The notes under the pieces: model-generated
Told to the model about the DNA's origin: nothing
Seen by the model: only the letters and a program-made list of their open reading frames with translations
Databases searched by the model: none
In this document: one piece after another, positions 1 through 64,000 of the stretch
How positions within the stretch are numbered: position 1 is the stretch's first letter
How the letters are laid out: the number at the start of each line of letters is the position of its first letter
Source: Candidatus Omnitrophota bacterium
GTDB taxonomy: Bacteria > Omnitrophota > Gorgyraeia > JABMRJ01
NCBI GenBank assembly: GCA_016783555.1
Contig: JADHWH010000001.1
Location: 16,913-80,912, forward strand
Direction: 5' to 3'
Length of the DNA: 64,000 nucleotides
Program-made: the position numbers and the translations under genes

Positions 1-54
1 TCAATATAAGACCGATCTCAAAAACGGCAATTGCAAAGATTATGTATAGTAAGA

Positions 55-585
55 TCATCTATTACCCTCGATCATTTTCTGAATAACAGGGAGAGATACA
101 ATTTGAGAAATTAATTCCTCAAAATCATCCCTTTGGGCATCATTATCTATTATAAGATCTGAGCCTTCGGGTTCAGGAAACGGGATATCCACCCCTACGA
201 CATTCTTTATCTTACCCTGAAGGGCATGAATATATAAATTATCACTGTCTCTTCTCTTTACGGTCTCTAATGACGTCTTCAAATAGACCTCTGCATACCC
301 GGGGATATTGGCACGATTCCATCTTCTCCATTCCGGAAAGATAGATAAGACGGCCGCTATGACATGAATATTCTGATCGGATAAGAACTTTGAAAGATGA
401 GAGAGGCGTTCTGCATTCTTGCGCCTTCCCCCAACAGTATGATCTACATCGTGGCCGAAGAGCTCTCTGATAAGATCCCCGTCCAACCGAACAAGATTGG
501 GTATCATCGGCTTCAATCTATCATAAAGGAGTCTTGTCAGAGTCGTCTTTCCTGATTTAGAAAGCCCTATCAACCATATAACCAT
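55..585 (-). CDS. Adenylyl-sulfate (APS) kinase-family P-loop kinase; candidate cytidine diphosphoramidate 3'-kinase (Cj1415c-like)
   Basis: The N-terminus MVIWLIGLSKSGKTTL is a Walker A motif. The 176-aa length and overall sequence are typical of CysC. It is the last gene of a 4-gene cassette that matches C. jejuni cj1418c-cj1415c in order. Confidence 0.75.
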   Translation of the reverse strand: MVIWLIGLSKSGKTTLTRLLYDRLKPMIPNLVRLDGDLIRELFGHDVDHTVGGRRKNAERLSHLSKFLSDQNIHVIAAVLSIFPEWRRWNRANIPGYAEVYLKTSLETVKRRDSDNLYIHALQGKIKNVVGVDIPFPEPEGSDLIIDNDAQRDDFEELISQIVSLPVIQKMIEGNR

Positions 586-596
586 GCATCCTCCAT

Positions 597-1340
597 CTAT
601 CTTGCCCCGATTAATAGACCGTCATTATAAAGCTGATTAGCCAACTCAAGGTCCCTTTCCGTATCCACCTCGCACCATCCGCCCTCAATGGGCATACCAT
701 AAATCGGATAGCCTTCTCTAATAAGGCGGTGCAAAAGGGTGGTCATATACATCTTATTTAAAACCTTTCTGCCCGCCTTTTGAGCTAATCTTACTATCCA
801 AGAGAGGGCCTTGGCGCTGAAGCGCATAAGGCCTATATATTGGCCCTCAATATCTTCTATATTATCGACCTTTCGTCCGATATCTTTAATCAATCCATCT
901 TGGTCAATCTTGAAACTCTCGGCGTCTTTTAAAGGGTCTCCGAAGCGCGCCTCCCAAAGTCTCTTCCACTCTAAATCATATACGACGACAGCGTCTCTCT
1001 TCTTTCTTACTAAATTACTCACGATATCTCTGTCGTAGATTATATCTGAGTAGCTTACGATTACCGGCTCATTAAACTCATTCCCAGCGCAGAGAAGACT
1101 CTTTACCATATTGGTCTTCTCCCATTCCGGATTATGCACCGTCCTTATGCCGTATCCCTCCAGCATCTGGGCGCGGTAACCGCTCACCGCTACAATCTCA
1201 TCGACTCCGGAGGACTTTAAGGTCTCTATCTGCCGCTCTAGTATAGATTTTCTACCTATAGAATTTAGACATTTAGGCTTATCCTGCGTGAACTTGCTCA
1301 AACGACTGCCTCGCCCTGCTGCCAAGATAATCGCCTTCAC
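597..1340 (-). CDS. Sugar-phosphate nucleotidyltransferase (NTP_transferase fold); candidate CTP:phosphoglutamine cytidylyltransferase (Cj1416c-like)
   Basis: KAIILAAGRGSRL is the nucleotidyltransferase signature. The start is revised to GTG at 1338-1340 (V-KAIILAAGRG), which lies in a half-copy of a junction palindrome. The ORF track instead begins at 1376. Confidence 0.7.
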   Translation of the reverse strand: MKAIILAAGRGSRLSKFTQDKPKCLNSIGRKSILERQIETLKSSGVDEIVAVSGYRAQMLEGYGIRTVHNPEWEKTNMVKSLLCAGNEFNEPVIVSYSDIIYDRDIVSNLVRKKRDAVVVYDLEWKRLWEARFGDPLKDAESFKIDQDGLIKDIGRKVDNIEDIEGQYIGLMRFSAKALSWIVRLAQKAGRKVLNKMYMTTLLHRLIREGYPIYGMPIEGGWCEVDTERDLELANQLYNDGLLIGAR

Positions 1341-1441
1341 CCAGCCCTTCCTTTCTTTTTCAACCCGCCCTTCCATTTCTTCTGCTCTCTCTTAGGAAGG
1401 GCTGGGTTCACCCAGCCCCTGCGCGCAGGGGCTGGGTTCAT
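1338..1441 (-). repeat. Second palindrome family with the same stop/start logic
   Basis: GGGCTGGGTTCACCCAGCCCCTGCGCGCAGGGGCTGGGTTCAT lies at 1399-1441. It contains the hydrolase TGA stop at 1438-1440. A half-copy CACCCAGCCC at 1338-1347 provides the nucleotidyltransferase GTG start. Confidence 0.7.
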
Positions 1442-2097
1442 AATCGCCCCTTATATAAAAGGTTGGCTATAAGCTCTTTATCAAAAGGCCTTGAAGGAGA
1501 TCTCCGTTCCGGATGCCACTGAATACCGACAATAGGCTTTTTGGGATGATAGAACCCTTCGACTACGCCTTTGGGACTCGTGGCGAAGACCTTAAATTGA
1601 TTTGAAACCGATTCCTGAAGAATTCCGTGATTATGGAAACTGTTAACCTTCATCTTGTCCGTCTTTATCAGTCTCTTAAACGGCGTATCTTCTGCTAAAT
1701 CCAGCTTATGGATAGCGCGCACATGATTCTCTTTCCTTGCCTTGCGGATGCCTCTCTTCAGGGTCCCGCCGAATAGAATATTCAATATCTGCATGCCGCG
1801 GCATACGCCCAGGATAGGTAGATTACACCCCAGTGAATATTTGACGATTCGCTCTTCAGTCTTATCGCGCCTCGGGAATTCGCCCCAGTCGCTTCCATTT
1901 GAAAGGATAACGCCGCCTATCTTTAGACCCTTCAACGTATCGATGACCGAATCGGGCTCGTTGACGAGAGGAACTAAGATGGCGTCTGGTAGAATCTCTC
2001 TTATATACTCTTCCCAGTCCTTGCTCAGGGCATCCCTCTCTTCGGAATAACCTTCATTCCGGATAACCCTCATCGTAATTCCTATTCGTTTATTCAC
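1438..2097 (-). CDS. Class I glutamine amidotransferase-like / peptidase C26 gamma-glutamyl hydrolase; candidate gamma-glutamyl-CDP-amidate hydrolase (Cj1417c-like)
   Basis: GVCRGMQ contains the catalytic Cys and HPE the His/Glu, giving the C26/PuuD family pattern. The start is revised to GTG 2095-2097 (V-NKRIGIT, a typical C26 N-terminus), which lies inside a junction element. The MNPVRPHEGSTGRR extension in the ORF track is a read-through artefact. Confidence 0.7.
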   Translation of the reverse strand: MNKRIGITMRVIRNEGYSEERDALSKDWEEYIREILPDAILVPLVNEPDSVIDTLKGLKIGGVILSNGSDWGEFPRRDKTEERIVKYSLGCNLPILGVCRGMQILNILFGGTLKRGIRKARKENHVRAIHKLDLAEDTPFKRLIKTDKMKVNSFHNHGILQESVSNQFKVFATSPKGVVEGFYHPKKPIVGIQWHPERRSPSRPFDKELIANLLYKGRL

Positions 2098-2160
2098 CCC
2101 GTTAGACCTCTCCATCATCCTTCGACCCGTTGACCCCTCATGAGGTCTAACGGGGTTCAT
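2095..2160 (-). repeat. Junction palindrome element, copy A
   Basis: CACCCCGTTAGACCTC...GAGGTCTAACGGGGTTCAT. The loop holds a degenerate third arm. On the mRNA, GGAGAGG-9nt-GTG gives the start of the downstream C26 hydrolase. Confidence 0.85.
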
Positions 2161-2163
2161 AAT

Positions 2164-4569
2164 CTACATCTCTATCGGTTCTATTCTTCTTTCGGAACAA
2201 TTAAGTTCAATGGCCCCCGAACGCAGTATATTGTCGAATATCTGCTCGCCGCAGCCTATGGCAGCGGGCAGACCAAATTCAGCGCAGCGGATTGCCATAT
2301 GAGAATTTGCTCCTCCGAATTTAGTAACGAGCCCCGATATGGGGCGCGAAAATATCCAGTCAAAACCAGGATCGGCATTCTCTATCAAAACAATCCGCTC
2401 TTCGATATCCGGCACGTTATCGTCTTTTCCTTCGATAAATACGTAAGGGGCCCTCACTATCTTCTGCGTAATAAAGTTCGGTTTATTCAAGAAGAGCGGA
2501 ACGATCGATATATCTTCAGGTCTCTCTATAATGTACGGCAGGCGTATCGATAACGTAGTTTCGTGGTTCTCCTGCCCGCGCAAAATAAGATCGCGTAAAT
2601 TCTTCTTTAAATCTTCACCCTGCGGCAGCCTGGCGGCATTTAGGATATCTTCTATATCTAAATATGAAAGCTCCTCTCTCTGGAATCCTAACGCCTTGCC
2701 CCATGATGCGATAATCTCAAGGGCGTCGCTTATATTCCTGGTAAATACAAATTTAGCATATTCCCGCGCGCTTATTGCATCTCTTATGTAGCTTAAGAAA
2801 CGTTCGGGGTCGATGTCATATTTGAACTCTTCTAAAAACGATTCTATCTTTTTTAACTTGCTTGATGAGAAGCAAAATTCATTATCGGTATCTAATTCAA
2901 CCGGCGGCCGCAGGGTCTTCTTCAATAGGTCTTCATGCTGATCGTATCTTTTGGATAAGATATTATATGTCCCCGGCCGGAGGTGGCCGTATCTTGACAT
3001 AAAGGACCGCATATCTATCTTCTTCTTTACTAAATTATCTATATCAAACACCAGACTGCTTGCAACCGTCTTTATAGACCTTTCAAAGCGCGCCGCTTCC
3101 GAAACGTCAAGGACTCCGCGCCTGATTAAAGAGCGCATAAAACTCTTTGCTATAAATGCGTGTCTCGCCAATTTGGCAAACGGGATCGTTCCCAGCTTTA
3201 TGCAATCATCGAGCAGGCTTCTGACGCATGCCAAGGCGGCCCTATCATCACGTTTGAGCAAACCATCCCTTCTCACTCGAAGCTCTTCAATCTTCTTCAA
3301 CTCGCCGCTTAAAGAGGCGGCCTTTCCGGTTAGGAGATTATTCGTAAGATTAAATAGGGCCTTTCTGAAAGCCCTCTTTTCATCATGGGTCAATACATTA
3401 GGAATCTGTTCATCCACAGAACTATCGAAATCGAACGCTAAGGCGGTTATGGCTACGTCAAATTCTATTTTATCGTGGAGCGATTTATTACTCGACAGGC
3501 GCTCCAACCAGCTATCCACTAACTTGTCGCAGATATCCGGACGCAGGCCTTCGGGCAAAAAGGAATTAAGGCTCAGGCGCACATCAATATATGGCTTGCC
3601 GGATAAAGAGACCATAAGAGATATCTCTTTGGGTTCGTTATACCCCATCTCTCTCCTTGCCTGGCGCCATGCGTAATCCGTAATAAGATAACGGTAGAGA
3701 GAAAGGGCGAGCGGCCGCGGAGAAGTCCCTATCATCTCGGCGGGGTTCCAATCCGGCATCTTACCTAAGATGGTCCTCTTGCCGTAGAGGGTCTCTTCTT
3801 TTTTATTGTAATCGTTAAAAAACGACTTCATAGATTTAATTGCATTATCGACCTTGATCTTAACTCCGGTCTTCCAGTTAGGCTGCGTGGCTATCTTCCG
3901 CACTTGAAATATATGAACTGTATTCTTTTCATCCACGGCAAATTCTATATCGAGCGAATCGCTTCCAGTTATCTTCTCTATCTCCTGAACCGATCCAAGC
4001 AATGCCTTAAAACGTTCTGACCTTAGGTCGCTTGCTGCATCACGATGGACGAGTAGAGTCCTATTGCTATTCTCTCTTCCTGCAGTCACTGTATCGGTAC
4101 GCCCTGTCTGATCATCATATGTTATAACGTAATACGGCGCTCCGGTGTTTAAATCCTGGGTAAAGAGAACGCCGCTCATCGAGACCTTATCGACCATCAG
4201 TTGAATCAATACATGATTTGCCGTATTATCGGCGTAAAAGGGCTCTCTATTATAACTATGGATGACGCGGTCTATTCCTTTACAAAGTATATCCCTCTCA
4301 TATGCAAATACATCCGGAACCGAATCATGAAAACCCGCCATAGATGAGACCTCGGTGTCTTCGCAGGCAGCGCTGGAACGTATGATAATCTTCTCTCTGC
4401 CAAAAAGGGAACTTGTCTCATCCAAAATAGCCTCGGCGTACGCCTGCCACCTATCTACATTAAAGTAATAAAATTTCGGAATAGACGATAATGAAAGCAG
4501 CGGCGCTAGGAACTCAAGCGTCTCTGCCTTTGTACCAAATTTAAATTCTCTTTCGTTTAAGGCCTTCAT
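2164..4569 (-). CDS. PEP-utilising-enzyme family three-domain kinase (PPDK/PEP-synthase-like); candidate L-glutamine kinase (Cj1418c-like)
   Basis: The 801-aa protein has an N-terminal PPDK-type nucleotide-binding region. Its C-terminal GGANSHMAIRCAEFGLPAAIGCGE is a phosphohistidine mobile-domain motif. It is the first gene of the cj1418c-like cassette. Confidence 0.7.
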   Translation of the reverse strand: MKALNEREFKFGTKAETLEFLAPLLSLSSIPKFYYFNVDRWQAYAEAILDETSSLFGREKIIIRSSAACEDTEVSSMAGFHDSVPDVFAYERDILCKGIDRVIHSYNREPFYADNTANHVLIQLMVDKVSMSGVLFTQDLNTGAPYYVITYDDQTGRTDTVTAGRENSNRTLLVHRDAASDLRSERFKALLGSVQEIEKITGSDSLDIEFAVDEKNTVHIFQVRKIATQPNWKTGVKIKVDNAIKSMKSFFNDYNKKEETLYGKRTILGKMPDWNPAEMIGTSPRPLALSLYRYLITDYAWRQARREMGYNEPKEISLMVSLSGKPYIDVRLSLNSFLPEGLRPDICDKLVDSWLERLSSNKSLHDKIEFDVAITALAFDFDSSVDEQIPNVLTHDEKRAFRKALFNLTNNLLTGKAASLSGELKKIEELRVRRDGLLKRDDRAALACVRSLLDDCIKLGTIPFAKLARHAFIAKSFMRSLIRRGVLDVSEAARFERSIKTVASSLVFDIDNLVKKKIDMRSFMSRYGHLRPGTYNILSKRYDQHEDLLKKTLRPPVELDTDNEFCFSSSKLKKIESFLEEFKYDIDPERFLSYIRDAISAREYAKFVFTRNISDALEIIASWGKALGFQREELSYLDIEDILNAARLPQGEDLKKNLRDLILRGQENHETTLSIRLPYIIERPEDISIVPLFLNKPNFITQKIVRAPYVFIEGKDDNVPDIEERIVLIENADPGFDWIFSRPISGLVTKFGGANSHMAIRCAEFGLPAAIGCGEQIFDNILRSGAIELNCSERRIEPIEM

Positions 4570-4575
4570 ATTATT

Positions 4576-5304
4576 TCAGCATATCTTTCGGCGTTGGTCC
4601 TTTCTCATTAAAAATTCTGCAAATTTAAAATCGGTTTCGTCATCTATATCAATAGACCTTTCTTTAGGCATTACATATATAGCCGTCTTTTTGGATATAA
4701 TCGTATTTTCGCCGAATAGCGCCTCTCTTCTGGTTGCATATATAGCGCCGTTCGGCACATAGATATCCTCTAGATACCTCCTCAGCGTCCTCTTGCCTCT
4801 CAATGTACCGGAAAAACATAACTCGGCCCTTCTATCTTTCTTCAGTCTAAACATCCATTCTGGCGGCACCTCTGTCGCTTTTGCCGAAAAGGCTGATTGA
4901 ATGCCCTTATCCCTTATCAACATCTCTATGCATCTATCGATATCTTCAGAGTTTGCCAGCGGGGAAGTCGGCTGAAGCGTAACGGCTATATCTATCCTCC
5001 TCTTCTCTCTTGACTCGAGGAATCTCACTGCATGTTGAATAACCAGCGTGGAAGAACAACTGCCCGATATCTCCTTAGGGCGTTTAAAGGGGACCTCTGC
5101 GCCATATCTTAATGAGACCTTTTTTATCTCTGGATGGTCTGTTGAAATTATTATCCTTCTTAAGTACCTACTCATCTGTGCGGCTTTTATAACATAAGCT
5201 ATGAGAGGCCTTCCGTTCAAACCCTTAAGATTCTTTAAAGGTACTCTCTTAGAACCGCCTCTCGCGGATATTATGCCTATAATATTATAAGTATTTTTCA
5301 CCAT
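4576..5304 (-). CDS. Acylneuraminate cytidylyltransferase family (CMP-nonulosonic acid synthetase)
   Basis: IIGIISARGGSKRVPLKNL is the NeuA/LegF/PseF-type CTP_transf_3 motif. This is one of three such genes in the locus. Confidence 0.75.
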   Translation of the reverse strand: MVKNTYNIIGIISARGGSKRVPLKNLKGLNGRPLIAYVIKAAQMSRYLRRIIISTDHPEIKKVSLRYGAEVPFKRPKEISGSCSSTLVIQHAVRFLESREKRRIDIAVTLQPTSPLANSEDIDRCIEMLIRDKGIQSAFSAKATEVPPEWMFRLKKDRRAELCFSGTLRGKRTLRRYLEDIYVPNGAIYATRREALFGENTIISKKTAIYVMPKERSIDIDDETDFKFAEFLMRKDQRRKIC

Positions 5305-5310
5305 CTCTCC

Positions 5311-6789
5311 TTATCTTTTATGCAGGCTTTCTATTAAAGACGGATATAATATATCTGCCTCTCTCTCTTTAGAACCTATCTCTTTCTGATCAAAATCTAC
5401 CGACGAAGCTTTTATTGCGGCAAGAAACCTTAAGCCCTCTTGCGTACGTCTATTTTTGGCCTCCGCTCTACCATCCCCTGCACACAATCTGTGTAAAAGC
5501 GGGCGCAATTCTCTCCATGAACTGACCACATGCACATGGGGAAGAAAATTAAAGACATTATGGGCGCCGAATGAGATAACCGGTATGCCCGATATAGCGG
5601 CCTCTACGCCTAAGGTACTTGTGATTACCGCGACGCCGCGTGATGACTTTGCTATTCTCAGGGCATTCTCTAAGGGCGACACCATAACTACATTAGGTAT
5701 ATCCTGAATAGTCTTGTAAAAATCCCCCGGTCTTCTTCCAATGGCCAGGAGATGTTCTTTGACAGCGAGTAACGCGCCGGCAGGAAGGTTCTTGGCCATA
5801 AATTCTATGGCTGCCAGCTGCTCATTGAACTCGGGACTAAATGTACCTACGGCCATCTCCGGTTCCGTATGCAATGGATAGAAGATATACGGTTTGTCAG
5901 ATAGCTCATCTAAGCTTGCGGTCTTTAAGTTCTTCATAACCTTAGATCCTTTATGGGCCCTGTAGAGATACTTTATATTCTCAGATAACCGATAGCCGCC
6001 CATGCTGACGACCTTCTTATATCTCTTATACAGGTATGATCTTATCTGGAGTATTATTTCTTTCAACAATGTAACCTTGGAAGACTTCTTTAAAAACCTT
6101 TGGTAAACACCCTTGATATACGACTCCTCTATCGGACCATTGAGGTCCTCTTCGTCGACGAATTCATCTATATTTTTAATATCCGCGAAATTCTTCTTTA
6201 CCTCTGGGGAGGAATAGTATTCATCGACAACCCAATAATGGCGCGATCTGTATTTAGCGCCGTTAAATATGCGCACGGGGATGCTTCTATGCCTTGCAAC
6301 GGCCATAAATATCTTGCCTATTATTCCTACCTGCAAACCTATCACTAAGTCGGGTTTAGTCTTATCCAGATAATCCTCCCAAAATTTAAATATCTTGTTG
6401 AATATATTTACCGATTTTATATAGCTTGCCTTATCGCTTAAATGCGACCTTGGGTGGCCTGTTCCAGCGGCGGAAAAACCACGCCCTAAGTGCCTATCGG
6501 TCTGGAGGGCATCGACTGCATATACGTTATACCTATCCTCGTAATATCGAGCCTTATCATAAATATCTTGAGCCGCTTCCTGGCATCTGTCATACTCGTT
6601 GAAAAAATGGTTTATTGTCACATATGTATCTATCACACCTTCACGATCTAGGCCTCTCCAATATTCCACGCTCTGGGGGCTGCTGCATATAAAATGGATC
6701 TTAACATTCTCTCTCGCCTTAAGCTCTTTTAAAAATGGTATATGGAGCCAATAATATACCGCAAATCCCCATACAACTACGTTTTCCAC
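5311..6789 (-). CDS. Capsule-polysaccharide-biosynthesis family protein (KpsS/KpsC/LpsZ-like); putative CMP-sugar-dependent glycosyltransferase
   Basis: PYIFYPLHTEPE and GVAVITSTLGVEAAISGIPVISFG resemble Capsule_synth motifs. The start is revised to GTG 6787-6789, inside a junction element. Confidence 0.45.
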   Translation of the reverse strand: MENVVVWGFAVYYWLHIPFLKELKARENVKIHFICSSPQSVEYWRGLDREGVIDTYVTINHFFNEYDRCQEAAQDIYDKARYYEDRYNVYAVDALQTDRHLGRGFSAAGTGHPRSHLSDKASYIKSVNIFNKIFKFWEDYLDKTKPDLVIGLQVGIIGKIFMAVARHRSIPVRIFNGAKYRSRHYWVVDEYYSSPEVKKNFADIKNIDEFVDEEDLNGPIEESYIKGVYQRFLKKSSKVTLLKEIILQIRSYLYKRYKKVVSMGGYRLSENIKYLYRAHKGSKVMKNLKTASLDELSDKPYIFYPLHTEPEMAVGTFSPEFNEQLAAIEFMAKNLPAGALLAVKEHLLAIGRRPGDFYKTIQDIPNVVMVSPLENALRIAKSSRGVAVITSTLGVEAAISGIPVISFGAHNVFNFLPHVHVVSSWRELRPLLHRLCAGDGRAEAKNRRTQEGLRFLAAIKASSVDFDQKEIGSKEREADILYPSLIESLHKR

Positions 6790-6842
6790 CCCGTTAGACC
6801 TCCTCACCCCATTGACCTCTCATGAGGTCTAACGGGGTCCAT
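6787..6842 (-). repeat. Junction palindrome element, copy B
   Basis: The same arms, with a third arm CACCCCATTGACCTC in the loop. GAGGAGG-9nt-GTG gives the start of the KpsS-like gene. Confidence 0.85.
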
Positions 6843-6850
6843 TATCGCCT

Positions 6851-7807
6851 CTAATGCTTATGATTTGCCGTGCACGGTTCACACAGGGTCTTAGAAAAAT
6901 TAAGCCTCTTATGCCTCTCTCTTAATGCGTTTAGCTCCTTTGACTGCCAAAGTTCCTTTAATGACCTATCCCGTATATTCCCTATAACCAAAACGCCGTT
7001 ATAATCCTGACAACAGACAGTTACATCGCCGTTCCAGAAGACCGACAGGCGCAGCCATAATTGGGGGCATGGTCTCTTGGAAAGCTTCTTATAATCTACC
7101 ATCGATTCCTTAAGTATCTCGGGATTCCCGTCTACAGATGTGATATTAGTCACTGAGATAAAATCTACGGCGTCTTTGAACTTATCCACAAAGAGAGGGA
7201 TATCATTACAGTTACTCTTCATGCGAATGAATTGGAGCGTAAGCAGGGGTTTCTTGCCAATGGGTTTTATCTTGATAAAGTCTTCTATATTCTTTATGGT
7301 AGTCTCAAATTTCGCGCCTCTTCTTTTGTTCTCATAATCGTCTTTAACCATGCTCTCTACCGAAAATGTAATCCTATCGAGGCCGCACTCAACAAGCCTG
7401 CGGGCATTCTCCTCTGTCACAAGTGTTGCGTTTGTATTAAATTGGGTATGGATTCGATTTTTTTTGGCGTATCTTACCATATTAAAGATCTCTTTATGGA
7501 GTATCGATTCGCCCCATAGGTTCAATTTTACGGAGGTTATTCGATATTCGGCGCATTGGTCGATTATCCTACAAAAGAGGCCGTAGTCCATATATCCTAT
7601 TTTGCGGGTCATCATATTCCTCTCGCACATGGAGCACTTTAGGTTGCAGGCGTTGGTCACTTCTATGTCCACATGAAGGGGGGCCTCGGTTAGATAGAGA
7701 CTTCTGGCGCATGAGTCCCACATCTTGCGGAATTCCTTATACTCTCTATCCGCAATTTCAGTATTCGAGCTGACAACCTGAAAATAGTCGCTAATTTCTC
7801 TTTTCAT
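6851..7807 (-). CDS. Radical SAM protein with C-terminal SPASM-like Cys cluster
   Basis: CNLKCSMC is a CxxxCxxC cluster. There is a Cys-rich C-terminus (CPQLW...VCCQDYNG...CEPC). Confidence 0.75.
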   Translation of the reverse strand: MKREISDYFQVVSSNTEIADREYKEFRKMWDSCARSLYLTEAPLHVDIEVTNACNLKCSMCERNMMTRKIGYMDYGLFCRIIDQCAEYRITSVKLNLWGESILHKEIFNMVRYAKKNRIHTQFNTNATLVTEENARRLVECGLDRITFSVESMVKDDYENKRRGAKFETTIKNIEDFIKIKPIGKKPLLTLQFIRMKSNCNDIPLFVDKFKDAVDFISVTNITSVDGNPEILKESMVDYKKLSKRPCPQLWLRLSVFWNGDVTVCCQDYNGVLVIGNIRDRSLKELWQSKELNALRERHKRLNFSKTLCEPCTANHKH

Positions 7808-7808
7808 A

Positions 7809-8870
7809 TTATATTAATTTGTCTGTATACTTCTTATATTCTTCCCATTGGCCTATATCTACGTAGGACCTCTGGCTTACGGGATAGACCCCGACATTCT
7901 CCTTCTTCTCAAGGAGCACGTTTATAAAATCCGTCATATCAAAATGTTTCTCCTCGGGCATGTGGCTAATCGCGTCTTTTGATAAGACGTACGCTCCGGT
8001 ATTCACCGTAAAGTCGAATTCCGGTTTTTCATGAATTTGGCTTATCTTTCCCTCTTCTTTATAATGTATAATCCCGTAAGGCATCTTATGGTGCTGTATC
8101 GAGCCCACAACCGTCAATAGATTATTGTTCTTTTTGTGGAACTTCACAAGGTCGGCGTAATCGGCGTCCACTATGATATCGCAATTCGACACTATAAAAG
8201 TATCTTTGATGGTCTGCGGTAGAAGCTTGAGGCTTCCGGCCGTGCCTAAAAACTCCTCTTCCCAGGTGTATTCTATCGTGTAATCTTTTTCTATACTGTC
8301 GAAGTAGTTCTTTACCATCTCTCCTTTGTAATTCAGCGTGACATAGAAACGCTCTACCCCCTGGCGCCTGAATTTTTCTATTATTATCTCTATAATAGGT
8401 TTCTCGCCGATCGGTATAAGGGGCTTCGGCAGTATCTTTGTAAACGGATCGAGCCTATCGCCCTTGCCGCCCGCCATTATCACCACGGGCACGTCTGTCT
8501 TTGTGTAATATGAGTTTTCTTTGCCGAAGATGTCGCTGTAAAAAAAGACCTCAAGGATATTCTTCTTTTTATCGACAACAGGTATTATATCGATAGATTT
8601 CTCAAGCATAATCCTCTTTGCCTCTTCGGTATTGTTGTTGCCATCCAGGATAAAGATAGGCGTGCGGTTAAAGCATGTCGTGATCTTCTCCTTGAGATCG
8701 CCCGTCTTTAACACTCTTCTCCTGATATCACCGTCTGTAAGCGAACCCAATAATGAACCGTCGCCATTACAGATAAATAGTATCCTTCGCCCCGTTTCAT
8801 CAATTAATTTGAGCGCCTCTTTTATCGACAGGTCTTCTTTTACTTTAATCTTTGATATAATATCTTTCAT
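7809..8870 (-). CDS. CBS-pair domain + sugar-1-phosphate nucleotidyltransferase (PtmE-like, GDP-sugar route of legionaminic acid synthesis)
   Basis: The N-terminal ~120 aa are CBS-like. VVIMAGGKGDRLDPFTKILPKPLIPIG is the nucleotidyltransferase motif. The architecture matches C. jejuni PtmE (GlcN-1-P guanylyltransferase). Confidence 0.65.
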   Translation of the reverse strand: MKDIISKIKVKEDLSIKEALKLIDETGRRILFICNGDGSLLGSLTDGDIRRRVLKTGDLKEKITTCFNRTPIFILDGNNNTEEAKRIMLEKSIDIIPVVDKKKNILEVFFYSDIFGKENSYYTKTDVPVVIMAGGKGDRLDPFTKILPKPLIPIGEKPIIEIIIEKFRRQGVERFYVTLNYKGEMVKNYFDSIEKDYTIEYTWEEEFLGTAGSLKLLPQTIKDTFIVSNCDIIVDADYADLVKFHKKNNNLLTVVGSIQHHKMPYGIIHYKEEGKISQIHEKPEFDFTVNTGAYVLSKDAISHMPEEKHFDMTDFINVLLEKKENVGVYPVSQRSYVDIGQWEEYKKYTDKLI

Positions 8871-9430
8871 CTTCTCTTATATTCCTCCTTTAACATGGCC
8901 ATCCTTATGGAGCTGAAATATCTCCCTTCTCTATATATCTCATCTTTAAGTTCGCCCTCTCTTATGAATCCCATCTTCTCATAAAATCTTACGGCCTTTG
9001 TATTAGGCGCCGCCACCCCAAGCCAGACTTTATTTAGATTTAAGACACCAAAGGCGAACCTTAACATAAATTCCGTTGCCTCTTCCGCAAGGCCTTTACC
9101 CCAAAATGCCTTCTCGCCGATATGTATAGTATATTCGGCAGAGCGTATCTGCCAGCTTAAGTGGTGCAGGCCTATAATACCTATGGATTTTTCTGTCTCC
9201 CTATCTACGATCGCAAAGATGACATTATCTTTTTTGCTTAAATCCTCATACAGCCTCTCCATAGCCTCTCTTGTTGTCGGTCTTATACCGTGGCTCAGAT
9301 ACTTATTAAACTCCGGGTCGTTGGCCCATTTATGCATCCTCTCGGTGTAGTCTTCTCTCTCTATCGGGCGCAAGGTTATCTTATCTCCTCTGTAAAAATA
9401 GGGCGTTATATTCTTATCTCTGTCTGACAT
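8867..9430 (-). CDS. GNAT family N-acetyltransferase (RimL-like)
   Basis: GNAT fold motifs (IGIIGLHH...WGKGLAEEA...RFYEKMGF). It overlaps the upstream gene by 4 bp. Confidence 0.7.
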   Translation of the reverse strand: MSDRDKNITPYFYRGDKITLRPIEREDYTERMHKWANDPEFNKYLSHGIRPTTREAMERLYEDLSKKDNVIFAIVDRETEKSIGIIGLHHLSWQIRSAEYTIHIGEKAFWGKGLAEEATEFMLRFAFGVLNLNKVWLGVAAPNTKAVRFYEKMGFIREGELKDEIYREGRYFSSIRMAMLKEEYKRR

Positions 9431-9442
9431 TCTATACCTCCC

Positions 9443-10144
9443 TTATCTCTTGGATATAAGAGATTTGATCTTCTCCAGGTCCTCGATAGTATCGACATCC
9501 ATGGATATCTTTCTATTCATAACCAGCACCCCGCAATCTTTCGATATAATAGCCTTTTCGTTAAAGAGTGTCTCTCTCTTCGTAACATATATAGCGCCGT
9601 TAGGCTGGTATGTCTTTGGAAGCTGCTGGCTCTCCTTCCTGAAATAATCTGTCCCGTCATTAACAAGAGGGAAGGCCCGGTTCTTCTTTACGTGCACTAC
9701 CCAATAGGGGGGATATGCCGTCTCCATAACACTCATCAGGGAACCGCACCCCGATCTCTTTAGGATCTCTATCGCTTTATCTATATGGTCTTTCGTCCTT
9801 AACGGGGATGTGGGCTGCAAGGTCACAATAAGATCTATCCCGTAGCCTCTCTTTTCAATAAAATTTACCGCATGTTCTATTACCGGGGGGGTATGGGTAG
9901 AGTCTTGCGCAAGGTGTTTCGGCCTCATAAAAGGCACTTCAGCGCCGTGTTCTTCAGAGACTTTCGCGATCTCTTCGTTATCGGTAGTCACTATAACCCT
10001 GTCGGTATAGGCGCTCTTTAATGCCGCCTCTATCGTATATGCTATAAGCGGTCTCCCGCAGAGATCTATAATATTTTTACCCGGCAGGCCCTTCGATCCT
10101 CCCCTTGCGGGTATCACTGCAACAACCTTTAACTTCCCAATCAT
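9443..10144 (-). CDS. Acylneuraminate cytidylyltransferase (CMP-legionaminic/neuraminic acid synthetase-like)
   Basis: KVVAVIPARGGSKGLPGKNI is the family signature. The start is revised to ATG at 10142-10144, because the ORF track's N-terminal extension runs into a palindrome cluster. Confidence 0.75.
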   Translation of the reverse strand: MIGKLKVVAVIPARGGSKGLPGKNIIDLCGRPLIAYTIEAALKSAYTDRVIVTTDNEEIAKVSEEHGAEVPFMRPKHLAQDSTHTPPVIEHAVNFIEKRGYGIDLIVTLQPTSPLRTKDHIDKAIEILKRSGCGSLMSVMETAYPPYWVVHVKKNRAFPLVNDGTDYFRKESQQLPKTYQPNGAIYVTKRETLFNEKAIISKDCGVLVMNRKISMDVDTIEDLEKIKSLISKR

Positions 10145-10162
10145 CTTATCTTTGCTCCTCTC

Positions 10163-10298
10163 GTCATTGCGAGCGATTGCTTCGCCCGTCATTGCGAGCC
10201 AGCCGAAGGCTGGCGAAGCAATCTGGGACGGGCTCGCAACAGGCTGCGTTCGCGAAGCAATCTCTTAAGATTGCTTCGCCCCTTCGGGGCTCGCAATG
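10163..10298. repeat. Intergenic cluster of nested short palindromes, built from two alternating units
   Basis: The units are TCATTGCGAG(C) and GATTGCTTCGC, which recur in both orientations. The first unit is forward at 10163 and 10188 and reverse at 10288. The second unit is forward at 10174 and 10268 and reverse at 10212 and 10251. There are two local perfect hairpins: GCCAGCC-GAA-GGCTGGC at 10197-10213, and GCGAAGCAATC-TCTTAA-GATTGCTTCGC at 10251-10278. A CCCC-TTC-GGGG hairpin sits at 10278-10288. Confidence 0.7.
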
Positions 10299-10340
10299 AA
10301 ATTCGGCCGTATGATTTACGCTCCTTTACAGTCGCGTAAA

Positions 10341-11555
10341 TCATGGCCTTATTTCACCTATATTGTCAAATATTTTTTTAACTGCGCTTACGATATCCTT
10401 CATGTCTTCTATATTATATGGGTAGTGCATGGCCGTTATACATATCAACCTGCGGCAGACATCTTCAGCAACTCTGCATTTAATACCTCCAAAGCCGGCT
10501 TCTTTTAATTTCTCCTTGAATATGGGTGTCTTATATAGAGGTTGAGGGTATCCGCGTGAGAGCGTTATCCCTTCGGATTCCATAAGCTCTATAAATCTAT
10601 CCTTCGCGACGCCTATCTCTCTCTCATTATATAAAATGGGATATAGATGAGAAATCTCACCTTCTTTGTATCTCATAACCTCAAGCCCGCTGAATCTACC
10701 CAATTCTTTCTGGAGGTAAGAGACGTTCTTTCTTCTTATCTCGTTTAATGAGTCGAGCTTCTTTAACTGTTCTATGCCGAGCGCCGCGTGTATCTCGGTC
10801 ATCCTGAAGTTATACCCTAATATATTTGAGATATACTCTCTCGGCCTCCCCTTGGTCCAGACCTCACCGTGATTTCGTATAAGGCGGCACCTATCGGCAA
10901 TCTCATCCGAATTCGTCGTCACCATCCCGCCTTCGCCTATAACCATATTCTTTGTCTCGACAAAGCTGAATACCCCAGCGTCGCCTATCGAGCCGACCAT
11001 GCGGCCTTCGTGCTTACAACCGGGCGACTGGCACGCGTCTTCTATTACCTTAAGGCTATCTTCTTTTGCTATAGCCAAAATCTCGTCCATATTGCATACC
11101 TTGCCGTAGATATGGACCGGGACTATTGCCTTGGTCTTTTTGGTTATGGCCGCTTTAATCTTCTTAGGATCTATACAAAATGTATCCGGTTCAATATCCG
11201 CAAAGACGGTAGCCGCACCTACCATCAACACTGAAGAAGCAGTAGCGGTAAAGGTAAACGGCGGCACTATCACTTCGTCTCCGGGGCCGATATTGCAAGC
11301 GGCGAGGGCCGCGTGGAGCGCCGATGTGCCAGAATTGAATACTATCGCATATCGGGTTCCTATATATTTTGCAAAATCTTTTTCAAACTTCTGTACCATC
11401 TCACCGCCGAGGAAATCCTTATAAAATCCAGATAGACTCTTCTTTCTTAGAACCTTATTTACAGAAGCTATCTCTTCATCTCCGATTGGCGCGGAATAAT
11501 CAAACCTTTTCTCCCGGGTCTTTTTGCCGCCATGAATAAATAATCTCTCTTTCAC
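10341..11555 (-). CDS. DegT/DnrJ/EryC1/StrS family PLP-dependent sugar aminotransferase
   Basis: The sequence is DegT-family throughout (GTSALHAAL...FSF...NFRMTEIHAALG). The GTG start at 11553-11555 is supplied by a junction element. Confidence 0.8.
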   Translation of the reverse strand: MKERLFIHGGKKTREKRFDYSAPIGDEEIASVNKVLRKKSLSGFYKDFLGGEMVQKFEKDFAKYIGTRYAIVFNSGTSALHAALAACNIGPGDEVIVPPFTFTATASSVLMVGAATVFADIEPDTFCIDPKKIKAAITKKTKAIVPVHIYGKVCNMDEILAIAKEDSLKVIEDACQSPGCKHEGRMVGSIGDAGVFSFVETKNMVIGEGGMVTTNSDEIADRCRLIRNHGEVWTKGRPREYISNILGYNFRMTEIHAALGIEQLKKLDSLNEIRRKNVSYLQKELGRFSGLEVMRYKEGEISHLYPILYNEREIGVAKDRFIELMESEGITLSRGYPQPLYKTPIFKEKLKEAGFGGIKCRVAEDVCRRLICITAMHYPYNIEDMKDIVSAVKKIFDNIGEIRP

Positions 11556-11616
11556 CCCGTTAGACCTCCCTATCTATTTTCCCCATCAGCCTCTTATGAG
11601 GTCTAACGGGGTTCAT
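11553..11616 (-). repeat. Junction palindrome element, copy C
   Basis: It carries the upstream oxidoreductase TGA stop and the downstream aminotransferase GTG start, with GGGAGG as the SD. Confidence 0.85.
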
Positions 11617-12674
11617 TCTAACCTTCCGTTTTTTGTAAAAGATGTCTCTCGCGGAATCAGTCTTAAGCTCCTATCCTTAAGGGGTAAGGTAATCTTTTTG
11701 GTCTTCTCTCTATCCGATTCGTGAAATGCCATGGCTACCTCAACCGTTGCCATCCCATCTTCGCCCGTGCATAAAGGAGGTTCTTTATTGTCTAAAACAT
11801 TTACTATATTTCTGACCGCATTGAGCATAGGCGGAGTCCACCTTGAGCTCTTTAAGTTTGCTCTTCTCAACTCTTTTATGCCGCTCTCCTTGCGGCTCGC
11901 CTGCGCCTTTAAGAGTCTGTATGCATCGTCTCTTCTAATCTGACCGCCTAAATCTATCATACCCTTCTGGCCGTATATATTTGCGCCGAATAAGACATAC
12001 TCCCTGAAGCCCGAGTAGAAGAAAGTCAGGATATCGTTCTTAAACCTTACAGTCCCCCTTCCGCCAGGATCAGTGCTTCCATCCGGAATGAGCGCCCCGG
12101 AGACAGAGAGCACATCACCGAAGTAATACCGCAGGATATCGAATAGATGTGTGCCGCTATTCATAAGCCCAGCCGCAGCAAAGGCGATTATTAGATCCAC
12201 CTTTCCTATATCGCCTTTATCCAGCATGCCCTTTACGTCATTAAATGATCTGTCCCATCTCCTTGTATGGTTAACCATAAGTACGGTCTTGTTTCTCTTG
12301 CAGACTCTTATCATCTCGTCGGCCTCTTCAAGCGATGCAGCTATAGGTTTCTCGCAGAATATGGCTCGGACGCCGGCCGCGCTTGCGGCTCCACAGACCT
12401 CTTTATGCAATGTGGTGGGGGTAGCGATGCTGACGATATCAAGATCTACCTTTTTCAACATCTTCCTGTAATCCGTATAGATATTTTTTATATCATACTT
12501 CTTCGATATGCCCTTAAGCTTCTCTCTATCAAGATCGCATACCGCACTAAACTCGGTCTTTTTATTGAGAAGATAAGCCTCAGCGTGGCTAACAGGCTGG
12601 TCTGCCAGCCTGTCCTCGTTGAATAACCAACCCATTCTGCCGCAACCGATTATTCCCACTCTGTACTTTCTCAT
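11613..12674 (-). CDS. Gfo/Idh/MocA family NAD(P)-dependent oxidoreductase
   Basis: YRVGIIGCGRMG is an N-terminal Rossmann motif. The sequence carries the EKP motif (FCEKPIA). The stop TGA at 11613-11615 lies inside a junction element. Confidence 0.7.
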   Translation of the reverse strand: MRKYRVGIIGCGRMGWLFNEDRLADQPVSHAEAYLLNKKTEFSAVCDLDREKLKGISKKYDIKNIYTDYRKMLKKVDLDIVSIATPTTLHKEVCGAASAAGVRAIFCEKPIAASLEEADEMIRVCKRNKTVLMVNHTRRWDRSFNDVKGMLDKGDIGKVDLIIAFAAAGLMNSGTHLFDILRYYFGDVLSVSGALIPDGSTDPGGRGTVRFKNDILTFFYSGFREYVLFGANIYGQKGMIDLGGQIRRDDAYRLLKAQASRKESGIKELRRANLKSSRWTPPMLNAVRNIVNVLDNKEPPLCTGEDGMATVEVAMAFHESDREKTKKITLPLKDRSLRLIPRETSFTKNGRLE

Positions 12675-13876
12675 ATCCTTTTGCCTCTCCTCCTATTCTT
12701 TACGGGTAATTCAAAATCCAAATCAAGGAACCTCTTCTTTGAGGTAATGTTGTCAAGCCCTCTTACTATGCCAACAATCTTCCTCGACGTACTCCCGTCT
12801 CCATAAGGGTTTATTATTTCTTTACAGGTCTTTCTAAAATCGCTGGAGAGGGCCTTTCTAAATGCCCTCTTCAAAGACCCTCGTCCTTCCTTCACATCAA
12901 TGACAGTGTCGGCTCTGACCCTGCCTCTCTGTCTATCGCCGATATTTATCGTGGGTATCCCAAATGACGGCGCCTCGATTATGCCGCTCGATGAATTGCC
13001 TGCTACCACGTCCATATGAAAGAGTGTGTTTAGATAGAGCTGGCGGCCCATCGATGAAAAAGATTTGGCGCTCTCTCTATTATTATAAATGTACATATCT
13101 ATCATCTTTTCAATCGTGTCGTAGTAGATATCTACGTTCGGTTTCGTAAATATAACCTTCGCGTCTTTCAATAGAGCCAAGGCGTCTAAGAGGCCTTTAA
13201 ATTCGCTTACCGTCTTATCTCTGCTCTCTTGCGTAGACGGATTATATGTCACCATTATATTATTCTTACCTAATCTAAAATCTATCCTTTTTTCAAGTTC
13301 ATTCTTCTTTAAAGGTTTTATTCTCTTTATGTTGTCGAGCCCCAGCGCGCCTACATTGAATACTCTCTTGGGCTCTTCGCCCATCTGTATAACCCTCTTT
13401 CTATATATATCAGTCGATACAAAATGGAGGTGTGATATCTTTGTTATGGCATGCCTAAGAGAGTCATCCATTGAGCCCTCCGTAAGCTCCCCGCCATGTA
13501 TATGGGCGATGGGAACTTTAAGAAAGAATGCCGCTTGCGCAGCCGTGAATGTCTCGAACCTATCCCCCAATAAAAATAGAAGCTCTGGCCTTAATATATT
13601 CAAGACGTCCGTAAGCCTTGTGACCCCGATGCCTACCGTCTTTGCTATAGCCTCCTCTCTATCTTCCTCAAGGGGCATGGCAATTTTTGCGTCTATCTCG
13701 AAACCGTCATCTTCTATCTCCTTATAGGTTAAACCGGACTCAGGCATCAGGTGTCCTGCCGTTGCTACCAATTTAAGGTCTAATCTTCTATCCTTCTTTA
13801 TCTGGCTTGCCAGCGGATATAACAAGCCCCATTCTGCCCTGCTCCCTGTTATGATACAAACCTTCTTTTTCTTCAC
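12671..13876 (-). CDS. UDP/GDP-N-acetylglucosamine 2-epimerase (hydrolysing), NeuC/LegG-like
   Basis: KKVCIITGSRAEWGLLYPL is the NeuC N-terminal signature. The start is revised to GTG 13874-13876 inside a junction element, whereas the ORF track begins at 13894. Confidence 0.8.
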   Translation of the reverse strand: MKKKKVCIITGSRAEWGLLYPLASQIKKDRRLDLKLVATAGHLMPESGLTYKEIEDDGFEIDAKIAMPLEEDREEAIAKTVGIGVTRLTDVLNILRPELLFLLGDRFETFTAAQAAFFLKVPIAHIHGGELTEGSMDDSLRHAITKISHLHFVSTDIYRKRVIQMGEEPKRVFNVGALGLDNIKRIKPLKKNELEKRIDFRLGKNNIMVTYNPSTQESRDKTVSEFKGLLDALALLKDAKVIFTKPNVDIYYDTIEKMIDMYIYNNRESAKSFSSMGRQLYLNTLFHMDVVAGNSSSGIIEAPSFGIPTINIGDRQRGRVRADTVIDVKEGRGSLKRAFRKALSSDFRKTCKEIINPYGDGSTSRKIVGIVRGLDNITSKKRFLDLDFELPVKNRRRGKRI

Positions 13877-13929
13877 CCCGTTAGACCTCCTCACCCCGTT
13901 GACCTCTCATGAGGTCTAACGGGGTTCAT
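13874..13929 (-). repeat. Junction palindrome element, copy D
   Basis: It carries the NeuD-NeuB TGA stop and the NeuC-like GTG start, with GAGGAGG as the SD. The loop holds a third arm CACCCCGTTGACCTC. Confidence 0.85.
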
Positions 13930-15584
13930 ATCTCTATCAGCTCATCTTTCTTAAAATTTCTTTTTGCGGGTCTTCCGACTACCGCATCCCACTCCATCGG
14001 GCTTATCCCTTTTGCGGGCCTCTTTGTAGTCAGGTTCTCTTCGGTAAAGATCTCGCCGGTCTTTATACGGCTCGATGCGACGATGCTCTTACGCACCACA
14101 TCTCTATTCTTAAACTCAGACGGTGTAGTCCTCTTTATTCCGTCCCCCAATACCTCTTCTATATTCCTAACGGCCTTTACCATATTCTTAAGCTCCTCGG
14201 GATCTAAAGAGGCCTTATGATCCGGCCCCGGCATCTTCTTATTGAGCGTAAAATGTTTCTCTATAACCTCCGCGCCCAAAGATGCGGCCGCCACAGGGAC
14301 CTCTATTCCCGGCGTGTGATCGGAATATCCCGCCTTTACTCTTAATCTCTTTCTTATAGCAAGCATGGCTGACAGATTCACATCCCTGTACGGCGTCGGA
14401 TACTCCGTGTTGCAATGTAAGACCGTTATATCCTTCCTGCGTGTCCCCGCCTTAACCAGTATGCGGACTGCCCCCTCCACATCCCTTAAGCTGGACATGC
14501 CGCTTGATAATATGACCTTCTTCTTGAGTGCCCCTATTCTCTTTAAAAAAGGGAGGTCCGTTATCTGGCCCGAAGGTATCTTATACATATCGAGCCCGTA
14601 ACTCTTCAAGAGATCTATGCTCTTTAAATCGAAGGGGCTGGAGAGGAATTTTATCTCTCTTTTTTTGCAATAATTTATAATTTTTTTGTGGGCCCTCTTA
14701 TCCAGCTCCAGCTTTTTTAGCATACTAAGCTGTGATTCTTTTCGTCTCTCTTTCTGATATTCGGCCTTGGGGGCATCTCTGCTTACAAGGCCCTCCGCGC
14801 TGAACGTCTGGAATTTTACGGCGTCCGCGCCGGCAGTCTTCGCCGCATCGACCATCTTCTTTGCAACTCTTACAGAACCGTTATGGTTTACCCCCGCCTC
14901 TGCGATTATAAAGACCCTTCTCTTCCTTGCATAAGGAGTTATGTATCTGGCATTCTTCTCCACTCGCCGGCGTATTACCTCACCTGAACCTATCATAGAC
15001 TCTCTTTCTATCGTTACATTCTGTATGACCTTAGCGCCCGTGCCTATATGCGTTCCATATCCCACCCTGACGCCGCCGCTCAGCACCACTCCGGGCGCCA
15101 CATGTGTAAATCCCTCTATCCTGCAATCGTGATCCACCGATGAAGACGTATTTATAATAACGTTTTCTCCTATCCATGTGCCTGTATTGACAACCGCCCT
15201 CGCCGCGATAAACGTCCCCTCGCCTATAGAGACGTCTTTTGCCACGACGCTCTTAGGGTGAATTATAATAGGGAGCCTAAACCCGATCGCCTTAATACGC
15301 CTGTAGATATTCTCTCGTCTATGGAAATCACCTATGGAACCGACTCCTATAAAGGCGTGCCTTATGCCCTTTTTGAATATTTCCGGCAGCATCTTATCCG
15401 TGCCTAAGATTTTAACTCCGGAGATACGCGAACCTCTCTTTAGCCCGGGATCTACTACGCCGTAAATCTTATATACCCCCGCTTCTCGGATTGCGTCTAT
15501 AACCACCTTCGCGTGCCCGCCCCCTCCTATAAGCAGCAACCTCTTCTTCTGCATCCTTACATTACCTCCTTTAAGGCCTTGCAT
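13926..15584 (-). CDS. Fusion: NeuD/PglD-like hexapeptide sugar N-acetyltransferase + NeuB-family nonulosonic acid synthase with C-terminal SAF domain
   Basis: The N-terminus has LLLIGGGGHAKVVIDA plus left-handed beta-helix repeats. The C-terminus has FIIAEAGVNHNGS...SDHT, a sialic-acid-synthase motif. The stop TGA at 13926-13928 lies inside a junction element. Confidence 0.8.
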   Translation of the reverse strand: MQGLKGGNVRMQKKRLLLIGGGGHAKVVIDAIREAGVYKIYGVVDPGLKRGSRISGVKILGTDKMLPEIFKKGIRHAFIGVGSIGDFHRRENIYRRIKAIGFRLPIIIHPKSVVAKDVSIGEGTFIAARAVVNTGTWIGENVIINTSSSVDHDCRIEGFTHVAPGVVLSGGVRVGYGTHIGTGAKVIQNVTIERESMIGSGEVIRRRVEKNARYITPYARKRRVFIIAEAGVNHNGSVRVAKKMVDAAKTAGADAVKFQTFSAEGLVSRDAPKAEYQKERRKESQLSMLKKLELDKRAHKKIINYCKKREIKFLSSPFDLKSIDLLKSYGLDMYKIPSGQITDLPFLKRIGALKKKVILSSGMSSLRDVEGAVRILVKAGTRRKDITVLHCNTEYPTPYRDVNLSAMLAIRKRLRVKAGYSDHTPGIEVPVAAASLGAEVIEKHFTLNKKMPGPDHKASLDPEELKNMVKAVRNIEEVLGDGIKRTTPSEFKNRDVVRKSIVASSRIKTGEIFTEENLTTKRPAKGISPMEWDAVVGRPAKRNFKKDELIEI

Positions 15585-16654
15585 ATGTAATCTATATCAT
15601 CTGGCGTGTTGAGAGTAGAGCTCGGCAGGGAAAGGCCCCTATTGTAAATATCAAATGAGTTTTTATAATCTCTTTTTTTGTAACTCTTATAAGGCGGAAA
15701 TTCGATTACCGGAGTAAATATCCTTCTCGTAGGTATGCCTCTATCCACAAGTCTTTTCTGCAAGACCGCTATATCCATATCCTTTTCAAATAGAATAGAA
15801 TTAAGCCAGTATGCGCTCTCTGCATTCTCATGAACCTCTTGAAAACGTATAGACTCTATACTCTTTAGTTCCTGGCGGTATATCTCATTAAAAAGCTTCT
15901 TCTTGTTTAAAAATTCATCCAGCCTTTCTAACTGAGCAAGACCCAGGGCGGCCTCTATATTCGTCATCCTGTCGTTAAAACCTATCTCGGGATGATAATA
16001 CTCTTTAGAGTTATCCCTCGCTTGATTCACCAGAAACTTTATGTGATTTAAGCTATCCACATTTTTCCCTACCACCATACCACCGCCGCCCGTAGTGATA
16101 ATCTTATTTCCATTAAAGCTGAAACATCCGAAGTTGCCGATAGTGCCCGTATGTCTTGAGCCATATCTTGCGCCCAGGCTCTCTGTTGCGTCCTCTATTA
16201 CGTATATATTATGGTCCCTTGCCACCTTCATAATGCCTTCCATATCGCAGGGGTTGCCGTATATATGGACCGGTATCACCGCCTTTGTCTTTTTTGTGAT
16301 ATTCCTCTCTATCTCTTTAACGTCTATATTCCACGTCAGGGGATCTACGTCTACGAATACAGGAGTAGCGCCTTCATATATTACGGGATTTACGGTTGCG
16401 ATAAAGGTAAGCGCGGGGACTATTACCTCGTCTCCGGCGCCTATGCCGAGTTCATGCAGGGCTATGTGTATAGCCGCGGTCCCGCTCTGTGTCGAGGCGG
16501 CGTCTCTTATGCCCAGATACCCGGCGAACCTCTTTTCAAACTCGGTTACAAAAGGGCCGACTGTGGATACAAAGTTAGCGTCTATGGCTCTGTTTAAATA
16601 GCCCTTTTCCAGATCACCGAGATTCGGCGCGTCTAAATGCATCTTTTTACACAT
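15557..16654 (-). CDS. DegT-family sugar aminotransferase (LegC/PglE-like)
   Basis: DegT-family sequence. It overlaps the downstream gene by 28 bp. Confidence 0.8.
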   Translation of the reverse strand: MCKKMHLDAPNLGDLEKGYLNRAIDANFVSTVGPFVTEFEKRFAGYLGIRDAASTQSGTAAIHIALHELGIGAGDEVIVPALTFIATVNPVIYEGATPVFVDVDPLTWNIDVKEIERNITKKTKAVIPVHIYGNPCDMEGIMKVARDHNIYVIEDATESLGARYGSRHTGTIGNFGCFSFNGNKIITTGGGGMVVGKNVDSLNHIKFLVNQARDNSKEYYHPEIGFNDRMTNIEAALGLAQLERLDEFLNKKKLFNEIYRQELKSIESIRFQEVHENAESAYWLNSILFEKDMDIAVLQKRLVDRGIPTRRIFTPVIEFPPYKSYKKRDYKNSFDIYNRGLSLPSSTLNTPDDIDYICKALKEVM

Positions 16655-17645
16655 TGTAAATATCCGCCTTGTATAATTTAAATCCTCTTTTTCTTTTAAA
16701 CCAATTTATGGTTTCATCCAGGCCCTTATCCAGTGAATATCTAGGAGACCAGCCTGTAAGCTCCCTTATCTTTTTATTCTCCCCCAAAAGCTGCATCACC
16801 TCTGAATTCTCCGGCCTGACCCTTTTTTTGTCTAAGACTACGCGGGCCTTGGGATTTATCTTTTTTATGATTCTATCGGCAAGCTCACCTATGCTTACCT
16901 CTCTCTTGCTTGCTATATTTATCTCCTCGCCTATGGTCCTGTCGGAAGAGGCGATAGACAAGAAACCGTCGCATACATCCTTCACATAATTTAAATCCCT
17001 TGTGGGCGTTAACGATCCCAGCATTACATCCTTCTTTCCGCTTAAAAGCTGGATTATTATCGCAGGGATTATGGCCCTTGCCGACTGTCTTGGTCCGTAT
17101 GTATTAAAGGGCCTTACTATGGTAACAGGCACGTCAAAAGATTTAAAGAAAGACTCGGCAATCTTATCCGCGCCTATCTTCGATGCGCTATAGGGAGACT
17201 GGCCCTGCAGGGGATGGTTCTCTTCTATAGGTATTCTCTTTGCCGTACCATAGACCTCGGATGTAGATGTTACCAATATCCTCTTTAATTTAAGCTCCAT
17301 CCCGGCCTGCATAATATTCAACGTGCCCTTTATATTGGTATCAACATAGGAGTCCGGCGCGTGATAAGAGAAGGGTATGCCGATTAACGCGGCCAGGTGA
17401 AAGACCATATCCATGCCCTTCATCGCCTTCCTTACGCTGTTCGGATCCCGCACATCGCCTGAAAATATCTCGATCTTCCTTGTCTTCTTCCGGTCGAAGC
17501 TGTCAAGCCAGCCCCAGGAATTGAATGCGTTGTAATATGTAAAGGCCTTCACCTTACATCCGCATCTTATTAACCTCTCGACGAGATGGCTTCCTATAAA
17601 ACCGTCCGCCCCCGTCACTAATACCCTCTTATTTCGCATCTGCAT
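16647..17645 (-). CDS. NAD-dependent sugar-nucleotide 4,6-dehydratase/epimerase (extended SDR; LegB-like)
   Basis: VLVTGADGFIGSHL is a GxxGxxG motif and YSASK a YxxxK motif. The start is probably MQMRNKRVLVTG, and the ORF track's longer N-terminal extension was dropped. Confidence 0.75.
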   Translation of the reverse strand: MQMRNKRVLVTGADGFIGSHLVERLIRCGCKVKAFTYYNAFNSWGWLDSFDRKKTRKIEIFSGDVRDPNSVRKAMKGMDMVFHLAALIGIPFSYHAPDSYVDTNIKGTLNIMQAGMELKLKRILVTSTSEVYGTAKRIPIEENHPLQGQSPYSASKIGADKIAESFFKSFDVPVTIVRPFNTYGPRQSARAIIPAIIIQLLSGKKDVMLGSLTPTRDLNYVKDVCDGFLSIASSDRTIGEEINIASKREVSIGELADRIIKKINPKARVVLDKKRVRPENSEVMQLLGENKKIRELTGWSPRYSLDKGLDETINWFKRKRGFKLYKADIYNV

Positions 17646-19167
17646 CTTTTCTCCTTGCCTTAACAAAATAGAATGATGAAAAGAATTTATAGAGGTCGTA
17701 TTGAGCAAATTTTATTTCAACATCGAAATATTTCCCCCATAACTCCTCTAATATATTTTTTTCCGGCACATATATCATTATCCCACGCATCGTGGGATCC
17801 GGATGTAGCGGCGTAATCTCATAGTAAGAGCTGCCTAAAGGTCTTGCCCATTGTAAGTATCCATGCCTGGGAGATAGGTATCCGATAAAGATCTCTCCTC
17901 TGCTCTTTAGGACTCTTTTGGTTTCATCTATAAAATCTCTCTGATTCGGCATGTAGCTTCCTGCCTTCTCGCTTATAATAACGTCGAACGTCTTATCCTT
18001 ATACGGAAAACGGCCCTTTTCAAATCTATCAAGATGCATGCTTTCCGCTTTAGCCAATCTTTCGGCTGCCTTTTTCGTTTCTTCTATAACAATGTTAGAA
18101 CCTGAAACGCCATAGGGGATATAATCCATGTCCAAAGCCATCATTAAATTCGTAATATTAAGCGGCATGATTTCAAGGACTTTTTGGCCATCTCCGCTTA
18201 TTTCGTTTTCCTTTCCGATATTTACATAAAAACTGTTTGTAGGTCTTCTTCTCGTTGCCAGAAATCGTATGAGGTGTTCATTTGGATATTTATTTCCCGG
18301 CATAACTCCATCTTTATACATAAGTCTATATTTTCTGTCCCATAATTCTCTATTCTTATCTTGGGCAACTTCTTTGTTGATATTACTCTCCTTTGCCCTT
18401 AAGGGCTTTTGCAAAAAAGGAGCCGTTGTAAAATTAATTCGGGGCTTTGTAAAGGGCCTCTTTTTACCTATAAGATACTGCCAGGACATAAATATAGGCT
18501 CAAGGTCAAATTCCTCCAATCCTACTTCAATATCGAAATATCTTCCGTATATATCCTCAAACTGCACTTTCGATTTAAACAAGAAAAGTTCAAGTCCTTT
18601 AAGCCTCGGATTAGGGTGGTCCTCTTTAAACTTCACTACTGAACCAGGTTGGTCGTCTATATAATTCATATATCCATGGCGCGGTGAGAAAAAAGAGAAA
18701 AATATCCACCCCCCAAGCTTCAAAACCCTCTGGCACTCCTTTGCAAAGACTTCCTGGTCTATGTTGTAATAGACGCATTGGAGCCCCACGATTATGTCAA
18801 AAGATTCATCTTCTACAGGGAGCCTATTTCCGCTGAATACATCCACACTTAAACTGCTTTCCAGATTCTTTTTCTTTATAGCGCCTCTTGCCCTCTCTAC
18901 TGCATCCTGTGATACCTCAAGCCCCAATACTTTATATCCGCAGTCTTGCATCATGAGCATATTCGCAATTGTGCCGAAACCGAGTTCCAATATTCTTTTT
19001 CTTTTCTTGCTGCCTTTCTTGGAAATCCTGTTTATAAATCTCACTAAGTGCTCATTAGGGTACCTGACACCCGGCATATCGCTCGCCTTCTGATATCCCC
19101 TGTAATAGTCATCCCATACGGCGTTATTAAGCTCTATCTTTTTATCAATCAAGCTGCTTCTATCCAT
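17629..19167 (-). CDS. Tandem-duplicated class I SAM-dependent methyltransferase (two MT domains in one polypeptide)
   Basis: The protein is an internal repeat. RYPNEHLVRF...LELGFG...LKLGGWIFFSFFSPRHGYM is followed by KYPNEHLIRF...GEIFIGYLSPRHGYLQW. Confidence 0.65.
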   Translation of the reverse strand: MDRSSLIDKKIELNNAVWDDYYRGYQKASDMPGVRYPNEHLVRFINRISKKGSKKRKRILELGFGTIANMLMMQDCGYKVLGLEVSQDAVERARGAIKKKNLESSLSVDVFSGNRLPVEDESFDIIVGLQCVYYNIDQEVFAKECQRVLKLGGWIFFSFFSPRHGYMNYIDDQPGSVVKFKEDHPNPRLKGLELFLFKSKVQFEDIYGRYFDIEVGLEEFDLEPIFMSWQYLIGKKRPFTKPRINFTTAPFLQKPLRAKESNINKEVAQDKNRELWDRKYRLMYKDGVMPGNKYPNEHLIRFLATRRRPTNSFYVNIGKENEISGDGQKVLEIMPLNITNLMMALDMDYIPYGVSGSNIVIEETKKAAERLAKAESMHLDRFEKGRFPYKDKTFDVIISEKAGSYMPNQRDFIDETKRVLKSRGEIFIGYLSPRHGYLQWARPLGSSYYEITPLHPDPTMRGIMIYVPEKNILEELWGKYFDVEIKFAQYDLYKFFSSFYFVKARRKDADAK

Positions 19168-21001
19168 TTACACTTGCCTTCAAAACATTCATGCCTTCTT
19201 TGAGCACCGCCTTATTCCATATTTCTAACGAAAGGAGCATCCAGATAAGCGTTGAATATTTCTTTTTGCCGCTATAGTGCAAATTAATGATCTCCTTAAC
19301 AACGGAATAATTCAATTCTGACTTAGAGATGGAAGACGTAGAACTTGTGAGGTCATTAATAAGCTCTTGGGCTTCGCTTGTGTTAATCCAATAAGCTATA
19401 TCGGAAGGAGAACCCAGTTTTTTTCTCTCTATAATTTGGTCATGGACTTTGTCCTTTGACAATCTTTTTATAATATACTTTGGGATATTATCCTTATATT
19501 TTATGCCGCTATCTATTCTGTTTGCAAACTCAATTATATTGTGATCTAAAAAAGGCACCCTTACTTCCACTCCGCAAGCCATGGACATGCGATCCATTCG
19601 CATCAAGACTGATTGTAGTCTGAATCTTATGCTGTGGAACATCATGCGCATTTTTAGCTCCAGGTCATTGTGAAATTCAAGCCACTTATAAGATTCAATC
19701 TCTTTTACCCGCCTTTTGTCTATTCCGGTCAGGCGTTGGGCAATAGATAAATTATTTATTCCGCCTCCAAAATAGATCATATCATTTTCAGAAAAACCGT
19801 CGAAACTTCCCATCTCCAAATCGCACAGCGTTCTCTCAAAGCGTTCATATCCGAAGAATAGCTCGTCACTCCCGTCGCCTATCAAAAGCACCTTCATGCC
19901 CTCCTCTCCGGCATGGCGGCACATATCGTAAATAAATCCCGAAGAGTGGAATTGGAGCGGTTCGTCGTAAATATACGTAAGGTAAGAAAAGTATTCCAAG
20001 AATCTCGTGCTGTCTAAAAGCGCCGATTCAAAATCTATCTTTCTGCCGAACTTTTTATTCAGAAACTCAACTTGCATTTCTGCATATGGTGATTCGTCGA
20101 TTTCGCTCGTTACGTTCTTGGCATTAAAAAACTTAACTTTTTTAGCATTTGCATGGGTACTCTTTGCAACATAATACGAAACAAGCGAAGAGTCGATACC
20201 GCCGCTTAAGAGAATGCCTATCGGCACATCGCTTATCAGTCTATAGTCGACAGACTCCTTAAACTTCTCATCTAGGCAAGATAATATCTCTTCCTCATCA
20301 TCCATAATAGATGACGTCCCAACTAGCGACACCATATCCCAATATCTCTTTATCGATATTTTGCCGGAGGTATCCACGCTAAGATAATGGGCGGGTTCCA
20401 TCTCTGAAACACCTTCAAACATCGTATTCTTACCGAATACACCATTGGTTGTGACATATTCAAAGAGACATTCCTTGCGAAGCCTCTTTGGGATAATGCC
20501 GTTTGTTGTCATTGCCTTTATTTCGGACGCAAAAATCATAAAGCCTCTTTGCAGCGAATAATACAAAGGCTTGATACCTATTCTGTCTCTTGCTAAAAAT
20601 AACTTATTAACCCTTTTGTCCCATATAGAGAATGCAAACATGCCGTTAAAAAGAGATAAAGCTTTCTCAATACCGTATTCCTCGTAGGCATGGATTATAA
20701 CCTCGGAATCACAGCGCGAACGGAATATGTGTCCTCTTACAAGCAGGTTCTCCCTCAATTCATTATGGTTGTAGACCTCACCGTTAAATATCAAAACCAC
20801 GTTACCATCCTCATTGAATATGGGCTGCGATCCCTTCTCTACATCTATAATGCTTAATCTTGTATGGCCCAAAGATACCCATTCATCCTTATAGGCGCCG
20901 CTATTATCGGGCCCTCTATGGCTAAGCAGCTTTGTAGCCGTTTCTATATCGAAAATATTGTTATTTTTATTAAAAGATAAAAAACCTACTATTCCACACA
21001 T
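19160..21001 (-). CDS. Asparagine synthetase B-family glutamine amidotransferase (PseA/WbpS-like sugar amidotransferase)
   Basis: MCGIVGF is the N-terminal Cys class-II glutaminase motif. An AsnB synthetase domain (SGGIDSS PP-loop) follows. Confidence 0.8.
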   Translation of the reverse strand: MCGIVGFLSFNKNNNIFDIETATKLLSHRGPDNSGAYKDEWVSLGHTRLSIIDVEKGSQPIFNEDGNVVLIFNGEVYNHNELRENLLVRGHIFRSRCDSEVIIHAYEEYGIEKALSLFNGMFAFSIWDKRVNKLFLARDRIGIKPLYYSLQRGFMIFASEIKAMTTNGIIPKRLRKECLFEYVTTNGVFGKNTMFEGVSEMEPAHYLSVDTSGKISIKRYWDMVSLVGTSSIMDDEEEILSCLDEKFKESVDYRLISDVPIGILLSGGIDSSLVSYYVAKSTHANAKKVKFFNAKNVTSEIDESPYAEMQVEFLNKKFGRKIDFESALLDSTRFLEYFSYLTYIYDEPLQFHSSGFIYDMCRHAGEEGMKVLLIGDGSDELFFGYERFERTLCDLEMGSFDGFSENDMIYFGGGINNLSIAQRLTGIDKRRVKEIESYKWLEFHNDLELKMRMMFHSIRFRLQSVLMRMDRMSMACGVEVRVPFLDHNIIEFANRIDSGIKYKDNIPKYIIKRLSKDKVHDQIIERKKLGSPSDIAYWINTSEAQELINDLTSSTSSISKSELNYSVVKEIINLHYSGKKKYSTLIWMLLSLEIWNKAVLKEGMNVLKASVNG

Positions 21002-21004
21002 AGT

Positions 21005-21562
21005 CTATTTTTCCTTCTTAAGTCTTTCATAACGGTCTCGCGTTATAGATACTTGAACGATGTCTTTGTATTTACCGTCTACAAAACGGGCCTGCGAAAA
21101 GATACCCTCTCTCTTCATTCCAACCTTTCCGCAACTCTTAATAGCACCCATATTGTCTGCTACTATCGCATTATATATGCGGTTTAAATTCAATGTATTG
21201 AATGCATAGTCTATAACGAGTTTTAGAGCCTCGGTTCCATAGCCTTTACCGCGATATTTCTTATCGCCTATCATGCGCCCGCAATGTGCTGTTCGGTTTA
21301 CCCAATCTATCCCCCCGATTTTTATATTTCCGATATACTTATCGTTTTTCTTGACTATAATAGCGAAGATTACATCATTATTTGAATTTGTAACCTTCTC
21401 ATAATAACCCCAAAGTTTATCCCGTGATGTGGGAAAAATCCCACTCATAAGGAACCTATTGGTCTCGGGGTCGTTAATCCAACCCAAGTACCCCTTTTCA
21501 AGGTCGTCTGGATTAAGCGATCTTAAGTATACCCTTTTACCGATAATAAACGGACATTCCAT
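21005..21562 (-). CDS. GNAT family N-acetyltransferase
   Basis: RimL-like GNAT motifs. The likely start is MECPFIIGKRVYL, and the ORF track's longer extension was dropped. Confidence 0.65.
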   Translation of the reverse strand: MECPFIIGKRVYLRSLNPDDLEKGYLGWINDPETNRFLMSGIFPTSRDKLWGYYEKVTNSNNDVIFAIIVKKNDKYIGNIKIGGIDWVNRTAHCGRMIGDKKYRGKGYGTEALKLVIDYAFNTLNLNRIYNAIVADNMGAIKSCGKVGMKREGIFSQARFVDGKYKDIVQVSITRDRYERLKKEK

Positions 21563-21617
21563 ATATCCTCCTCTTCTAGCGTTAAGGGAAGAACCTTTAA
21601 AAAAAACCGTGTACATT

Positions 21618-22709
21618 TTACCGTTTATTCTTAACTAATCCAATCGCTGTTTTTAATACCGCATTTAATTTTCCGTAATCAGGCGGTAATTCAACCCCTC
21701 CGTAATATTGGGGGGCTGCTATTTTATGTAGAGCAAATGTTGTCAGTAATATCGTTGAGTGATTTTTATTATATTTTGCCATTGTCTGCAATCGGCGGAA
21801 TAATCTAATGCTCTGCCTTGGTCTGACATCATCTTTATACAAAGAAAGGCTTAGCTGGTCTATGTGTGAAGACGGTATTAAAAGATTTTTCGTGTCTACC
21901 TTGTCGATATCCAATTTTTTTATACGCTTAAAAACAAGTGTGGTTGAATGATGGAGATGGTTATGGTCGATTTGCACAAGAGGATTCATATTAATTCCCT
22001 TAACCAATCTGAAGCCCAACAATTCCATAAAATTTATATAGTCGAAAGGGGTATATAGATGAATGTACGGAACAAAAAAATCATCCATTATCCTGCTTGT
22101 TACTACATTATTAATATCTCCGCTTGAATAAATAAGCGCAGAGGAAAGAAAATATCGATTTATCTGTCTTGCGCTCAACAAAGAACGAATCATTGAACAA
22201 ACAAGCCACTTAAAAGTGCCTGAACGATAAAAATAGACCCATATCTTTCTGTTTTTGCGCACTGCCTTTGCGCAATTACGCAACCCTTGGGCAGTATTTG
22301 AGAAATGATGAACAATACCGTTCAGATAAACAAAATCAAAATTCTCTTCCGGAGGGGGCGTAATGCACAAATCCGCACATATATTCGTAATTGATCTATC
22401 CTTATAACGCTGCCTCAATAATTTTTTGAAACGTCTTATATTCTGTCTAGAAATGTCGAAATGTGTTACTGATTTCGCGCCTAATAATAACATGCCAATA
22501 GCCTGTCTTCCGATGCCAACATCCATCATATCATATTCATGCGCTCTATCATAGATACCTGCTTTTTTAAAATCATCACGGATAACATTTACAATATGAT
22601 CCTCTATTCCTTTTTTATTCGTAAGGTCTTGGTATATATTGCCGAAACTGTATTTGCCGTAAAAGACGCCCGTTTTATTAACATTTGAACTATATCCCTT
22701 TAAAAGCAT
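21618..22709 (-). CDS. Putative SAM-dependent methyltransferase domain + C-terminal domain of unknown function
   Basis: MMDVGIGRQAIG resembles SAM-MT motif I, and FDFVYLNGIVHHF resembles motif II. The coding sequence is AT-rich. A G7 tract lies 4-10 nt upstream of the ATG. Confidence 0.4.
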   Translation of the reverse strand: MLLKGYSSNVNKTGVFYGKYSFGNIYQDLTNKKGIEDHIVNVIRDDFKKAGIYDRAHEYDMMDVGIGRQAIGMLLLGAKSVTHFDISRQNIRRFKKLLRQRYKDRSITNICADLCITPPPEENFDFVYLNGIVHHFSNTAQGLRNCAKAVRKNRKIWVYFYRSGTFKWLVCSMIRSLLSARQINRYFLSSALIYSSGDINNVVTSRIMDDFFVPYIHLYTPFDYINFMELLGFRLVKGINMNPLVQIDHNHLHHSTTLVFKRIKKLDIDKVDTKNLLIPSSHIDQLSLSLYKDDVRPRQSIRLFRRLQTMAKYNKNHSTILLTTFALHKIAAPQYYGGVELPPDYGKLNAVLKTAIGLVKNKR

Positions 22710-22722
22710 TTACCCCCCCAGC

Positions 22723-24288
22723 TTAATAAGGTTGTGGAAAAAGCTGTCTTTCTATAAATTCCGTATTTATTTCTGTGTGGTCTTTCTCTAAGGCATCTAT
22801 TAACTCATCTTCATTGAAGATTATCCTATTCCTGTCGTCAGACCAGCAATTTATGGGTATACATCTTTTATTTAATAGCCCCAGCATCTCTGGGATAAAT
22901 TTCTCTTTTTCGTACAAAAAATATATTATCTTTTTATTACTTGCCAGGGCAAACCCAAATGTAGTTGTAAGCACATGAGGAAAAATAATCGTATCCGCTT
23001 TTTGGTACTCTTTTTCAAATGTGCCTTTTACGCATTCGTCTGCAAACCCCTCAAATATCTTTCCGCCGTCAATTTCTTCCAATCTATCTACCCGCAGTTT
23101 TATCATTACGTAATATCCATACTTTTTTAATGCCTTCATAATCCGCAGGTTTAAATCTAATTGGATGCTATAATAAAGAGGGGTGGAATATAATGTAAAG
23201 ATATCATTAAAACTTGATTGAAGCACCATAACTTTTTTGCTTTTTTTAGGCATGGATTTTTTCTTTTCCCTGTGGTACATCCTTGGAAAATAATTGTCTT
23301 CTACAGATTCTGTTATTGGCTTCTGGGGCAAGGGGAAATCAGAATTTATTCTTACTAAATTATCAAAAAAACTCTTTATGGCGCCTGTCTGCACTACATA
23401 GTTAGTTACAAGAAGCAATTCGGACAATAAGAATATCTTATCATAAATCAAACCAAGGGTATTCCCATGGTTAAAACCGGTTATCCTTTTTCTCTCGGTA
23501 AGCAGTATTTTGAAGATAGTCCTGTTTACAATATTCCCCAGCGAGGTTGCTAATATATGATCGTAATCTAATAGCTTCAAACGTTCTTTGGTGCCTAAAT
23601 ATAGCCTTGTAGTCAAGGACAAATCCTCTAAAAGCATCGTATTGATTTCGTCAATGCCCTTATCATACAAACCGTAATAATTAAGTATGCGGCGTCTCGT
23701 GTCATTAAACCTCGAAACAACATATCGAAGTTCAGTTAAAAGTGTCGTAGGTATAGAGTCTTTCAAACTTATTAATTTATTGTAAGGTTTAAATTGCAGA
23801 TATAGTCTCTTTTTTTTTGCATAGATGCTTTTTAGTCTATCTGTCGGGGGTCCCACATTTAAACATTTTCTAAAACCAAACAATCCGTATGCCTTGCTTA
23901 TAAAATGAAATGACGTGCGCTTAAAATACGTATAAAAATCGTCGTTTAACAAATTATAAATTTTTTCTCTACTAAATTTTGAATAAGGTTTGCCTCCTGA
24001 ATATATGACCTTATATCCTTTTGAGGCTAAATATTTGGTTAGCATATAGCTGTGCAGAAAATGTGCATATTTCCTCATAAGATCAACTCTGATGCATACA
24101 ATGTCCTTTGTAATATCCGAAAGGCCGGAGCTTAAAATTTCCTTATACATATTATAAAATTGAATAGAAAAAATTTCATAACTTTTTATAGAAAACGGCA
24201 TAAAAAATTCTTTTTCCCACATATTTATCCCATAGTTTTTTATCGCGTCCATACCTATGCAATATATCTTATTTTCAGTCTTGATCAT
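22723..24288 (-). CDS. Paralogue A: unknown N-terminal domain + TagF-like (CDP-alcohol phosphotransferase, Glyphos_transf-like) C-terminal domain; candidate phosphoramidate or glycerophosphate-type transferase
   Basis: The C-terminus (KKVMVLQSSFN...YYVMIKLRVDRLEE...ADTIIFPHVLTTTFGFALASNKKIIYF) resembles the TagB/TagF donor-binding domain. It is a clear paralogue of 24285..25943. It carries a coding A9 tract. Confidence 0.4.
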   Translation of the reverse strand: MIKTENKIYCIGMDAIKNYGINMWEKEFFMPFSIKSYEIFSIQFYNMYKEILSSGLSDITKDIVCIRVDLMRKYAHFLHSYMLTKYLASKGYKVIYSGGKPYSKFSREKIYNLLNDDFYTYFKRTSFHFISKAYGLFGFRKCLNVGPPTDRLKSIYAKKKRLYLQFKPYNKLISLKDSIPTTLLTELRYVVSRFNDTRRRILNYYGLYDKGIDEINTMLLEDLSLTTRLYLGTKERLKLLDYDHILATSLGNIVNRTIFKILLTERKRITGFNHGNTLGLIYDKIFLLSELLLVTNYVVQTGAIKSFFDNLVRINSDFPLPQKPITESVEDNYFPRMYHREKKKSMPKKSKKVMVLQSSFNDIFTLYSTPLYYSIQLDLNLRIMKALKKYGYYVMIKLRVDRLEEIDGGKIFEGFADECVKGTFEKEYQKADTIIFPHVLTTTFGFALASNKKIIYFLYEKEKFIPEMLGLLNKRCIPINCWSDDRNRIIFNEDELIDALEKDHTEINTEFIERQLFPQPY

Positions 24289-25943
24289 AGCCGTCTAGGT
24301 TCCGTAAACACGCTCTTTATATTCGCCGGAAAAAGATACTTTTCCATAAATTCGGTGTTGGGGTATTTAGGCTTTCGGGTTAATTCTTCCAGTAAATGCT
24401 TTTTATCGAAAAGCACGCGGCCCCTCTTATCCCGCCATGTCTCTATTACCGAACATCTCTTTTCGAGAAGTTCAAGCGGCTCCTCGAATGGTTTAAAATC
24501 CTTGAAACTTATATCAAGAATAATAATTCTTTTGTTGGTACATACTATTTTCATAAAAGTACTGGTAGTTATTCTTGGGAATATGAACGCATCGGCGCAG
24601 TTAAAGTCTTTCTCGAGTTTTTCCTTCATGACCTCCGCCTTGCCTTCGAATATCCCTTCAATTTCAGACAGCCTCTCCGGATGCGCTTTGTAAATTACCC
24701 TATAATCGGTCTCCTTAAGCACATCGATAAAGCGCAGTTCATAATCTAATCGAGTTAATGATAAACCGCCTGCCTTTGCTACCCTCCTGTGATAATGCGG
24801 GGATCCTATGACCATTACAGATTTGATTGTGTCGGCCGGCGGCAGATTCCTGTATCTTTTCCATATCATGAAATACTCATTGCTTTCGGCAGAAACCATA
24901 TTCCACTTGCTATCGCAGTGCAAATGATTGCGCTTTATCATTTCATACAACCCAGCACTCTCGTTCGTATAAGTCACAAAATCATTCACAATGGGTGCGT
25001 CAAAAGAGGAGATTGAGTACAAAGGTTGATTTAAAAGCCCTACATCGCCTCCATGCGCAAATACTGCAATCTTGCCGCCTTGTTTCTGCACGGCTACGCC
25101 TATAACTCTATTCAAAGGTATTCCTGTACCGGACAAGAGAAAGTGTGTCTTTTTTTTTAAAGTCCTAACCACCCTCTCAACTCTGTTTAATGTTTTACCT
25201 GTATTTATAAAACGGTTTTTCGTCAAATTTGCCAAATGTGATTTAAAACCATCGGGAAACGGGACATCATATTTAGCCGCTACTTGCGACAGGTTATCAA
25301 TTAATCCATCTGCGCAATCTTTAATTAAACCTGCGAGTTCGTCAGAGATTTTGCCGTTACTATTCCCCTTTAACCAGTCTGAAAATGACGTGAAATAGCA
25401 CCATCGCCCTGTTTCTTTTATGTAGCGATCTATAAGCGGGCTGTTTGAACCGCAAATTCGAAGATTTTCCTTTTCAAAAAGCGATACAACGTATTTTAAA
25501 ATATCAAACCTATTAAATATCACGGTCTTGGCCAAGGACTTAAGACGTTCGCTTATCCTTGCCTTTATATTCATTGAAGACAAATTTGTATAGGTCGGGA
25601 AAATATTGTACATGTGATTGTCTAAAGGAGCCTTATCCGTTATCTTCTTATACCACAATGAGTTACCTGTGCAGAATAATTCTATACCGTTTTTGCCTAC
25701 GACGTCTATTACCTTTAGCGCATGAAGAACATTAGCGTATTCTATGGACAGGTACACAGCGTCAATGCTTAAAAGATTAGCAACATCCGCCGGTGTGCCG
25801 TTAATGGCTTTCGCAATGCACCTATCCACATCTTGGTACATCTCTAAATATTTCTCATCCGAGACAGGGAGAAAAAATTCCTCCTGCCACCTTGTTATAC
25901 CGTACTCTTTTACCGCAAATATATCTGTCGGGAATTTTCTCAT
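24285..25943 (-). CDS. Paralogue B of the upstream gene (TagF-like C-terminal domain)
   Basis: N-terminal YGITRWQEEFFLPVS aligns with YGINMWEKEFFMPFS in paralogue A. C-terminal ...AFIFPRITTSTFMKIV... aligns with ...TIIFPHVLTTTFGFAL... in paralogue A. It carries a coding A10 tract. Confidence 0.4.
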   Translation of the reverse strand: MRKFPTDIFAVKEYGITRWQEEFFLPVSDEKYLEMYQDVDRCIAKAINGTPADVANLLSIDAVYLSIEYANVLHALKVIDVVGKNGIELFCTGNSLWYKKITDKAPLDNHMYNIFPTYTNLSSMNIKARISERLKSLAKTVIFNRFDILKYVVSLFEKENLRICGSNSPLIDRYIKETGRWCYFTSFSDWLKGNSNGKISDELAGLIKDCADGLIDNLSQVAAKYDVPFPDGFKSHLANLTKNRFINTGKTLNRVERVVRTLKKKTHFLLSGTGIPLNRVIGVAVQKQGGKIAVFAHGGDVGLLNQPLYSISSFDAPIVNDFVTYTNESAGLYEMIKRNHLHCDSKWNMVSAESNEYFMIWKRYRNLPPADTIKSVMVIGSPHYHRRVAKAGGLSLTRLDYELRFIDVLKETDYRVIYKAHPERLSEIEGIFEGKAEVMKEKLEKDFNCADAFIFPRITTSTFMKIVCTNKRIIILDISFKDFKPFEEPLELLEKRCSVIETWRDKRGRVLFDKKHLLEELTRKPKYPNTEFMEKYLFPANIKSVFTEPRRL

Positions 25944-25947
25944 AGAT

Positions 25948-26985
25948 TTAACGCTTTAGAAAATCCAAGGTTAACGGAGTTCCTCTGGATATACGCCTTT
26001 TGGCCTTTTTACCTAGGACATGCTTCAAAAATTTAGGCGGCAATCCCTGTCCAGGCCTTATGGACCTTACATTTTGTTCCGTAAAGACCTCCCCCTTCTT
26101 TACGTCTTTCGTTACAAACAAAGAACGCCTGAATATTCTGTTTTTACTTTCGGCTTTCGTTATACAGTAACCTACCTTCCCAATAGCTTTCTCTGCTATT
26201 CTTATGTTTTCTACAAGTGATTTCAATTCGTGAGGTTCTATAGAAAAGAAGCTGTCCGGGGTTTCGAATTTCCTCGAGAGGGTAAAATGCTTCTCGACCA
26301 TATCCGCCCCTAAAGAGGCAGCGAGTATTGATGCACCAATTCCCAGCGTATGATCAGAGAGGCCTACGGAACAGCTAAATTTTTTCTTCATGTGCGGTAT
26401 TGTTCTTAAATTCATCTCTTCCGGGCTTGCGGGATAGCTGCTTACGCATTTTAATAACGTTATATCCTTCGCCCCCGCTCTTCTTGCGGCAGTTACGGCC
26501 TCTTCTACCTCCTTGAGGGTAGCCATCCCGGTAGACATTATAAGCGGCTTACCGGTCTTTGCCGTATACTCTATTAAATCGAGATCCACCAATTCAAAAG
26601 ACGCGATCTTATGCATAGGGACATCCAGCTCTTCCAGGAAGTCGACTGCCGTCCTGTCGAACGCCGTAGAAAAAAAGACCATATCTAAATCGTCCGCTAC
26701 ACCTTTCAGCCTTTTAAACCAGCTCCATGGCGTATATGCCCTTTTGTATAATTGATAGAGCGTCTGGCCTCCCCATTTCGGGTGCTTGATCTTAAAGCAT
26801 CTTCTATTGTTGTCTATGGTAATAGTATCGGCCGTGTATGTCTGAAACTTAACCGCATCGGCGCCTGAGGCCTTAGCCTTCTTTATAAGAGTTACTGCTC
26901 TCTTCAAGCTGCGACCGTGATTAGCGGATATCTCCGCTACTATAAAGACCTCTCTCTTCCGGTCTTTTGAGTTTGAATCAAACAT
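25948..26985 (-). CDS. pseI: Pseudaminic acid synthase-like (NeuB family + SAF domain)
   Basis: FIVAEISANHG...SDHT motif, in a pseB-pseC-pseF-pseG-pseH-pseI context. Confidence 0.75.
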   Translation of the reverse strand: MFDSNSKDRKREVFIVAEISANHGRSLKRAVTLIKKAKASGADAVKFQTYTADTITIDNNRRCFKIKHPKWGGQTLYQLYKRAYTPWSWFKRLKGVADDLDMVFFSTAFDRTAVDFLEELDVPMHKIASFELVDLDLIEYTAKTGKPLIMSTGMATLKEVEEAVTAARRAGAKDITLLKCVSSYPASPEEMNLRTIPHMKKKFSCSVGLSDHTLGIGASILAASLGADMVEKHFTLSRKFETPDSFFSIEPHELKSLVENIRIAEKAIGKVGYCITKAESKNRIFRRSLFVTKDVKKGEVFTEQNVRSIRPGQGLPPKFLKHVLGKKAKRRISRGTPLTLDFLKR

Positions 26986-27442
26986 AATCCGCTTCCTTTT
27001 TATAGACTATCTTTTCACGGGTCTCCCCCGCATGTCTATAGCCCGCCTTCAAAAACGCCTTCTGCGACGCGATGTTATCTTTCTTCACCTCAGCTATTAC
27101 AGACAGCCTCTTTTTTGTCTCGGTAAATATCTTCTCTGTGCCGAGCCTTATGAGCTCCCTGCCCAGTTTTTTGCCGAAGAAGTCCGGATTCAGGCTGACG
27201 CTCACCCTGATGAGGAATTCTTCAACATCGAATCTTATAACGCCTACCTTCTCTTTTCTGTCGCGGGCTATGTATATCCTTGCGCTGCGGTCTCTAAATC
27301 TAGAATAAAACCACTTCTTATGATCTTTCCAGGAGATTGGGGCATCATCGAATGAATTTTTCCGAACCTCAGGATGGTTCCTCCATGTCCAGAGGTCTCT
27401 ACAATCACCTTCAGCCGCTTTTTTAAATATAAGTTTGGCCAT
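26978..27442 (-). CDS. pseH: Small GNAT N-acetyltransferase, PseH-like
   Basis: 154-aa GNAT protein located between pseG and pseI. Confidence 0.6.
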   Translation of the reverse strand: MAKLIFKKAAEGDCRDLWTWRNHPEVRKNSFDDAPISWKDHKKWFYSRFRDRSARIYIARDRKEKVGVIRFDVEEFLIRVSVSLNPDFFGKKLGRELIRLGTEKIFTETKKRLSVIAEVKKDNIASQKAFLKAGYRHAGETREKIVYKKEADYV

Positions 27443-27446
27443 ATTA

Positions 27447-28463
27447 TTAGTTCCGTAATCTTAAGCCGCCCGGATGTCCCGTATTCAAAAGTGCCTCCAC
27501 TACCCTCAGGCTTCCCTTCCCATCAACAAATTTTCTTCCTACCGAGCTCATCTTCAGCCTGACATCTTTTTTCTGTAACCGCTCTATCGCCTTAAGCAGA
27601 TTCTCCTCGAGGCCCTTCTCTTCCCACCATCCGGCATACTCTATAAATCCTGCCTCCAACCATCCCCTGACATTATCTAATTGATTCTCTGCTACCGCTA
27701 TAGCTATGGCGGGTAGACCTATCCGCGCGGCCTCGTATAGAGTCTGCCCGCCGGCCGATATCGCTATATCCGATTCGAGCAATACCTTCTTCATCTGATT
27801 CGCTTCGGGATGATAGATCAATCGGGTATTCTCATCCTTGGCCTCATTAATCTCATCCAGGCTCTTAAAACCTTTCCCCACTATGACCCTCTTAGTCAAC
27901 TCCGGGTAATTCTTCGTTAAGAGGCTCAAGACCTTAGGGGTGATATTACGTGAATCATCGCCGCCGAAAGTTATAACGGCGCTTTTGACAATCTCCCTTA
28001 TTTCCTTATCCGGCGCCTCCCAAAAATCCCTCCTCAAGGGTGTATATCTTGAGCCGAGCAGGTGTGTGATGCCCTCTTCCTTAAAAAAATTTTTTTTATC
28101 GGCATTTACGGTCCCGTTTAAGACTACTCCCTTTGGATAATCTATGCGCTTGTTATCGTCAATATACACAGCCATCTTTGCCCGTTCCTGAATCCTCTTA
28201 TACAATGCTAATCCCGCAAGATATGAGTCTACGACGGCTATATCTGTCTCCTCTAATAAATCATCCAGTCTTTCACTATCTTTAAGCCAATCGAAGATTT
28301 CGACGTCTCTACCTTTCAATAAATCCTTAACGGCCTCATCCCCGTTTATTATAAACCTCGCGGATATCTTATTCGCCTCAAACGCCTGACAGAGAGAGAG
28401 GCACCTTGTGATGTGCCCGAATCCGATATCCCTGCCGCCCTCGGTTAAGATACATACCTTCAT
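27447..28463 (-). CDS. pseG: UDP-2,4-diacetamido-2,4,6-trideoxy-beta-L-altropyranose hydrolase
   Basis: DIGFGHITRCLSL is the PseG-type GxGHxxR motif, in a GT-B-like fold. Confidence 0.75.
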   Translation of the reverse strand: MKVCILTEGGRDIGFGHITRCLSLCQAFEANKISARFIINGDEAVKDLLKGRDVEIFDWLKDSERLDDLLEETDIAVVDSYLAGLALYKRIQERAKMAVYIDDNKRIDYPKGVVLNGTVNADKKNFFKEEGITHLLGSRYTPLRRDFWEAPDKEIREIVKSAVITFGGDDSRNITPKVLSLLTKNYPELTKRVIVGKGFKSLDEINEAKDENTRLIYHPEANQMKKVLLESDIAISAGGQTLYEAARIGLPAIAIAVAENQLDNVRGWLEAGFIEYAGWWEEKGLEENLLKAIERLQKKDVRLKMSSVGRKFVDGKGSLRVVEALLNTGHPGGLRLRN

Positions 28464-28466
28464 CGC

Positions 28467-29777
28467 CTAAGCAATCCTCTTAAAGCCGGAATGGCAGACA
28501 GGGCCTCTTAAGAGTCTCTCTTCTTTCTTATCCTTTATGGCCCTGGATAAGAAGAAGAAGGCCTTGTCCAACGCATCCATATATTTATCTATGGTCTTTT
28601 GTTTATGCGCATATGCAGCGTAAAATACCGTCGTTGCCAAAAATCCTTTTTCAAGCATGGCTTGTGTAAAGAGCGTCTTTAAGACCGCGCTCTTTTTATG
28701 ATTGAAGGTAAAGTGGCTTAACGGATATATTCCCGATACGGAGATATTTAGATTATGCCTCTTGGCAAGTTCTTTCCATCCGTCCTGAACCGCCTTTCCC
28801 GTCTTCGCGAGATGCGCCGGGACATTGTGTTCTCTTAACTTCTTTATGGTGGCCAGCGCCGCAACCGGACCTACCCTCTCAGTCCAGTAGGTACTGCTTA
28901 TGAACGTATCCTGCGCGATCTCCATGATATCCTTCCTTCCGATAATCGCCGCCATCGGGTATCCGTTACTCATGCCCTTGGCGAATACAGAGATATCCGG
29001 ATATACCTTAAATTTCAGGTGCGCCCCTCCGACATTGAACCGCCAGCCTGAGGTAATCTCGTCAAAGATAAGGACTATTCCTTCCTTCTTTGTAACTTCT
29101 CTTATGGTCTCAAGGAACCCCTTCGCCGGGTAGTAATTCCTGATCGGCTCCATGATAACCGCGGCGATATCCTTCTTGAACCTCTTTATGAGGCTTAAGA
29201 ATCTATCTCTATCGTTATATTCAAAAGGTATAGCCGTCTTTCTTAACCCCCTGGGCACGCCCCTGGGCTCCAACCCCGGCAAGAGATGCCCTTTTAATAC
29301 CCTTCTGTCTTTTAGGTTTGCGGCGAGATACCAATCGTGCCAGCCGTGATAGCCGCAAAATAAAATTTTATCCTTTTTCGTCTTCGCCCTCGCTATCCTT
29401 ACCGCTACCGCCACCGCCTCGCCGCCGGTCCGCGCAAAACGGACCATCCGGGCCCAGGGATGAATCCTGCAAAGCTCTTTTGCCAGCTCCACCTCTTCCG
29501 GGCAGTTCAAAGTAGACATGGTCCCTTTATCGATTGCGCTTTTTACCGCGTTATCCACATCTCTGTCGGCATAGCCCAATATACAAGAACCGACACCCAT
29601 ATGGCTGGTATCGATATACTTTCTCTTGTCTAAGTCCCACACAAGACAGCCCTTGGCCCCGCTGTAATAAGCCGGCCACAGACCCGGCAGGAACATCTCG
29701 GGCCTCTTGGAGAGAAGCTGTGTCCCGCCCGGTATGATCCTCTTTGCCTCTTTGTAAAGGTCCTGCGATATACCCAT
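28467..29777 (-). CDS. Class III (HemL/GSA-like) PLP aminotransferase
   Basis: Aminotran_3-like sequence (VIMEPI...DEITSGWRF...KG). Confidence 0.65.
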   Translation of the reverse strand: MGISQDLYKEAKRIIPGGTQLLSKRPEMFLPGLWPAYYSGAKGCLVWDLDKRKYIDTSHMGVGSCILGYADRDVDNAVKSAIDKGTMSTLNCPEEVELAKELCRIHPWARMVRFARTGGEAVAVAVRIARAKTKKDKILFCGYHGWHDWYLAANLKDRRVLKGHLLPGLEPRGVPRGLRKTAIPFEYNDRDRFLSLIKRFKKDIAAVIMEPIRNYYPAKGFLETIREVTKKEGIVLIFDEITSGWRFNVGGAHLKFKVYPDISVFAKGMSNGYPMAAIIGRKDIMEIAQDTFISSTYWTERVGPVAALATIKKLREHNVPAHLAKTGKAVQDGWKELAKRHNLNISVSGIYPLSHFTFNHKKSAVLKTLFTQAMLEKGFLATTVFYAAYAHKQKTIDKYMDALDKAFFFLSRAIKDKKEERLLRGPVCHSGFKRIA

Positions 29778-29778
29778 C

Positions 29779-31455
29779 TTATGACTCTTCCCCTCTTTTT
29801 ATATCGACGATTTTGTCTTCCTTTAGTGATTTTAAATAGCCTTCGTTTACCAAATACCCTTTGTTAATCTCTTCCACATCAGGGTTTAACTCAAGAAACC
29901 TGATTATATCTTCCATATGAAAATCCGGCTTCTTAGGGTATAAGGCCTCCAATACAGCCTTCATAAACTCAAAGTCCTCATGTCTATCTAAAGACCATCT
30001 CTTCTCACTCAAGTTCTTATCCTGCTTAAAGTGAAATACCTCAAAGTCATCTTTATTATTCATCACGTATGGAGTGACGTGCTCCCTCTCGGACTGAAGG
30101 CGGGCATTCTCCCATGCCCTTTTTAATGTATTGAAGCTAAAGACCTCTACATCCTGGCCGTCCGGATAGGTCCTCTCCCAGACATTGGAACAGTAATCCG
30201 CCCCCGAATTGAAGTATCTGTTCACTACCGCGTCTATGATCCAGGGATCGATCAAGGGGCTGTCAGCGGTTATCCGCACGATATGGCGTATATCATATGC
30301 CTTTGCCGCTTGATAGAATCTGTCCAATACGTCTTCTTCTGAACCGCGAAATACCTTGACTCCTTTTTTTTCCATTAAACTGACTATCTCTTTATCTTCA
30401 TCCTTAGTTGTGGTGGCGACTATCACATCGTCTATAGATTCTGATCTCTTGACGCGCTCGAGGACGTGCTCTAATATGGTCTTATCGAGTATCTTAAGGA
30501 GCACCTTGCCAGGCAGTCTCGTCGCGCCCATCCTGGCCTGTATAATAACGCCTGCCTTAAGCCTCTTCTTCCAATTTACAGGACATACTATCTCCTCATC
30601 ATCAAGCCTGAACGAGTCTGATTCCAGTTCACCGTATATCTTTCTCACATCATCCAAATAATCTAATGAATCTATATTATCTTTAAGCTGTTTTAGGGAA
30701 TCGACTCCTATAACCACCTTGTCAATTGAATCATTGAGCATGGCAAAACAGAGACAGAGCGCATTCTGCGGGATATTGTATTCTTTCGAAATCCTATCAA
30801 CTTTATCTAAATAACCCATTGCCTCGTTAAGATCCCTTCCTATTCTATTTTTTCTTTCAAAGAAGAGGCCCTGTAAGAAGACAGAGCGCGCATGTATCTC
30901 TATGCCTCTCTCTTTTAAATATAAAAAGTGGTCCTTAAATCTCTGGTCAAGGATATTATAGGGTACTTGAATGATATCAATCCCGATTTCACTGTCGATT
31001 AAATATTTTAACTCTTCCATTAAGGAGAGAGAGGCCCCTATCTTCTTTGTCATGCCGGCCTCTTTTAATGACTCCATCCCGCTCCATAAGCTGATTCCGG
31101 GCAAGCGTATATCCTCAAAATTGTGGACCAGGTATCCATAAATACTACTCTGCCCGAGCCTCTTAAGTGTCTCGGAAGAGCTATCTCGTACCTTCCCGAC
31201 ATCTCTATAAAAGTGCGGGGTCTTAGAGACAATTTTAAAACTCTTGTCTGTCTCTCTTATAAATTCACCTATCAATCTTTCGCTGTCGCCGTAGAGGCAG
31301 GCTGTATCCAGCATATCTATGCCTGCGTTAGCGGCATATTCCAGGATTTTGAATACCTCATCTTTAGGGATTTTGCCTCTCTTATTGGCTATCCCGTAAT
31401 CCAGGCCGAACTGGGCCGTCCCAAGACATAATCTTTTTATGAAGTTCTTCTTCAT
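29779..31455 (-). CDS. pseF: Fusion: aldo/keto reductase + PseF/SpsF-type cytidylyltransferase (CMP-pseudaminic acid synthetase)
   Basis: The N-terminus LGTAQFGLDYG is AKR-like. The C-terminus GVIIQARMGATRLPGKVLL is the SpsF/PseF signature. Confidence 0.75.
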   Translation of the reverse strand: MKKNFIKRLCLGTAQFGLDYGIANKRGKIPKDEVFKILEYAANAGIDMLDTACLYGDSERLIGEFIRETDKSFKIVSKTPHFYRDVGKVRDSSSETLKRLGQSSIYGYLVHNFEDIRLPGISLWSGMESLKEAGMTKKIGASLSLMEELKYLIDSEIGIDIIQVPYNILDQRFKDHFLYLKERGIEIHARSVFLQGLFFERKNRIGRDLNEAMGYLDKVDRISKEYNIPQNALCLCFAMLNDSIDKVVIGVDSLKQLKDNIDSLDYLDDVRKIYGELESDSFRLDDEEIVCPVNWKKRLKAGVIIQARMGATRLPGKVLLKILDKTILEHVLERVKRSESIDDVIVATTTKDEDKEIVSLMEKKGVKVFRGSEEDVLDRFYQAAKAYDIRHIVRITADSPLIDPWIIDAVVNRYFNSGADYCSNVWERTYPDGQDVEVFSFNTLKRAWENARLQSEREHVTPYVMNNKDDFEVFHFKQDKNLSEKRWSLDRHEDFEFMKAVLEALYPKKPDFHMEDIIRFLELNPDVEEINKGYLVNEGYLKSLKEDKIVDIKRGEES

Positions 31456-31458
31456 ATT

Positions 31459-32601
31459 CTAAAAAAACTCCTCGATTCCCTTTATGACTTTCAACTGATC
31501 AGGCTTAGATAATCCTGCATACAAGGGGAGGCTCAGACACTCTTTAAAATATCTCTCCGCGACAGGGAAATCATTCCATCTATATCCAAACGTCTTTTTA
31601 TAATATGAAAGCAGGTGTACGGGTATATAGTTTACCTGGGTAGATATCCCTTTTTCTTTAAGGTAATTATAAAGCCTGTCGCGTCTCTTCCGGGGCACGC
31701 GTATAACGTAGAGGTGGTAGGAGGCGCGGGTATCATCTCTCTCTGAGGGCAGCCTTATAGCTTCTATCTTGGACAAACGATTATTATACGTAGAAACAAG
31801 ACGCCTTCTCTCTCTTACCATTTTATTCAATTTCTTTAGCTGAGATATCCCTAACGCGCTTTGAAAATCCGTAATGCGGTAATTGAAACCTATCTGCGGT
31901 ATATCATATGACCAAAACCCTTTTTCTTTCTTTACTATGCCGTGGTGCCTGAGCTTCAGCGCAGATTTATAGATATTCCTGTCATTGGTCAGTATCGCCC
32001 CGCCCTCGCCTGTCGTTATGTGCTTTATCGGATGAAAGCTAAAGATAGTTATGTCCGAGTGCCTTGAGCTCCCGACCTTTGCCCATCTCTCTCTAATCCT
32101 ATACTCGGCGCCGAGCGCATGGGCGGCGTCCTCCACAACCTTTATCCCGTAGCCCGCGCATACCTTTTTTATCTCTACGATATCGGCTACGGTCCCCATA
32201 AAATGAACAGGGACAACCGCCTTTACCTTTCTTCTCTGCGAGGGAACTTTTAAGAAATCTTTTAACCTTTCTGTATCCATGTGATAAGTCTTATCGTCTA
32301 TATCCACAAACGAAGGCCTCGCGTTTACGTAAAGGGCGCAGTTCGCGCTCGCGGAAAAAGTAATAGGCGACGTTATAACTCTGTCGCCTTCTGTTACATT
32401 AAGCGCCAACATCGATAGGTGAAGCGCCGACGTCCCGCTCGATACGGCCACTGCGTATCTCGCCCCGGTATATTCGGCCAGGGCCTCTTCGAACTCCCTT
32501 ATCTTCGGGCCTTGAGTAAGCCAGTCGGATCTCAGCGCCCTGACTACTCCTCTTACATCATCATCTGTAATATACTGATGGCTATACGGTACGGTCTTCA
32601 T
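31459..32601 (-). CDS. pseC: UDP-4-amino-4,6-dideoxy-N-acetyl-beta-L-altrosamine transaminase
   Basis: DegT family with ITFSASANC and SFHPIKHITTGEGG, the PseC-type motifs. Confidence 0.8.
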   Translation of the reverse strand: MKTVPYSHQYITDDDVRGVVRALRSDWLTQGPKIREFEEALAEYTGARYAVAVSSGTSALHLSMLALNVTEGDRVITSPITFSASANCALYVNARPSFVDIDDKTYHMDTERLKDFLKVPSQRRKVKAVVPVHFMGTVADIVEIKKVCAGYGIKVVEDAAHALGAEYRIRERWAKVGSSRHSDITIFSFHPIKHITTGEGGAILTNDRNIYKSALKLRHHGIVKKEKGFWSYDIPQIGFNYRITDFQSALGISQLKKLNKMVRERRRLVSTYNNRLSKIEAIRLPSERDDTRASYHLYVIRVPRKRRDRLYNYLKEKGISTQVNYIPVHLLSYYKKTFGYRWNDFPVAERYFKECLSLPLYAGLSKPDQLKVIKGIEEFF

Positions 32602-32612
32602 CGCCCCTCAAT

Positions 32613-33596
32613 CTATAAATTTTCTACCATCTTCTGCAGCGTCTCCTGCGTCAACCATTTGTCATTCTTATCGCTCTTATAGATAAACCCTTCAGGCACG
32701 GGTTTACATCCTTCATATTTTTTATGGATCTCATGCCTTTCGAAAAATTGAGGCAGTATCACATATATCCCGTTAAATAACTTCGTCTTTCTCGCTTCAT
32801 CCTCGGAGATGAGGCTCTCGTGCAGCTTCTCGCCCGGCCTTATGCCGATAATCTTAAATTTGCATTCCGGTTCAATGGCCCGGGCCAGGTCCGTCAATTT
32901 CATGGACGGTATATGCGGGACAAATATCTCGCCGCCCTCCGCTTCCCGCAGGGCCTTTATGACAAGCTCTACGCTCTCATCCAATGTCATCCAGAAACGC
33001 GTCATCCTCTCATCTGTAAGCGGGAACTCTTTTATTCTCTTTTCTTTCAGATTGAGGAAGTGCTCTATCACGCTGCCCCTGGATGCGACCACATTGCCGT
33101 AACGGACAACCGAGAATTTAACCCTATTCCCCCCATACGCATTTGCGTCTATGAAGATCTTCTCCGCCACAAGCTTTGTAGCGCCGTATAGATTTATGGG
33201 GCTTACCGCCTTGTCGCTTGAGAGCGCTATTACCTTTTCGACTCCTCTATCAAGGGCCGCCTCTACTATGTTATTAGCGCCTAAAATATTAGTCTTAACG
33301 GCTTCTATTGGGTTATATTCAAGGGCGGGGACCTGTTTTAGGGCGGCTGCGTGTATTACATAATCGACGTTCTGAAATGCCCTCATGAGCCTCGCCTTAT
33401 CCCTTATATCGCCTATAAAGAACCTTATGTTGAAATCCATCTTAGACGATTCCACCTTCATCTGGTGCTGTTTAAATTCATCCCGGCTGAAGATTATAAG
33501 CTTATCGGGCTTATAATTCTTTAGGGCTATCTCGGTGAACTTCTTCCCGAAGGAGCCTGTCCCCCCTGTTATCAGAATGGTCTTTTTGTTCAACAT
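32613..33596 (-). CDS. pseB: UDP-N-acetylglucosamine 4,6-dehydratase (inverting)
   Basis: KTILITGGTGSFGKKF plus YGATK is the PseB/FlaA1 signature. The first 86 bp overlap the 3' end of the MarR gene. Confidence 0.85.
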   Translation of the reverse strand: MLNKKTILITGGTGSFGKKFTEIALKNYKPDKLIIFSRDEFKQHQMKVESSKMDFNIRFFIGDIRDKARLMRAFQNVDYVIHAAALKQVPALEYNPIEAVKTNILGANNIVEAALDRGVEKVIALSSDKAVSPINLYGATKLVAEKIFIDANAYGGNRVKFSVVRYGNVVASRGSVIEHFLNLKEKRIKEFPLTDERMTRFWMTLDESVELVIKALREAEGGEIFVPHIPSMKLTDLARAIEPECKFKIIGIRPGEKLHESLISEDEARKTKLFNGIYVILPQFFERHEIHKKYEGCKPVPEGFIYKSDKNDKWLTQETLQKMVENL

Positions 33597-33924
33597 TATT
33601 CGCCTCCTGAATCTTTTCGTATTCCCTCTTTAGTGCTTCAAATTGTCTCTCTTTTACCTTTAAGAAATGGTATGTGAGATTCATCTTCTCACTAAGCCCT
33701 TTTTGGGTTAAGAGATACTTTACCTTTTTGGCCTTTCCCGGGTTTTTGGAAAAACTGGCTATCTTTATGATGCCCTTCTTGGCGAGTTCTTTTAGGAGGT
33801 AATTGGTCTTTCCAAGAGAGATATCAAGCTTCTTGGAGAGTACGCGCTGGTTTAAGGAAGGGTTATCTCCTACTTCCCTTATTATATTAAGCGTATCTTC
33901 TTTTAGTAAGTCATGTTCATCCAT
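33511..33924 (-). CDS. EPS-associated MarR-family winged-helix transcriptional regulator
   Basis: LNQRVLSKKLDISLGKTNYLLKELAKKGII is a wHTH motif. It is the first gene of the minus-strand glycan operon. Confidence 0.65.
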   Translation of the reverse strand: MDEHDLLKEDTLNIIREVGDNPSLNQRVLSKKLDISLGKTNYLLKELAKKGIIKIASFSKNPGKAKKVKYLLTQKGLSEKMNLTYHFLKVKERQFEALKREYEKIQEANNVEQKDHSDNRGDRLLREEVHRDSPKEL

Positions 33925-33932
33925 TGAACAAT

Positions 33933-33961
33933 ATTTTAGCTCAACGGTTGAACATTGTCAA
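33933..33961 (-). promoter_or_regulatory. Sigma70-type promoter for the MarR/pse operon, with direct repeats that are candidate operators
   Basis: On the minus strand the sequence reads TTGACA-17nt-TAAAAT. The -10 box ends 8 nt before the MarR ATG, giving a near-leaderless transcript. ATGTTCAA/TTGTTCAA repeats flank it. Confidence 0.6.
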
Positions 33962-34082
33962 GGAATAATTATATTATGATTAAAAGGCTGGCTTTTGATA
34001 ATGCTTTATGATAATGGCGGGCAATCAGAGACTCAGAGGCAGTAGGAATGCTGCACCATAAGCATCTGGCTCATTACCCCAT

Positions 34083-35531
34083 CTATTCTAAGGTAATGGA
34101 ATACTCTACCTTCTTTTCAATCTTCTCTCTCTTCTTCGGACATTCGCCGGTCCAGCAATATAGGCAGAGCCTCTCTTTCGGCAGCCCGATGGCCTTGACC
34201 ATATCGTCTACGGTTTGATATCGGAGGCTCGTAATCTCCAAGTCCTTCGCAATCCACTCAACCATCTTCTTATATTTCTCTGAATTATTATCAAGATACT
34301 CATCCACATTATCAAGATCATGCCCCTCTAAACCACGGATCGCCCTTCGCGCTGCGAGTTCATGTATGGAACGTGTCGAGAGATTGAACCTGCACGGAAA
34401 CATAAGAGGCGGGCAGGCCGGCCGTATATGAATCTCCTGTGCGCCGTTATCCCATAGCTTCTTTATAGTAAAGTTCTTAAGCTGGGTCCCCCTTACTATG
34501 GAATCTTCGCATATGACTATCCTGTTATTCTTGATTATATCCTCAATAGGCACCAACTTCATCTTGGCTATTAAATCACGTGTCTCCTGAGACGGAGGGG
34601 TGTAACTCCTGCCGTATCCGGGCGTGTATTTAACGAGCGGGCGCCTATAAGGTTTCTTCGACTCCATCGCATAACCGATAGCATGCGCAGTCCCTGAATC
34701 CGGAACTCCAGAGACCACATCCACGTCTATATCCTTATCGCGTCTTGCCAGAGATCTGCCGCATCTCTCTCTTACCATCTCGACATTTATGCCTTCGTAA
34801 GTGGATGCGGGAAAACCCGCGTATATCCAGAGGAACGCGCATATCTGGTTTATATCGCCGCCCGGTCTTTTTTGCGACATGCCTTTTTCATTCACCAATA
34901 TTATCTCGCCGGGCTCCAGATATTTGATTATCTTAAAGTCGCTGTTCGGAAAGGCGCAGGTCTCAGAGGTCATAGCGATAGAATCGGGCCTCTGTCCTAT
35001 AGCAAGAGGGGTGTAGCCGAACCTGTCTCTTGCGGCATAGATCCCGTCCTTGGTCAGTAAGAGCAGTGAACATGAACCGTCGATGGCATCGAACATCTTC
35101 TCTATGCCGTCAATGAGATCGTCGCCCTGGCTTATCAATTTGGCTATTAATTCTGTCGCATTGGTCTTTCCTCTGCTTACCTCGCTAAAGGATATCCCCT
35201 TTTTGCGCAACTCTTCCGCGAGCTCTTCGGTATTCTCTAAAAGTCCGTTGGTAACTATAGAGAAAGACCCTAATCTGGAGTTTAAATATATAGGCTGCTC
35301 ATCGAAGGCGCTTATAACGCCTATTCCTTTATTGCCCTTCATTCGCCTGCAGTCCTCGTAGAATTTGGATTTAAACTGTGTCTGTGATATATCGTGTATC
35401 TGGCGCTGGAGGGCCGCGCCGAGAACCGCTATGCCGCCGAATTCGGTCCCGAGATGCGAATGATAATCTGTGCCGTAAAAAAGCGTGTCTACGCAGTCAT
35501 TCTTTGATACAACGCCAAAAATTCCGCTCAT
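34083..35531 (-). CDS. Amidophosphoribosyltransferase (PurF)-like protein with Ser in place of the N-terminal nucleophile Cys
   Basis: The N-terminus is MSGIFGVV rather than MCGI. The PRTase motif CEDSIVRGTQL is intact. There is a Cys-rich C-terminus. Confidence 0.6.
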   Translation of the reverse strand: MSGIFGVVSKNDCVDTLFYGTDYHSHLGTEFGGIAVLGAALQRQIHDISQTQFKSKFYEDCRRMKGNKGIGVISAFDEQPIYLNSRLGSFSIVTNGLLENTEELAEELRKKGISFSEVSRGKTNATELIAKLISQGDDLIDGIEKMFDAIDGSCSLLLLTKDGIYAARDRFGYTPLAIGQRPDSIAMTSETCAFPNSDFKIIKYLEPGEIILVNEKGMSQKRPGGDINQICAFLWIYAGFPASTYEGINVEMVRERCGRSLARRDKDIDVDVVSGVPDSGTAHAIGYAMESKKPYRRPLVKYTPGYGRSYTPPSQETRDLIAKMKLVPIEDIIKNNRIVICEDSIVRGTQLKNFTIKKLWDNGAQEIHIRPACPPLMFPCRFNLSTRSIHELAARRAIRGLEGHDLDNVDEYLDNNSEKYKKMVEWIAKDLEITSLRYQTVDDMVKAIGLPKERLCLYCWTGECPKKREKIEKKVEYSITLE

Positions 35532-35598
35532 CCCTTACCTCCTGTTTCGACTGTAATATTATACACCTAAAGCCGAAATTTTCAAAGAGATTCCCATG

Positions 35599-36516
35599 TT
35601 ATATATAGAAGCCATAGAGAGTTAAAGAGGCCTTTTCGATCTCCGCGGGCCTTCTCTTTGTGAAGAAGTGGCTCTTCCATAAAGTGCCGGTATAGTTTCT
35701 ATATCTGTTAGACTCATCAAGATACGGTAAAGTCAGGGGCCTGTCTTCTCTGACGAATCCCGCGTTTGTTATAAGATAGGCGTCATAACCGTATCTTCTC
35801 ATTAAATTATAAATCTTCCCCTTCTCTTTGTCGTTTAATGTTATCTCCATTATAAAATCGATATTTCTTCTCTTCAACACAGAGGGTGAAGCCTCTAAGA
35901 TGTCCGATTCGCTTCCTTCGCAGTCCAGTTTTATCAAGGTGTTGCTGCTATCGCCTCCGACTACGTCCTCTAGTGTAATCGTCTCGACCGTCATCGTCTT
36001 ATACGGCAGATTATTGTAAATTCCGCCTGTGCCTTTGAATGAATTAATAAGAGAGGCGGATGAAGAGAACTTAGAGCTATTTCTTGCGGTAGGGTAGTAC
36101 ATGGTAACTTCCTTGCCCCCGGCTCTGTCTAGCGCCTTGCCGATTAATTTAAAATCCAAATTATTAATCTTCTTTATCTTCTTGATATACTCCACATTGG
36201 CAGGGAAAGGCTCTACGGCTATAATCTCCACACTGCCCTCAAAGGTTATCGAGGCCAGGATCGAGTAAAATCCTATATTCGCGCCTGTGTCAATGAATCT
36301 GTCGATATGCCAGGGGTATTTCTCAACCAGGGTAACTACCTCGCCCTCAAAGGCCTTGTATCCGCCAAAGGCTATCTCCCTTAAAAGATTTGACTTAGCG
36401 ATATCGGTAAACAGCACACCTCTATCCTTTATCTTTATCCTCTTCTTATTAAGGACCTTGCAGTCTATCAACCTCATCATCAACTTCTTTTTAAGCAAAG
36501 ACGAAATCCTACTCAT
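35599..36516 (-). CDS. FkbM-family methyltransferase
   Basis: DTGANIGFYS...EPFPANVEY are FkbM-domain motifs. Confidence 0.65.
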   Translation of the reverse strand: MSRISSLLKKKLMMRLIDCKVLNKKRIKIKDRGVLFTDIAKSNLLREIAFGGYKAFEGEVVTLVEKYPWHIDRFIDTGANIGFYSILASITFEGSVEIIAVEPFPANVEYIKKIKKINNLDFKLIGKALDRAGGKEVTMYYPTARNSSKFSSSASLINSFKGTGGIYNNLPYKTMTVETITLEDVVGGDSSNTLIKLDCEGSESDILEASPSVLKRRNIDFIMEITLNDKEKGKIYNLMRRYGYDAYLITNAGFVREDRPLTLPYLDESNRYRNYTGTLWKSHFFTKRRPAEIEKASLTLYGFYI

Positions 36517-36534
36517 ATTTACTCCCGTCCTTAA

Positions 36535-37683
36535 TCACAACCATATGTTTTCCTCTATTTGGGAACGATAAAACTCGGTCTTTTCGAATTCCCTGATCCG
36601 CAGACACGCATCAATTAAATAGGCCAAAATAACCCGACGTCGTCTTGCGTCAGGAAATCCTCTAAATTTTAATAGTCGCTCATATTCTAAAATTGATTTT
36701 TTATAGTCGCCCATATCCCAGAAAGCCTGTCCCATAAAAAAGATCTCTTCTGTCTTTAAAAACTTATCCTCTATTGCGTCTATATTAACGCTATATTCAC
36801 TTATGGCGTCTTTGTATCTAAAAGAGAGGTGCTTGAATCTCGCCTTTGTATAAGGATCTGTATTATCCAATTTAAAATATAACTCTTGGAACAAAATTAA
36901 GAATCCATCGCCCAAGGTATTATAATATAAATCCATAATCCTTGATAGCGCAAATCTCTTCCTGTCTTGTTTATAATTTACTCTGAAAAACTTAGGCTCA
37001 TATGCGGGTTCGTATAATCTAAGGTATATATCTTCGAAAATATCGAGATCCGCCGACTTCTCTTTTGGAAGCTTGTTCCATTCTATGTATGAGGACTTGA
37101 TCTTTTCAACCCTATTAAGCGCCCCCATCGCCTTTTGGTTTCTCATAGGAGAGAATTCTCCGCCTCTATTTTGCATATCTCTGAAACCGGCCATATTATC
37201 TTCCTTATCGACGAAAACCGAACCTATAAACGGATCGAAAATTCTAAATCTGCCGTCAATATACAGATCGCATACGCTATGATGTGATACCGAGTCATAT
37301 CCATATAAGAATATAAGTCGCCCTTTGATATTAGCTTTTCGCGCTAATGTTATCAATGTATTTGCCATCTGGTCACACGAACCCATCCCTCTGATTAAAT
37401 CATTTAATGGATGTTTATCGATAACGCGAGAACCTACTGGGTGAGGTAATACGTGGGCCTCTACGAAATCCATCAGTATTAATGCCTTTTCTCTATCTCG
37501 CTTCACTCCTTCCGTTAATTTTGATACTATGACCTCATATACTAATTCTCTATGGATATAATCCCGAAAACGGTCGGGGCCTAATAACATAAGAAACGGC
37601 GCAAGGATAAAGATTACAAACAAAACCATAAGCGCTACGCACAAAATTCTGATCTTTTTCTTCAAACCTAGCTCCCCAACCAT
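36535..37683 (-). CDS. Membrane-anchored transglutaminase-like (Cys-His-Asp core) protein with C-terminal helical repeats
   Basis: There is an N-terminal TM helix. GSCDQMANTL...HHSVCDLYIDGRFRIFDP resembles Transglut_core. Confidence 0.45.
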   Translation of the reverse strand: MVGELGLKKKIRILCVALMVLFVIFILAPFLMLLGPDRFRDYIHRELVYEVIVSKLTEGVKRDREKALILMDFVEAHVLPHPVGSRVIDKHPLNDLIRGMGSCDQMANTLITLARKANIKGRLIFLYGYDSVSHHSVCDLYIDGRFRIFDPFIGSVFVDKEDNMAGFRDMQNRGGEFSPMRNQKAMGALNRVEKIKSSYIEWNKLPKEKSADLDIFEDIYLRLYEPAYEPKFFRVNYKQDRKRFALSRIMDLYYNTLGDGFLILFQELYFKLDNTDPYTKARFKHLSFRYKDAISEYSVNIDAIEDKFLKTEEIFFMGQAFWDMGDYKKSILEYERLLKFRGFPDARRRRVILAYLIDACLRIREFEKTEFYRSQIEENIWL

Positions 37684-38462
37684 CTCTTCTTTAATTTTTC
37701 TAACGGCCTATAGACTATTCTTTTGGCTTTATCATATCTGATATTGGTTAATATCTTTAAGCCTCGCCTTATAGATTTTAATAAAACCAAGGCCTTATTA
37801 CCATAATATACTTCTCTATATCGGGATTTATCAATGCCTCGAATATCCTTTTGAATCCCCTCCCATATAGAATCCGGAGTATCCCCGGTCTGTTCGCCAA
37901 CGGCAATCTTCCTTAGCATCAACGCCCGAAACCTATGTTGGGGGTAACCCAAAGAGAAAGAGCGGGTTGCGCTCAATAAGGCGGCCTTCGATGCATAATA
38001 ATCGATATGTGATTTGTGTCCTTCACAGGCCCTACCGGCCAGAATATTAATCACCAGTTTTGGGTTATCTCCCACCGCTAAAAAACTTTTTATACAATAA
38101 ATAGGCGCCATTGCATTGACTTTAAAAACATCGGCTATGCTGGAATCTACGGATTCTTTTATAAAATCTTTTAACCCGGACTGCATAAAAGCCGCATTAT
38201 TTATTAGGACATCCAATCTTCCTAATCTTTGATACGCTAAATTTACAGCCTGCTTGATACTCTCCGGTTCTTTTAAGTCGACATCAACCACAAGGCCTTT
38301 ATCAAGTCCGATGTCAGAAAAAATTTCTGTCTGCGATGTAAAAATAACCGGATAAATATTTTCATCTATCAGGGCATTTTTTACAAAGACCCTGCCTACC
38401 CTGCCTCCTGCGCCTGTTATTATAACTTTTTTTCTGTTAGCGATCTCTATATTAGCGGCCAT
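37668..38462 (-). CDS. Short-chain dehydrogenase/reductase (SDR)
   Basis: VIITGAGGRVG is a Rossmann motif, NNAA is present, and YYASK is the YxxxK motif. Confidence 0.7.
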   Translation of the reverse strand: MAANIEIANRKKVIITGAGGRVGRVFVKNALIDENIYPVIFTSQTEIFSDIGLDKGLVVDVDLKEPESIKQAVNLAYQRLGRLDVLINNAAFMQSGLKDFIKESVDSSIADVFKVNAMAPIYCIKSFLAVGDNPKLVINILAGRACEGHKSHIDYYASKAALLSATRSFSLGYPQHRFRALMLRKIAVGEQTGDTPDSIWEGIQKDIRGIDKSRYREVYYGNKALVLLKSIRRGLKILTNIRYDKAKRIVYRPLEKLKKRWLGS

Positions 38463-38480
38463 CTTATCTCTTTAATCTTT

Positions 38481-39932
38481 TTAAACATCAATAGGAAACG
38501 ATAATCTTTTTTTTAATCTCTTTTTAATCCTGTATTTTTTTACCATTTTTTTCAACTTACTTGCCATACGAGAAATCCTTACCAGGTTTGTATAAAAGCC
38601 CAGATCCCTCAATAATTTCAAGTCTTCGATCTCCAAGCCTTCAACATAAATCAGCGGGGGCTCGCTCTGATTGGATATCGCATCAAAGTATCCGATCGCC
38701 TCTTCGTTAAACGGCTTGAGAATAGGAATCCTGCCCGCCTTTAAGGCATCGTTAAAGAGATTCGATCCCGGATAAAAGTTCGGAAGCCCAAACGCAGAAA
38801 TATCAGCCTTTAACTCCATGGAAAGCTTGATAGTCTCTAATATGTTTCCGAGAGAATCCCCTTTAATCCCAAGAATGTACATCGCCCTGGTCTCTATGCC
38901 TAATGCCTTACATGCCTTAATATCCTCCTTTAGGATATCTACCTGCGGAGGTTTTCCATGCATCTTATTTTTTATACCCATTAAGTTTGCAGACTCGACG
39001 CCAAAGGCGATTCGGGTGCAGCCAGCCTGAGACATAAGCTCTAAATCATCCGGCCGGAGCCTATGTAGGTCTGTTTCGCAATGCCACTCAAATTTGATAG
39101 GCTGCTTTAAAAGCGCCTTACAAAATTCATGTGTCCGCTGGTGTAAAAAGGCGAAATTAGGGTCTCGGAATAAGATCCTTTTAGCGCCAAAATTACTGAC
39201 GACCGTTTTAACCTCATCGACAGCCCTGGTTATTGATTTTACTCTAAATTTTGAACCTTGACTCAAATAGTATGGGCAAAACTTACATGAGACCGGACAC
39301 CCCTTGCTCGTCTGTAGAAAAAACCTTTCTAATTTAGGGTAATCGATTAAGGAATAATCGAGAGGGGGTATCTTTTCGAGATCACTCATAAGCCTTGTTG
39401 GATTGGATATTATATAATCCCCTCCGATCTTTCGGTAAACGCCGGGGGCGTCACAATGACTCTTTTTTTCATATACATCTCCGATCACTGTCTCTATTTC
39501 ACTGACTATTATTAAATCAAATGTCTTACGGTATTTGACATAATCAACAACATAGTCGCTATAAAAACACGGGCCAAATACAGCGTAAATAGTATCAGGC
39601 CATCTTCTTTTCAATTGCTCAACAATCCTTATATCATTATTTAAGGTAGGGAGAGAGGTCCGAATAAGAGCCATTTCAGGCTTCTCATACGTTTTTAGAT
39701 GATTAAAAAAATCATCAAAATCTTTAGTCTTATAAAATTGAGCATCATAAACCTGAATATCATGACCTTCGCTTTTTAAAATAGTCGCGGCCCCAAGCAT
39801 ATCAAGAATAGGTTCTTTATACTTACTCCTATACCATCTTGAGGTTGAACCGCCTCTACGGGTAAATCCAACACCGGCTCCGGCCTCTTTGTAGGGTAAC
39901 CCTTTACCCCAGAAAGGTAGACTCAAAAACAT
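38481..39932 (-). CDS. B12-binding-domain radical SAM protein (class B; likely methyltransferase)
   Basis: The N-terminus is cobalamin-binding-like. CPVSCKFC is the CxxxCxxC cluster. Confidence 0.7.
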   Translation of the reverse strand: MFLSLPFWGKGLPYKEAGAGVGFTRRGGSTSRWYRSKYKEPILDMLGAATILKSEGHDIQVYDAQFYKTKDFDDFFNHLKTYEKPEMALIRTSLPTLNNDIRIVEQLKRRWPDTIYAVFGPCFYSDYVVDYVKYRKTFDLIIVSEIETVIGDVYEKKSHCDAPGVYRKIGGDYIISNPTRLMSDLEKIPPLDYSLIDYPKLERFFLQTSKGCPVSCKFCPYYLSQGSKFRVKSITRAVDEVKTVVSNFGAKRILFRDPNFAFLHQRTHEFCKALLKQPIKFEWHCETDLHRLRPDDLELMSQAGCTRIAFGVESANLMGIKNKMHGKPPQVDILKEDIKACKALGIETRAMYILGIKGDSLGNILETIKLSMELKADISAFGLPNFYPGSNLFNDALKAGRIPILKPFNEEAIGYFDAISNQSEPPLIYVEGLEIEDLKLLRDLGFYTNLVRISRMASKLKKMVKKYRIKKRLKKRLSFPIDV

Positions 39933-40025
39933 TATAGCCTCCGCAGGACAATATCTTATATCACAATTCTTTTATTGTCAACTAGACAGGCACGTAAGGA
40001 TAATTTGCTTGCCCCCCTGAAGATT

Positions 40026-41696
40026 ATGTTGTATTATTTAGACATGGAAGACAAAAAAAAGAGATGCCTACTAACCTGGCCCCCATTTATTACTGCCCAT
40101 AATCTGCCGTTAGGGATACCGTCTCTTGTTAGCTATCTAAAGAATAATGGGATTGATAATACAGAAGTCATTGATTTAAATACGGCTTATTTAAGAAAAA
40201 TAAGGTTTTTCTGGTTCTTATATTTATTAAACAAACGATATCATAACCTTGTGGGGAAGATAAAAAATAAAAATACTAAAGATATAAAAAGGGGGTCTCC
40301 TGGCACGATAAAAAAAGATAACCCATTCTGGAAAAAGAAAATTTTATATTTTTATAGTTATTTAAATAGAAAGATAAACGCACTGCTCAATTATAGAAAA
40401 GTGGGGAATAGAAAAAAAAGATCTATACCGTGGTCGTTGGAATCGATTGTAAAGTTTGATTTTGGAGATAGATATATAAATGAGAGCAAAAAGATATATC
40501 AAATTCTAAATCCCCTCATTAAGAAAGACGCGTTTTCTCTAATAGGCATATCCTGTATTTACCCCCAACAGCTATTCTATGCCTTTATAATTGCGAAAGT
40601 GATAAAGATGAGGATTGACAAAGATGTGCAGATAGTCCTCGGAGGCACGCAAATAACAAAGCATATAGATCACATCATAAATAGCGAAGGGCCTTACGAT
40701 TTTGTCGATTTCTTTATCACCGACGACGGTGAAGAGCCGCTCATCAAGCTATTAAAAGAATTCCCGGAAAAAGATCTTTCAGATATCCCTAATCTATATT
40801 TTAAACCCCGAGGCGAGGCAGAGAGTTATAAAAAATCGAAAGTGACCTTTCGCCTTGCCCCAAAAGACTTCCTAACGCCTGATTTTAGAGGTTTTGATTT
40901 AGATATCCACAGAAATCAGATACCGCTGCTGGCCTCAAAAGGGTGTTTCTGGGCCAAGTGCAATTTCTGCACCTACGCAGGCATGCAAGATTGCACGTAT
41001 TCAATAAGTTCAGCGGAAAAGACGCTTGGAATTATAAAGGAGTTAAAAAAGGTATATGGCGTTTCAAACTATCGTTTTGTCGACGACGCATTACCACCAA
41101 GATTTATGGAGCGATTGGCCCACGCTCTTTCAAAAGATAGACTCAATATAAAATGGGCGAGCAGTATAATATTAAGCAAAGAATTTGCCGATCAGGATTT
41201 TTGCAAGACCCTAAAGAGCTCTGGCCTATCCCAGGTTTCTATAGGGCTCGAATCCATCTCACCTCGTATCTTAATTCTGATGAATAAGTGCCATAAGAAT
41301 TTGAGTGAATCTGAAATTAAAGTGATCCTGGCCAATCTTAAGGGTGCGGGTATAGATGTCGGTCTTCACATCATCTTTGGCTTTCCTACCGAAACAGTTG
41401 ATGAGGCCCGTAAGACGGTTAATTTTTTAATTGAAAATAAGGCCTTATATGACACATGCATGTTTCAGCCTTTCTGCCTGGAGGATGATACCCCCGTATT
41501 TAATAATCCAGAAAAATTTGCGATTACAAAGATTCATATGGGAGATAAAGATTCCGGAGAGAGATTAGGATACCGCTATGAAGTTGCTAGAGGCATGAAT
41601 CAGGAAGAAGCAAAAAAATTCACCTATGGAGAAGCAGCTTATGCCTTTAAAAAAGCGCGGGTGAGCGCAATAAGCTCAGAGGCAAACTTATATTAA
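40026..41696 (+). CDS. B12-binding-domain radical SAM protein (class B)
   Basis: ASKGCFWAKCNFCTY Cys cluster. This is the only plus-strand gene. The start was moved from 39975 to ATG 40026, with 40044 also possible, because a TTGTCA-N-TAATTT promoter-like sequence overlaps 39975-40010. Confidence 0.65.
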   Translation: MLYYLDMEDKKKRCLLTWPPFITAHNLPLGIPSLVSYLKNNGIDNTEVIDLNTAYLRKIRFFWFLYLLNKRYHNLVGKIKNKNTKDIKRGSPGTIKKDNPFWKKKILYFYSYLNRKINALLNYRKVGNRKKRSIPWSLESIVKFDFGDRYINESKKIYQILNPLIKKDAFSLIGISCIYPQQLFYAFIIAKVIKMRIDKDVQIVLGGTQITKHIDHIINSEGPYDFVDFFITDDGEEPLIKLLKEFPEKDLSDIPNLYFKPRGEAESYKKSKVTFRLAPKDFLTPDFRGFDLDIHRNQIPLLASKGCFWAKCNFCTYAGMQDCTYSISSAEKTLGIIKELKKVYGVSNYRFVDDALPPRFMERLAHALSKDRLNIKWASSIILSKEFADQDFCKTLKSSGLSQVSIGLESISPRILILMNKCHKNLSESEIKVILANLKGAGIDVGLHIIFGFPTETVDEARKTVNFLIENKALYDTCMFQPFCLEDDTPVFNNPEKFAITKIHMGDKDSGERLGYRYEVARGMNQEEAKKFTYGEAAYAFKKARVSAISSEANLY

Positions 41697-41730
41697 CCGA
41701 ACGGGAGACTCTTTCTACATGTGGAATAAG
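41687..41730. repeat. 44-bp repeat, copy 1 of 2 (second copy at 52291-52334, 38/44 identical)
   Basis: CTTATATTAACCGAACGGGAGACTCTTTCTACATGTGGAATAAG overlaps the stop of the plus-strand rSAM gene. It is followed by the tandem 12-mer GAATAAGGGGTC x2 at 41724-41747. Confidence 0.7.
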
Positions 41731-41906
41731 GGGTCGAATAAGGGGTCAGGTCTCCACTCTACACTTTTTATCTTAGAAAGCGAATATTTGACAAAATATT
41801 TGTCAAGTGTCGACTTTTGGCCTTTTGACCTTTCTTGACTTACAGTGGGAACCTTCGAGTCGTCTTCGCCGATAATGAACTCTCTGCCCATATTATTTTC
41901 CAATCT

Positions 41907-43916
41907 TTAAATAACAGCTTTATTGAAGAATCTATCTATCTCATCAGCATTAACAGTATGCCTACACTTGGGTATAGAATTCATAAATGACCTTCCGTAG
42001 TATCTTGTTCTAATACGTGGATCAAGAATTGCTACTACACCTCTATCTTTTTTAGTCCTTATTAACCTGCCGAATCCTTGTTTAAACATCATTATGGCCT
42101 GCGGTACTTGATATTCTATAAAGGGATTTTTGCCCTTTTGTTGTATAAGCTCCATTCTGGCCTCTGTTATTGGGTCATCCGGAACAGAAAAAGGCAGCTT
42201 CGTTATAATTACGCATTCTAAAGGCTTACCCGGCACATCTATCCCTTGCCAGAATGTACTGGTGCCTAATAAAACAGAGTTCTGGTCGTTTTTAAACTCT
42301 TCGAGCAGTATATAACGAGGCTTCTCTCCTTGCCGTAATAAGTTTATCTCTTGGTAAGCCGCGGATAGCTCTTGATATACAGCATTTAACATATGATAGC
42401 TTGTAAAGAGGATGAATATTCTCCCTTTCATGATATCTATTATTCTTTTTATCTCCTCCAGTGATTTTTGCCTAAATAGTTCGAATTCATCATTTGGGTC
42501 CTTTATTGCCCTGGGAAAATAAAGCAGGACGTTTTCCTTGTAGTTGAAAGAAGATCCCGCACGTAATTGGCGCGCGCCTTTTATTCCGAGGCGCCCTTTT
42601 ATAAAGTCGAAGCTATTATTTATAGAAAGGGTTGCCGAAGTAAGTATAATAGGCTTTACCTTGCTAAATAACTGCTTATCCAACTCTTCGGCAATCTCTA
42701 TGGGGGATGCGAAAAGAGAGTATTTTACACCCCTTTTTCTTGCGGATACCTCTATCCAATAGACATAATCGTTTCTCTCTTGCTTTAAGATAAAATCAAG
42801 CGAGCTAGACAGAGAGTTACAATTTTTAAGGAAGCTTTTTATTAAGGTTTCGTCTTCTTTATTATCTACATAATCCAATAGCTCGGCCAAAGAGCTTCTA
42901 AGCCTCTTTAATGGTTCTTCTAAGTAATTAAAGGTAATGTTTTTTGTCCTTATCCTTTTTGATGCGCTCTCCTGGCCGAAGATGTCACCGATTTCATGAA
43001 AGAATCTATCAGAAGTATACCGTGCCTCAACTAAATTCTTCTCTATCTCTTTACCTGCCTTAGCGCTTAAAATTTTAAATTTAATCAGCAACCCCTTTTT
43101 TGTATTCGGATTATATATAGAATCGAAAAAGTATTTGATTTTAGTATTGCTCGCTTCAAGGCCGAGATAGCTAGTGGCCGCATCTTCAAGTGTTTGGGCC
43201 TCGTCAAAAACTACCGCATCAAAATCCGGAAGGACCTGCCCGCCTGAGGCAAGGTTTGTAAAGAATAAGGCGTGATTCGTTACTAATATATGTGACTTCT
43301 TCTCTTTTTTCTTTGCTTCCCTATAAAAACAGTCATCTCTATAGAGACATTTCTTGCCTAAACATAAATCAGGCTCCCTACATACATTACTCCATACTTC
43401 ATTCTTGGGAATAAAGTTTAAGTCTGACTTAATGCCTGTATCGGTTTCCTTCGACCATTCTGCTATTCTTCTTAACTCCTCAAGGTGCATATCCTTATCA
43501 AAAAGCTCATATGTATATTCATTATTAAGTCTTCTTTTACACAAGTAGTTTTCAGAACCAAGGCACAACGCATAATTAAAGTCTACCTTTAAGGATTCCC
43601 TTAAAAAAGGTATATCTTTTAAATAAAGCTGATGTTGAAGAGTTTTTGTATTGGTCGAAACGATTACTTTTTTATCATTTTCGGTTGTGTATATTATAAA
43701 GGGTATTAGATAGGCCAGGCTCTTTCCTACCCCGGTGCCTGCCTCTATTATAAGATGCTTATTATCTTCGATCGCCCCCCCTATCGTTTTTGCCATCTGA
43801 AGTTGTTCAGACCTCAATTCATAACTTTGCAGCCTCCGGGAAATAATACCAGCCTCTCCTAATATCTCAACAGTTTTATCCTGAATAGCTAAAACGGTCT
43901 TATCTTGAATTTCCAT
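41907..43916 (-). CDS. DinG/Rad3-family ATP-dependent DNA helicase (Fe-S)
   Basis: GTGVGKSLAY is a Walker A motif. VFDEAQTLED is a DEAH-like box. There is a 4-Cys cluster (CLGSENYLC...C...C). Confidence 0.75.
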   Translation of the reverse strand: MEIQDKTVLAIQDKTVEILGEAGIISRRLQSYELRSEQLQMAKTIGGAIEDNKHLIIEAGTGVGKSLAYLIPFIIYTTENDKKVIVSTNTKTLQHQLYLKDIPFLRESLKVDFNYALCLGSENYLCKRRLNNEYTYELFDKDMHLEELRRIAEWSKETDTGIKSDLNFIPKNEVWSNVCREPDLCLGKKCLYRDDCFYREAKKKEKKSHILVTNHALFFTNLASGGQVLPDFDAVVFDEAQTLEDAATSYLGLEASNTKIKYFFDSIYNPNTKKGLLIKFKILSAKAGKEIEKNLVEARYTSDRFFHEIGDIFGQESASKRIRTKNITFNYLEEPLKRLRSSLAELLDYVDNKEDETLIKSFLKNCNSLSSSLDFILKQERNDYVYWIEVSARKRGVKYSLFASPIEIAEELDKQLFSKVKPIILTSATLSINNSFDFIKGRLGIKGARQLRAGSSFNYKENVLLYFPRAIKDPNDEFELFRQKSLEEIKRIIDIMKGRIFILFTSYHMLNAVYQELSAAYQEINLLRQGEKPRYILLEEFKNDQNSVLLGTSTFWQGIDVPGKPLECVIITKLPFSVPDDPITEARMELIQQKGKNPFIEYQVPQAIMMFKQGFGRLIRTKKDRGVVAILDPRIRTRYYGRSFMNSIPKCRHTVNADEIDRFFNKAVI

Positions 43917-43942
43917 TCACGTCTTCCCGTGCATTTTTTCTA

Positions 43943-44989
43943 TCAGTCATTTTGAGTTTTTTTAAAATGCTCAAACATATGCTTACGGGCGCTGTCAATC
44001 ACACGAAGCTTTGTTGCCATGCTTACTTTTATGCCTAGCCGTTCGCTAAACGGTTTGAGATAAAGAATGAACTCATCCTTTCTTACCGCTATCTTTTCAG
44101 GAATGGTCTTATGTTCCTCAAATATCTTAAACAATTCTTCAAAAAACTCCGTCCTGAAATTGTCATGGTTAGAGACATGCGCATTAAGAATAAAATACGA
44201 GTACCTGTCCGCGAATAGGAGGGCTACCGGAAAATAGGGCCTTTTACTCTTCTCTGCGATATACATGGGAGCGTAAAAATAGTCTATCTCCCATGTCTCT
44301 TTCTGTCTTGTGCATTCCTTTCTGATATTTTCTAGTCTCTCTTCATCTATGGATTTAACCATTAATACCATCTTACGTAATAGCGGGGCAGGTTTAAGCC
44401 ATGCGTCTTTCCATTCCATATTAACGTCTTGTATCCTTACGTAACGGGTTTCTCCACCTGGCGAAGAAAAGAGATTGGGGTTTTCTTTAAAGCGCCTCAC
44501 TACATCATTAGCCTGTCTTAAGCACACAGTTAAGAATTCCGCCTCATTTGCGGTTAGATACCATGGAAAATACCCCGGCCGGTAGTTCCTGAAAAGCGGC
44601 CAGGCTTTTCTGCCGCTGAACTCTAATCCTAAGTTTTTTATAACATTGAGATCTGGCTTCTTGAGGTATTTTTTATCTTCAAATGTAAGAAGCAAACAAT
44701 TTTTACGATGCAGGGCATCGTCATCTATTGCATCTTCGTCTTCTTGGGAATCTTTAAGATACTCTTCGAGCCCTTCTGTCCCTAAATAGACAGTGAGGCC
44801 GAAAACTTCCCCTGCCTTGCCTAAGACACAGCAATAGCCGATCTCGTTATCCTGCGGGTTACGCACCCCAAATAAATCCGAATCCCGCATCCAACCCCAC
44901 GGCGCCAAGTCTTTAAATTCTACTGCCGCCTCGTACAACGCCTTCCATACCTCAGGCGTGGGAGATTCTTCAATATCTTTTCCTATCAT
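43943..44989 (-). CDS. Hypothetical protein
   Basis: 348-aa ORF with no recognisable motif, located just downstream of the helicase. Confidence 0.4.
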   Translation of the reverse strand: MIGKDIEESPTPEVWKALYEAAVEFKDLAPWGWMRDSDLFGVRNPQDNEIGYCCVLGKAGEVFGLTVYLGTEGLEEYLKDSQEDEDAIDDDALHRKNCLLLTFEDKKYLKKPDLNVIKNLGLEFSGRKAWPLFRNYRPGYFPWYLTANEAEFLTVCLRQANDVVRRFKENPNLFSSPGGETRYVRIQDVNMEWKDAWLKPAPLLRKMVLMVKSIDEERLENIRKECTRQKETWEIDYFYAPMYIAEKSKRPYFPVALLFADRYSYFILNAHVSNHDNFRTEFFEELFKIFEEHKTIPEKIAVRKDEFILYLKPFSERLGIKVSMATKLRVIDSARKHMFEHFKKTQND

Positions 44990-45101
44990 GATTGCACCCT
45001 ACTCTCTCCTTTTTTCTTTCAATAGCTTTTTTATCTTTCTCTCTAATGCTTTCACTATCTGTTCTGCATAGTGTTTCATAGAGCGGATTAGGAGTTGTAG
45101 C

Positions 45102-45371
45102 TCAGGTTATGCCTTCAAAGTACACTTTAGCCGAAGAAAAAGGGCAATCCTTTGCCTCTTTTATTATATTAACCCATACGGGATTTTGCAATATATAATT
45201 TAATCTTGTAAAAAACTCTTCTTCCGTTCTTAATATAGTATCAAAAAAGCGCCTCTGCCAGATAATACTATCTTTTCTTGTTAGATTATTATATACCCTG
45301 CCGAATGAGCTTTTTATGTGCCTTGTTATCTCTGATATCTTATATTTAACCGACTTAGGCTGTATTATCAA
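45102..45371 (-). pseudogene. Truncated RAYT/IS200-like Y1 transposase (C-terminal fragment only)
   Basis: WQRRFFDT...YILQNPV matches the C-terminal (Y-motif) half of the full-length copy at 51455..52150. The HuH N-terminal half is absent. Confidence 0.55.
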
Positions 45372-45449
45372 GTGTAAATGCGAGAGGCATAATAAAGCAA
45401 CGGAAGAGACTCTATTTTAGGACAACTTTATAATAACCGAGTACGTACA

Positions 45450-45668
45450 TTAAAAAAGCTGCTGCTTTGATGTTTTTTTAGGCGGGATAAGAGAAATGAA
45501 CAACTTGTCTTTATCTATGTTTTGTTTCTCGAGCTTCTCTGAAAGCTCTTGACGTGTCTTGGCATGTGCAAAGATTTTTTCCTTTGACCATGCGATATAT
45601 TCTCCCCCGTATTTATCTCGAAACTTTAAAAGAGTACTGAATCTTTCATGATCAAAATAGACGCCCAT
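45450..45668 (-). CDS. Small hypothetical protein
   Basis: 72-aa ORF downstream of the toxin-antitoxin pair. Confidence 0.3.
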   Translation of the reverse strand: MGVYFDHERFSTLLKFRDKYGGEYIAWSKEKIFAHAKTRQELSEKLEKQNIDKDKLFISLIPPKKTSKQQLF

Positions 45669-45670
45669 AC

Positions 45671-46003
45671 CTACTCCTGAGGGACTAAATCCACCATAAG
45701 CCTCGCTCTTAGCGCTTTAGCCAACCTTGTCAAGGTATGTATAGTTATTTGCGCATTTGCTGAATCTTCAAGCCTTGATATGTTCTGCTGAGTTGTCCCA
45801 ATCTTTCTCGCAAGCTCACCCTGGCTTAAGTGCCTTAGTTTTCTAAGCTGAATAATCTTATATGCGATCTTAAGCTTTAAGACTTCTTCGTCATAGGCCT
45901 TCCTGAATTCAGGGCTTCTTTTGTACTCTTCTTCTACATGCTGGCTGATGGATTCAGGAACTATTGTTTTTCTCTTTCTCTCTTTTTTTCTCATTTCCAT
46001 CAT
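45671..46003 (-). CDS. XRE-family HTH antitoxin (HigA-like)
   Basis: LRKLRHLSQGELARKIGTTQQNISRLE is an HTH_XRE motif. Confidence 0.7.
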   Translation of the reverse strand: MMEMRKKERKRKTIVPESISQHVEEEYKRSPEFRKAYDEEVLKLKIAYKIIQLRKLRHLSQGELARKIGTTQQNISRLEDSANAQITIHTLTRLAKALRARLMVDLVPQE

Positions 46004-46009
46004 CTCCTT

Positions 46010-46387
46010 CTATCTTAAGTTAATACGTCCTTCGTTAAACCTTATCTGGAAATCAATCATTCTTTTACGCGCCATTAGTTTATCGTTCTCAGGAATTTTA
46101 TCTCTCTTTTTCTGTAAACCATGCAATAAGACGATATAGTTTTTAAACATGTATGCGTAAATAACTCTTACATTATTCCACGCAAATGCAACCCTAAGTT
46201 CATACAGGTCCTTGTCAATTTTATCTACCAAGGGGCGTCTTGCTTCATGCCAATGCGTTTCTAAGAATTCAACCCTGGCTAAAATCTTCGCTTTTGTCTT
46301 TTCGTCGAATTTAGTTATGAATTCTTTTACAGGCTTCTTGCCTCTAATATCTTCATAGTATATTGCTTTCTTATGTGTCATATCCAT
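46010..46387 (-). CDS. RelE/ParE-superfamily toxin (HigB / Gp49-like)
   Basis: The sequence is Gp49/DUF891-like (...VRVIYAYMFKNYIVLLHGLQKK...). It lies upstream of the HTH partner, giving a toxin-first HigBA arrangement. Confidence 0.65.
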   Translation of the reverse strand: MDMTHKKAIYYEDIRGKKPVKEFITKFDEKTKAKILARVEFLETHWHEARRPLVDKIDKDLYELRVAFAWNNVRVIYAYMFKNYIVLLHGLQKKRDKIPENDKLMARKRMIDFQIRFNEGRINLR

Positions 46388-46392
46388 AATAA

Positions 46393-46450
46393 AGTATACA
46401 CTATTTTTTGTGTATTGTCAACCACTTATTACACTATCTTTAGTGTATAT
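46393..46450 (-). promoter_or_regulatory. Promoter with palindromic operator for the toxin-antitoxin pair
   Basis: On the minus strand the sequence reads TTGACA-17nt-TATACT, ending 5 nt before the toxin ATG. Inverted repeats TATACACTAT (46395-46404) and TAGTGTATAT (46441-46450) bracket it. A TACACTAT half-site lies at 46430-46437. Confidence 0.6.
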
Positions 46451-46659
46451 ATTGACCCCTCCTATTGAATTTTCCATAACACTGTACCGTATATGGGATT
46501 ATAACTTGCCTCTTGCCCCCTATTCTAAAATTAATTTTAGAGATTCTCTCAATCCTTCATCGCGTTCTACAACTATTATCTTATTCTTAATTCTATTTAA
46601 GTATTATAAGGCCTTCTGTTTCTAATATCTTTTTAATGGTTTTTAACAAATTCATTTTA

Positions 46660-49600
46660 TCATAACTTCCTATAATGCAATTGCTCTTGAGAGACATTAT
46701 CAGCAGAGTCTGCGGCTTCCGCCTTAAAATCGATTGAAGGTGCCTTTATCACAAGATAATGCTTCTTCTTTTTAATCGACCAGCGCTTGCCGCATTTCGG
46801 CCTGCGCCTTAAGCGTAGGGTCTGGTCATTATCAACTAAAAGTAGCCCTTTTTTCAACTGATTCAGTATATCCTCAGCATCAGGGCCCTTTATGGTGAGG
46901 GACCTTTTTCGCTGGTTGATGGTTATGTTCGGAAATTTTCCCTTCTTGAGTTTTATTCTGTAGCCGGTAATATCGGGGGTAACCAGGCTCACCTTTAGTT
47001 TTTTGACTCCCGAGAGGTCATCTTCCGCATTGCAGGTAAGCCGAAAAAGATGATGGTGACAGCACCGGCGATGTTTTCTCTCTATGGCATCCAGGCTTAG
47101 GGATATCGCCGGCGGGGTCTTATCGATCTTAACCTCCAATGATTTAGGGGTCTCGGCATTGGCGGCGTTATCGACAGCCAAATATGTAAAGGTGGTGGCG
47201 CCTTCGGCACTCAAGATTACCTGTGCGGTCTGGCCAAAGACGAGCTCCTCGGCCATCGAGGCGCCGCTCAATTTATAATACAATTCCATTACGCCTGAGC
47301 CGCCTGCGTCATCGACTGCCGAGAGATTGACGTTCACATCGGTGTTGTTCCATCCCGCTCCATTGGCAGGAGGAGTTGTCCACGCCATAGTAACCGGCGC
47401 AATAGTATCTGTCGGGGCAAAGCTGATGATATTTACCGTGGCATTGGTGCGGGTGGCCTCGCCTGCGGAGGGGAAATGGACCGTGGCGTAATTTATCACT
47501 TCGGAGTAATCCTCAATATCCCCCTTCACGTTTACCCCAAAGGTCACAGAGCCGGTCTGGCCAGGCCCTACCTCCCCGATAAACCAGCTGATGGCCCGGG
47601 TCTGCGGGTCATAAATGCCGTCGTTATTGATGAACAAGGTTAAGTCATCCAGGTCCGCCTCTAAGGTATCTGTGATATAGACGCCGTAGGCGGTACCTTC
47701 GCCTTCGTTTTCGTAATCTATGGTGTAGTTGAGGCGGTATCCGGGATCTACCTTACCTTCGGGCAATACGAACTTTTCATTAGGGTCGCGGGCGGTAACA
47801 ATCTCGCTGGTGCCTATCCCGGCGAAGCTGCCTAAAAGAGCGCCGGGGCCCTGTGGCACGGTCCCCGTGAATATATCTTCGAGCAGCATCCAGTTCTGCC
47901 AGCCCCCATGGGTAATCTTATATTCGCTTCTATTCCTTATCTCCACTTCTATCCCCTCTATATCAGCGAAATCCTCTTCTTTAAATAATGCCCCTGTCAT
48001 GGGATTCCCCTGAAGGAAGAACGATCTGGGGTATTCTTCGCCGGCTACCTGAAAGACTAAGAGATCAGGGCCATATTCGTTATTGGGGTTAGATGTGGCA
48101 TTTATCGCGAAGTACTCTACCTCTTTTCCCAAGCTTTCCTCAAGCATATGTATCGCATCGCTTACTCCGCTAAGCTTGGCTCCGATTTCATCCAAGAGAG
48201 GCGCCTTAATCTCTTCTTCTTGAATTTCAAGATCCAATTTCCAATCGCCGCCGAACTGTTTCTTGTAAGAGATGGTGCCGCTAAATCCGTCTAAGAGATC
48301 GTCGTATTTAGACTGGTAGAGGACTACCTTCTTAACCCCTTTCTCTTTATAAATAGGAAGGAGGGTCCGAAAATCAAATAAAATCGGAGAGACTTTATAG
48401 AGGGTAAACTCCTCGCCCTCGGTGGTCCCAAGCATATCCTTTCCTCTCTTAAGCCTCCCATCCGTTACCGGATTTCCTCCGCTGTAACAGATGATGTAAT
48501 TCAATATCTCGCGTACCTCATCCTGGTCGTTGTATTCGGTAGGGACAGGATTGCCGTTTCCGTCCCCAAATATGGGTGAGGCCAAGGCTGCGTGCATGGC
48601 GTCTGTTAAGCCGATGGGATCGCCTCCAGTATTGAGTATCGGCTTCCAACCAGCGTCATATTTGCTGCCGACCGAGCGCCAGGATTTATAAGTGGCGCTC
48701 TCTTCGAATATAATGCCATAGTCATATATAAGTTTTGTGACATATTCATTGGGCGGGAGCCTGACGCCGTTGCGAACCTCACCCATTGTGTCGGAATGCC
48801 ACTGGAAACTCTCTATATTGGCATAATTATGCAACTTCATATGGCCGGGCAGGCCCCACATAACCTCCACTTGAACGGCGAGGTGATCTACCGTCCCTGC
48901 CGGCAGATCACCGAGGTTCCAGGCAACTTCAGCGGTCTCTTCTATGTACTGCACCCCGGAAGAGCCTGAGACGAAATTCACAAACGGGGATAACTGCATA
49001 ATCACGGCCACGTCAGGGGCGTCGGCGCTGCCGTCGTTTCTATATTCGATGATATAGGTTACCGTCTCTCCGGGGCTTATCCTCTGAGGACCCCAGAGCT
49101 CGAGATTCAAAATAGGGGCGGCAGGTAACTCTGACCAGATCATCTTTATCTCCAGCTGCAACCTTCGGGGCTGGACGGTCTCATCCAAAATACCGTAGAT
49201 AGTGCCCAGGAGGGGTTCGGTAAACATTCCTCTCTGTTCTACCCGGCCCGGCTCGTTGACTACATCATAGCTCCACCCGCTTCCCGCACCATTACGAGAG
49301 GTATAGGAGATTATAGAGAAACCCTCCCCGTAATAAGGATTGGCCTCATTATCAATTCTGATGTGTGTGAGGACGATGTTTAAGGACCCTTCATAATCAC
49401 CGCGGGCATTCCCTTCCAGGGCGCTCTGCAGGAGATACAGCTTTTCGGACGGATATTCGGTAATGTCATAGAGCTCTACGGTGCCGTCTATGACCAGCTT
49501 TATGCAGGCCGGCTCAGCGCCGTTCATATTGAGCGTCCAGGTAAACTGAAAATGGTCATAAATGCCGTTTCCCGGGACAGACTCTCCGGCGTAACCATCC

Positions 49601-51414
49601 ATAATGCCGGTCAGGTCCCCCGAGATGGTGCCTTTAAGATAGACCTTTCCTTCTTCTTCTTTATCGAACGATACGCCATGCCACTCTCCGGTATAGTAGC
49701 TGCCATCGATAGTGGCTGACCAGTCGCCCTTGAAGAAACCTTCGTCTTCAAAGGGGCCGGAGCTTATGTGGACCGCTTCGACATTGGTAAGCTCGATATC
49801 CGCCTCTAAGTCTCCGGTAACTGACGTAGTGGTCATAGTCATATGCTGACTGACGACAACCTCGAATGTCGTCTGGGCATTCGAGGTTGTCTCCTCCAGG
49901 GCAGGAGGCGGCGGCTGAAAGTAAAGCCAGAACGGCTGCATCAGCGGGTATTGGTCGTTATCCGACTCTAAATTATAAGGGGTATCCCCTATCCCGTCGT
50001 TATCGGTGTCGACGCCCCAGTAATCACTCCAGCGATTACCAAGATAATTGGTATATTCGGTTTCGTTATATACGTAATCAACCGGCTCCGGAGAATTCCA
50101 GAGGTTGCCGGTGTTGTCAAAAGAATAGCCGTTTCCGTAGGCAAGGTTGTCTACAAAATCATTGAGGTATATTCTGTTATTGTCGCTGGAATAAATAAGA
50201 TAAATCCCCCAGCCGTTTAATACCACTGTATTCTCGGTAATGGTATTGCTGCCGGCGCTGTGGAGGCTTATACCCTTGCTGCTATTAGTAATGCTATTAT
50301 CAACAAGGGTGTTTCCGTTAGAAGAACGCAGACCGATCCCAAAATGGTTGTTCGAATTCGTGGCATTGCCTTCCAGCATATTGTTGTGGGAACTCACATT
50401 GAGGTATATTCCGTAGAAGTTTGAGTTCGCGTAATTATCGCTCAAAGTGTTATTGGAGGAACTGATGAGATAGAACCCCCACATATTTGAGGTGGCGTTA
50501 CTATCGGTAACTACGTTATTATTGGAATTGTAGAGATAAACCCCCCTGATGCTATTCGAAACAAAGACATTTTCTATCCGCGAATTGTGGGTGCTCCTGA
50601 AGAAGATGCCATAAAATTTATTGCTTATGGCCAAGTCTCGCACGGTGATGTCGTCACAAGAGATAAAGTACAACAGACCGGGGTCGATTGAGGCGCCGTA
50701 AGTTTGGCCGGTTGCGCCTACTATGTAATACATGGGTTTGCCGCCGACTAAGTTAGACGTGTCTATATCATGATGGTAGTAGTAATCCCCCCCGGAGCCG
50801 ATAAGATAAAAATCATACCTGTTGGCTGACATGGTATTATTGGTAAAAGTATTGTTGCCGCAGTTTTCCATGTAGATACCATAGTTGCCGTTCGAATTGC
50901 AGGTATTGCCGGAGAGGATGTTGTCGTTGCTGTTTTGGGTGAGGTCGATTCCGTTGCCCGTATTGGAGTTTAGGGTATTGTTGGTGAGGGTATTACTTGG
51001 AGAGCGGTAAAGCTGAATTCCGTCATTATTTGAGCTGACATTATTCCCCTCTAAGATACAGCTGTTACAATCCTGAAGAGAAATCCCATTGGAGAATTGC
51101 GTCACATTTAGATTCTTGATGGTAACGCCGGTCTTCATCCATAGGTATACGCCGTTTCCCGAGCCGGTTCCGGTTATGGTATGCCCGTTGCCCTCTAAGG
51201 TCACGTTGTCGGTATCTATCTGGACACCCTGGTCGAGATCCGCAGTTAAAGTGGCTATTCTTGTATCCGGGTCCCAGGTGCCGATCGCCGGGTCACTCCA
51301 CCCCACATCGGTCAAATGGTAAGCGCCTTGCCCTTCCGCCTCTTCTATATTAACCAGAATAAGACATAAAATTAAGGGGATAAAACGAGTGATTGATTTT
51401 TGTAGTGTAGACAT
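46660..51414 (-). CDS. Very large secreted protein: signal peptide + right-handed parallel beta-helix (PbH1) repeats + DUF11/Ig-like C-terminal domains
   Basis: The N-terminus is MSTLQKSITRFIPLILCLILVNIEEAEG. Degenerate beta-helix repeats follow (NNTLNSNTGNGIDLTQNSNDNILSGNTCNSNGNYGIY...). The C-terminus contains DUF11-like GETVTYIIEYRNDGSADAPDV. Confidence 0.7.
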   Translation of the reverse strand: MSTLQKSITRFIPLILCLILVNIEEAEGQGAYHLTDVGWSDPAIGTWDPDTRIATLTADLDQGVQIDTDNVTLEGNGHTITGTGSGNGVYLWMKTGVTIKNLNVTQFSNGISLQDCNSCILEGNNVSSNNDGIQLYRSPSNTLTNNTLNSNTGNGIDLTQNSNDNILSGNTCNSNGNYGIYMENCGNNTFTNNTMSANRYDFYLIGSGGDYYYHHDIDTSNLVGGKPMYYIVGATGQTYGASIDPGLLYFISCDDITVRDLAISNKFYGIFFRSTHNSRIENVFVSNSIRGVYLYNSNNNVVTDSNATSNMWGFYLISSSNNTLSDNYANSNFYGIYLNVSSHNNMLEGNATNSNNHFGIGLRSSNGNTLVDNSITNSSKGISLHSAGSNTITENTVVLNGWGIYLIYSSDNNRIYLNDFVDNLAYGNGYSFDNTGNLWNSPEPVDYVYNETEYTNYLGNRWSDYWGVDTDNDGIGDTPYNLESDNDQYPLMQPFWLYFQPPPPALEETTSNAQTTFEVVVSQHMTMTTTSVTGDLEADIELTNVEAVHISSGPFEDEGFFKGDWSATIDGSYYTGEWHGVSFDKEEEGKVYLKGTISGDLTGIMDGYAGESVPGNGIYDHFQFTWTLNMNGAEPACIKLVIDGTVELYDITEYPSEKLYLLQSALEGNARGDYEGSLNIVLTHIRIDNEANPYYGEGFSIISYTSRNGAGSGWSYDVVNEPGRVEQRGMFTEPLLGTIYGILDETVQPRRLQLEIKMIWSELPAAPILNLELWGPQRISPGETVTYIIEYRNDGSADAPDVAVIMQLSPFVNFVSGSSGVQYIEETAEVAWNLGDLPAGTVDHLAVQVEVMWGLPGHMKLHNYANIESFQWHSDTMGEVRNGVRLPPNEYVTKLIYDYGIIFEESATYKSWRSVGSKYDAGWKPILNTGGDPIGLTDAMHAALASPIFGDGNGNPVPTEYNDQDEVREILNYIICYSGGNPVTDGRLKRGKDMLGTTEGEEFTLYKVSPILFDFRTLLPIYKEKGVKKVVLYQSKYDDLLDGFSGTISYKKQFGGDWKLDLEIQEEEIKAPLLDEIGAKLSGVSDAIHMLEESLGKEVEYFAINATSNPNNEYGPDLLVFQVAGEEYPRSFFLQGNPMTGALFKEEDFADIEGIEVEIRNRSEYKITHGGWQNWMLLEDIFTGTVPQGPGALLGSFAGIGTSEIVTARDPNEKFVLPEGKVDPGYRLNYTIDYENEGEGTAYGVYITDTLEADLDDLTLFINNDGIYDPQTRAISWFIGEVGPGQTGSVTFGVNVKGDIEDYSEVINYATVHFPSAGEATRTNATVNIISFAPTDTIAPVTMAWTTPPANGAGWNNTDVNVNLSAVDDAGGSGVMELYYKLSGASMAEELVFGQTAQVILSAEGATTFTYLAVDNAANAETPKSLEVKIDKTPPAISLSLDAIERKHRRCCHHHLFRLTCNAEDDLSGVKKLKVSLVTPDITGYRIKLKKGKFPNITINQRKRSLTIKGPDAEDILNQLKKGLLLVDNDQTLRLRRRPKCGKRWSIKKKKHYLVIKAPSIDFKAEAADSADNVSQEQLHYRKL

Positions 51415-51454
51415 TTTTTATAACCTTTTTTAAAATAGTTTAAAATAGGGACAT

Positions 51455-52150
51455 TTAAAATAGGGACAGACACCATTTATACTTCTTCTTCGGTCTGCCT
51501 TTTGGTTTTAATCTTAAAAATCTATTAAGCTTCCTTTCAAGTTTTTCTATGAAATCACTGCTGCCCAGCGGTCTTCCCTTTCTGGTGCTTTCTCTTATTT
51601 GTTTTATCTCATCGGGATTATCCGATAATTCTATGAATTTCTTCCAGTCTTTTTGGTTGTATTCGATATAGTCAAAAAGCTTATTTACTCCCAACTCATC
51701 ATATTTGTTTACTTCACAGTGTACTTTTGCGCTCGAAGACTCCCACAGACACGGATTGTTGACCATTCTTGCCCGCACGGGGTTCCTTTCTATGTAACGT
51801 ACACATGCTATGGTGTGTTGTTCATCTATTATGCATGAAAAGAATCTTCCTTGGAATAAATGGCCGCTTACGTGCATCTTCTTGTTATAATACTGCGAAT
51901 ATTTCATATTTACATATTTAAATACCTTCCCCATAGAATCTTCTTTCTGGGGAATTCCGATAAGATGTACGTGGTTTGGCATGAGGCAGTAAGCTACTAC
52001 TGTTAAGTAGTACCGTTTAGCCTCGTCTCTTAGAAGCGCTATATACTTCTTATAATCAGCGTCACTAGAAAATATCTTCTGCCTGTAATTTCCACGTTGA
52101 GTTATATGGTGCGGGTATTCTGCTGCAACGACTCTGGCAATTCGTGGCAT
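51455..52150 (-). CDS. RAYT / IS200-IS605-family Y1 (HuH) transposase
   Basis: The motifs are HITQRGN, LMPNHVHLIG (HuH), FQGRFF and YIERNPVRA (catalytic Tyr). Confidence 0.8.
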   Translation of the reverse strand: MPRIARVVAAEYPHHITQRGNYRQKIFSSDADYKKYIALLRDEAKRYYLTVVAYCLMPNHVHLIGIPQKEDSMGKVFKYVNMKYSQYYNKKMHVSGHLFQGRFFSCIIDEQHTIACVRYIERNPVRARMVNNPCLWESSSAKVHCEVNKYDELGVNKLFDYIEYNQKDWKKFIELSDNPDEIKQIRESTRKGRPLGSSDFIEKLERKLNRFLRLKPKGRPKKKYKWCLSLF

Positions 52151-52203
52151 GCATCAATTATATTATCTTGGGGAAATGGTGTCAAGAAAATAGGTGTCTG
52201 TCC
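51464..52203 (-). mobile_element. RAYT/IS200-like element bounded by imperfect terminal inverted repeats
   Basis: GGACAGACACCATTT at 51464-51478 is inverted relative to AAATGGTGTC...GGTGTCTGTCC at 52174-52203. AAAATAGGG direct repeats lie at 51442 and 51457, and AAAATAGG lies at 52187. Confidence 0.55.
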
Positions 52204-52318
52204 AAAAATGCGCTCGAAATGAACGCGGTCATTTAAAGCGCCTCACGTGCAAGGTCGTCTTTACTTATAGAACTGGTCTGTTACGGTAAACTTATATTAA
52301 CCGAATGGGAGGGTCTCT

Positions 52319-53836
52319 CTATATTTGGAATAAGTTCTTGCTGGAGAAATTCGGATCGCTGGTAAGGTTAACCCCTAACCTCCTTAAACCAGTTTCATCG
52401 CCGGGGGCAGGGATATGGGTCATATGTACCTCGCAACTCTGTAATCCTTTTAGCTTCTCCATCGCCAATCGAGCGGTCGGGTTTGTCGCTGCGCTTATAC
52501 TAAGGGCGATAAATGTCTCTTCTAAATCGAGACTTACCGTCTTTCCCGACAATATATCCTCTTTAAGATTAGCGATCGACTCTATAATATTAGGCGATAA
52601 TAGATGTATCCTATCAGGGATCTCCGCTAATTTCTTAATCGCATTTAAGATGAGGCTCGATGCGGCATGCATCAATGGGGAGTTCTTTCCGGTAACTATT
52701 GAACCGTCCTTTAACTCAATAGCTGCTCCGCAATAAATACCCTCATTGCCCTTTTCTTCCGCTTCCGCTTCCTCTGCCGTCTCTCTCGCCGGTTTAATCA
52801 CTCTTCTCTGTTCTTGATTTACATTAAGACCTTCCATAAGAAGTTCTACCCTCTCGACTGTCTCCTTATCCACAAAACCCATGGCATACTCACAGGAGTA
52901 TCTAAAGAACCTCCTTATAATTTCCTGTTTTGCCGCTTCTCTTACAGCTTTGTCATTAACGATTCCAAAACCGGCCTTATTTACACCCATATCTGTCGGA
53001 GATTTATATATAGACTCGGCTCCCGTTATCTTCTCCAATATTCTCTTTAGCACAGGAAATATCTCTACGTCGCGATTATAATTTATCGCTTCTTTCTTGT
53101 AAGTCTCTAAATGGAACGGATCGACAAGGTTAAAATCCCTAAGGTCGGCTGTGGCTGCTTCATAAGCCACATTTGCCGGATGCTTAAGAGGTATATTCCA
53201 AATAGGAAAGGTCTCAAATTTAGCGTATCCGCTCTTTTGCCCTTTTCTATAATCATGATATAGTTGAGAAAGGCAGGTAGCTAATTTACCGCTGCCCGGG
53301 CCGGGGCCTGTAACTATAACCAAAGGATTTTTGGTCTCTATATATTCATTTGCGCCATAACCTTCATCGCTTACGATTACATCTATATCTGTAGGATATC
53401 CTTTTGTAAAACGGTGCGTATATACCTTTATTCCTCGACGCTCTAATTTATTCTTAAATATATTGGCAGCGGGCTGGTCATGAAAACGCGTTATGACTAC
53501 CGCGGCTATATCGAGGTCCCAGCTTCTTAAGTCATCTATGAGCTTCAGCGCATCCACATCATAGGTGATTCCGAAATCCGCCCTGATCTTCTTTCTCTCG
53601 ATATCGCCGGCGTAGATGCAGAGTACGATATCGGCCTTGTCTTTCAATTTTTGGAGCAGCCTCATCTTGACATTAGGGTCGAAGCCGGGCAGTACGCGAG
53701 AGGCGTGATAATCAAAGATAATCTTACCCCCGAATTCCAGATATAGTTTATTATTAAACCTCTTTACCCTTTTTAAGATCGCGGCGGACTGTTCTTTTAA
53801 ATATCTCTCATTATCAAAACCTATTTTTTGCTCCAT
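52319..53836 (-). CDS. DUF1846 / UPF0371 family protein
   Basis: Family-typical blocks: [53 protein letters not shown] and YEAATADL. Confidence 0.7.
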
Positions 53837-53893
53837 ATAACACCTTCTTTATCTCTGCAATGCTGCGCGCGAAAAGAGCCGAGCGAAGCAGAA

Positions 53894-56800
53894 CTACCTG
53901 TCCTTATAATAATCCTGCAGCGGCTTGGGTATAATCTTTGATTTCTTTATGGCCAGTATGCCTTTTGCGCTGGCCTCCGCGGCTGCCATGGACGTAAGAT
54001 AAGGGACCTTATGCTGTATAGCCTTCATCCTGATGTAGCTGTCGTCATATTTACTGCTCCTGCCTATCGGCGTATTGACAATAAGGTTTATCTCCTTATT
54101 TTTAATGGCGTCTTCGATATTCGGCCTGCCCTCATGAAGCTTATTTATCCGTCTATTCTCGATACCATTTTCTCTTAAAAAACGCGATGTATTTTCGGTG
54201 GCCAAAATCTTCAGGCCCACCTTTTGAAGGTCTCTGGCTATAGGCACTAAATCCTCTTTGTCCTTATCCGCTACGGTTAATAGGACATTCCCCTCTATGG
54301 GTAATTTTGTCCCTGCCGCCTCCTGCGCCTTGTAAAAAGCGAGATCGAATGTATCGGCGATGCCCATAACCTCGCCGGTGGCTCTCATCTCAGGTCCTAA
54401 AAGCGGGTCTACCTCCGGAAACATATTAAATGGAAAGACCGCTTCTTTAACGCCGACGTAGGGCAATTTGTACTTCTTAAGCTCCGGGAAATCTTTTAAT
54501 CTCTTGCCCAGCATTATTTGAGTCGCTATGCGCGCTATAGGAATACCTGTGATTTTAGAGACAAGCGGAACCGTGCGTGAAGCCCTGGGGTTGGCCTCGA
54601 GTATATAGACCTTGTCATTGCAGATAGCGTATTGGATATTCATAAGCCCTATAACCTTTAGCTCTTCGGCAATCTTAGCGGTATATTCCTCAATCGTTCT
54701 TAAATGCTTCTCCTCGATAGTCCTGGCAGGGATAGCGCATGCGGAGTCCCCCGAATGGACGCCCGCCAGCTCTATATGCTCCATAATGGCCGCTACGAAG
54801 GTATTATCTCCGTCGGAAAGGGCATCCACTTCTATCTCAGTAGCGTCTTCAAGGAATCTATCGATAAGCATCGGGTGTTCCGGGCTTACATCAATAGCCT
54901 CTTTGGCATATTTTAAAAGCATAGTCTCGTCGTAAATAATCTCCATACCGCGGCCGCCCAAGACATACGATGGACGCACCATGAGTGGAAAGTCGATCCT
55001 CCGGGCTATCTCGAGCGCCTCGTCTAAGGAGCGCGCCGTGCCGCTTTCTGCCTGGGGGATCTTAAGCCTTATCATCTTCTCGCGGAAACGCTCTCTATCT
55101 TCAGCCAGATGGATGCTCTCAGGGCTCGTCCCCAAAATATTAACGCCGTTTTGTTTTAACTCCTGGGCAATATTAAGCGGGGTCTGTCCGCCGAATTGGA
55201 CGATAACGCCCTCGGGCTTTTCTTTCTCATAAATAGTCAGGACATCTTCAACCGTAAGCGGTTCAAAGTATAGTTTATTTGAGGTATCGTAATCCGTAGA
55301 TACCGTCTCGGGATTACAGTTAACCATAATCGACTCAAGGCCTTCATCGCGCAGGGCAAAGGCGGCATGGACGCAGGTATAATCAAATTCAATCCCCTGC
55401 CCTATGCGGTTCGGGCCGCCGCCCAGGATCATCACCTTCTTATTCGGCGATACAGGGACGGAATCTTCGGCGATATAGGTAGAATAATAATACGCCGCGT
55501 CTTTGACGCCGCTTACCGGGACGGTCTCAAATCTCCCGCGCTTTCCTATTGATATCCTTTTGGTCCTTACGTCTTTCTCTTTTAAATTAAATAGGCCCGC
55601 GAGATAGCGGTCCGAAAAGCCCCATTCCTTCGCCTTGGCCAGTTTCTCATCGGGAAGCTTCTTCCAAGTATATGTAAGGAGTTCCTCTTCATATTCCACG
55701 AGCTCCTTCATCTCGTTTATAAAGTAGCGGCCGATATGCGTCAATTTGTAAAGGTCCTCAATCGCTGCGCCTTTTCGAAGCGCCTCATACATCAAAAAGA
55801 TACGTTCACTTGAAGGAGCGGCCAATCTCTCCATCAACCTGTCAAGCGAAAGCGTCTTAAAATCCTTCGCCCCGCCTAAGCCGTATCGCTTTATCTCAAG
55901 AGAGCGGATGGCTTTCTGAAAGGCCTCCTTAAACGTCTTTCCTATGCTCATCACCTCGCCTACCGCCTTCATCTGGGTCCCGATAATATCCTTGGCCTTG
56001 GGAAACTTTTCAAATGCCCATCGCGCGAATTTAATAACTACATAATCGCCCCACGGCTCATACTTCTCAAGAGTCCCCTTTCTCCAATAGGGTATCTCAT
56101 CCATTGTTATCCCCACGGCGAGCTTGGTTGAGATACGGGCGATGGGAAATCCCGTCGCCTTAGACGCCAATGCCGATGAACGCGATGTCCTGGGGTTTAT
56201 CTCAATTACTACCAATCTATCATCTTTTAGATTATGGGCGAATTGGATATTGGTCCCGCCCAAAACGCCTATGGCGTCTACGATCTTATAAGAAAGCTCC
56301 TGCATCCGTTTCTGCAAGGGCTTTGGAACGGTAAGCATGGGCGCTGTGCAGAAACTGTCCCCTGTATGAACACCCATGGCATCTACATTCTCAATAAAAC
56401 AGACCGTGATCTTCTGGTCCTTCTGATCCCTAACGACCTCCAGCTCCAGCTCTTCCCAGCCGATAACAGCTTCTTCCACTAAGACCTGGTGCACCAGGCT
56501 GGCAGCCAGACCGCGGCCCACAATCGTCCTTAATTCATCTATGTTATAAGCGATCCCCCCGCCTGTCCCACCTAATGTATAGGCCGGCCTTAAGACCACG
56601 GGGTATCCGAGTTTCTCCACTATTCTTTCGGCCTCTTCCACGGAATGGCACGGCGAGGATTTAGGCATTTCAATCTTCAGTCTATTCATTGTCTCTTTGA
56701 AGGCTATGCGGTCTTCGCCGCGCTCGATGGCATCGGCTTTAACACCGATAATCTCAACATCGTATTTTTTCAATATACCCTTCTTAAAAAGGCTGGATGC

Positions 56801-57094
56801 GAGATTAAGGCCTGTCTGCCCCCCTAAGTTCGGCAGAAGTGCGTCGGGTCTCTCTTTCTCGATAATCTTCTCCACGCTCTCCACAGTAAGCGGTTCAAGG
56901 TATGTCCTGTCGGCCGTGCCCGGATCGGTCATAATCGTCGCCGGATTGGAATTGACCAGCACAACCTCATACCCTTCTTCCCTGAGCGCCTTACAGGCTT
57001 GAGTTCCCGAATAATCAAACTCGCAGGCCTGGCCGATAATAATAGGGCCTGAACCTATGATTAAGATCTTATGTATATCTTCTCTCTTCGGCAT
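53894..57094 (-). CDS. carB: Carbamoyl-phosphate synthase large subunit
   Basis: 1,066-aa protein with MPKREDIHKILIIGSGPIIIGQACEFDYSGTQACKALREEGY and the duplicated ATP-grasp architecture. Confidence 0.95.
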   Translation of the reverse strand: MPKREDIHKILIIGSGPIIIGQACEFDYSGTQACKALREEGYEVVLVNSNPATIMTDPGTADRTYLEPLTVESVEKIIEKERPDALLPNLGGQTGLNLASSLFKKGILKKYDVEIIGVKADAIERGEDRIAFKETMNRLKIEMPKSSPCHSVEEAERIVEKLGYPVVLRPAYTLGGTGGGIAYNIDELRTIVGRGLAASLVHQVLVEEAVIGWEELELEVVRDQKDQKITVCFIENVDAMGVHTGDSFCTAPMLTVPKPLQKRMQELSYKIVDAIGVLGGTNIQFAHNLKDDRLVVIEINPRTSRSSALASKATGFPIARISTKLAVGITMDEIPYWRKGTLEKYEPWGDYVVIKFARWAFEKFPKAKDIIGTQMKAVGEVMSIGKTFKEAFQKAIRSLEIKRYGLGGAKDFKTLSLDRLMERLAAPSSERIFLMYEALRKGAAIEDLYKLTHIGRYFINEMKELVEYEEELLTYTWKKLPDEKLAKAKEWGFSDRYLAGLFNLKEKDVRTKRISIGKRGRFETVPVSGVKDAAYYYSTYIAEDSVPVSPNKKVMILGGGPNRIGQGIEFDYTCVHAAFALRDEGLESIMVNCNPETVSTDYDTSNKLYFEPLTVEDVLTIYEKEKPEGVIVQFGGQTPLNIAQELKQNGVNILGTSPESIHLAEDRERFREKMIRLKIPQAESGTARSLDEALEIARRIDFPLMVRPSYVLGGRGMEIIYDETMLLKYAKEAIDVSPEHPMLIDRFLEDATEIEVDALSDGDNTFVAAIMEHIELAGVHSGDSACAIPARTIEEKHLRTIEEYTAKIAEELKVIGLMNIQYAICNDKVYILEANPRASRTVPLVSKITGIPIARIATQIMLGKRLKDFPELKKYKLPYVGVKEAVFPFNMFPEVDPLLGPEMRATGEVMGIADTFDLAFYKAQEAAGTKLPIEGNVLLTVADKDKEDLVPIARDLQKVGLKILATENTSRFLRENGIENRRINKLHEGRPNIEDAIKNKEINLIVNTPIGRSSKYDDSYIRMKAIQHKVPYLTSMAAAEASAKGILAIKKSKIIPKPLQDYYKDR

Positions 57095-57127
57095 TGTTTA
57101 TCCTTTCAACTTTACATCTTTTTTTAT

Positions 57128-57178
57128 AAAAAAAGAGACGTCCCCTCCACCAATTTTCGGTCTTGAGAACGTCTTTGT
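57128..57178 (-). terminator. Dyad + U7 in the carB leader (candidate attenuator/terminator)
   Basis: The minus-strand RNA reads AGACGU-(27 nt)-ACGUCUC followed by UUUUUUU. It lies about 30 nt upstream of the carB ATG and downstream of the predicted carB promoter. Confidence 0.3.
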
Positions 57179-57215
57179 CCTAAACATCGCTAACATTGCG
57201 TTTCTGTTTAAGTCA

Positions 57216-57244
57216 ATTTTATATAATTCTGCATAATATGTCAA
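57216..57244 (-). promoter_or_regulatory. Sigma70-type promoter for carB
   Basis: On the minus strand the sequence reads TTGACA-17nt-TAAAAT. It sits between the GAF-ANTAR gene stop and carB. Confidence 0.5.
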
Positions 57245-57300
57245 GAAAAAAATTCGTTAAAATTCAACACCGGTTTAATCCTGATAATTTTGGTTTTCAC

Positions 57301-58017
57301 TTAACTCTTCAAATCATGAGTCAATATTATTGCCTCCGCCACCTCGCGCATGGTCTTACGCGCGTTCATGGCGTACTTCCGGATCTTAAGATACGCTTCC
57401 TCTTCGCTGAGGTTCTTATTCTTCATCAGGATGCCCTTGGCGCGTTCGATCTTCTTCCGCGCCTCCAGCTCCTCCCGGATCACTCTGCTCTTTACCATAA
57501 GCTCTGTATTCTCTATGGCGACGGCCGCCTGGTTTGCTATAGAGGTAAGTATATCTTTTTCGGTCTCCGTAAAGAGATGCGTCTTAGGCGTATAGCAGTT
57601 TAAGGCTCCTATTACCTTTCCTTTTACGCTCATCGGAATGCATAGAAGAGACTTTAAACCCTCCTTCTTTGCTATATTCTGATACTTGTACTCTCTCTCT
57701 TTTGTAATATCCTTTACCGCCATGGGTCTATTCTCTCTGGCGACTTTCCCCGCGATACCCTCGCCTATCTTCAAAGGAAGCTTCTTATTATACTCCTCGC
57801 TGACGCTCTGCGTGGCGCGAATTACAAGCTCCTTCTTCTTTTCATCGATAAGCATCAACGAACATATATTGGAACCCATAACCTGGGCGGTAACCGCTAC
57901 TACGAGACGCAGGATATCTTCCAGATATAAGTCCGAGGCTATGGCCTTGCTTATTTCAGAAAGGGCCTTTATCTGCTCTCCATGATGGGGCTTACCTACA
58001 CTCTTTCTCTTCTTCAT
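57301..58017 (-). CDS. GAF + ANTAR domain RNA-binding antitermination regulator
   Basis: The C-terminus IERAKGILMKNKNLSEEEAYLKIRKYAMNARKTMREVAEAII is an ANTAR domain. A GAF-like region precedes it. Confidence 0.7.
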   Translation of the reverse strand: MKKRKSVGKPHHGEQIKALSEISKAIASDLYLEDILRLVVAVTAQVMGSNICSLMLIDEKKKELVIRATQSVSEEYNKKLPLKIGEGIAGKVARENRPMAVKDITKEREYKYQNIAKKEGLKSLLCIPMSVKGKVIGALNCYTPKTHLFTETEKDILTSIANQAAVAIENTELMVKSRVIREELEARKKIERAKGILMKNKNLSEEEAYLKIRKYAMNARKTMREVAEAIILTHDLKS

Positions 58018-58025
58018 ACTTTTTT

Positions 58026-59987
58026 CTAACCGATATGCCAGTCTATCCCAAACCGCCAGGTCCCATCTTTATCAAAATCCGGCTTCCAGAGAAAAAATAT
58101 GCAGGAACACTGGAAGTTTGACCTATATGCTATCTGGGACTTTGATACGGTCTCAACAGGAAAGTACCAGATCTCTTTGGGGCTTTTAGAAAATTCGAAT
58201 TTAAGTTCCAACTCCTTTTTAGAATCGCGTATCTCAAAGAACTTTGCGTCTTTTACAATGCCGTCTTCGTTTAACACACCCAGGATATCCCCATTTGCGA
58301 AATAGCGGTATCTGTCCGAATTTAAAAACGGCATGGTTAGATTAAAATCTGCGCCAAAAAGGCAGTTTAAATCTTTACCCGTTATATTTTCTATCTTGTA
58401 TGATATCTGGATAATACTCTTTTTAATCCTGATATCCTTCGTCAATTTTACCTCTGCTCCGGATACGGAAGACGCGCGCTCCAGGATAAGGCCGTCTCTC
58501 TTCTTTTTTGCGGTATAATCTCCGTTTGAAAACCCGCCGTGTGAATTGAATTTCGCATGAATAAAATCTCCCATCTTTAAGTCCTCTTCAACGAAATAGT
58601 CCCTCAGGCAGTGGCGCTGGTATTTATCATATACAAGCTTCCCGCTAAGTGAGGGTTCTACTCTCCTTGCATCATCGTGGTAGGGCTCCTTTTTTCGCGA
58701 GAGGCCGTCTATGATATTTGCGCATATCGGCTTATAGTCTAGCTCTCCTAAGGTCCCGCCGTCCTTCGGGTCAAGATATAAGGATAAAAGATTGTTTTCA
58801 ATGATAAATTCATCCTTGCCGTCAGAATCAAAGTCCAGATTTTTTACATCTGACCATTCTTTCTTTCTATGCCTTGCGCCGTCGATTATATTCTCGGCAG
58901 CTATTAAGTGATTATAGATTGCGCTTCTTAAATGGTACATATATAAACCGCCGAAAGTCCCGTGCCAGTAACCGCAGTTACATTCCCCCCTATATAGCTC
59001 CACATTAGCCCAGTGATGGCGTTCTCTTGATTGCTTCCGGAAGCCCTTCCATAATCTTCTTACCTTATCGCTCACATAGAGCATCTTTCTGTACATATGA
59101 CCCGTTTCAGGATACTTTTGTAAGAAATTAAACCATGAACCGCCGGCCCATTCCATCATCTCCTCATATGATGCCTCCGGTATCTCTATCTTTGAGGGCG
59201 CCCTGTGCGACCTTAGATAATCCGTCAACTTAACCGGACTTATCCATTCACTATTTCGTTTTATCTCATCAAAAAATCTCTTGAGCCATCCGCTTTTGTA
59301 AACCCAATCGTATGTGCCCGGCCACTCCCCGAACTTCTCCACATCATCGGCATAACAAAAGAGGGGATTGCGCCCGTTTTGGCCTGCCTTCTTAAAATAT
59401 TCGATAGTCTCCCGGGGCTCTTTAAACGGTATTGTATAGCGGAGCATCTTATCGGAGAAGAATACGGCTATCCTGCGGAAAAACCCTCCTGTCAGAAGAT
59501 ATCCGTATGTATCCTCTTTCTTCTTACCCGCCTTTATAAGGTGCGTATCATCTAATACGCAATAACGCGCTCCGGATCTATGAAGATATTTCACAAGGGA
59601 GGGGTTCCAGACGCGTTCGGGGATCCATGCACCCCGCGGGTTTGCGCCAAACTTTTCCTTTACGGCCTTTGACATAAGGTCTACCTGCCCTTTAATATCA
59701 CGCGGCGGTATAGACGGAAGTATCGGTTCATAATAGGGCCCGCCCATTATCTCGACCTGCCCCTTTGATACCATATCCTTAATGGTCTTTATAATCTCGG
59801 GATGCGCTCTTTGAAAAAACTCTAATAAGCTGCCTGAGATATGCAGCGTCATCTGCATATCGGGATAATAGGTCAGAAATTCCAGAAAAGGCCTGTAACA
59901 ACGTTGATAGGCCCTCTCGAAAATCTCAGAGAAGTTGCCAACGGGCTGATGAAAGTGTAAAACCATGGCAAAGTCTATTCTTTCCAT
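58026..59987 (-). CDS. Glycoside hydrolase family 57 (alpha-amylase / 4-alpha-glucanotransferase-like) with C-terminal DUF1925/1926-like region
   Basis: The N-terminal LHFHQPVGN matches the GH57 N-terminal motif. It is adjacent to glgA. Confidence 0.65.
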   Translation of the reverse strand: MERIDFAMVLHFHQPVGNFSEIFERAYQRCYRPFLEFLTYYPDMQMTLHISGSLLEFFQRAHPEIIKTIKDMVSKGQVEIMGGPYYEPILPSIPPRDIKGQVDLMSKAVKEKFGANPRGAWIPERVWNPSLVKYLHRSGARYCVLDDTHLIKAGKKKEDTYGYLLTGGFFRRIAVFFSDKMLRYTIPFKEPRETIEYFKKAGQNGRNPLFCYADDVEKFGEWPGTYDWVYKSGWLKRFFDEIKRNSEWISPVKLTDYLRSHRAPSKIEIPEASYEEMMEWAGGSWFNFLQKYPETGHMYRKMLYVSDKVRRLWKGFRKQSRERHHWANVELYRGECNCGYWHGTFGGLYMYHLRSAIYNHLIAAENIIDGARHRKKEWSDVKNLDFDSDGKDEFIIENNLLSLYLDPKDGGTLGELDYKPICANIIDGLSRKKEPYHDDARRVEPSLSGKLVYDKYQRHCLRDYFVEEDLKMGDFIHAKFNSHGGFSNGDYTAKKKRDGLILERASSVSGAEVKLTKDIRIKKSIIQISYKIENITGKDLNCLFGADFNLTMPFLNSDRYRYFANGDILGVLNEDGIVKDAKFFEIRDSKKELELKFEFSKSPKEIWYFPVETVSKSQIAYRSNFQCSCIFFLWKPDFDKDGTWRFGIDWHIG

Positions 59988-59990
59988 AAT

Positions 59991-61433
59991 TTATCCGCTC
60001 TTTATCTTCTTATATAACTCTAAATATCTCTTAGCAGAGGCATCCCATGAGAAGTCGCATCTTAAGCCGTTCTTCTGTAATGCCCTCCAGGTTTTTTTAT
60101 CCCTGAATACCCCTACCGCCCGCCCTATCGCTTTTAACATGGCGTCGCAAGATGCCTCTTTAAATTTAAATCCGTTACCCTTTTTTGTATGCGGATCGAA
60201 ATCCTCTATCGTATCCTTGAGTCCCCCTGTCGCCCTCACTATCGGTATCGTGGCATACCTAAGGCTGTACATCTGATTCAATCCGCAAGGCTCATATCTT
60301 GAAGGCATAAGAAACATATCGCATCCCGCCTCTATCTTGTGGGCAAGGGGATTGTCAAACGCCACCTTTGCGCCTGCCCTGCCTTTATACCTCCTATCAA
60401 AGTCCTTAAAGAGACTATTGTATTTCTCATCCCCGGTGCCGAGTATGACAAAACTTGCGCCTAAATCTAAGAGCCCATCCATACCTTCAACGACCAGGTC
60501 TACGCCTTTCTGTTCGGCAAGTCTGGTTATCATCCCTATGATCGGCCTATCCTCATCAAACTCCAGGCCAAACTCCCCGCACAAATCCTTCTTGCACTCA
60601 AGTTTAGGCCTCAAATCGTCTTTTGTGAAATTCCCTGCTATAAACTTATCCGTCTCGGGATTCCATGTTGAATAATCAGCGCCGTTTAAGATGCCGTAGA
60701 GTGACTCTTTTCTCGTCCTCAGAATACCATCCAGCCCGCATCCGAATTCCGCTGTGAGCACCTCTCTCGCATAGCCTTCGCTTACGGTGCTGACGGCTTC
60801 AGAGTATACTATCCCGGATTTTATAAAACTTGCCTTCCCGTAGAATTCGATGCCGTCTTGTGTAAAGGTCCCTTCCGGCAGCTTCAATTCTTCTACCGCC
60901 TCTTTGCCAAAAAGCCCCTGGTATGCCATATTGTGCACTGCAAATAAGACCTTGATCTTTTTAAAATCTTTTCTCTCTTTATAAATATATCTTAGATAGA
61001 GTGGAATAAGGCCGGTCTGCCAGTCATTGCAATGCAGGATATCGGGCTTGCCTATATAAGGAATAGACTCCAGGACGGCTTTGGAAAAGAAGGCAAACCG
61101 CATCGCGTTATCCCCGTGGTCGCCTTTCGGCGTGCCGTACAGGCCGTCCCTGTCATAAAGAGCGTCATTTCCTATAAAATAGAAGTTGATATTCTTGTAG
61201 CTTAGAGAAGAGAGGTCGAAGCTCAAATCTCTTAAGCCTATCTTAACGGGGATGCCGGACTTAATAAGGTTGGGGGCAAACCCGTTTTGCCGCACCAGCT
61301 TATAAAGCGGCATGATAACGCTGGAATGGGCTTTAAGCTTATTTAACGCCAGAGGCAGGGCCTCGGAGACATCACCCAGACCTCCTGTCTTGGCAAAAGG
61401 CGAAACCTCCGATGAGACAAATATAATATTCAT
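59991..61433 (-). CDS. glgA: Glycogen synthase
   Basis: The true N-terminus MNIIFVSSEVSPFAKTGGLGDV carries the KTGGL motif. Its ATG at 61431-61433 lies in a junction element. The ORF track's MNPVRPFWRD... extension is read-through of that element. Confidence 0.9.
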   Translation of the reverse strand: MNIIFVSSEVSPFAKTGGLGDVSEALPLALNKLKAHSSVIMPLYKLVRQNGFAPNLIKSGIPVKIGLRDLSFDLSSLSYKNINFYFIGNDALYDRDGLYGTPKGDHGDNAMRFAFFSKAVLESIPYIGKPDILHCNDWQTGLIPLYLRYIYKERKDFKKIKVLFAVHNMAYQGLFGKEAVEELKLPEGTFTQDGIEFYGKASFIKSGIVYSEAVSTVSEGYAREVLTAEFGCGLDGILRTRKESLYGILNGADYSTWNPETDKFIAGNFTKDDLRPKLECKKDLCGEFGLEFDEDRPIIGMITRLAEQKGVDLVVEGMDGLLDLGASFVILGTGDEKYNSLFKDFDRRYKGRAGAKVAFDNPLAHKIEAGCDMFLMPSRYEPCGLNQMYSLRYATIPIVRATGGLKDTIEDFDPHTKKGNGFKFKEASCDAMLKAIGRAVGVFRDKKTWRALQKNGLRCDFSWDASAKRYLELYKKIKSG

Positions 61434-61484
61434 CCCGTTAGACCTACTCATAGAATCCCGCCAGAAAGGTCTAACGGGATTCAT
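61431..61484 (-). repeat. Junction palindrome element, copy E (diverged: CATCCC/GGGAT arms)
   Basis: It carries the tal TGA stop and the glgA ATG start. It lies outside the glycan locus, so the family is probably genome-wide. Confidence 0.8.
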
Positions 61485-62569
61485 CTGGTTATGGTATCTA
61501 TTAATTTATCGAAGGAGGCCTGGAATAACGACACGCCTTCATCCTGAATCTCCTGGCAGACGGCGGATAGATCAATCTTTAATTCACCCAGCTTCTTAAG
61601 CGAGTCTACGGCATCGCCTAAATCATCCTCGATAGCCAGCCTTGCCTCTCCGTGTTCGATGAAGGCATCCATAGTCTGCTGCGGCATCGTGTTTATGGTA
61701 TCCTTACCTATCAACTCTTCGACATATTTTACGTCGTTGTACGCGGGGTCTTTGGTGCTTGTGCTGGCCCATAACGGCCTCTGTATCTGCCCGCCCCTCT
61801 TCCTTAACGCGCCGAAATTTTCGTCGTTAAATATCTCCTTGAACTTCTGGTATATCATCTTGGTATTTGCGCAAGCGGCCTTCCCTTTAAGCGATTCGTT
61901 TTGGACATTTTTCAGTCTCTTATCAATCCAGGTATCGATCCTGCTTATGAATAGACTCGCGACTGACGCGACTCCTTTTATGGAATTGCCGTCCTTCAAC
62001 CTATCCTCCAGGCCGTCGATATAGGCCCTGGCCGCCCTTTCGTAATGCCCTACGGAAAAAAGGAGCGTCACATTCACATTTATGCCTTCCCTTATCAAAG
62101 ACCTTACGGCTGCGCAACCCCTCTCCGTGCCCGGCACCTTGATCATTATATTCTCCCTGCCGATCCTTTTAAAAATATCTTCTGCGCATAAGACTGTCTT
62201 CTTGGGGTCATGGGCATATTCCGGATATACCTCAATACTGACATAACCGTCTATTCCGTTCGTCGTTAGATATATCCCTTTTAAGAGATCCGCCGCGTCT
62301 CTAACATCCGAAATCGTAATCTCATCATAGATCTCTCTTGCGCCTTTACCCTCTTTCGACAGCGTCTTTATCTGCTCATCATATATGTTAGATGCCTCTA
62401 CCGCCTTTTGGAATATCGTCGGATTGGAAGTCAAACCGACTATGCCGCTGTCGATATAACTCTTAAGCGTCCCGCTTCTAATAAGCCTCCTGTCGATATT
62501 GTCATACCACGGGCTCTGTCCCAGTCTATATAATTTTCTTAATGTGCTAAGCTTAAGCTTTGTCTCCAT
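61481..62569 (-). CDS. tal: Transaldolase
   Basis: GQSPWYDNIDR...GLTSNPTIF motifs. The stop TGA at 61481-61483 lies inside a junction element. Confidence 0.9.
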   Translation of the reverse strand: METKLKLSTLRKLYRLGQSPWYDNIDRRLIRSGTLKSYIDSGIVGLTSNPTIFQKAVEASNIYDEQIKTLSKEGKGAREIYDEITISDVRDAADLLKGIYLTTNGIDGYVSIEVYPEYAHDPKKTVLCAEDIFKRIGRENIMIKVPGTERGCAAVRSLIREGINVNVTLLFSVGHYERAARAYIDGLEDRLKDGNSIKGVASVASLFISRIDTWIDKRLKNVQNESLKGKAACANTKMIYQKFKEIFNDENFGALRKRGGQIQRPLWASTSTKDPAYNDVKYVEELIGKDTINTMPQQTMDAFIEHGEARLAIEDDLGDAVDSLKKLGELKIDLSAVCQEIQDEGVSLFQASFDKLIDTITR

Positions 62570-62671
62570 ATGAAATGTCTCTCTTCCTTAATTCCAAATA
62601 CATTATTTAAAGCGACGCTCTTTAAAAAGACGGGGTGGAAGTTGCGTGCAAGCTTCACTTCTACTGTAGCT

Positions 62672-62730
62672 GTAGGGCAGGTTTTCCCGCCTTGGCGGGA
62701 TCACGCTACAGCGGGAAAACCTACCCTACG
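62672..62730. other. Long near-perfect hairpin (19-bp stem) immediately 3' of the hflC stop and 5' of tal
   Basis: GTAGGGCAGGTTTTCCCGC pairs with GCGGGAAAACCTACCCTAC across a 21-nt loop. The loop itself contains a CCCGCC-TT-GGCGGG mini-hairpin. No U-tract follows on the minus strand. Confidence 0.6.
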
Positions 62731-62736
62731 ACTTCG

Positions 62737-63681
62737 TCATTTCAATTTCTTGATATACTTATAATAATCACTATCCGTGGTTAAAAGTATCGTTGAATTC
62801 TCATCAATGGTATTCCTATACGTATCGAGCGTCTTTAAAAACGTGTAAAACTCCTGATCCTGATTATAGGCCTCGGCGTATATCTTTATGGTCTGGGCAT
62901 CCGCCTTTCCTTTGATTCCCTGCGCAGTCTTGTAGGCCTCTGATCTTATCCGCTTTAGCTCTTTCTCTCTCTGGCCTTCTATCTCGGCGCGTTTTCCCTG
63001 CCCTTCCGAACGGTATTTCTCCGCGGCGCGCTTCCTTTCTGCGATCATGCGCTCGTATACCTTCTTTCTGACATCCTCGATATAGCTAATCCTCTTAATG
63101 CGCACGTCTACCAGTTCGATGCCATATTGCGGGGCCAGCTTCTTGGCCTTTATTAGAATCATGCCCTCAAGCTCTTTGCGCCCATCCTCTATGTGCTCAA
63201 TGGCCTCTTCGGTGATGATAATGTCCTCTCCTATCTCTTCTTTGCTTTCCAAGATACGGTTTGTATCTCTCACCGTCTCTACCAGAAGATGGCTCGTTAT
63301 AACGTCCCGGGTCGCCGAGTTTATGATATCGTCGAGGCGGCCCTGAGCGCTTACCTCATTATTTACCGACTGCAGGAATTTGAGCGGGTCTGTTATCTTC
63401 CAGCGCGCTGTGGTATCTACCCAGATATACTTCTTATCCCTTGTCGGTATCTGGTTGGGGTCGCCGTCCCACTGAAGCAGGCGCTTGTCGAAATAATTCG
63501 CCATTTGAATAAGCGGTTTCTTCAAATGCAGCCCCGCGGCGGTAACGGCATCTCCCACGGGCCTGCCGAACTGCGTAATTACCACCTGCTGTGTCTCATC
63601 GACTACATATATCACCCCGGTCAAAAACGCCAATATCACAATGACCACCAAGCCTATTATTATTCCGGATATCGTTCTCAT
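62737..63681 (-). CDS. hflC: HflC (SPFH/band-7) protease modulator
   Basis: An N-terminal TM helix plus an SPFH domain. It overlaps hflK by 4 bp. Confidence 0.85.
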   Translation of the reverse strand: MRTISGIIIGLVVIVILAFLTGVIYVVDETQQVVITQFGRPVGDAVTAAGLHLKKPLIQMANYFDKRLLQWDGDPNQIPTRDKKYIWVDTTARWKITDPLKFLQSVNNEVSAQGRLDDIINSATRDVITSHLLVETVRDTNRILESKEEIGEDIIITEEAIEHIEDGRKELEGMILIKAKKLAPQYGIELVDVRIKRISYIEDVRKKVYERMIAERKRAAEKYRSEGQGKRAEIEGQREKELKRIRSEAYKTAQGIKGKADAQTIKIYAEAYNQDQEFYTFLKTLDTYRNTIDENSTILLTTDSDYYKYIKKLK

Positions 63682-64000
63682 TGTGTCCCGCCTCCTTTCT
63701 CGCCGATATTCAAAAGCTGTAAGATTGAAGATTGACTCGGATCTATTATATATTTATTTTTTGCCTTCGGCAGGACTTCCTGCATAGTATCAAGGTAGAG
63801 TCTTTTTCTGGTTACATCCGGCGCGTTTTTATATTCACGCCATGTAATGTCAAATCTTTCCGCGTCACCTTTTGCGCTGTTTATCTTACCCAAGCTGTAT
63901 CCCTCTGCCTCCCGGATCGTTCTCTCTGCCTCTCCTTTTGCAAGGGGTATTACCTTGTTATAGGCCTCCCATGCCTGGTTGATGAGCCGTTCCTTCTCCT
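63678..64000 (-). CDS. hflK: HflK, C-terminal part (gene runs off the window end)
   Basis: ...YKNAPDVTRKRLYLDTMQEVL is an HflK C-terminal signature. The reading frame continues open to position 64000. Confidence 0.8.
   Translation of the reverse strand, partial: EKERLINQAWEAYNKVIPLAKGEAERTIREAEGYSLGKINSAKGDAERFDITWREYKNAPDVTRKRLYLDTMQEVLPKAKNKYIIDPSQSSILQLLNIGEKGGGTQ

Follow-up and report, generated by a model that had tools for sequence, protein, structure and literature searches.

A probable phosphoramidate-donor cassette, homologous to that of Campylobacter jejuni, in a nonulosonate glycan locus of an Omnitrophota bacterium

[quoted passage not shown] A sequence-only reading of 64,000 nucleotides of Candidatus Omnitrophota DNA (the whole stretch analysed, here called the window) proposed that it carries the same gene set. 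The question is whether these genes form the same pathway, and if so what the product would decorate. The list of open reading frames contains the four consecutive minus-strand genes at 55-4569 exactly as proposed (Table 1), with gaps of 3, 61 and 11 nt from the kinase gene to the APS_kinase gene. The Pfam assignments are, in the same order, PPDK_N with PEP-utilizers, Peptidase_C26/GATase, NTP_transf_3/NTP_transferase and APS_kinase. We consider it probable that the four genes make up the half of a phosphoramidate (P-N) glycan-modification pathway that forms the donor, homologous to Cj1418→Cj1417/Cj1416→Cj1415.

Table 1. Features of the locus, in window coordinates
Feature	Position	Strand	Length (aa)	Basis or remark
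Membrane-anchored SGNH-fold protein, next operon gene, first 19 codons (MILLYIIFAIAVFEIGLIL)	1..58	-	415	
APS-kinase-fold P-loop kinase, candidate cytidine diphosphoramidate 3'-kinase (Cj1415 role)	55..585	-	176	consecutive ORF
CTP:phosphoglutamine cytidylyltransferase homologue, Cj1416 family	597..1376	-	259	consecutive ORF; Pfam NTP_transf_3
γ-Glutamyl-CDP-amidate hydrolase homologue, Cj1417 family	1438..2160	-	240	consecutive ORF; class I glutamine-amidotransferase fold
L-Glutamine kinase homologue, Cj1418 family	2164..4569	-	801	consecutive ORF; Pfam, NCBIfam, Campylobacter alignment
PseF/LegF-like CMP-nonulosonate synthetase	4576..5304	-		Pfam CTP_transf_3; 6 nt upstream of glutamine kinase gene
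KpsS/Gtr59-like protein (Capsule_synth)	5311..6807	-	498	Pfam PF05159
Legionaminic-acid-type pathway	7809..17708	-		NCBIfam and Pfam
Separate pseudaminic-type pathway	25948-33596			

Campylobacter sequences for comparison (Cj1418-, Cj1417- and Cj1416-like) were recovered from two metagenome contigs, L085 and L086. These were validated by scores of 316 bits for the Cj1417-like protein with its equivalog model NF045546 (cut-off 250), 714 bits with NF058596 (cut-off 600) and 1113 bits for the bona fide Cj1418-like protein with NF004508. Tblastn searches in both directions returned reciprocal matches to the Cj1418, Cj1417 and Cj1416 cognates only, and the alignments show that the catalytic His of the kinase and the Cys-His-Glu triad of the hydrolase are both kept. 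On sequence grounds, three of the four proteins are true homologues of Cj1418, Cj1417 and Cj1416.

The 801-residue kinase aligns end to end with the Campylobacter Cj1418-like protein over about 800 residues (32% identity, E 1e-126, tblastn), and scores 898 bits with NF004508, for which the cut-off is 501. Its three parts are an ATP-grasp/PPDK_N domain, a central domain and, with His757, a phosphohistidine domain of the swivelling kind. The phosphohistidine motif that had been claimed, GGANSHMAIRCAEFGLP, was found at residues 752-768, and GGANSHMAIR is kept between this protein and the Campylobacter one. Homologues are labelled 'glutamine kinase' by JGI; the current NCBI label for the cassette kinase is 'pyruvate phosphate dikinase'. 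The family has a mean column identity of 59% across phyla and is highly conserved along its full length, which suggests a single substrate.

The 259-residue protein is 38% identical to Campylobacter Cj1416-like proteins over 252 residues (E 1e-49 and 8e-55), which were its sole match in either search direction. The closest solved structure is LicC (1jyk), with a mere 59 bits. In relatives of about 1000 residues the cytidylyltransferase domain is joined to the kinase, forming natural fusion proteins. The 240-residue hydrolase is 33% identical to Campylobacter Cj1417-like proteins (E 3e-26 to 8e-26, tblastn), and its triad, Cys120/His216/Glu218, is invariant in alignment A2. Its best NCBIfam match is NF045546, at 103 bits, which is under the cut-off. 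The open reading frame is the longest possible reading; homologues start around its residue 24 (MRIGIT), so that translation may really begin inside it, near residue 15-24. A hydrolase with an intact triad directly adjoins the nucleotidyltransferase in 70 of the 80 loci fetched from other species, which argues for removal of glutamate and formation of the amidate.

The fourth protein, the small kinase, is a candidate Cj1415 equivalent, supported indirectly by its fold, its score with NF004041 (170 bits, cut-off 127), the names of its relatives and its linkage to the glutamine kinase gene (61/80 loci). The proposed Cj1418→Cj1415 set and order thus stand for the three homologues, and more tentatively for this member. 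Relatives that are 62-71% identical carry the JGI label 'cytidine diphosphoramidate kinase'; the NCBI label is currently 'adenylyl-sulfate kinase'. The AlphaFold2 model (pLDDT 93) has an APS-kinase fold, with TM-scores of 0.83-0.88, and identity to solved APS kinases is just 25-31%. At the positions of the APS-binding motifs, which we take to be usually DGDNxR and FISPY, it has the altered sequences DGDLIR and LSIFPEW. The annotated neighbours include no gene for sulfate adenylyltransferase.

The suggestion that phosphoramidate glycan modification is nearly exclusive to Campylobacter does not hold at the level of genes. A scan of species-representative genomes gave at least 589 loci with the cassette, belonging to more than 12 phyla, and clustering at 50% identity divides the family into about 1,600 groups. 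All four genes are together in 57 of the 80 fetched loci, so that their arrangement is not due to chance, and 31 of the 80 have identical gene order and strand. The environmental members share 39-63% identity with this locus, and it is the Campylobacter proteins that are the outliers of the family. Given that the same cassette occurs in hundreds of bacterial species, the Omnitrophota cassette is one ordinary member ('type A') of a large and hardly studied multi-phylum family. The cassette family is spread over many phyla, and is not a Campylobacter peculiarity. We know of no member outside Campylobacter whose enzyme activity or glycan chemistry is known.

Past position 1 of the window, the parent contig continues with genes for the SGNH-fold membrane protein (which starts at position 58, overlaps the stop of the small kinase by 4 nt and leaves the window), a SAM methyltransferase and a CDP-alcohol-phosphotransferase-like membrane protein. 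In the nearest genome (L001) the cassette is followed by the same run, and in Propionivibrio (L015) all three genes are again found with it, arranged in another order. The SGNH-fold protein, whose linkage to the cassette is tight, has no place in the scheme proposed below. The CDP-alcohol motif D-x2-DG-x2-AR...D is conserved, with the last Asp replaced by Gly in the copy at this locus. Neither a DUF2972 MeOPN transferase homologue nor homologues of the Cj1419/Cj1420-type methyltransferases were found in the window or 10 kb beyond, and DUF2972 is absent from all 80 fetched loci. To describe the cassette as complete and Campylobacter-type was therefore an overstatement, and the downstream half of the pathway is read entirely from gene context.

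Exactly one of four phospho-group-transfer families is present in 28 of the 52 well-covered loci (CDP-OH_P_transf in 10, TagF-like in 7, sulfotransferase-like in 6 and sulfatase-superfamily in 5), and in no case are there two; most of these genes abut a cassette core gene. The other 24 have no candidate transferase within 8 kb. CDP-alcohol phosphotransferases normally use donors that lack a 3'-phosphate, and their substrates are often lipids, which is an awkward fit with the conserved 3'-kinase. To our knowledge, no member of the CDP-alcohol phosphotransferase, LicD or TagF-like families is known to transfer phosphoramidate.

The chemistry of each step is borrowed from the characterised Campylobacter enzymes, to which the proteins here are homologous and whose activities we infer for them; with identities of only 32-38%, substrates could differ. 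The 801-residue kinase would phosphorylate L-glutamine with ATP. The nucleotidyltransferase would convert CTP and phosphoglutamine to CDP-L-glutamine, from which the hydrolase, using its triad, would cut glutamate to give cytidine diphosphoramidate. The APS-kinase-fold enzyme would phosphorylate the 3'-OH to produce a PAPS-like activated donor. Judging from the reaction type of its family, the CDP-alcohol-phosphotransferase-like protein may then move the phosphoramidate onto a hydroxyl in place of the cytidine nucleotide, and the SAM methyltransferase may finish an MeOPN-like group. The acceptor is the weakest step, and would probably be one of the sugars in the nonulosonate-containing polysaccharide whose genes surround the cassette.

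The nonulosonic-acid surroundings proposed for the cassette are present, as two separate pathways. The genes of the legionaminic-acid-type pathway encode a PtmE-like CBS-nucleotidyltransferase, a GNAT protein, a PseF-like protein, an aminotransferase, a GFO oxidoreductase, NeuC, a NeuD-NeuB fusion, LegC and LegB. Four exceed the model cut-offs: TIGR04180 LegB (495 bits), TIGR04181 LegC (424), TIGR03569 NeuB (486) and TIGR03568 NeuC (436). The synthetase next to the cassette scores 154 bits with TIGR03584 PseF, under the cut-off of 205.7. The 498-residue KpsS/Gtr59-like protein is probably a CMP-nonulosonate glycosyltransferase; PF05159 proteins adjoining nonulosonate modules are predicted nonulosonate transferases (PMC4487303). 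A paralogue of it, 50% identical, lies outside the window in the continuation of the module (L081, 13368-14894), so that the two flank the cassette. The 498-residue protein has no similarity to the Campylobacter MeOPN transferases.

That the genes are merely adjacent housekeeping enzymes (PEP synthase/PpsA, PuuD-type, GlmU/RmlA-type and CysC) is effectively refuted. Each protein does belong to the matching superfamily, the two NCBI labels point that way, and among solved structures those closest to the four are PEP synthase, a Listeria C26 protein/PuuD, LicC and APS kinases. However, scores with the models for these enzymes, CysC included, are far below the cut-offs: 35-47 bits for PEP synthase models (cut-offs 598-976), 48 for PuuD (266) and under 65 for GlmU, RmlA and GalU-type models (290-720). 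The kinase scores above the equivalog cut-off of NF004508, linkage of the four genes is kept across phyla, the APS-binding motifs are altered and sulfate adenylyltransferase is missing from the annotated neighbours. The PpsA, PuuD, GlmU and CysC identities were accordingly rejected. A different end product from the same enzyme families, such as a phospho-amino acid or another phosphodiester, is unlikely. The kinase would act on another amide or amine, or a CDP-linked intermediate such as CDP-glutamine would be used directly, with a CDP-alcohol-phosphotransferase-like or TagF-like enzyme as installer, as in the CDP-activated phospho-threonine route proposed for the type A flagellar glycan of C. 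difficile, whose literature cites the same nucleotidyltransferase family. The modest identity to the Campylobacter enzymes and the sub-threshold hydrolase leave room for this, as do accessory genes wholly unlike those of Campylobacter (SGNH, or formyltransferase-like with an unknown 194-residue protein, and a different methyltransferase) and the canonical chemistry of the CDP-OH_P_transf and TagF-like families, which transfer phospho-alcohols from CDP-X donors. Against it stand the retention of the intact-triad hydrolase beside the nucleotidyltransferase and of the 3'-kinase, and the conservation of the kinase family.

A phosphoramidate donor is thus the preferred reading, and the choice of acceptor is much closer. 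Phosphoramidate on nonulosonic-acid glycans is plausible, from the co-location of the genes. There is only slightly less than an even chance that the acceptor is instead another polysaccharide sugar, a lipid or a lipid-linked carrier, and that the Pse/Leg genes merely share a glycan island with the cassette. The island also encodes other glycosyltransferase-like and modifying genes, and lipids are common CDP-alcohol phosphotransferase substrates. Nonulosonate genes are co-located with the cassette in 20 of the 52 well-covered loci; the other 32 have none within 8 kb, nor do any of the eight Cj-type loci. The acceptors of MeOPN in Campylobacter are GalfNAc and heptose, not nonulosonates (PMC3907429). 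Against this, when the accessory genes of the cassette itself are set aside, the families most often found with it all belong to nonulosonate pathways: DegT aminotransferase (25 loci), NeuB (19), LegB-like (15), NeuC (12), PseF (12) and PtmE (9), with no general glycosyltransferase family ranked above them. A CMP-nonulosonate synthetase gene also directly precedes the kinase gene, both here and in the nearest genome.

The cassette can be compared with several known systems. In sulfate activation, CysC makes PAPS for sulfotransferases and CysQ recycles pAp; the last core enzyme here has the same APS-kinase fold and by analogy makes a 3'-phospho-nucleoside-diphospho donor. A sulfotransferase-like gene adjoins the cassette in the six related loci counted above, and one related locus (L003) has a CysQ/inositol-monophosphatase-family gene. 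In contrast to that system, the cassette lacks sulfate adenylyltransferase and the group moved would be phosphoramidate. CDP-activated decorations (LicC/LicD phosphocholine, TagF CDP-glycerol, the C. difficile type A flagellin glycan genes cd0241-cd0244 and CDP-alcohol phosphotransferases) likewise depend on a LicC-like nucleotidyltransferase making a CDP-X donor, and the cassette has beside it a CDP-alcohol-phosphotransferase-like protein at this locus and a TagF-like one in seven other well-covered loci. They differ in that X would here be NH2, formed by hydrolysis of CDP-glutamine, and in that the donor would be further phosphorylated at the 3' position.

Borg extrachromosomal elements of Methanoperedens have also been reported to carry a Cj1416-1418-like cluster (bioRxiv 10.1101/2024.11.05.622173). 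There too the trio of glutamine kinase, cytidylyltransferase and hydrolase lies in a surface-glycan region of DNA that is not from Campylobacter, but the element is archaeal, the annotation is structure-based, and the description has a PEP-mutase fusion and mentions no 3'-kinase; that report surveys neither distribution nor accessory genes. Compared with C. jejuni, the Omnitrophota locus has the SGNH-fold protein, another SAM methyltransferase and the CDP-alcohol-phosphotransferase-like protein in place of the DUF2972/NF058596 transferase and Cj1419/Cj1420-type methyltransferases, and its surroundings are those of nonulosonate biosynthesis, not of a heptose/kps capsule locus. What the two share is the order of transcription of Cj1418, Cj1417 and Cj1416 or their homologues, with an APS-kinase-fold gene after them, the catalytic residues, and a setting inside a surface-glycan locus.

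The sequence-only reading held that the window carries a complete Campylobacter-type phosphoramidate cassette. The ORF listing agrees exactly with the four consecutive minus-strand genes that it described, which are separated by gaps of 3, 61 and 11 nt, and Pfam bears out the domain assignments of all four proteins. The motif GGANSHMAIRCAEFGLP is present in the 801-aa protein. The observation is confirmed, and the interpretation drawn from it holds in part.

Features of the cassette and its surroundings (window positions, except where the parent contig L081 is named)
Feature	Position	Strand	Annotation
L-glutamine kinase homologue, 801 aa	2164-4569	minus	Pfam PPDK_N and PEP-utilizers; NF004508
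gamma-Glutamyl-CDP-amidate hydrolase homologue, 240 aa	1438-2160	minus	Pfam Peptidase_C26/GATase
CTP:phosphoglutamine cytidylyltransferase homologue, 259 aa	597-1376	minus	Pfam NTP_transf_3
Candidate cytidine diphosphoramidate 3'-kinase, 176 aa	55-585	minus	Pfam APS_kinase
Membrane-anchored SGNH-fold protein, 415 aa	L081:10528-11775 (first 19 codons are window 58-1)	minus	no Pfam; overlaps kinase stop by 4 nt
SAM methyltransferase (cl8), 263 aa	L081		
CDP-OH_P_transf protein, 270 aa	L081		
KpsS-like protein, 508 aa	L081		50% identical to window 5311-6807
Pseudaminic-type pathway	25948-33596	minus	separate, complete
Radical-SAM gene	6851-7807	minus	
Radical-SAM gene	38481-39932	minus	
Radical-SAM gene	39975-41696	plus	

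Campylobacter-like sequences for comparison were recovered from a metagenome collection by an exact 21-mer search with the cj1420 RT-PCR primer CS-1246 (PMC3907429). This gave two contigs of 28% G+C, L085 and L086, which together contain Cj1416-Cj1422. L085 carries hddA-gmhA2-hddC and then Cj1422-, Cj1421-, Cj1420- and Cj1419-like genes, and L086 carries Cj1420-, Cj1419-, Cj1418-, Cj1417- and Cj1416-like genes; no Cj1415 is found in the recovered stretches. The gene identities were validated independently by family models. The Cj1417-like protein scores 316 bits on NF045546 (gamma-glutamyl-CDP-amidate hydrolase, cut-off 250), the Cj1422-like protein 714 bits on NF058596 (O-methyl phosphoramidate transferase, Pfam DUF2972, cut-off 600), and the Cj1418-like protein 1113 bits on NF004508 (cut-off 501). 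NF004508, a family of three-domain PPDK-like proteins also designated PRK05849 and titled "hypothetical protein", is identified by this last score as the glutamine-kinase family. In the window the genes for the kinase, the hydrolase, the cytidylyltransferase and the candidate 3'-kinase follow one another on a single strand, as in Campylobacter, where L086 has 1418 -> 1417 -> 1416 and cj1415 lies downstream of cj1416 (PMC3907429). Directly after its Cj1416-like gene, L086 (5729-9188, 28.6% G+C) has a cytidylyltransferase-PEP-mutase fusion, a phosphonopyruvate-decarboxylase-like gene and an iron-alcohol-dehydrogenase-like ORF. Phosphonate genes adjoin phosphoramidate genes here, a juxtaposition also noted for Borgs.

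Searches by tblastn in both directions returned only the cognate pairs for the kinase, hydrolase and cytidylyltransferase, confirming them as relatives of Cj1418, Cj1417 and Cj1416. The 801-aa kinase scores 898.6 bits on NF004508, above the cut-off of 501, and is 32% identical to the Campylobacter protein over about 800 aa (E 3e-135 to 1e-126). Its catalytic phosphohistidine motif, GGANSHMAIR (GGxNSH), is the same in the window and Campylobacter kinases, and N755, S756, H757 and M758, in the swivelling domain, are invariant across 14 diverse family members. The hydrolase is the sole match in the window to the Cj1417-like protein (33% identity, E 3e-26 to 8e-26), and its Cys-His-Glu triad, C120, H216 and E218, is invariant when it is aligned with its counterparts from Campylobacter and four further loci. 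Its top NCBIfam model is NF045546, at 103 bits against the equivalog cut-off of 250. The 259-aa protein is a predicted CTP:phosphoglutamine cytidylyltransferase by its homology to Cj1416: it is 38% identical to the Cj1416-like protein across 252 aa (E 1e-49 and 8e-55), neither search direction gave a further match, and none of the window's other nucleotidyltransferases matches the Cj1416-like protein. The small kinase is a candidate Cj1415 equivalent on indirect evidence. It scores 170 bits on NF004041 (cut-off 127) and has an APS-kinase fold, but is just 25-31% identical to solved APS kinases, and JGI gives the name "cytidine diphosphoramidate kinase" to relatives 62-71% identical to it. Linkage of its gene to the other three is conserved among the best 80 of at least 589 loci.

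The alternative is that these are ordinary housekeeping enzymes, namely PEP synthase, PuuD, GlmU and CysC. A PDB fold search with the small kinase returned APS kinases only. PDB sequence searches with all four proteins returned superfamily neighbours only and no structure of Cj1415-Cj1418. The equivalog models for the housekeeping enzymes all score below cut-off: PEP synthase 47 bits (cut-off 598), PuuD 48 bits (266), GlmU at most 28 bits (at least 367) and, for CysC, TIGR00455 apsK 112 bits (139). These housekeeping enzymes are the ones that the sequence-only reading had named as the outcome against it. NCBI labels the small-kinase gene "adenylyl-sulfate kinase" and the glutamine-kinase gene "pyruvate phosphate dikinase", and mostly uses the same two labels for the cassette family in environmental bacteria. 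This is a systematic mis-annotation across the whole family; the window locus itself is named correctly by KO-based pipelines and wrongly by NCBI. That the four genes make a cytidine-diphosphoramidate-type donor is, in our judgement, probable; our proposals below on group transfer and on the acceptor carry much lower confidence.

Beyond these four genes, the description of a complete Campylobacter-type system says too much, as both the Cj1421/Cj1422 (DUF2972) transferase and the Cj1419/Cj1420-type SAM methyltransferases are absent from the window and from L081, the parent contig past window position 1. When the 64-kb window and L081 were searched by tblastn, neither the Cj1421/Cj1422-like queries nor the methyltransferases gave a match at E < 1e-3. 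Among the best 80 of at least 589 loci, the DUF2972 transferase occurs in none and a Cj1419/Cj1420-type methyltransferase in 13. The operon extends beyond window position 1 into other genes, and the same run of SGNH, methyltransferase and CDP-OH_P_transf genes is found in L001, the locus from the nearest Omnitrophota genome. The SGNH-fold family comprises 823 "hypothetical" membrane-anchored proteins.

Clustering of all ORFs in the best 80 of at least 589 loci distinguished three architectures. In type A (eight loci and the window locus) the genes after the small kinase encode a member of the SGNH-like 415-aa family, translationally coupled to it, and the cl8 methyltransferase. In type B (about 30 loci) an unknown 194-aa protein and a formyltransferase-like protein, which keeps its HxH and Asp motifs, occupy the SGNH position. 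The cl8 methyltransferase is common to both types, and the Cj-type architecture carries a Cj1419/Cj1420-type methyltransferase. The SGNH-like protein was considered as a fused equivalent of the type B pair, to which it proved unrelated (hhalign probability <1%). A 512-aa protein at 17629-19167 (minus strand) has a methyltransferase domain weakly matching the cl8 and Cj1419/Cj1420-type HMMs; it lies inside the legionaminic (Leg) gene set, 13 kb from the cassette.

Candidates for the transfer step were sought by HMM searches within 8 kb of the cassette in the 52 loci that span 15 kb or more, drawn from the best 80 of at least 589. A CDP-alcohol-phosphotransferase-like gene is present in 10 of the 52, a TagF-like gene in 7, a sulfotransferase-like gene in 6 and a sulfatase-superfamily gene in 5, while 24 have none of the four within 8 kb. 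All four families have phospho-group or sulfo-group transfer folds, and their genes mostly abut a core cassette gene. No locus of the 52 has two of them together, for which the probability under independence, with phylogeny ignored, is about 0.008. For the window locus we infer that the candidate transferase is the CDP-OH_P_transf-like protein. The motif D-x2-DG-x2-AR...D is kept in this protein, except that the final Asp is missing in the window locus copy.

The KpsS-like paralogues flanking the cassette were also considered as counterparts of Cj1421/Cj1422, and this was rejected as the preferred reading. They have no similarity to DUF2972 proteins, a homologue occurs in only 1 of the best 80 of at least 589 loci, and the literature ties their Pfam family to nonulosonate transfer (PMC4487303). 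In L003, a Peregrinibacteria cassette locus, the cassette is followed (14436-17004) by sulfatase-superfamily and inositol-monophosphatase/CysQ-family proteins. The CysQ-family protein could recycle a 3',5'-bisphosphocytidine by-product, which would fit a PAPS-like donor with a by-product that must be recycled.

The cassette lies in one long minus-strand glycan island of roughly 40 kb. The island includes a legionaminic-type pathway, whose LegB, LegC, NeuC and NeuB proteins pass the NCBIfam cut-offs, and a pseudaminic-type pathway consisting of PseB-like and PseC-like proteins, an aldo-keto-reductase-cytidylyltransferase fusion, a class III aminotransferase, a PseG-like GT28 protein, a GNAT and a NeuB-family synthase. 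The flanking KpsS/Gtr59-like proteins belong to a family associated with nonulosonate transfer in Acinetobacter (PMC4487303), which suggests that the polysaccharide at this locus contains nonulosonate. One of the three radical-SAM genes in the island has a SPASM domain and lies between PtmE-like and KpsS-like genes; a homologue is directly upstream of the kinase in a Planctomycetales locus (L005). Beyond the island are a 1584-aa ORF (46660-51414), an IS200-like Y1 transposase (51455-52150), a DUF1846 protein and a 1066-aa ORF (53894-57094).

A similar setting recurs elsewhere. Apart from its own accessory genes, the top neighbours of the cassette in the best 80 of at least 589 loci all belong to nonulosonic acid (NulO) pathway families: DegT aminotransferase (25 loci), NeuB (19), LegB-like (15), NeuC (12), PseF (12) and PtmE (9). 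Of the 52 well-covered loci, 20 have one or more of NeuB, NeuC, PseF and PtmE within 8 kb. Among loci with an accessory gene of type A or type B, 18 of 33 have a NulO gene within 8 kb, against none of the eight Cj-type loci. The phosphoramidate-decorated NulO glycans suggested from the sequence thus have recurring contextual support, and NulO is a putative acceptor, though we hold this far less firmly than the donor pathway.

The view that the system is essentially confined to Campylobacter is contradicted by its distribution. More than 5,700 relatives of the kinase stand in the protein database at E <= 1e-10. Those that match over the full length, at about 50% identity, belong to Planctomycetes, Peregrinibacteria, Magnetococcales, Rhodospirillales and Rhodobacterales; JGI names many of them "glutamine kinase". 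When 1.84 billion cluster representatives were searched exhaustively with HMMER, 1,599 clusters reached E <= 1e-30, and scanning a single genome for each GTDB species gave at least 599 stretches, of which at least 589 were confirmed as loci. The best 80 of these, on which our locus statistics rest, include no Campylobacter. They come from Omnitrophota, Planctomycetota, Peregrinibacteria, Alpha-, Beta- and Gammaproteobacteria, Desulfovibrionales, Bacteroidota, Verrucomicrobiota, Actinomycetota, Bacillota, Chloroflexota, Acidobacteriota and Myxococcota, together with a plasmid. All four genes are present in 57 of the 80 (the incomplete loci are mostly on short contigs), and 31 have the exact gene order and strand of the window. 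Cultured carriers include Shewanella maritima, Aeromonas sanarellii LMG 24682, Alteromonas ponticola, Denitromonas ohlonensis and Methyloversatilis universalis EHg5, in which the cassette lies inside a Leg-type locus. Many kinase relatives of about 1000-1100 aa (P0264, P0283, P0330 and others) have an N-terminal extension of about 240 aa, which Pfam recognizes as an NTP_transf_3 (Cj1416-like) domain in two of three examples tested. In such proteins the cytidylyltransferase is joined to the kinase, a natural fusion of pathway steps 1 and 2.

The donor pathway is thus common in environmental bacteria of many phyla, and the window cassette alone is unremarkable. The interest lies in the family-wide pattern, which the cultured carriers make directly testable. 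As a joint reading, possible rather than probable, we suggest that the non-Campylobacter cassettes define a widespread family of phosphoramidate-derived (P-N) decorations of surface glycans, with at least two architectures (type A with the SGNH-fold protein, type B with the formyltransferase-like and 194-aa proteins), located preferentially within legionaminic/pseudaminic-acid loci, and with interchangeable CDP-alcohol-phosphotransferase, TagF-like, sulfotransferase-like or sulfatase-superfamily enzymes replacing DUF2972. If this reading is true, a phosphoramidate-type group on nonulosonate glycans would be a new structure class, with Methyloversatilis, Shewanella, Aeromonas and Alteromonas among the cultured genera that would carry it. 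The window cassette points to a testable prediction of P-N-decorated glycans well beyond Campylobacter, cultured strains included, and to the biochemical question of which enzymes transfer the group where DUF2972 is absent.

According to reviews, the kinase is specific to C. jejuni and the modified sugars are Campylobacter-only (PMC9561416, PMC6429109), the latter stating in 2019 that such sugars were known from Campylobacter only. MeOPN has been extended to further Campylobacter species (PMC3907429), and a preprint on Borgs describes a Cj1416-1418-like cluster in an archaeal element (bioRxiv 10.1101/2024.11.05.622173). Our literature search found no paper on a broad distribution, alternative accessory genes or an association with NulO. 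MeOPN is still handled as a Campylobacter speciality in the experimental literature, and the sequence data disagree. The Campylobacter kinase is 30-36% identical to the best 80 kinases of at least 589, compared with 39-63% for the window kinase, which makes Campylobacter the outlier of a mainly environmental family.

Follow-up and report, generated by a model that had tools for sequence, protein, structure and literature searches.

How did one palindromic element come to lie between the stop codon of one gene and the start codon of the next at five gene junctions in the window, that is, the whole 64,000-nt stretch of contig JADHWH010000001.1 from a Candidatus Omnitrophota bacterium analysed here? 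A first-pass annotation of this DNA had described the element as a hairpin that supplies both codons and thereby couples translation of the two genes. The five copies it had located are all present on the minus (coding) strand, and their arm CCCCGTTAGACCTC, with up to 2 mismatches allowed, has 10 occurrences where shuffled sequence would give 0.31, which is far above chance. The terminal inverted repeats of the five elements are YCCCGTTAGACCT...AGGTCTAACGGGR. The copies are listed below together with the flanking 4-mers, which are interpreted in the next section as copies of an insertion target.

Copy A, 2097..2155, minus strand: 59 nt, without ORF, between a PPDK-like gene and a peptidase C26/GATase gene (Pfam); target copies TGAA, left 2156-2159 (preceded by A2160, the old ATG) and right 2093-2096; new GTG 2097-2095.
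Copy B, 6789..6837, minus strand: 49 nt, between a radical-SAM/SPASM gene and a KpsS-like capsule-synthesis gene; target copies TGGA 6838-6841 and 6785-6788 (a variant duplication); new GTG 6789-6787.
Copy C, 11555..11611, minus strand: 57 nt, between a GFO/IDH/MocA oxidoreductase gene and a DegT-type aminotransferase gene; target copies TGAA, left 11612-11615 (oxidoreductase stop TGA 11615-11613) and right 11551-11554; new GTG 11555-11553.
Copy D, 13876..13924, minus strand: 49 nt, between NeuD-NeuB and NeuC, with the inner degenerate copy of the 3' arm (arm') at 13894-13905; target copies TGAA, left 13925-13928 (NeuB stop 13928-13926) and right 13872-13875; new GTG 13876-13874.
Copy E, 61433..61479, minus strand: 47 nt, terminal pair T..A, between tal and glgA; target copies TGAA, left 61480-61483 (tal stop 61483-61481) and right 61429-61432; new ATG 61433-61431.

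The gene names given here are supported by Pfam. The sole plus-strand gene of the window (39975-41696) encodes a radical SAM protein and not a transposase, and an Rfam scan of the window matched no known RNA family. The arms are perfect in all five copies, as had been noted, but they are 14-15 bp long and not 15-16 bp (14 bp in copy E, which ends in T..A); counted as inverted terminal repeats they measure 12-15 bp. The loops of copies B and D are near-identical. On the stop side, the embedded TGA is indeed the stop of the upstream gene in copies C, D and E. For the other two copies a stop 4-8 nt earlier had been proposed, which agrees with copy B (8 nt) but not with copy A (3 nt, measured to the flank ATG). 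Moreover, the TGA is not embedded in every 5' arm, since copy B reads ATGGAC. On the start side, the element ends with a Shine-Dalgarno sequence, GGAGG, 9 nt 5' of a GTG or ATG that lies directly 3' of the 3' arm and opens an ORF of 219-492 codons. That these starts are really used, as had been claimed, is supported by the NCBI-annotated starts of GlgA (P0001, 480 aa), which is the ATG of copy E, and of NeuC (P0121, 401 aa), which is the GTG of copy D, and by alignments in which the starts match the N-termini of orthologs at four junctions.

Insertion at start codons with duplication of the target

Junctions without the element were found in relatives for four of the five sites (copies B, C, D and E), in two relatives at different distances, with proteins 84% and about 70% identical, and these empty junctions read ATGAA, ATGAG or GTGAA. 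For copy E, the relative whose GlgA is 84% identical (L136) has AAAAGATGAATATTATAC at this place, and in the one whose GlgA is 69% identical (L139) the element is likewise absent and the genes meet in a GTGA overlap. The empty site of copy C is AAAATGAGAGAAAAA in L141/L142, where stop and start overlap by 4 nt, and the same 4-nt overlap is seen at the empty sites of copy D, GATATGAGAAAA in L140 and GATATGAAGAAG in L141/L142. At the junctions orthologous to that of copy B in L140 and L141/L142, the element is absent and the sequence reads ATG...GAAAAT. The orthologous regions of these relatives, 28 kb and 44 kb long, are free of arms. Compared with the empty sites, the window sites thus contain two additions, the element and a second copy of 4 bp (TGAA or TGGA). 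In the wider family (93 copies, described below), identical 4-mers stand on both flanks of 71 copies, and the rare variants co-vary between left and right (TGAG/TGAG eight times, TGGA/TGGA, TGCG, TAAA and CTTA).

Judged by these genome comparisons, the five junction elements are insertions of a short DNA onto host start codons and not regulatory hairpins that evolved locally and were kept with the junction. The target, read from the same alignments, is A|TGAA, of which 4 bp are duplicated on both sides of the element. The left target copy retains the original start of the host gene, and also the TGA stop of the upstream gene where the two genes overlapped, while the new GTG or ATG is composed of the last base of the element (G or A) and the right target copy. 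Since the junctions of the relatives are uninterrupted and 4 bp are duplicated in the window, the "donated" stop and the TG of the start are the duplicated target of the host, so the view that the element brings both codons does not hold: the ATGA/ATG is the host's own junction. The element itself contributes only the GGAGG ribosome-binding site and the base with which the new start begins.

Family of the element and its preference for start codons

Altogether, 93 copies with the same anatomy were collected from about 70 metagenomic or MAG contigs, mostly of Omnitrophota. All were retrieved with patterns needing perfect 10-12-nt arm cores, so the arm conservation in this sample is partly there by construction. 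In 73 of the 93 copies an RTG immediately 3' of the 3' arm opens an ORF of at least 60 codons. This set of 73 was selected for the start codon after the 3' arm, and the start on the right is therefore present in 73/73 by construction; the left flank shows a start codon in about 89% of them. Only 26 of the 73 lie on an NTGA overlap, and donation of a stop is thus not a trait of the family. On the left, the flanks give the consensus A-T-G-A-A (7.3 bits), preceded by a run rich in purines. Of the left codons, 68 are ATG and 4 are GTG, which resembles the usual usage of start codons, while the right codon is set by the last base of the element and is GTG in 58 copies and ATG in 18. The two terminal bases of the element co-vary (67 copies have C..G, 17 have T..A), and there are sub-families without GGAGG in the arm. 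If the elements are taken out, the window has 11 start codons in the context ATGAA, and 5 of these carry an insertion. The enrichment at start codons may be largely the result of the ATGAA target preference and purifying selection, by which about 48% of insertions would be expected at starts in the window. Viral contigs yielded one atypical hairpin and no full-length element.

A 272-bp GIY-YIG gene with the same ends

A longer element with the same ends, TGAA flanks and orientation was found in six loci (L103, L143, L149, L157, L160 and L163), and it was absent from the first-pass annotation. It is 272 bp long and consists of one ORF for a 91-aa single-domain GIY-YIG nuclease of the Slx1/UPF0213-like branch (in L103, PF01541 as the sole domain, E = 9e-14). 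Both arms are coding: the 5' arm makes up codons 2-6 of this ORF (NPVRP), and the 3' arm its last codons (GGLTG). The ORF has neither a start nor a stop of its own; it opens at the host ATG and closes on the duplicated TGA, and in five independent genomic contexts its stop and the start of the downstream host gene share 4 nt. Such proteins of about 91 aa fall into 877 clusters, almost all of which fit M[NS]PVRP...GGLTG, with conserved Y, Y, R, H and E residues. Third-codon-position identity is 0.70-0.87 in the arms versus 0.47 in the interior of the ORF. An AlphaFold2 model of the nuclease (pLDDT 88) has the GIY-YIG fold and matches Slx1 and UPF0213, among PDB sequences it is closest to UPF0213 BH0048 (E = 6e-5) and SLX1, and there is a weak NCBIfam match to a group I intron endonuclease family.

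A form of 110 nt with an intermediate deletion was found in L114. Because such intermediate forms exist and the ends, flanks and orientation are common to both, the short elements of the window are classed on comparative grounds as non-autonomous deletion derivatives of the 272-bp element. No full-length GIY-YIG copy is present in the window or in L128. The GIY-YIG protein is presumably the mobility enzyme, but a 4-bp duplication does not follow readily from what the characterised GIY-YIG enzymes do, namely cut single strands or produce short 3' overhangs. The dispersed, mobile family that had been suspected as REP/MITE-like is thus MITE-like, whereas the REP part fails on account of the target duplication, the missing GTAG head and the GIY-YIG protein.

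RNA hairpins and the expression of host genes

The folding check agreed with the stable hairpin that had been proposed to sequester the Shine-Dalgarno sequence and the start: the outer RNA hairpins of the five copies have predicted energies of -27 to -33 kcal/mol (-32.9 for copy A) with z-scores of -4.0 to -6.0, and GAGG is paired in them, as is the initial base of the start codon. Alternative hairpins between the 5' arm and arm' have -19 to -25 kcal/mol. The degenerate arm' had been reported for copies A, B and D and is present there, but it is not restricted to them, as it was found in all five and in 68 of the 73 family copies. Its substitutions comprise 57 wobble-preserving versus 8 pair-breaking transitions, and this strand-specific pairing signal could reflect recognition of single-stranded DNA instead of mRNA structure. 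In addition, 57 of the 93 copies have GG before the 3' arm, but just 4 have the complementary CC after the 5' arm. For 24 of 68 copies, the mini-ORF that begins at the old ATG meets a stop in the loop, 16-45 nt upstream of the new start; in the other two frames such loop stops are present in 40/68 and 45/68. A role of the hairpin as a translational coupler is plausible.

Taking these data together, we consider it quite probable that the five elements are start-codon insertions of an element with terminal inverted repeats, remnants of the GIY-YIG parent, which were driven by the nuclease and which the expression of the host genes survived. By analogy with Ssn nucleases, the GIY-YIG protein would recognise the hairpin that the arms form when the DNA is single-stranded, and would cut next to it. 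At the mRNA level, the perfect hairpin of 5' arm and 3' arm would mask the new ribosome-binding site until it is opened by ribosomes that end the upstream gene or translate the remnant mini-ORF from the old start, and arm' would compete for the 5' arm and leave the new ribosome-binding site accessible. The expression of the host gene could thereby outlast the insertion. More tentatively, and with slightly more doubt than confidence, we suggest that these elements could form a new class of prokaryotic transposable elements: the sole protein would be a minimal 91-aa Slx1/Ssn-like GIY-YIG nuclease whose first and last codons are the terminal repeats; the element, lacking its own start, stop, promoter and ribosome-binding site, would target the start codon in ATGAA, use the signals of the host and rebuild the host's ribosome-binding site and start; and it would have its MITEs in the short hairpins, where the decoy arm would be tuned to keep host translation going.

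If this is true, a mobile element has been cut down to a single 272-bp gene that lives in operons, and it hijacks the translation start of the host and repays the host with a rebuilt one, a strategy that we did not find described in the literature. The empty sites and target duplications would then be direct comparative evidence for the mobility of small GIY-YIG nucleases with hairpin repeats, a question which, for the related Ssn/SRM systems, the work of 2025 did no more than raise, and the pair of nuclease and hairpin would be a candidate sequence-specific tool for single-stranded DNA. For annotation, it would follow that insertions in Omnitrophota and Planctomycetota MAGs shift starts to GTG, and gene callers are misled into placing gene starts inside the element.

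Alternative explanations

The stable hairpins invite the reading, close to that of the first-pass annotation, that the elements are first of all regulatory devices of the host, i.e. translational-coupling or riboregulatory hairpins under selection at operon junctions, and that mobility is only their historical origin. The very stable sequestration of the Shine-Dalgarno sequence and start codon, the strand-specific constraint on the alternative arm' hairpin, the fewer loop stops in the old-ATG frame and the retention of GGAGG on the start side only are all in its favour. However, the relatives with 84% and about 70% protein identity lack the elements at the same junctions, where plain NTGA overlaps suffice, the functions of the downstream genes are unrelated, sub-families lack GGAGG in the arm, and near-identical loops within one genome, as in copies B and D, point to recent spread and not to long maintenance, so that we regard this reading as fairly unlikely. 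Quite unlikely, too, is that an ordinary transposase encoded elsewhere, for example a DDE enzyme making 4-bp duplications and acting on CC-terminal repeats, moves both the short and the long forms with the GIY-YIG gene as cargo. Inverted terminal repeats with a fixed 4-bp duplication are the classic DDE signature, a literature search for a GIY-YIG transposase returned nothing, and to our knowledge no GIY-YIG enzyme is a transposase; but neither a transposase gene nor a long-range pair of arms was seen in about 0.9 Mb of loci, there is no transposase in the window, and it is hard to see why mere cargo would be an ORF that, in hundreds of variants with conserved catalytic residues, begins on the borrowed ATG, spans both arms and ends precisely on the duplicated TGA. 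A full-length insertion sequence with the same arms was sought among unpaired arms across these loci and rejected, none being found; the one candidate (L037) is an unrelated tandem-repeat array.

GIY-YIG enzymes are also classic homing endonucleases, and the full-length gene, which has the weak NCBIfam match mentioned above and lies between host genes as the phage seg genes do, might be a free-standing one that spreads by double-strand-break repair between homologous alleles and leaves short hairpins as decayed copies. This is very improbable, since many non-homologous genes are hit per genome, with target duplications and inverted terminal repeats that are not products of homing, the protein is a single 91-aa domain without a DNA-binding module, and its nearest structural relatives are Slx1 and UPF0213, not I-TevI. 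Extremely improbable is an origin as REP elements with a RAYT (Y1) transposase or as attC-like recombination sites of integrons. The elements are short multicopy extragenic palindromes and their arms include two words of attC core sites, GTTAGAC and GTCTAAC; yet REPs and attC sites have no 4-bp target duplication, the arms lack the GTAG head of REPs and the associated protein is GIY-YIG and not Y1, while compared with attC the word order is reversed (GTTRRRY...RYYYAAC), there is a single box without an R/L pair, and 2-5-kb blocks of housekeeping or glycan genes, not cassettes, lie between copies. Two further ideas were dropped. The sequence GGGGTCTGACG resembles GGTCTAACGGGG of a Tn3-like end, but it is wrongly oriented relative to the element end; and programmed ribosomal bypass, suggested by the match of TGAA take-off and landing sites, is at odds with the flanking ORFs, each of which encodes a conserved protein of its own and has its own start and stop.

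Comparison with known systems

Nuclease-driven insertion, the explanation that we prefer, has its closest described counterpart in the Ssn nucleases and their hairpin repeats, the Ssn-related motifs or SRM (NTS/dRS3 of Neisseria; Chenal et al. 2025, PMC11893778). This system had been overlooked in the first-pass annotation, which knew of no described family with such an architecture. Ssn proteins belong to CDD cd10448 (GIY-YIG_unchar_3) and cleave single-stranded DNA site-specifically next to a hairpin, and their origin from a mobile element was raised, but not tested, by the authors (PMC11893778). Such cleavage is compatible with the wobble-tolerant, strand-specific pairing in arm' (57 versus 8), as is RNA structure. 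Both Ssn and the protein of the parent element are single-domain GIY-YIG nucleases of about 91-94 aa, and both are tied to a multicopy hairpin-forming inverted repeat in an arrangement that may be called IS-like, with non-palindromic flanks giving the orientation. In the Ssn system, however, complete hairpins lie outside the gene, while here the two halves of one inverted repeat lie inside the terminal codons of the ORF, and the 4-bp target duplication, empty sites and start-codon targeting seen here are not mentioned in the text of PMC11893778. The published SRM motif HGTCWY..RNCYNB matched neither the five copies, nor the whole window, nor four full-length elements.

Bacterial MITEs such as Correia elements, RUP and the Rickettsia palindromic elements, the last of which are tolerated inside genes, resemble the short elements in being short, non-coding and multicopy with terminal inverted repeats and a target-site duplication, in deriving by internal deletion from a longer coding element and, in some cases, in carrying signals that act on neighbouring genes. 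Terminal inverted repeats, a duplication with empty sites and a longer coding element with the same ends were all found here, but a parent with a recognised transposase (DDE, HUH, serine or tyrosine) was not, as the only ORF of the 272-bp element is PF01541; the parent of the short elements is thus an element with a nuclease gene and not an IS of a known transposase class. Further differences from MITEs are the fixed orientation on start codons and the rebuilt ribosome-binding site and start; start-codon targeting and ORF-embedded repeats are reported neither for MITEs nor for Ssn/SRM. The literature search gave no match for MITEs at start codons, GIY-YIG transposases or Omnitrophota repeats, and only the Ssn paper came close.

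The REP/REPIN-RAYT and IS200/IS605 systems are similar in that a small nuclease acts on a single-stranded hairpin repeat (here presumably so), that repeats far outnumber the gene and that there is strand polarity, but they have the HUH/Y1 fold instead of GIY-YIG, make no target duplication and are extragenic, whereas the elements described here duplicate their target and sit on start codons. Finally, translational coupling is known at overlapping stop and start codons of the ATGA type (PMC6728339). The junctions before insertion are such ATGA/GTGA overlaps, and the full-length element re-creates the overlap on both of its sides; the difference is that the overlaps are exploited and duplicated here by a mobile element, and that its short derivatives part the stop and the start by a hairpin of 45-60 nt.

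Distribution of the junction elements

All five palindromic junction elements of the first-pass annotation (copies A to E) lie where it had placed them, on the minus strand, which also holds 47 of the 48 long ORFs of the window, and the identities it had given to the flanking genes agree with ours. The arm 14-mer occurs 10 times in the window against 0.31 occurrences expected by chance. On folding, each copy forms a perfect 14-15-bp hairpin (-27 to -33 kcal/mol, z-scores -4 to -6), and the codon right after the 3' arm (GTG in four copies, ATG in one) does begin the downstream ORF, of 219-492 codons; in GlgA and NeuC this codon coincides exactly with the start given by NCBI (P0001 and P0121). 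A comparison with Rfam gave no match to the window elements. At copy E, between tal and glgA (window 61431-61484; 7089-7119 in the retrieved locus L128), the metagenome gene caller picks an ATG in the element loop (486 aa), and NCBI places the start of GlgA at the ATG that follows the 3' arm (480 aa). Within the nonulosonic-acid/glycan locus, positions 18000-26000 of the window have a GC content of 0.35-0.39 versus about 0.45 around them, which suggests a horizontally acquired segment.

In a single scan of species-representative genomes, paired arms turned up at 30 loci, nearly all of them in Candidatus Omnitrophota MAGs (about 15 different species), and a metagenome scan added about 80 further loci. 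The family set, with unrelated palindromes taken out, comprises 93 copies; in 73 of them the 3' arm is followed by an RTG that begins an ORF of 60 codons or more. Both flanks are conserved without being palindromic: the element is preceded by [A]TGAA and followed by TGAA.

Target-site duplication and empty sites

Identical 4 bases flank both sides in 71 of the 93 copies, and the rare flank variants co-vary: TGAG/TGAG in eight copies, TGGA/TGGA (including copy B of the window), TGCG, TAAA and CTTA. Co-variation extends to the outermost base pair of the element (C..G in 67 of the 93, T..A in 17), and this pair determines which of GTG and ATG becomes the downstream start. Empty sites were sought in the genomic contexts of close GlgA and NeuC homologues, and this comparison with orthologous loci, which the first-pass annotation had proposed, gave uninterrupted junctions at the sites of copies B, C, D and E. 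At the copy E site, locus L136 (GlgA 84% identical) reads ...AAAAG ATGAAT ATTATAC..., where the tal TGA overlaps the glgA ATG, and the filled site of the window reads ...ACCAG ATGAA[TCCCG...CGGGA TGAA]T ATTATAT...; a 69% relative has a GTGA overlap at the tal-glgA junction. The NeuB-NeuC junction (copy D) is empty in L140 (85%; GATATGAGAAAA) and in L141/L142 (69%; GATATGAAGAAG), likewise with a 4-nt overlap, the oxidoreductase-aminotransferase junction (copy C) is empty in L141/L142 (AAAATGAGAGAA), and before the KpsS-like gene (copy B) the element is absent in L140 and L141/L142. These data show that the flanks are a 4-bp target-site duplication produced by insertion onto start codons. The claim of a mobile, dispersed family is therefore borne out by copies across Omnitrophota MAGs and metagenomes, empty sites and target duplication, and the start site and the hairpin are real, but the element had also been said to bring both the upstream stop and the downstream start, and this part fails: the 5'-flank stop and ATG are the host's own junction, as in the relatives, and the TG of the new start duplicates the host's TG. 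The element itself contributes just GGAGG and the start codon's first base. A single base separates the loops of copies B and D, and the empty-site relatives have no arm in the 28 kb and 44 kb searched around the orthologous sites; together these point to a recent burst in the lineage of the window.

Reconstruction of the target gives A-T-G-A-A (7.3 bits), preceded at 9-13 nt by a stretch rich in purines, so that the target corresponds to an ordinary start codon and the ribosome-binding site belonging to it. Among the left codons, 68 are ATG and 4 are GTG, proportions that resemble ordinary start-codon usage. Upstream, 26 of 73 copies lie on an NTGA overlap; in 33 the preceding gene stops 1-55 nt before, and for 14 no gene lies close by. 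Since only 26 of 73 lie on such an overlap, the common denominator is the start codon and not the stop, and stop donation is not a trait of the family. With the elements removed, the window holds 187 ATGAA. Coding sequence contains 164 of them and non-coding DNA 12; the other 11 lie on start codons, and elements occupy 5 of these 11. Target preference together with loss of gene-disrupting insertions would place about half of the surviving copies at start codons, whereas about 80% or more are found there, so a further bias or benefit is likely. The elements keep one orientation: arm', an inner and degenerate version of the 3' arm, points the same way in 68 of 73 copies. Back-to-back pairs (L006 2609-2732; L034 6076-6193; L114 1888-2050; L126 2615-2730) have the second element inserted in the TGAA/start codon regenerated by the first; the rebuilt start is thus still a target.

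A parent element with a GIY-YIG gene

A search for unpaired arms turned up a 0.3-kb version in locus L103, with the same arms and flanks as the short copies. Its interior forms an ORF that continues the frame of the left start codon and encodes a GIY-YIG catalytic domain (PF01541, E = 9e-14); this gene was absent from the first-pass annotation. Protein database search gave 877 clusters from MAGs of Omnitrophica and Planctomycetota; the proteins are about 91 aa long, and nearly all have the N-terminus M[NS]PVRP and the C-terminus GGLTG. The 5' flank and arm read as the codons ATG AAC CCC GTT AGA CCT, and the 3' arm and duplicated target as GGA GGT CTA ACG GGG TGA. Full-length elements were found in five independent host contexts:

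MNT / GIY / HEPN
MNT / GIY / HepT
PIG-L / GIY / NeuC-like epimerase
rotamase .. GIY / RcpC
GIY / NusA

In all five, the ends are ATGAA|YCCCG...CGGGR|TGAA and the TGA of the ORF overlaps the downstream host start by 4 nt; in three of them the ORF start also overlaps the stop of the upstream gene. As its ATG is borrowed and its TGA lies on the duplicated target, the parent element is in essence a single gene that lacks start and stop codons of its own. Locus L114 links the long and short forms, because it holds a 110-nt intermediate retaining the N- and C-terminal coding parts, adjoined by a still shorter copy whose loop reads ...KNCLKG.... These forms show that the short copies derive from the GIY-YIG mini-gene element.

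The protein conserves residues of catalytic type (two Tyr, Arg, His and Glu), and its model is closest to the structures of Slx1 and UPF0213 protein BH0048. In the alignment, PVRP and GLTG at the two termini rank with the most conserved columns, and both are predicted to lack structure. At third codon positions, conservation is much higher in the termini (0.70-0.87) than in the interior (0.47), a pattern that shows a constraint on the termini at the DNA level. The nuclease presumably drives the mobility of the element. Two related genes lack arms: one in L114 (2613-2880, 59% identical) begins right after what by eye resembles a truncated four-helix-bundle ORF and appears to be a further insertion by a related nuclease gene; the other, a distant ORF in L008 (2946-3194, minus strand, 34% identical), lies directly upstream of an apparent tRNA gene (by eye) on a contig that also carries a non-canonical short element.

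Inner arm and host translation

Nearly every short copy is laid out as 5' arm, short loop, arm' (often followed by TGA), A-rich spacer, GG and perfect 3' arm. Compared with the 3' arm, arm' has 57 changes of the A>G or C>T type, for which G-U/G-T wobbles maintain pairing with the 5' arm, and only 8 pair-breaking G>A or T>C changes, though G/T sites outnumber A/C sites. This asymmetry indicates that pairing is under selection on the sense strand alone, as mRNA or as single-stranded DNA. The hairpin of 5' arm and arm' (-19 to -25 kcal/mol) and the outer hairpin are mutually exclusive, and GGAGG is retained on the start side alone, in 57 of 93 copies versus 4 of 93 for its complement on the other arm. 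We favour a role of arm' as a decoy, by which the new ribosome-binding site would stay open; recognition by the nuclease in single-stranded DNA, as for the Ssn family, fits the data equally well. Among the 68 copies retaining the left start codon, the mini-ORF from this old ATG ends at the TAA of the 3' arm in 20, at a TGA overlapping the new start in 16 and at a loop stop in 24, and continues in frame into the host gene in 8; its frame has fewer loop stops than either other frame. In copies A and E the ORF is open from the old ATG across the whole element. We infer that hairpin, decoy arm' and mini-ORF together would preserve host translation.

Some sub-families keep CCCGTTAGA...TCTAACGGG with inner arm bases altered on both sides (AGAAAT/ATTTCT, AGAAGT/ACTTCT, AGAGAT/ATCTCT, ACATCT/AGATGT), so that the AGG of the ribosome-binding site is gone from the arm:

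L017 7257-7323
L034 6076-6126
L060 5078-5137
L121 4407-4466
L074 4237-4287
L080 11474-11524

Comparison with known systems and other repeats

Inverted repeats, target duplication and descent from a coding parent are shared with MITEs, but no known transposase class is represented in the parent here. Of the systems described so far, the Ssn family comes closest: its 94-aa single-domain GIY-YIG proteins bind a hairpin repeat in single-stranded DNA and cut next to it; the repeat occurs in hundreds of copies per genome and brackets the nuclease gene, and the authors noted the IS-like layout and suggested domestication (PMC11893778). Target duplication, empty sites, start-codon placement and repeats inside the ORF, all found here, are unreported for Ssn (PMC11893778), and the Ssn search motif (PMC11893778) has no match on our elements. 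An earlier survey regarded the stand-alone Slx1-like domains of prokaryotes as repair proteins passed on by vertical inheritance (PMC1564403).

Other repeats were met as well. Tandem arrays in L037 (1-400 and 4290-5303), with 75-94-nt units on CGCGTTAGACCT/AGGTCTAACGCG palindromes, bracket a gene block of about 4 kb; they share only the GTTAGACCT core and were rejected as a different repeat system. The relaxed metagenome pattern surfaced a palindromic family GACGTTAGACCTGA...TCAGGTCTAACGTC with agacctga/tcaggtct flanks in L046 (e.g. 2400-2461), L047, L073, L084 and L122. The sole match among the viral contigs searched, in the IMG/VR contig L166 (328-367), is a longer perfect hairpin, CCCGTTAGACCACCATA...TATGGTGGTCTAACGGG, without ATGAA flanks and just after a terminator-like stem.

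Follow-up and report, generated by a model that had tools for sequence, protein, structure and literature searches.

A probable surface-glycan super-locus of Candidatus Omnitrophota joining pseudaminic acid and GDP-type legionaminic acid gene sets with a phosphoramidate-type module on one strand

The 64,000-nucleotide stretch of Candidatus Omnitrophota DNA analysed here (the window) probably carries the central part of a super-locus for surface-glycan biosynthesis, at least 50 kb long, in which every gene lies on one strand. NCBI assigns an identical protein to Candidatus Omnitrophica. A pseudaminic acid (Pse) set, a GDP-type legionaminic acid (Leg) set and three genes of the CMP-synthetase family stand in one co-directional array (table 1), as a sequence-only reading had proposed. 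Family membership and gene order are clear, with E-values of 1e-127 to 1e-149 that rule out chance; the substrates, the final glycan and its acceptor are predictions. As a whole, i.e. as a one-strand Pse and GDP-type Leg super-locus with a phosphoramidate module, we regard this reading as probable.

The array is much larger than the ~30 kb originally assigned to it, running from at least 39932 to at least 10 kb past window position 1. The boundaries first given, 4576 and 33924, are exact ORF ends and enclose 26 minus-strand ORFs. Nearly all genes had been described as co-directional with 0–20-bp gaps or overlaps, which describes 21 of the 25 junctions and not the other four (31, 43, 57 and 148 bp). 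A repeated hairpin occupies three of the longer junctions; across the window it spans the interval from stop codon to start codon at four junctions in all. From hairpin and SD geometry, the NeuC start is revised to GTG at 13876; the KpsS-like and Cj1417-like genes are also reassigned GTG starts, at 6789 and 2097, and by its N-terminal sequence LegB probably starts at an ATG near 17645.

Table 1. Features of the array in order of gene direction (score versus cut-off in bits where two values are given).
Feature	Position	Strand	Basis
Upstream extension, five genes	34083..39932	-	PurF-like amidotransferase, FkbM methyltransferase, membrane transglutaminase-like protein, classical SDR, B12-binding radical SAM
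Sigma-70-like consensus match upstream of marR	33933..33961	-	TTGACA-17-TAAAAT, 11/12 positions
MarR-family EPS-associated regulator, first gene of 4576-33924 block	33511..33924	-	TIGR04176 MarR_EPS 97.6 vs 88
PseB, UDP-GlcNAc 4,6-dehydratase (inverting)	32613..33596	-	TIGR03589 475.2 vs 407.75
PseC aminotransferase	31459..32601	-	TIGR03588 468.1 vs 423.5
Aldo-keto reductase–CTP_transf_3 fusion, candidate CMP-Pse synthetase (position only)	29779..31455	-	Pfam
Class III (GSA-aminomutase-like) aminotransferase, tailoring	28467..29777	-	best NCBIfam 262 vs 486
PseG, UDP-sugar hydrolase	27447..28463	-	TIGR03590 158.7 vs 153.55
PseH-like GNAT N-acetyltransferase	26978..27442	-	TIGR03585 48.7, below cut-off 93.1
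PseI, pseudaminic acid synthase	25948..26985	-	TIGR03586 477.5 vs 340.25; NeuB model 318, below cut-off
U552, GT-B-like, candidate nonulosonic-acid transferase	24285..25943	-	profile search, AF2, Foldseek
U521, U552 paralog (25.5% identity)	22723..24288	-	GC 0.33
SAM-dependent methyltransferase, 363 aa	21618..22709	-	Methyltransf_11 40 bits (Pfam)
GNAT acetyltransferase GNAT_a	21005..21616	-	NCBIfam
AsnB-type glutamine-hydrolysing amidotransferase	19160..21001	-	TIGR01536 428.1 vs 267.1
512-aa protein, N-terminal SAM methyltransferase domain, C-terminal remainder unassigned	17629..19167	-	Methyltransf_11 86 bits, residues 60-157
LegB, NAD-dependent 4,6-dehydratase	16647..17708	-	TIGR04180 494.8 vs 475; PseB model 70.7
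LegC aminotransferase	15557..16654	-	TIGR04181 423.8 vs 420
NeuD/LegH-type acetyltransferase–NeuB/LegI-type synthase fusion	13926..15584	-	TIGR03570 + TIGR03569
Hairpin copy 4	13876..13925	-	-31.6 kcal/mol, z = -5.8
NeuC/LegG-type hydrolysing 2-epimerase	12671..13876	-	TIGR03568 (Leg and Neu not separated) 436.1 vs 235.9; wecB 91
Gfo/Idh/MocA oxidoreductase, tailoring	11613..12674	-	NCBIfam
Hairpin copy 3	11555..11612	-	-28.3 kcal/mol, z = -5.2
Third DegT-family aminotransferase	10341..11555	-	PseC 271, LegC 233, both below cut-off
CTP3_b, NeuA-type CMP-nonulosonate synthetase, candidate LegF	9443..10192	-	TIGR03584 192 vs 205.7
GNAT acetyltransferase GNAT_b	8867..9430	-	4-bp overlap with PtmE-like gene; 33% identical to GNAT_a
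PtmE/LegX-type protein, two CBS stretches + nucleotidyltransferase (GlcN-1-P guanylyltransferase type)	7809..8870	-	Pfam; NTP_transferase 130-350
Radical SAM/SPASM enzyme, putative tailoring	6851..7807	-	Radical_SAM 66 bits, SPASM 52.5 bits (Pfam)
Hairpin copy 2	6789..6850	-	-31.0 kcal/mol, z = -4.8
KpsS/KpsC-like (Capsule_synth), candidate CMP-keto-acid-sugar transferase	5311..6789	-	PF05159 34.1 vs 20
CTP3_c, second NeuA-type CMP-nonulosonate synthetase	4576..5304	-	TIGR03584 154 vs 205.7
Cj1418-like PEP-synthase-family enzyme (L-glutamine kinase type), 801 aa	2164..4569	-	NF004508 898.6 vs 501, full length
Hairpin copy 1	2097..2160	-	-32.9 kcal/mol, z = -4.8
Cj1417-like class I glutamine amidotransferase (gamma-glutamyl-CDP-amidate hydrolase type)	1438..2097	-	NF045546 103 bits (E = 1.6e-29), below cut-off 250
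Cj1416-like nucleotidyltransferase	597..1376	-	NTP_transferase family, LAAGRGSRL motif
Cj1415-like APS-kinase-family protein (CDP-amidate 3'-kinase type)	55..585	-	PF01583 107 bits; NF004041 169.9 vs 127

The Pse block (33924 to 25948) would convert UDP-GlcNAc to pseudaminic acid via PseB, PseC, a PseH-like GNAT, PseG and PseI. All four motifs quoted earlier are present exactly, i.e. KTILITGGTGSFGK at residue 5 of PseB, SFHPIKHITTGEGG at residue 188 of PseC, GFGHITRC at residue 14 of PseG and IIQARMGATRLPGKVL at residue 304 of the aldo-keto reductase (AKR)–cytidylyltransferase fusion. The set had been called complete, which is right for PseB, PseC, PseG and PseI, all above cut-off, and too strong for PseH, which scores below its own, and for PseF, whose model TIGR03584 gives no hit to the AKR-fused cytidylyltransferase. 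For both roles the candidates rest on conserved position in the related contigs L091 and L093 rather than on HMM score. The PseH-like GNAT has a conserved placement between PseG and PseI, and CMP activation of Pse would probably fall to the AKR fusion, which combines Aldo_ket_red (residues 8–265, 118 bits) with CTP_transf_3 (303–500, 129 bits), finds its best PDB match in 6oew, ‘Cytidylyltransferase’ (175 bits), and corresponds to two adjacent unfused genes at the equivalent place in L091. The class III aminotransferase, which is under every NCBIfam cut-off, also keeps its Pse-block position, with 69–70% identity (L091, L093). Three CMP-synthetases had been counted, and CTP_transf_3 is indeed found in the fusion, CTP3_b and CTP3_c; all three fall below equivalog cut-offs, the nearest to TIGR03584 being CTP3_b and CTP3_c, which are 46% identical and have CMP-Neu5Ac synthetase 6ifd (138 bits) and NeuA 9ftb (114 bits), respectively, as best PDB matches.

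Because a Cj1418-to-Cj1415-type module lies directly downstream, the glycan of this locus is probably phosphoramidate-decorated. The module (4569 to 55), after which a methyltransferase gene comes next just beyond the window, would use glutamine, ATP and CTP to build 3'-phospho-CDP-phosphoramidate, by the chemistry of the CDP-phosphoramidate pathway (PMC11800397). Its kinase-type enzyme has PPDK_N and PEP-utilizers domains, an intact swivel-His motif (GGANSHMAI) and homologs of 47–56% identity labelled ‘glutamine kinase’ by JGI, and the Cj1417-like protein has the catalytic motifs GVCRG and WHPE. Among 80 genomes that carry the module, the four genes co-occur in 61–70, the Cj1416-like and Cj1415-like genes being found alongside the kinase in 68 and 61, respectively. 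Eighteen of these 80 genomes, spanning at least seven higher taxa, have a nonulosonic-acid (NulO) core gene (NeuB-family, NeuC or CMP-synthetase) within 10 kb of the module; in 13 the distance is within 5 kb, in 16 the strand agrees, and the usual place is immediately upstream of the kinase. Our data thus suggest that phosphoramidate and nonulosonic-acid glycans are linked recurrently, in several phyla, in a way not described before. Alternatively, the Cj1415–1418-like genes could be no more than neighbours that work for another glycan or metabolite, with no functional NulO link; 62 of the 80 genomes lack a NulO core gene within 10 kb, and in C. jejuni the module acts for capsule hexoses and heptoses (PMC11800397). 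We take this to be a serious possibility, somewhat short of probable, given the taxonomic spread and strand agreement of the 18 loci and the gap of only 6 bp between CTP3_c and the kinase gene in the window.

The expected product of the Leg block (17708 to 7809), starting from GDP-GlcNAc, is legionaminic acid or a sugar closely derived from it. The PtmE/LegX-type guanylyltransferase would supply the GDP-sugar, LegB, LegC, the LegH(NeuD)–LegI(NeuB) fusion and LegG(NeuC) would then build the Leg sugar, and a NeuA-type synthetase would activate it with CMP. Whether the product is Leg itself is a finer question, as the block also contains a non-canonical Gfo/Idh/MocA oxidoreductase (nearest models inositol 2-dehydrogenase and UDP-GlcNAc 3-dehydrogenase, all below cut-off), a third DegT aminotransferase outside both assignments (37% identical to LegC, 33% to PseC), a GNAT and a radical SAM/SPASM enzyme, and there are two NeuA-type paralogs for only two synthases. 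A Leg stereoisomer (epi-Leg type) or a further-modified 5,7-diamino nonulosonate, with the third CMP-synthetase dedicated to it, is therefore a real possibility, though less likely than not: no epimerase or modifying enzyme with known specificity was identified, and the extra enzymes may equally modify other sugars in the glycan.

It is very unlikely, however, that the second set makes Neu5Ac via NeuC, NeuB and NeuA, with the dehydratase and aminotransferase serving a bacillosamine/Wbp/WecB-type hexosamine pathway. The fusion matches TIGR03570 over residues 15–216 (200.7 versus 160.8) and TIGR03569 over residues 224–550 (486.4 versus 399.65), and the latter, named NeuB, has no power to separate LegI from NeuB, just as TIGR03568, named NeuC, does not tell Leg from Neu; the PDB matches of the two NeuA-type proteins also point towards Neu5Ac. 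Against this, LegB and LegC exceed their own equivalog-type cut-offs and lie directly upstream of, and overlapping, the NeuD–NeuB gene, and the NeuC-type protein scores far higher with the hydrolysing-epimerase model than with wecB, so that HMM assignment leads neither to generic NeuAc nor to WecB/Wbp-type synthesis. To our knowledge, the making of Neu5Ac has no step for an N-acetyltransferase such as the one joined to the synthase here. Furthermore, the synthase domain's best PDB match is SpsE (189 bits), the B. subtilis synthase needed for Leg synthesis (PMC7439481), and the block encodes the CBS plus nucleotidyltransferase architecture of PtmE/LegX, which serves as a Leg marker (bioRxiv 10.1101/2022.03.25.485807). 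The earlier assignment to GDP-type Leg synthesis is thereby upheld.

Between and behind these blocks, the genes of a variable low-GC segment (26 to 17.6 kb) and of the tail would tailor the sugars by means of methyltransferases, GNATs, the AsnB-type amidotransferase, the Gfo/Idh/MocA and third DegT enzymes and radical SAM chemistry. The chemistry of the AsnB-type family is carboxylate amidation; the acetamidino formation proposed earlier finds no backing, as the protein matches the Asn-synthase type TIGR01536 and an N-acetyl-sugar amidotransferase model is listed for none of the 46 proteins run against NCBIfam. Nor does 4576–33924 contain the classical SDR ascribed to it, the only one lying at 37668–38462, upstream of marR. 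Both SAM methyltransferases, the radical-SAM/SPASM enzyme, the two GT-B-like paralogs and the phosphoramidate module had gone unmentioned. Candidate CMP-sugar transferases would be these paralogs and the KpsS-like protein, whose earlier naming is confirmed by its Capsule_synth score and which has a 50% identical downstream paralog (L006 13368–14894) and a weak PDB similarity to KpsC 6mgd (E = 0.06). Pfam and NCBIfam give no match for U552; profile searches place it in a family of 1627 cluster representatives, and its AF2 model (pLDDT 78.6, pTM 0.80) has weak GT-B matches in Foldseek. For U521, a sub-threshold GT61 match is the sole Pfam signal. Relatives of U552 follow GNAT and PseI genes or lie within NulO loci in L091–L095, where a GNAT_a homolog immediately precedes them, and one occurs in a NeuB/CTP_transf_3/Aminotran_3 neighbourhood in L090. 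In the ~75 kb examined, we found no flippase, polymerase, exporter, oligosaccharyltransferase, Maf protein or flagellin.

The array genes may be co-transcribed, although the sequence does not bear out the single strong MarR promoter once proposed: similar-scoring sites lie further upstream at 35585–35558 (11/12) and 39981–39953 (10/12), promoter-like sites in the region are as numerous as in shuffled sequence, a terminator scan is likewise at chance level, and glycan genes continue on the same strand upstream of marR to 39932.

In L091, the order MarR-PseB-PseC-AKR-CTP_transf_3-AT3-PseG...PseH-PseI-GNAT-U552 is kept at 36–71% identity, and L093 retains most of it; in both, a MarR/HTH_24 gene takes the equivalent position. 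In L093, L094 and L095, next after the U552 homolog comes a block with LegB or LegC. This shared Pse–U552–Leg order in independent contigs, judged from sequence comparison, means that the dual layout is a lineage feature and not an accident of assembly. That the array is a metagenomic mis-assembly joining loci of different organisms is extremely improbable despite the fall in GC to 0.33–0.40 between 17.6 and 26 kb against 0.44–0.49 on both flanks, since the same contig or gene order was assembled independently from other samples (L002–L005, L007–L008), related contigs share the Pse–U552–Leg order, the same hairpin repeat flanks the low-GC segment to either side and recurs outside the window, and variable low-GC cores are usual in glycan loci.

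Phosphoramidate is a rare decoration of the Campylobacter capsule. In the locus described here, the downstream module follows the order of C. jejuni Cj1418c to Cj1415c, a likeness that consists in gene family and gene order.

The array at 4576-33924 is made up of 26 minus-strand ORFs, and both of its ends coincide exactly with ORF ends. The window itself comes from a metagenome contig of 152 kb (ENA ERZ24794666 NODE_173). Neighbouring genes overlap or lie at most 20 bp apart at 21 of the 25 junctions, the spacings at the other four being 31, 43, 57 and 148 bp. In this arrangement the array encodes enzymes of two nonulosonic acid (NulO) pathways, for pseudaminic acid (Pse) and legionaminic acid (Leg), as the sequence-only reading had proposed; this dual capacity is confirmed by our analysis, which upholds the core of that interpretation, with corrections, at the level of gene-family membership, order, spacing and recurrence. 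Also, the four peptide motifs quoted at the time are each found exactly at the places given for them.

Within the Pse block, PseB (TIGR03589, 475 bits against a cut-off of 408) and PseC (TIGR03588, 468 against 424; both NCBIfam), PseI (TIGR03586, 477.5 against 340.25) and, by a narrow margin, PseG (TIGR03590, 158.7 against 153.55) all score above the cut-offs of their models. The pathway had been called complete, which holds for these four enzymes but less clearly for the other two, since the GNAT between PseG and PseI reaches only 48.7 on the PseH model TIGR03585 (cut-off 93.1), and the AKR–cytidylyltransferase fusion (Pfam Aldo_ket_red at residues 8-265, CTP_transf_3 at residues 303-500) does not match the PseF model TIGR03584. 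Two related loci on other contigs, L091 and L093, keep the GNAT in its place between PseG and PseI and also repeat the gene order MarR-PseB-PseC-AKR-cytidylyltransferase-aminotransferase-PseG at 49-72% identity, with AKR and cytidylyltransferase as separate genes in L091. The trio of AKR, cytidylyltransferase and class III aminotransferase is a conserved component of this type of Pse block. UDP-GlcNAc would be converted to Pse via PseB, PseC, PseH, PseG and PseI.

The second set could in principle have belonged to generic Neu5Ac synthesis or to a WecB/Wbp-type pathway, and a check by HMM yielded neither assignment. LegB (TIGR04180, 494.8 against 475) and LegC (TIGR04181, 423.8 against 420) narrowly pass their models, both of the hypothetical-equivalog kind, and the hydrolysing epimerase scores 436 on the NeuC model (cut-off 236) and only 91 on the wecB model. 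In the fused protein, the acetyltransferase domain belongs to the NeuD/PglB/VioB family (200.7 against 160.8) and the synthase domain passes TIGR03569 (486 against 400), a model that covers NeuB and LegI alike; its closest solved structure in the PDB is that of B. subtilis SpsE, which is needed for Leg synthesis in that species (PMC7439481). Furthermore, the set includes a protein with two CBS stretches and an NTP_transferase domain (Pfam), i.e. the PtmE/LegX architecture of tandem CBS plus nucleotidyltransferase that has been proposed as a marker of the Leg pathway (bioRxiv 10.1101/2022.03.25.485807), PtmE having the role of supplying a GDP-linked precursor. GDP-GlcNAc, made with this PtmE-type protein of predicted GTP specificity, would be turned into Leg or a derivative by LegB, LegC, the LegH–LegI fusion and LegG.

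Genes of the CMP-synthetase family number three as against two NulO synthases. Besides the AKR fusion, there are two NeuA-type CTP_transf_3 proteins, CTP3_b (9443-10192) and CTP3_c (4576-5304), which share 46% identity, reach 192 and 154 on TIGR03584, the PseF model (cut-off 205.7), and have CMP-Neu5Ac synthetases as their nearest solved relatives. CMP activation of the sugars is likely to be shared among these three cytidylyltransferases. Subsequent tailoring may involve methyltransferases, GNATs, the AsnB-type enzyme, an oxidoreductase/aminotransferase pair and a radical SAM enzyme. A more specific role of the AsnB-type protein in acetamidino formation had been suggested. This protein passes the model for glutamine-hydrolysing asparagine synthases (428 against 267), a family that amidates carboxylates, and none of the 46 proteins run through NCBIfam matched a model of the N-acetyl-sugar amidotransferase type; the acetamidino idea is therefore unsupported and we reject it, the enzyme being of the wrong family. 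Likewise, no classical SDR is encoded inside 4576-33924; the only one lies upstream, at 37668-38462. Several other genes had escaped notice and are included in the table.

Features of the nonulosonic acid locus and its continuations (L006, same contig beyond window position 1)
Feature	Position	Strand	Remarks
Repeated hairpin	2097-2160, 6789-6850, 11555-11612, 13876-13925		four window junctions
APS-kinase-family protein	55-585	minus	NF004041, 170 bits (cut-off 127)
Nucleotidyltransferase	597-1376	minus	NTP_transferase family
Class I glutamine amidotransferase (GATase)	1438-2097	minus	best NCBIfam match NF045546, gamma-glutamyl-CDP-amidate hydrolase, 103 bits, below cut-off 250
Kinase, 801 aa, PEP-synthase-like	2164-4569	minus	NF004508 (unnamed model), 899 bits, full length; PPDK_N and PEP-utilizers
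Radical SAM/SPASM enzyme	6851-7807	minus	newly noted
SAM methyltransferase domain	N-terminus of 17629-19167	minus	newly noted
SAM methyltransferase	21618-22709	minus	newly noted
U521, 521 aa	22723-24288	minus	paralog of U552, without family; newly noted
U552, 552 aa	24285-25943	minus	paralog of U521, without family; newly noted
Upstream same-strand extension, five genes	to 39932	same as array	PurF-like amidotransferase, FkbM methyltransferase, membrane transglutaminase-like protein, SDR, B12-radical-SAM
Downstream continuation	L006 10528-20531	same as array	same contig; glycan array continues for at least 10 kb
415-aa membrane protein	L006		some homologs with SGNH/GDSL domain
263-aa SAM methyltransferase, then CDP-alcohol phosphatidyltransferase-family protein	L006
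KpsS-like paralog	L006		50% identical to window KpsS-like protein
FemAB-like protein, GNAT, PIG-L deacetylase, two FkbM methyltransferases, second Asn synthase	L006

The locus is also larger than the roughly 30 kb first assumed, as same-strand genes extend it in both directions, downstream past the window edge. Transcription from a single promoter in front of marR had been put forward as well, and a TTGACA-17-TAAAAT match is indeed present at 33961-33933. Matches of comparable score (11/12 and 10/12), however, also precede two same-strand units further upstream, and the numbers of promoter sites equal those in shuffled sequence, so a single promoter cannot be claimed; terminator scans likewise gave shuffle-level counts, with no conspicuous intergenic site. 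Inside the array, the stretch at 17600-26000 has a GC content of 0.33-0.40 as compared with 0.44-0.49 on its flanks, and its gene content is not kept in related loci, except for the pair of a GNAT and U552. This stretch resembles a type-specific, variable core. Two B12-binding radical SAM genes diverge at the upstream edge of the array (38481-39932, minus; 39975-41696, plus), their best matches, PhpK-type P-methyltransferase models among them, all being below cut-off. A toxin-antitoxin pair of the HigB/HigA type (Gp49-like/HTH) is encoded at 45671-46387. A possible surface protein and conceivable target of glycosylation is encoded 13 kb upstream (46660-51414); it has 1584 aa, with NosD/beta-helix repeats and DUF11 domains.

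Four gene junctions in the window share a hairpin with arms of 14 nt. Its left arm, CCCCGTTAGACCTC, follows the stop codon of the upstream gene. About 20-90 nt of loop separate this arm from the right one, GAGGTCTAACGGGG, which overlaps the Shine-Dalgarno sequence (three window copies have GGAGG, the fourth AGAGG) and reaches into the GTG with which the next gene begins. Four start positions are moved by the hairpin, i.e. those of NeuC (13876), the third DegT-family aminotransferase (11555), the KpsS-like protein (6789) and the GATase (2097). Predicted folding energies range from -28 to -33 kcal/mol (z-scores between -4.8 and -5.8), and in Rfam nothing in the window matches at the gathering threshold, the hairpin itself giving matches at noise level only. 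Further copies occur downstream on the same contig (L006, about 14900-15017) and, again within a NulO locus, in a distinct organism (L091, 11626-11745). The element may be a device for translational coupling. It may also be a REP/MITE-like palindrome, a reading that is based on a gene at 51455-52150 resembling REP-associated tyrosine transposases (RAYT-like; 64 bits, below the cut-off of 80). Separate short repeats, GCGAAGCAATC and TTGCGAGCC, are seen at 10193-10340, the only long gap (148 bp) of the array, together with a GCCAGCC-TTCG-GCTGGC stem-loop just 5' of the cytidylyltransferase gene and a TTGACA-18-CATGAT site ending at 10340.

A word-indexed search retrieved only six relatives of U552, none of them with a Pfam domain on record, whereas a profile built from U552, these relatives and U521 found at least 1627 cluster representatives, of which 460 had E ≤ 1e-30. 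The AlphaFold model of U552 (pLDDT 78.6, pTM 0.80) finds only weak matches to GT-B proteins, i.e. UDP-GlcNAc 2-epimerases, BshA and TarL. In five contigs (L091-L095) a family member is located directly 3' of a GNAT; it follows PseI in L091 and L092 and the Pse block in L093, and it precedes LegB in L093, L094 and L095. In L090 it lies in a neighbourhood of NeuB, CTP_transf_3 and Aminotran_3 with no adjoining GNAT, and a metagenome scan with a four-sequence U552 alignment produced four loci, too few for statistics. The order Pse–U552–Leg is a feature of this lineage, and it is a reasonable guess that the U552 family represents candidate NulO transferases. An unnamed family of at least 1600 cluster representatives is nominated by its locus for an enzyme class that is still poorly known (PMC5420450). 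A second candidate is the 492-aa KpsS-like protein, which like its downstream paralog matches PF05159 (weakly, 34 bits) and which is weakly similar to KpsC in the PDB (E = 0.06); profile-profile comparison detected no homology between the U552 family and the KpsS-like pair (2.3% probability). Transfer of the sugars to an acceptor could be carried out by the GT-B-like and KpsS-like proteins.

A set of four minus-strand genes at 55-4569 begins just 6 bp beyond the last of the cytidylyltransferase genes; its members belong to the families of C. jejuni Cj1418, Cj1417, Cj1416 and Cj1415 and occur in the same order. Together, the C. jejuni enzymes convert glutamine, ATP and CTP into CDP-phosphoramidate 3'-phosphate (PMC11800397). 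The module retains its catalytic motifs (GGANSHMAI with the swivel His, GVCRG and WHPE, a P-loop and LAAGRGSRL), and homologs of the kinase with 47-56% identity are named 'glutamine kinase' by JGI. A protein identical to the 801-aa kinase is assigned by NCBI to a Candidatus Omnitrophica MAG. When the module proteins were compared with the PDB, all matches were generic PEP synthases, GMP synthases or LicC-type enzymes, with no C. jejuni Cj14xx structure among them.

In a scan with a kinase alignment, using one genome per species, at least 581 genomes contained a relative, and the best 80 loci were taken with 10-kb flanks. The kinase is accompanied by the GATase in 70, by the nucleotidyltransferase in 68 and by the APS-kinase-like protein in 61 of these 80 loci. 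A homolog of a NeuB-family synthase, NeuC or a CMP-nonulosonate synthetase is present within 10 kb in 18 of the 80, as a raw count; this neighbour is at most 5 kb away in 13, on the same strand in 16 and upstream of the module in 15 of the 18 loci. Represented among them are two other Omnitrophota, two Planctomycetota, Peregrinibacteria and Nomurabacteria as well as Methyloversatilis universalis, Denitromonas ohlonensis, Polynucleobacter, Desulfovibrio, Magnetospirillum sulfuroxidans and a Salinivirgaceae MAG. The recurring layout runs from NulO genes via PtmE, a CMP-synthetase and the kinase module to the 415-aa protein and a methyltransferase, the latter with 63-67% identity across phyla.

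If the product is the same as in C. jejuni, the downstream module would supply activated phosphoramidate for decoration of the glycan, with the SGNH-like 415-aa protein and the CDP-OH_P_transf protein as speculative candidates for the phosphoramidate transferase. We tentatively propose, as a possibility that we ourselves still think rather less than probable, that the module is functionally coupled to NulO glycan synthesis, here and recurrently across Planctomycetota, CPR groups, Beta- and Alphaproteobacteria, Bacteroidota and Desulfovibrio, that the products are phosphoramidate-decorated and possibly O-methylated surface glycans containing Pse or Leg, and that two families, U552 and the SGNH-like 415-aa proteins, are the missing transferases. 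If so, a modification regarded as specific to Campylobacter would extend to a new class of sugars and to many lineages. Two reviews treat the kinase as specific to C. jejuni and phosphoramidate sugars as known from Campylobacter alone (PMC9561416, PMC6429109), and a similar cluster in Borg elements has been noted in a preprint; our literature search found no paper that ties the phosphoramidate module to NulOs. Since the adjacency also occurs in the cultured species Methyloversatilis universalis, Denitromonas ohlonensis and Magnetospirillum sulfuroxidans, the confinement of phosphoramidate glycan chemistry to Campylobacter can be tested directly in cultured bacteria.

Both NulOs and O-methyl phosphoramidate are surface decorations that shape recognition by phages, immune systems and predators. 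To our knowledge, all known members of the phylum Omnitrophota are uncultured, and we found no paper connecting them with NulOs in our literature search; the presence of Pse and Leg pathways in one of their arrays suggests an unusually elaborate cell surface.

Among known systems, the flagellin O-glycosylation locus of C. jejuni/coli (Cj1293-Cj1342) likewise combines UDP-dependent Pse and GDP-dependent Leg synthesis in one region, its Leg genes being PtmE, LegB, LegC, LegH, LegG, LegI and LegF, with a CMP-synthetase per sugar and additional tailoring enzymes (PMC5378307, bioRxiv 10.1101/2022.03.25.485807). In contrast, the Omnitrophota locus is one-stranded with minimal spacing, has fused LegH–LegI and AKR–cytidylyltransferase proteins and a third CMP-synthetase, contains neither maf nor flagellin genes, and offers GT-B-like unknowns and KpsS-like proteins as candidate transferases. 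Some 75 kb showed no sign of a flippase, polymerase, exporter, Maf or flagellin, U552 and U521 have no Pfam match and a flagellin probe found nothing in the window or its same-contig flanks; a flagellin glycosylation island is rejected because neither Maf nor flagellin is present. Tannerella forsythia, an anaerobe with non-flagellar NulO on surface proteins, has S-layer O-glycan loci with a single pathway, Pse or Leg, per strain, as opposed to both here; its Leg variant is GDP-dependent with a PtmE homolog, and the gene for a dedicated transferase is situated a short way downstream of the pathway genes (PMC5378307, PMC5420450), the transferases being TagB-like with DXD and HP motifs (PMC5420450). 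As with the beta-Kdo transferases KpsS and KpsC, the KpsS-like pair adjoins a gene for the synthetase of a CMP-keto-acid sugar; neither kdsB, KpsMTED nor Kdo genes are found near it, and its donor here would more plausibly be a CMP-nonulosonate.

Finally, the C. jejuni O-methyl phosphoramidate module Cj1418c-Cj1415c has the same four families in the same order, and here a SAM methyltransferase also follows (PMC11800397). The Omnitrophota module differs in its setting, which is a NulO locus and not one for a Kps capsule, in a GATase that scores below the Campylobacter equivalog cut-off, and in the genes behind it, which encode an SGNH-like membrane protein and a member of the CDP-alcohol phosphatidyltransferase family. 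Dual Pse/Leg capacity is already known from Campylobacter. What is new is the host phylum, a compact arrangement on one strand that includes fused genes, the presence of a third synthetase, a family of candidate transferases and, most of all, the repeated occurrence of a phosphoramidate module next to NulO genes.
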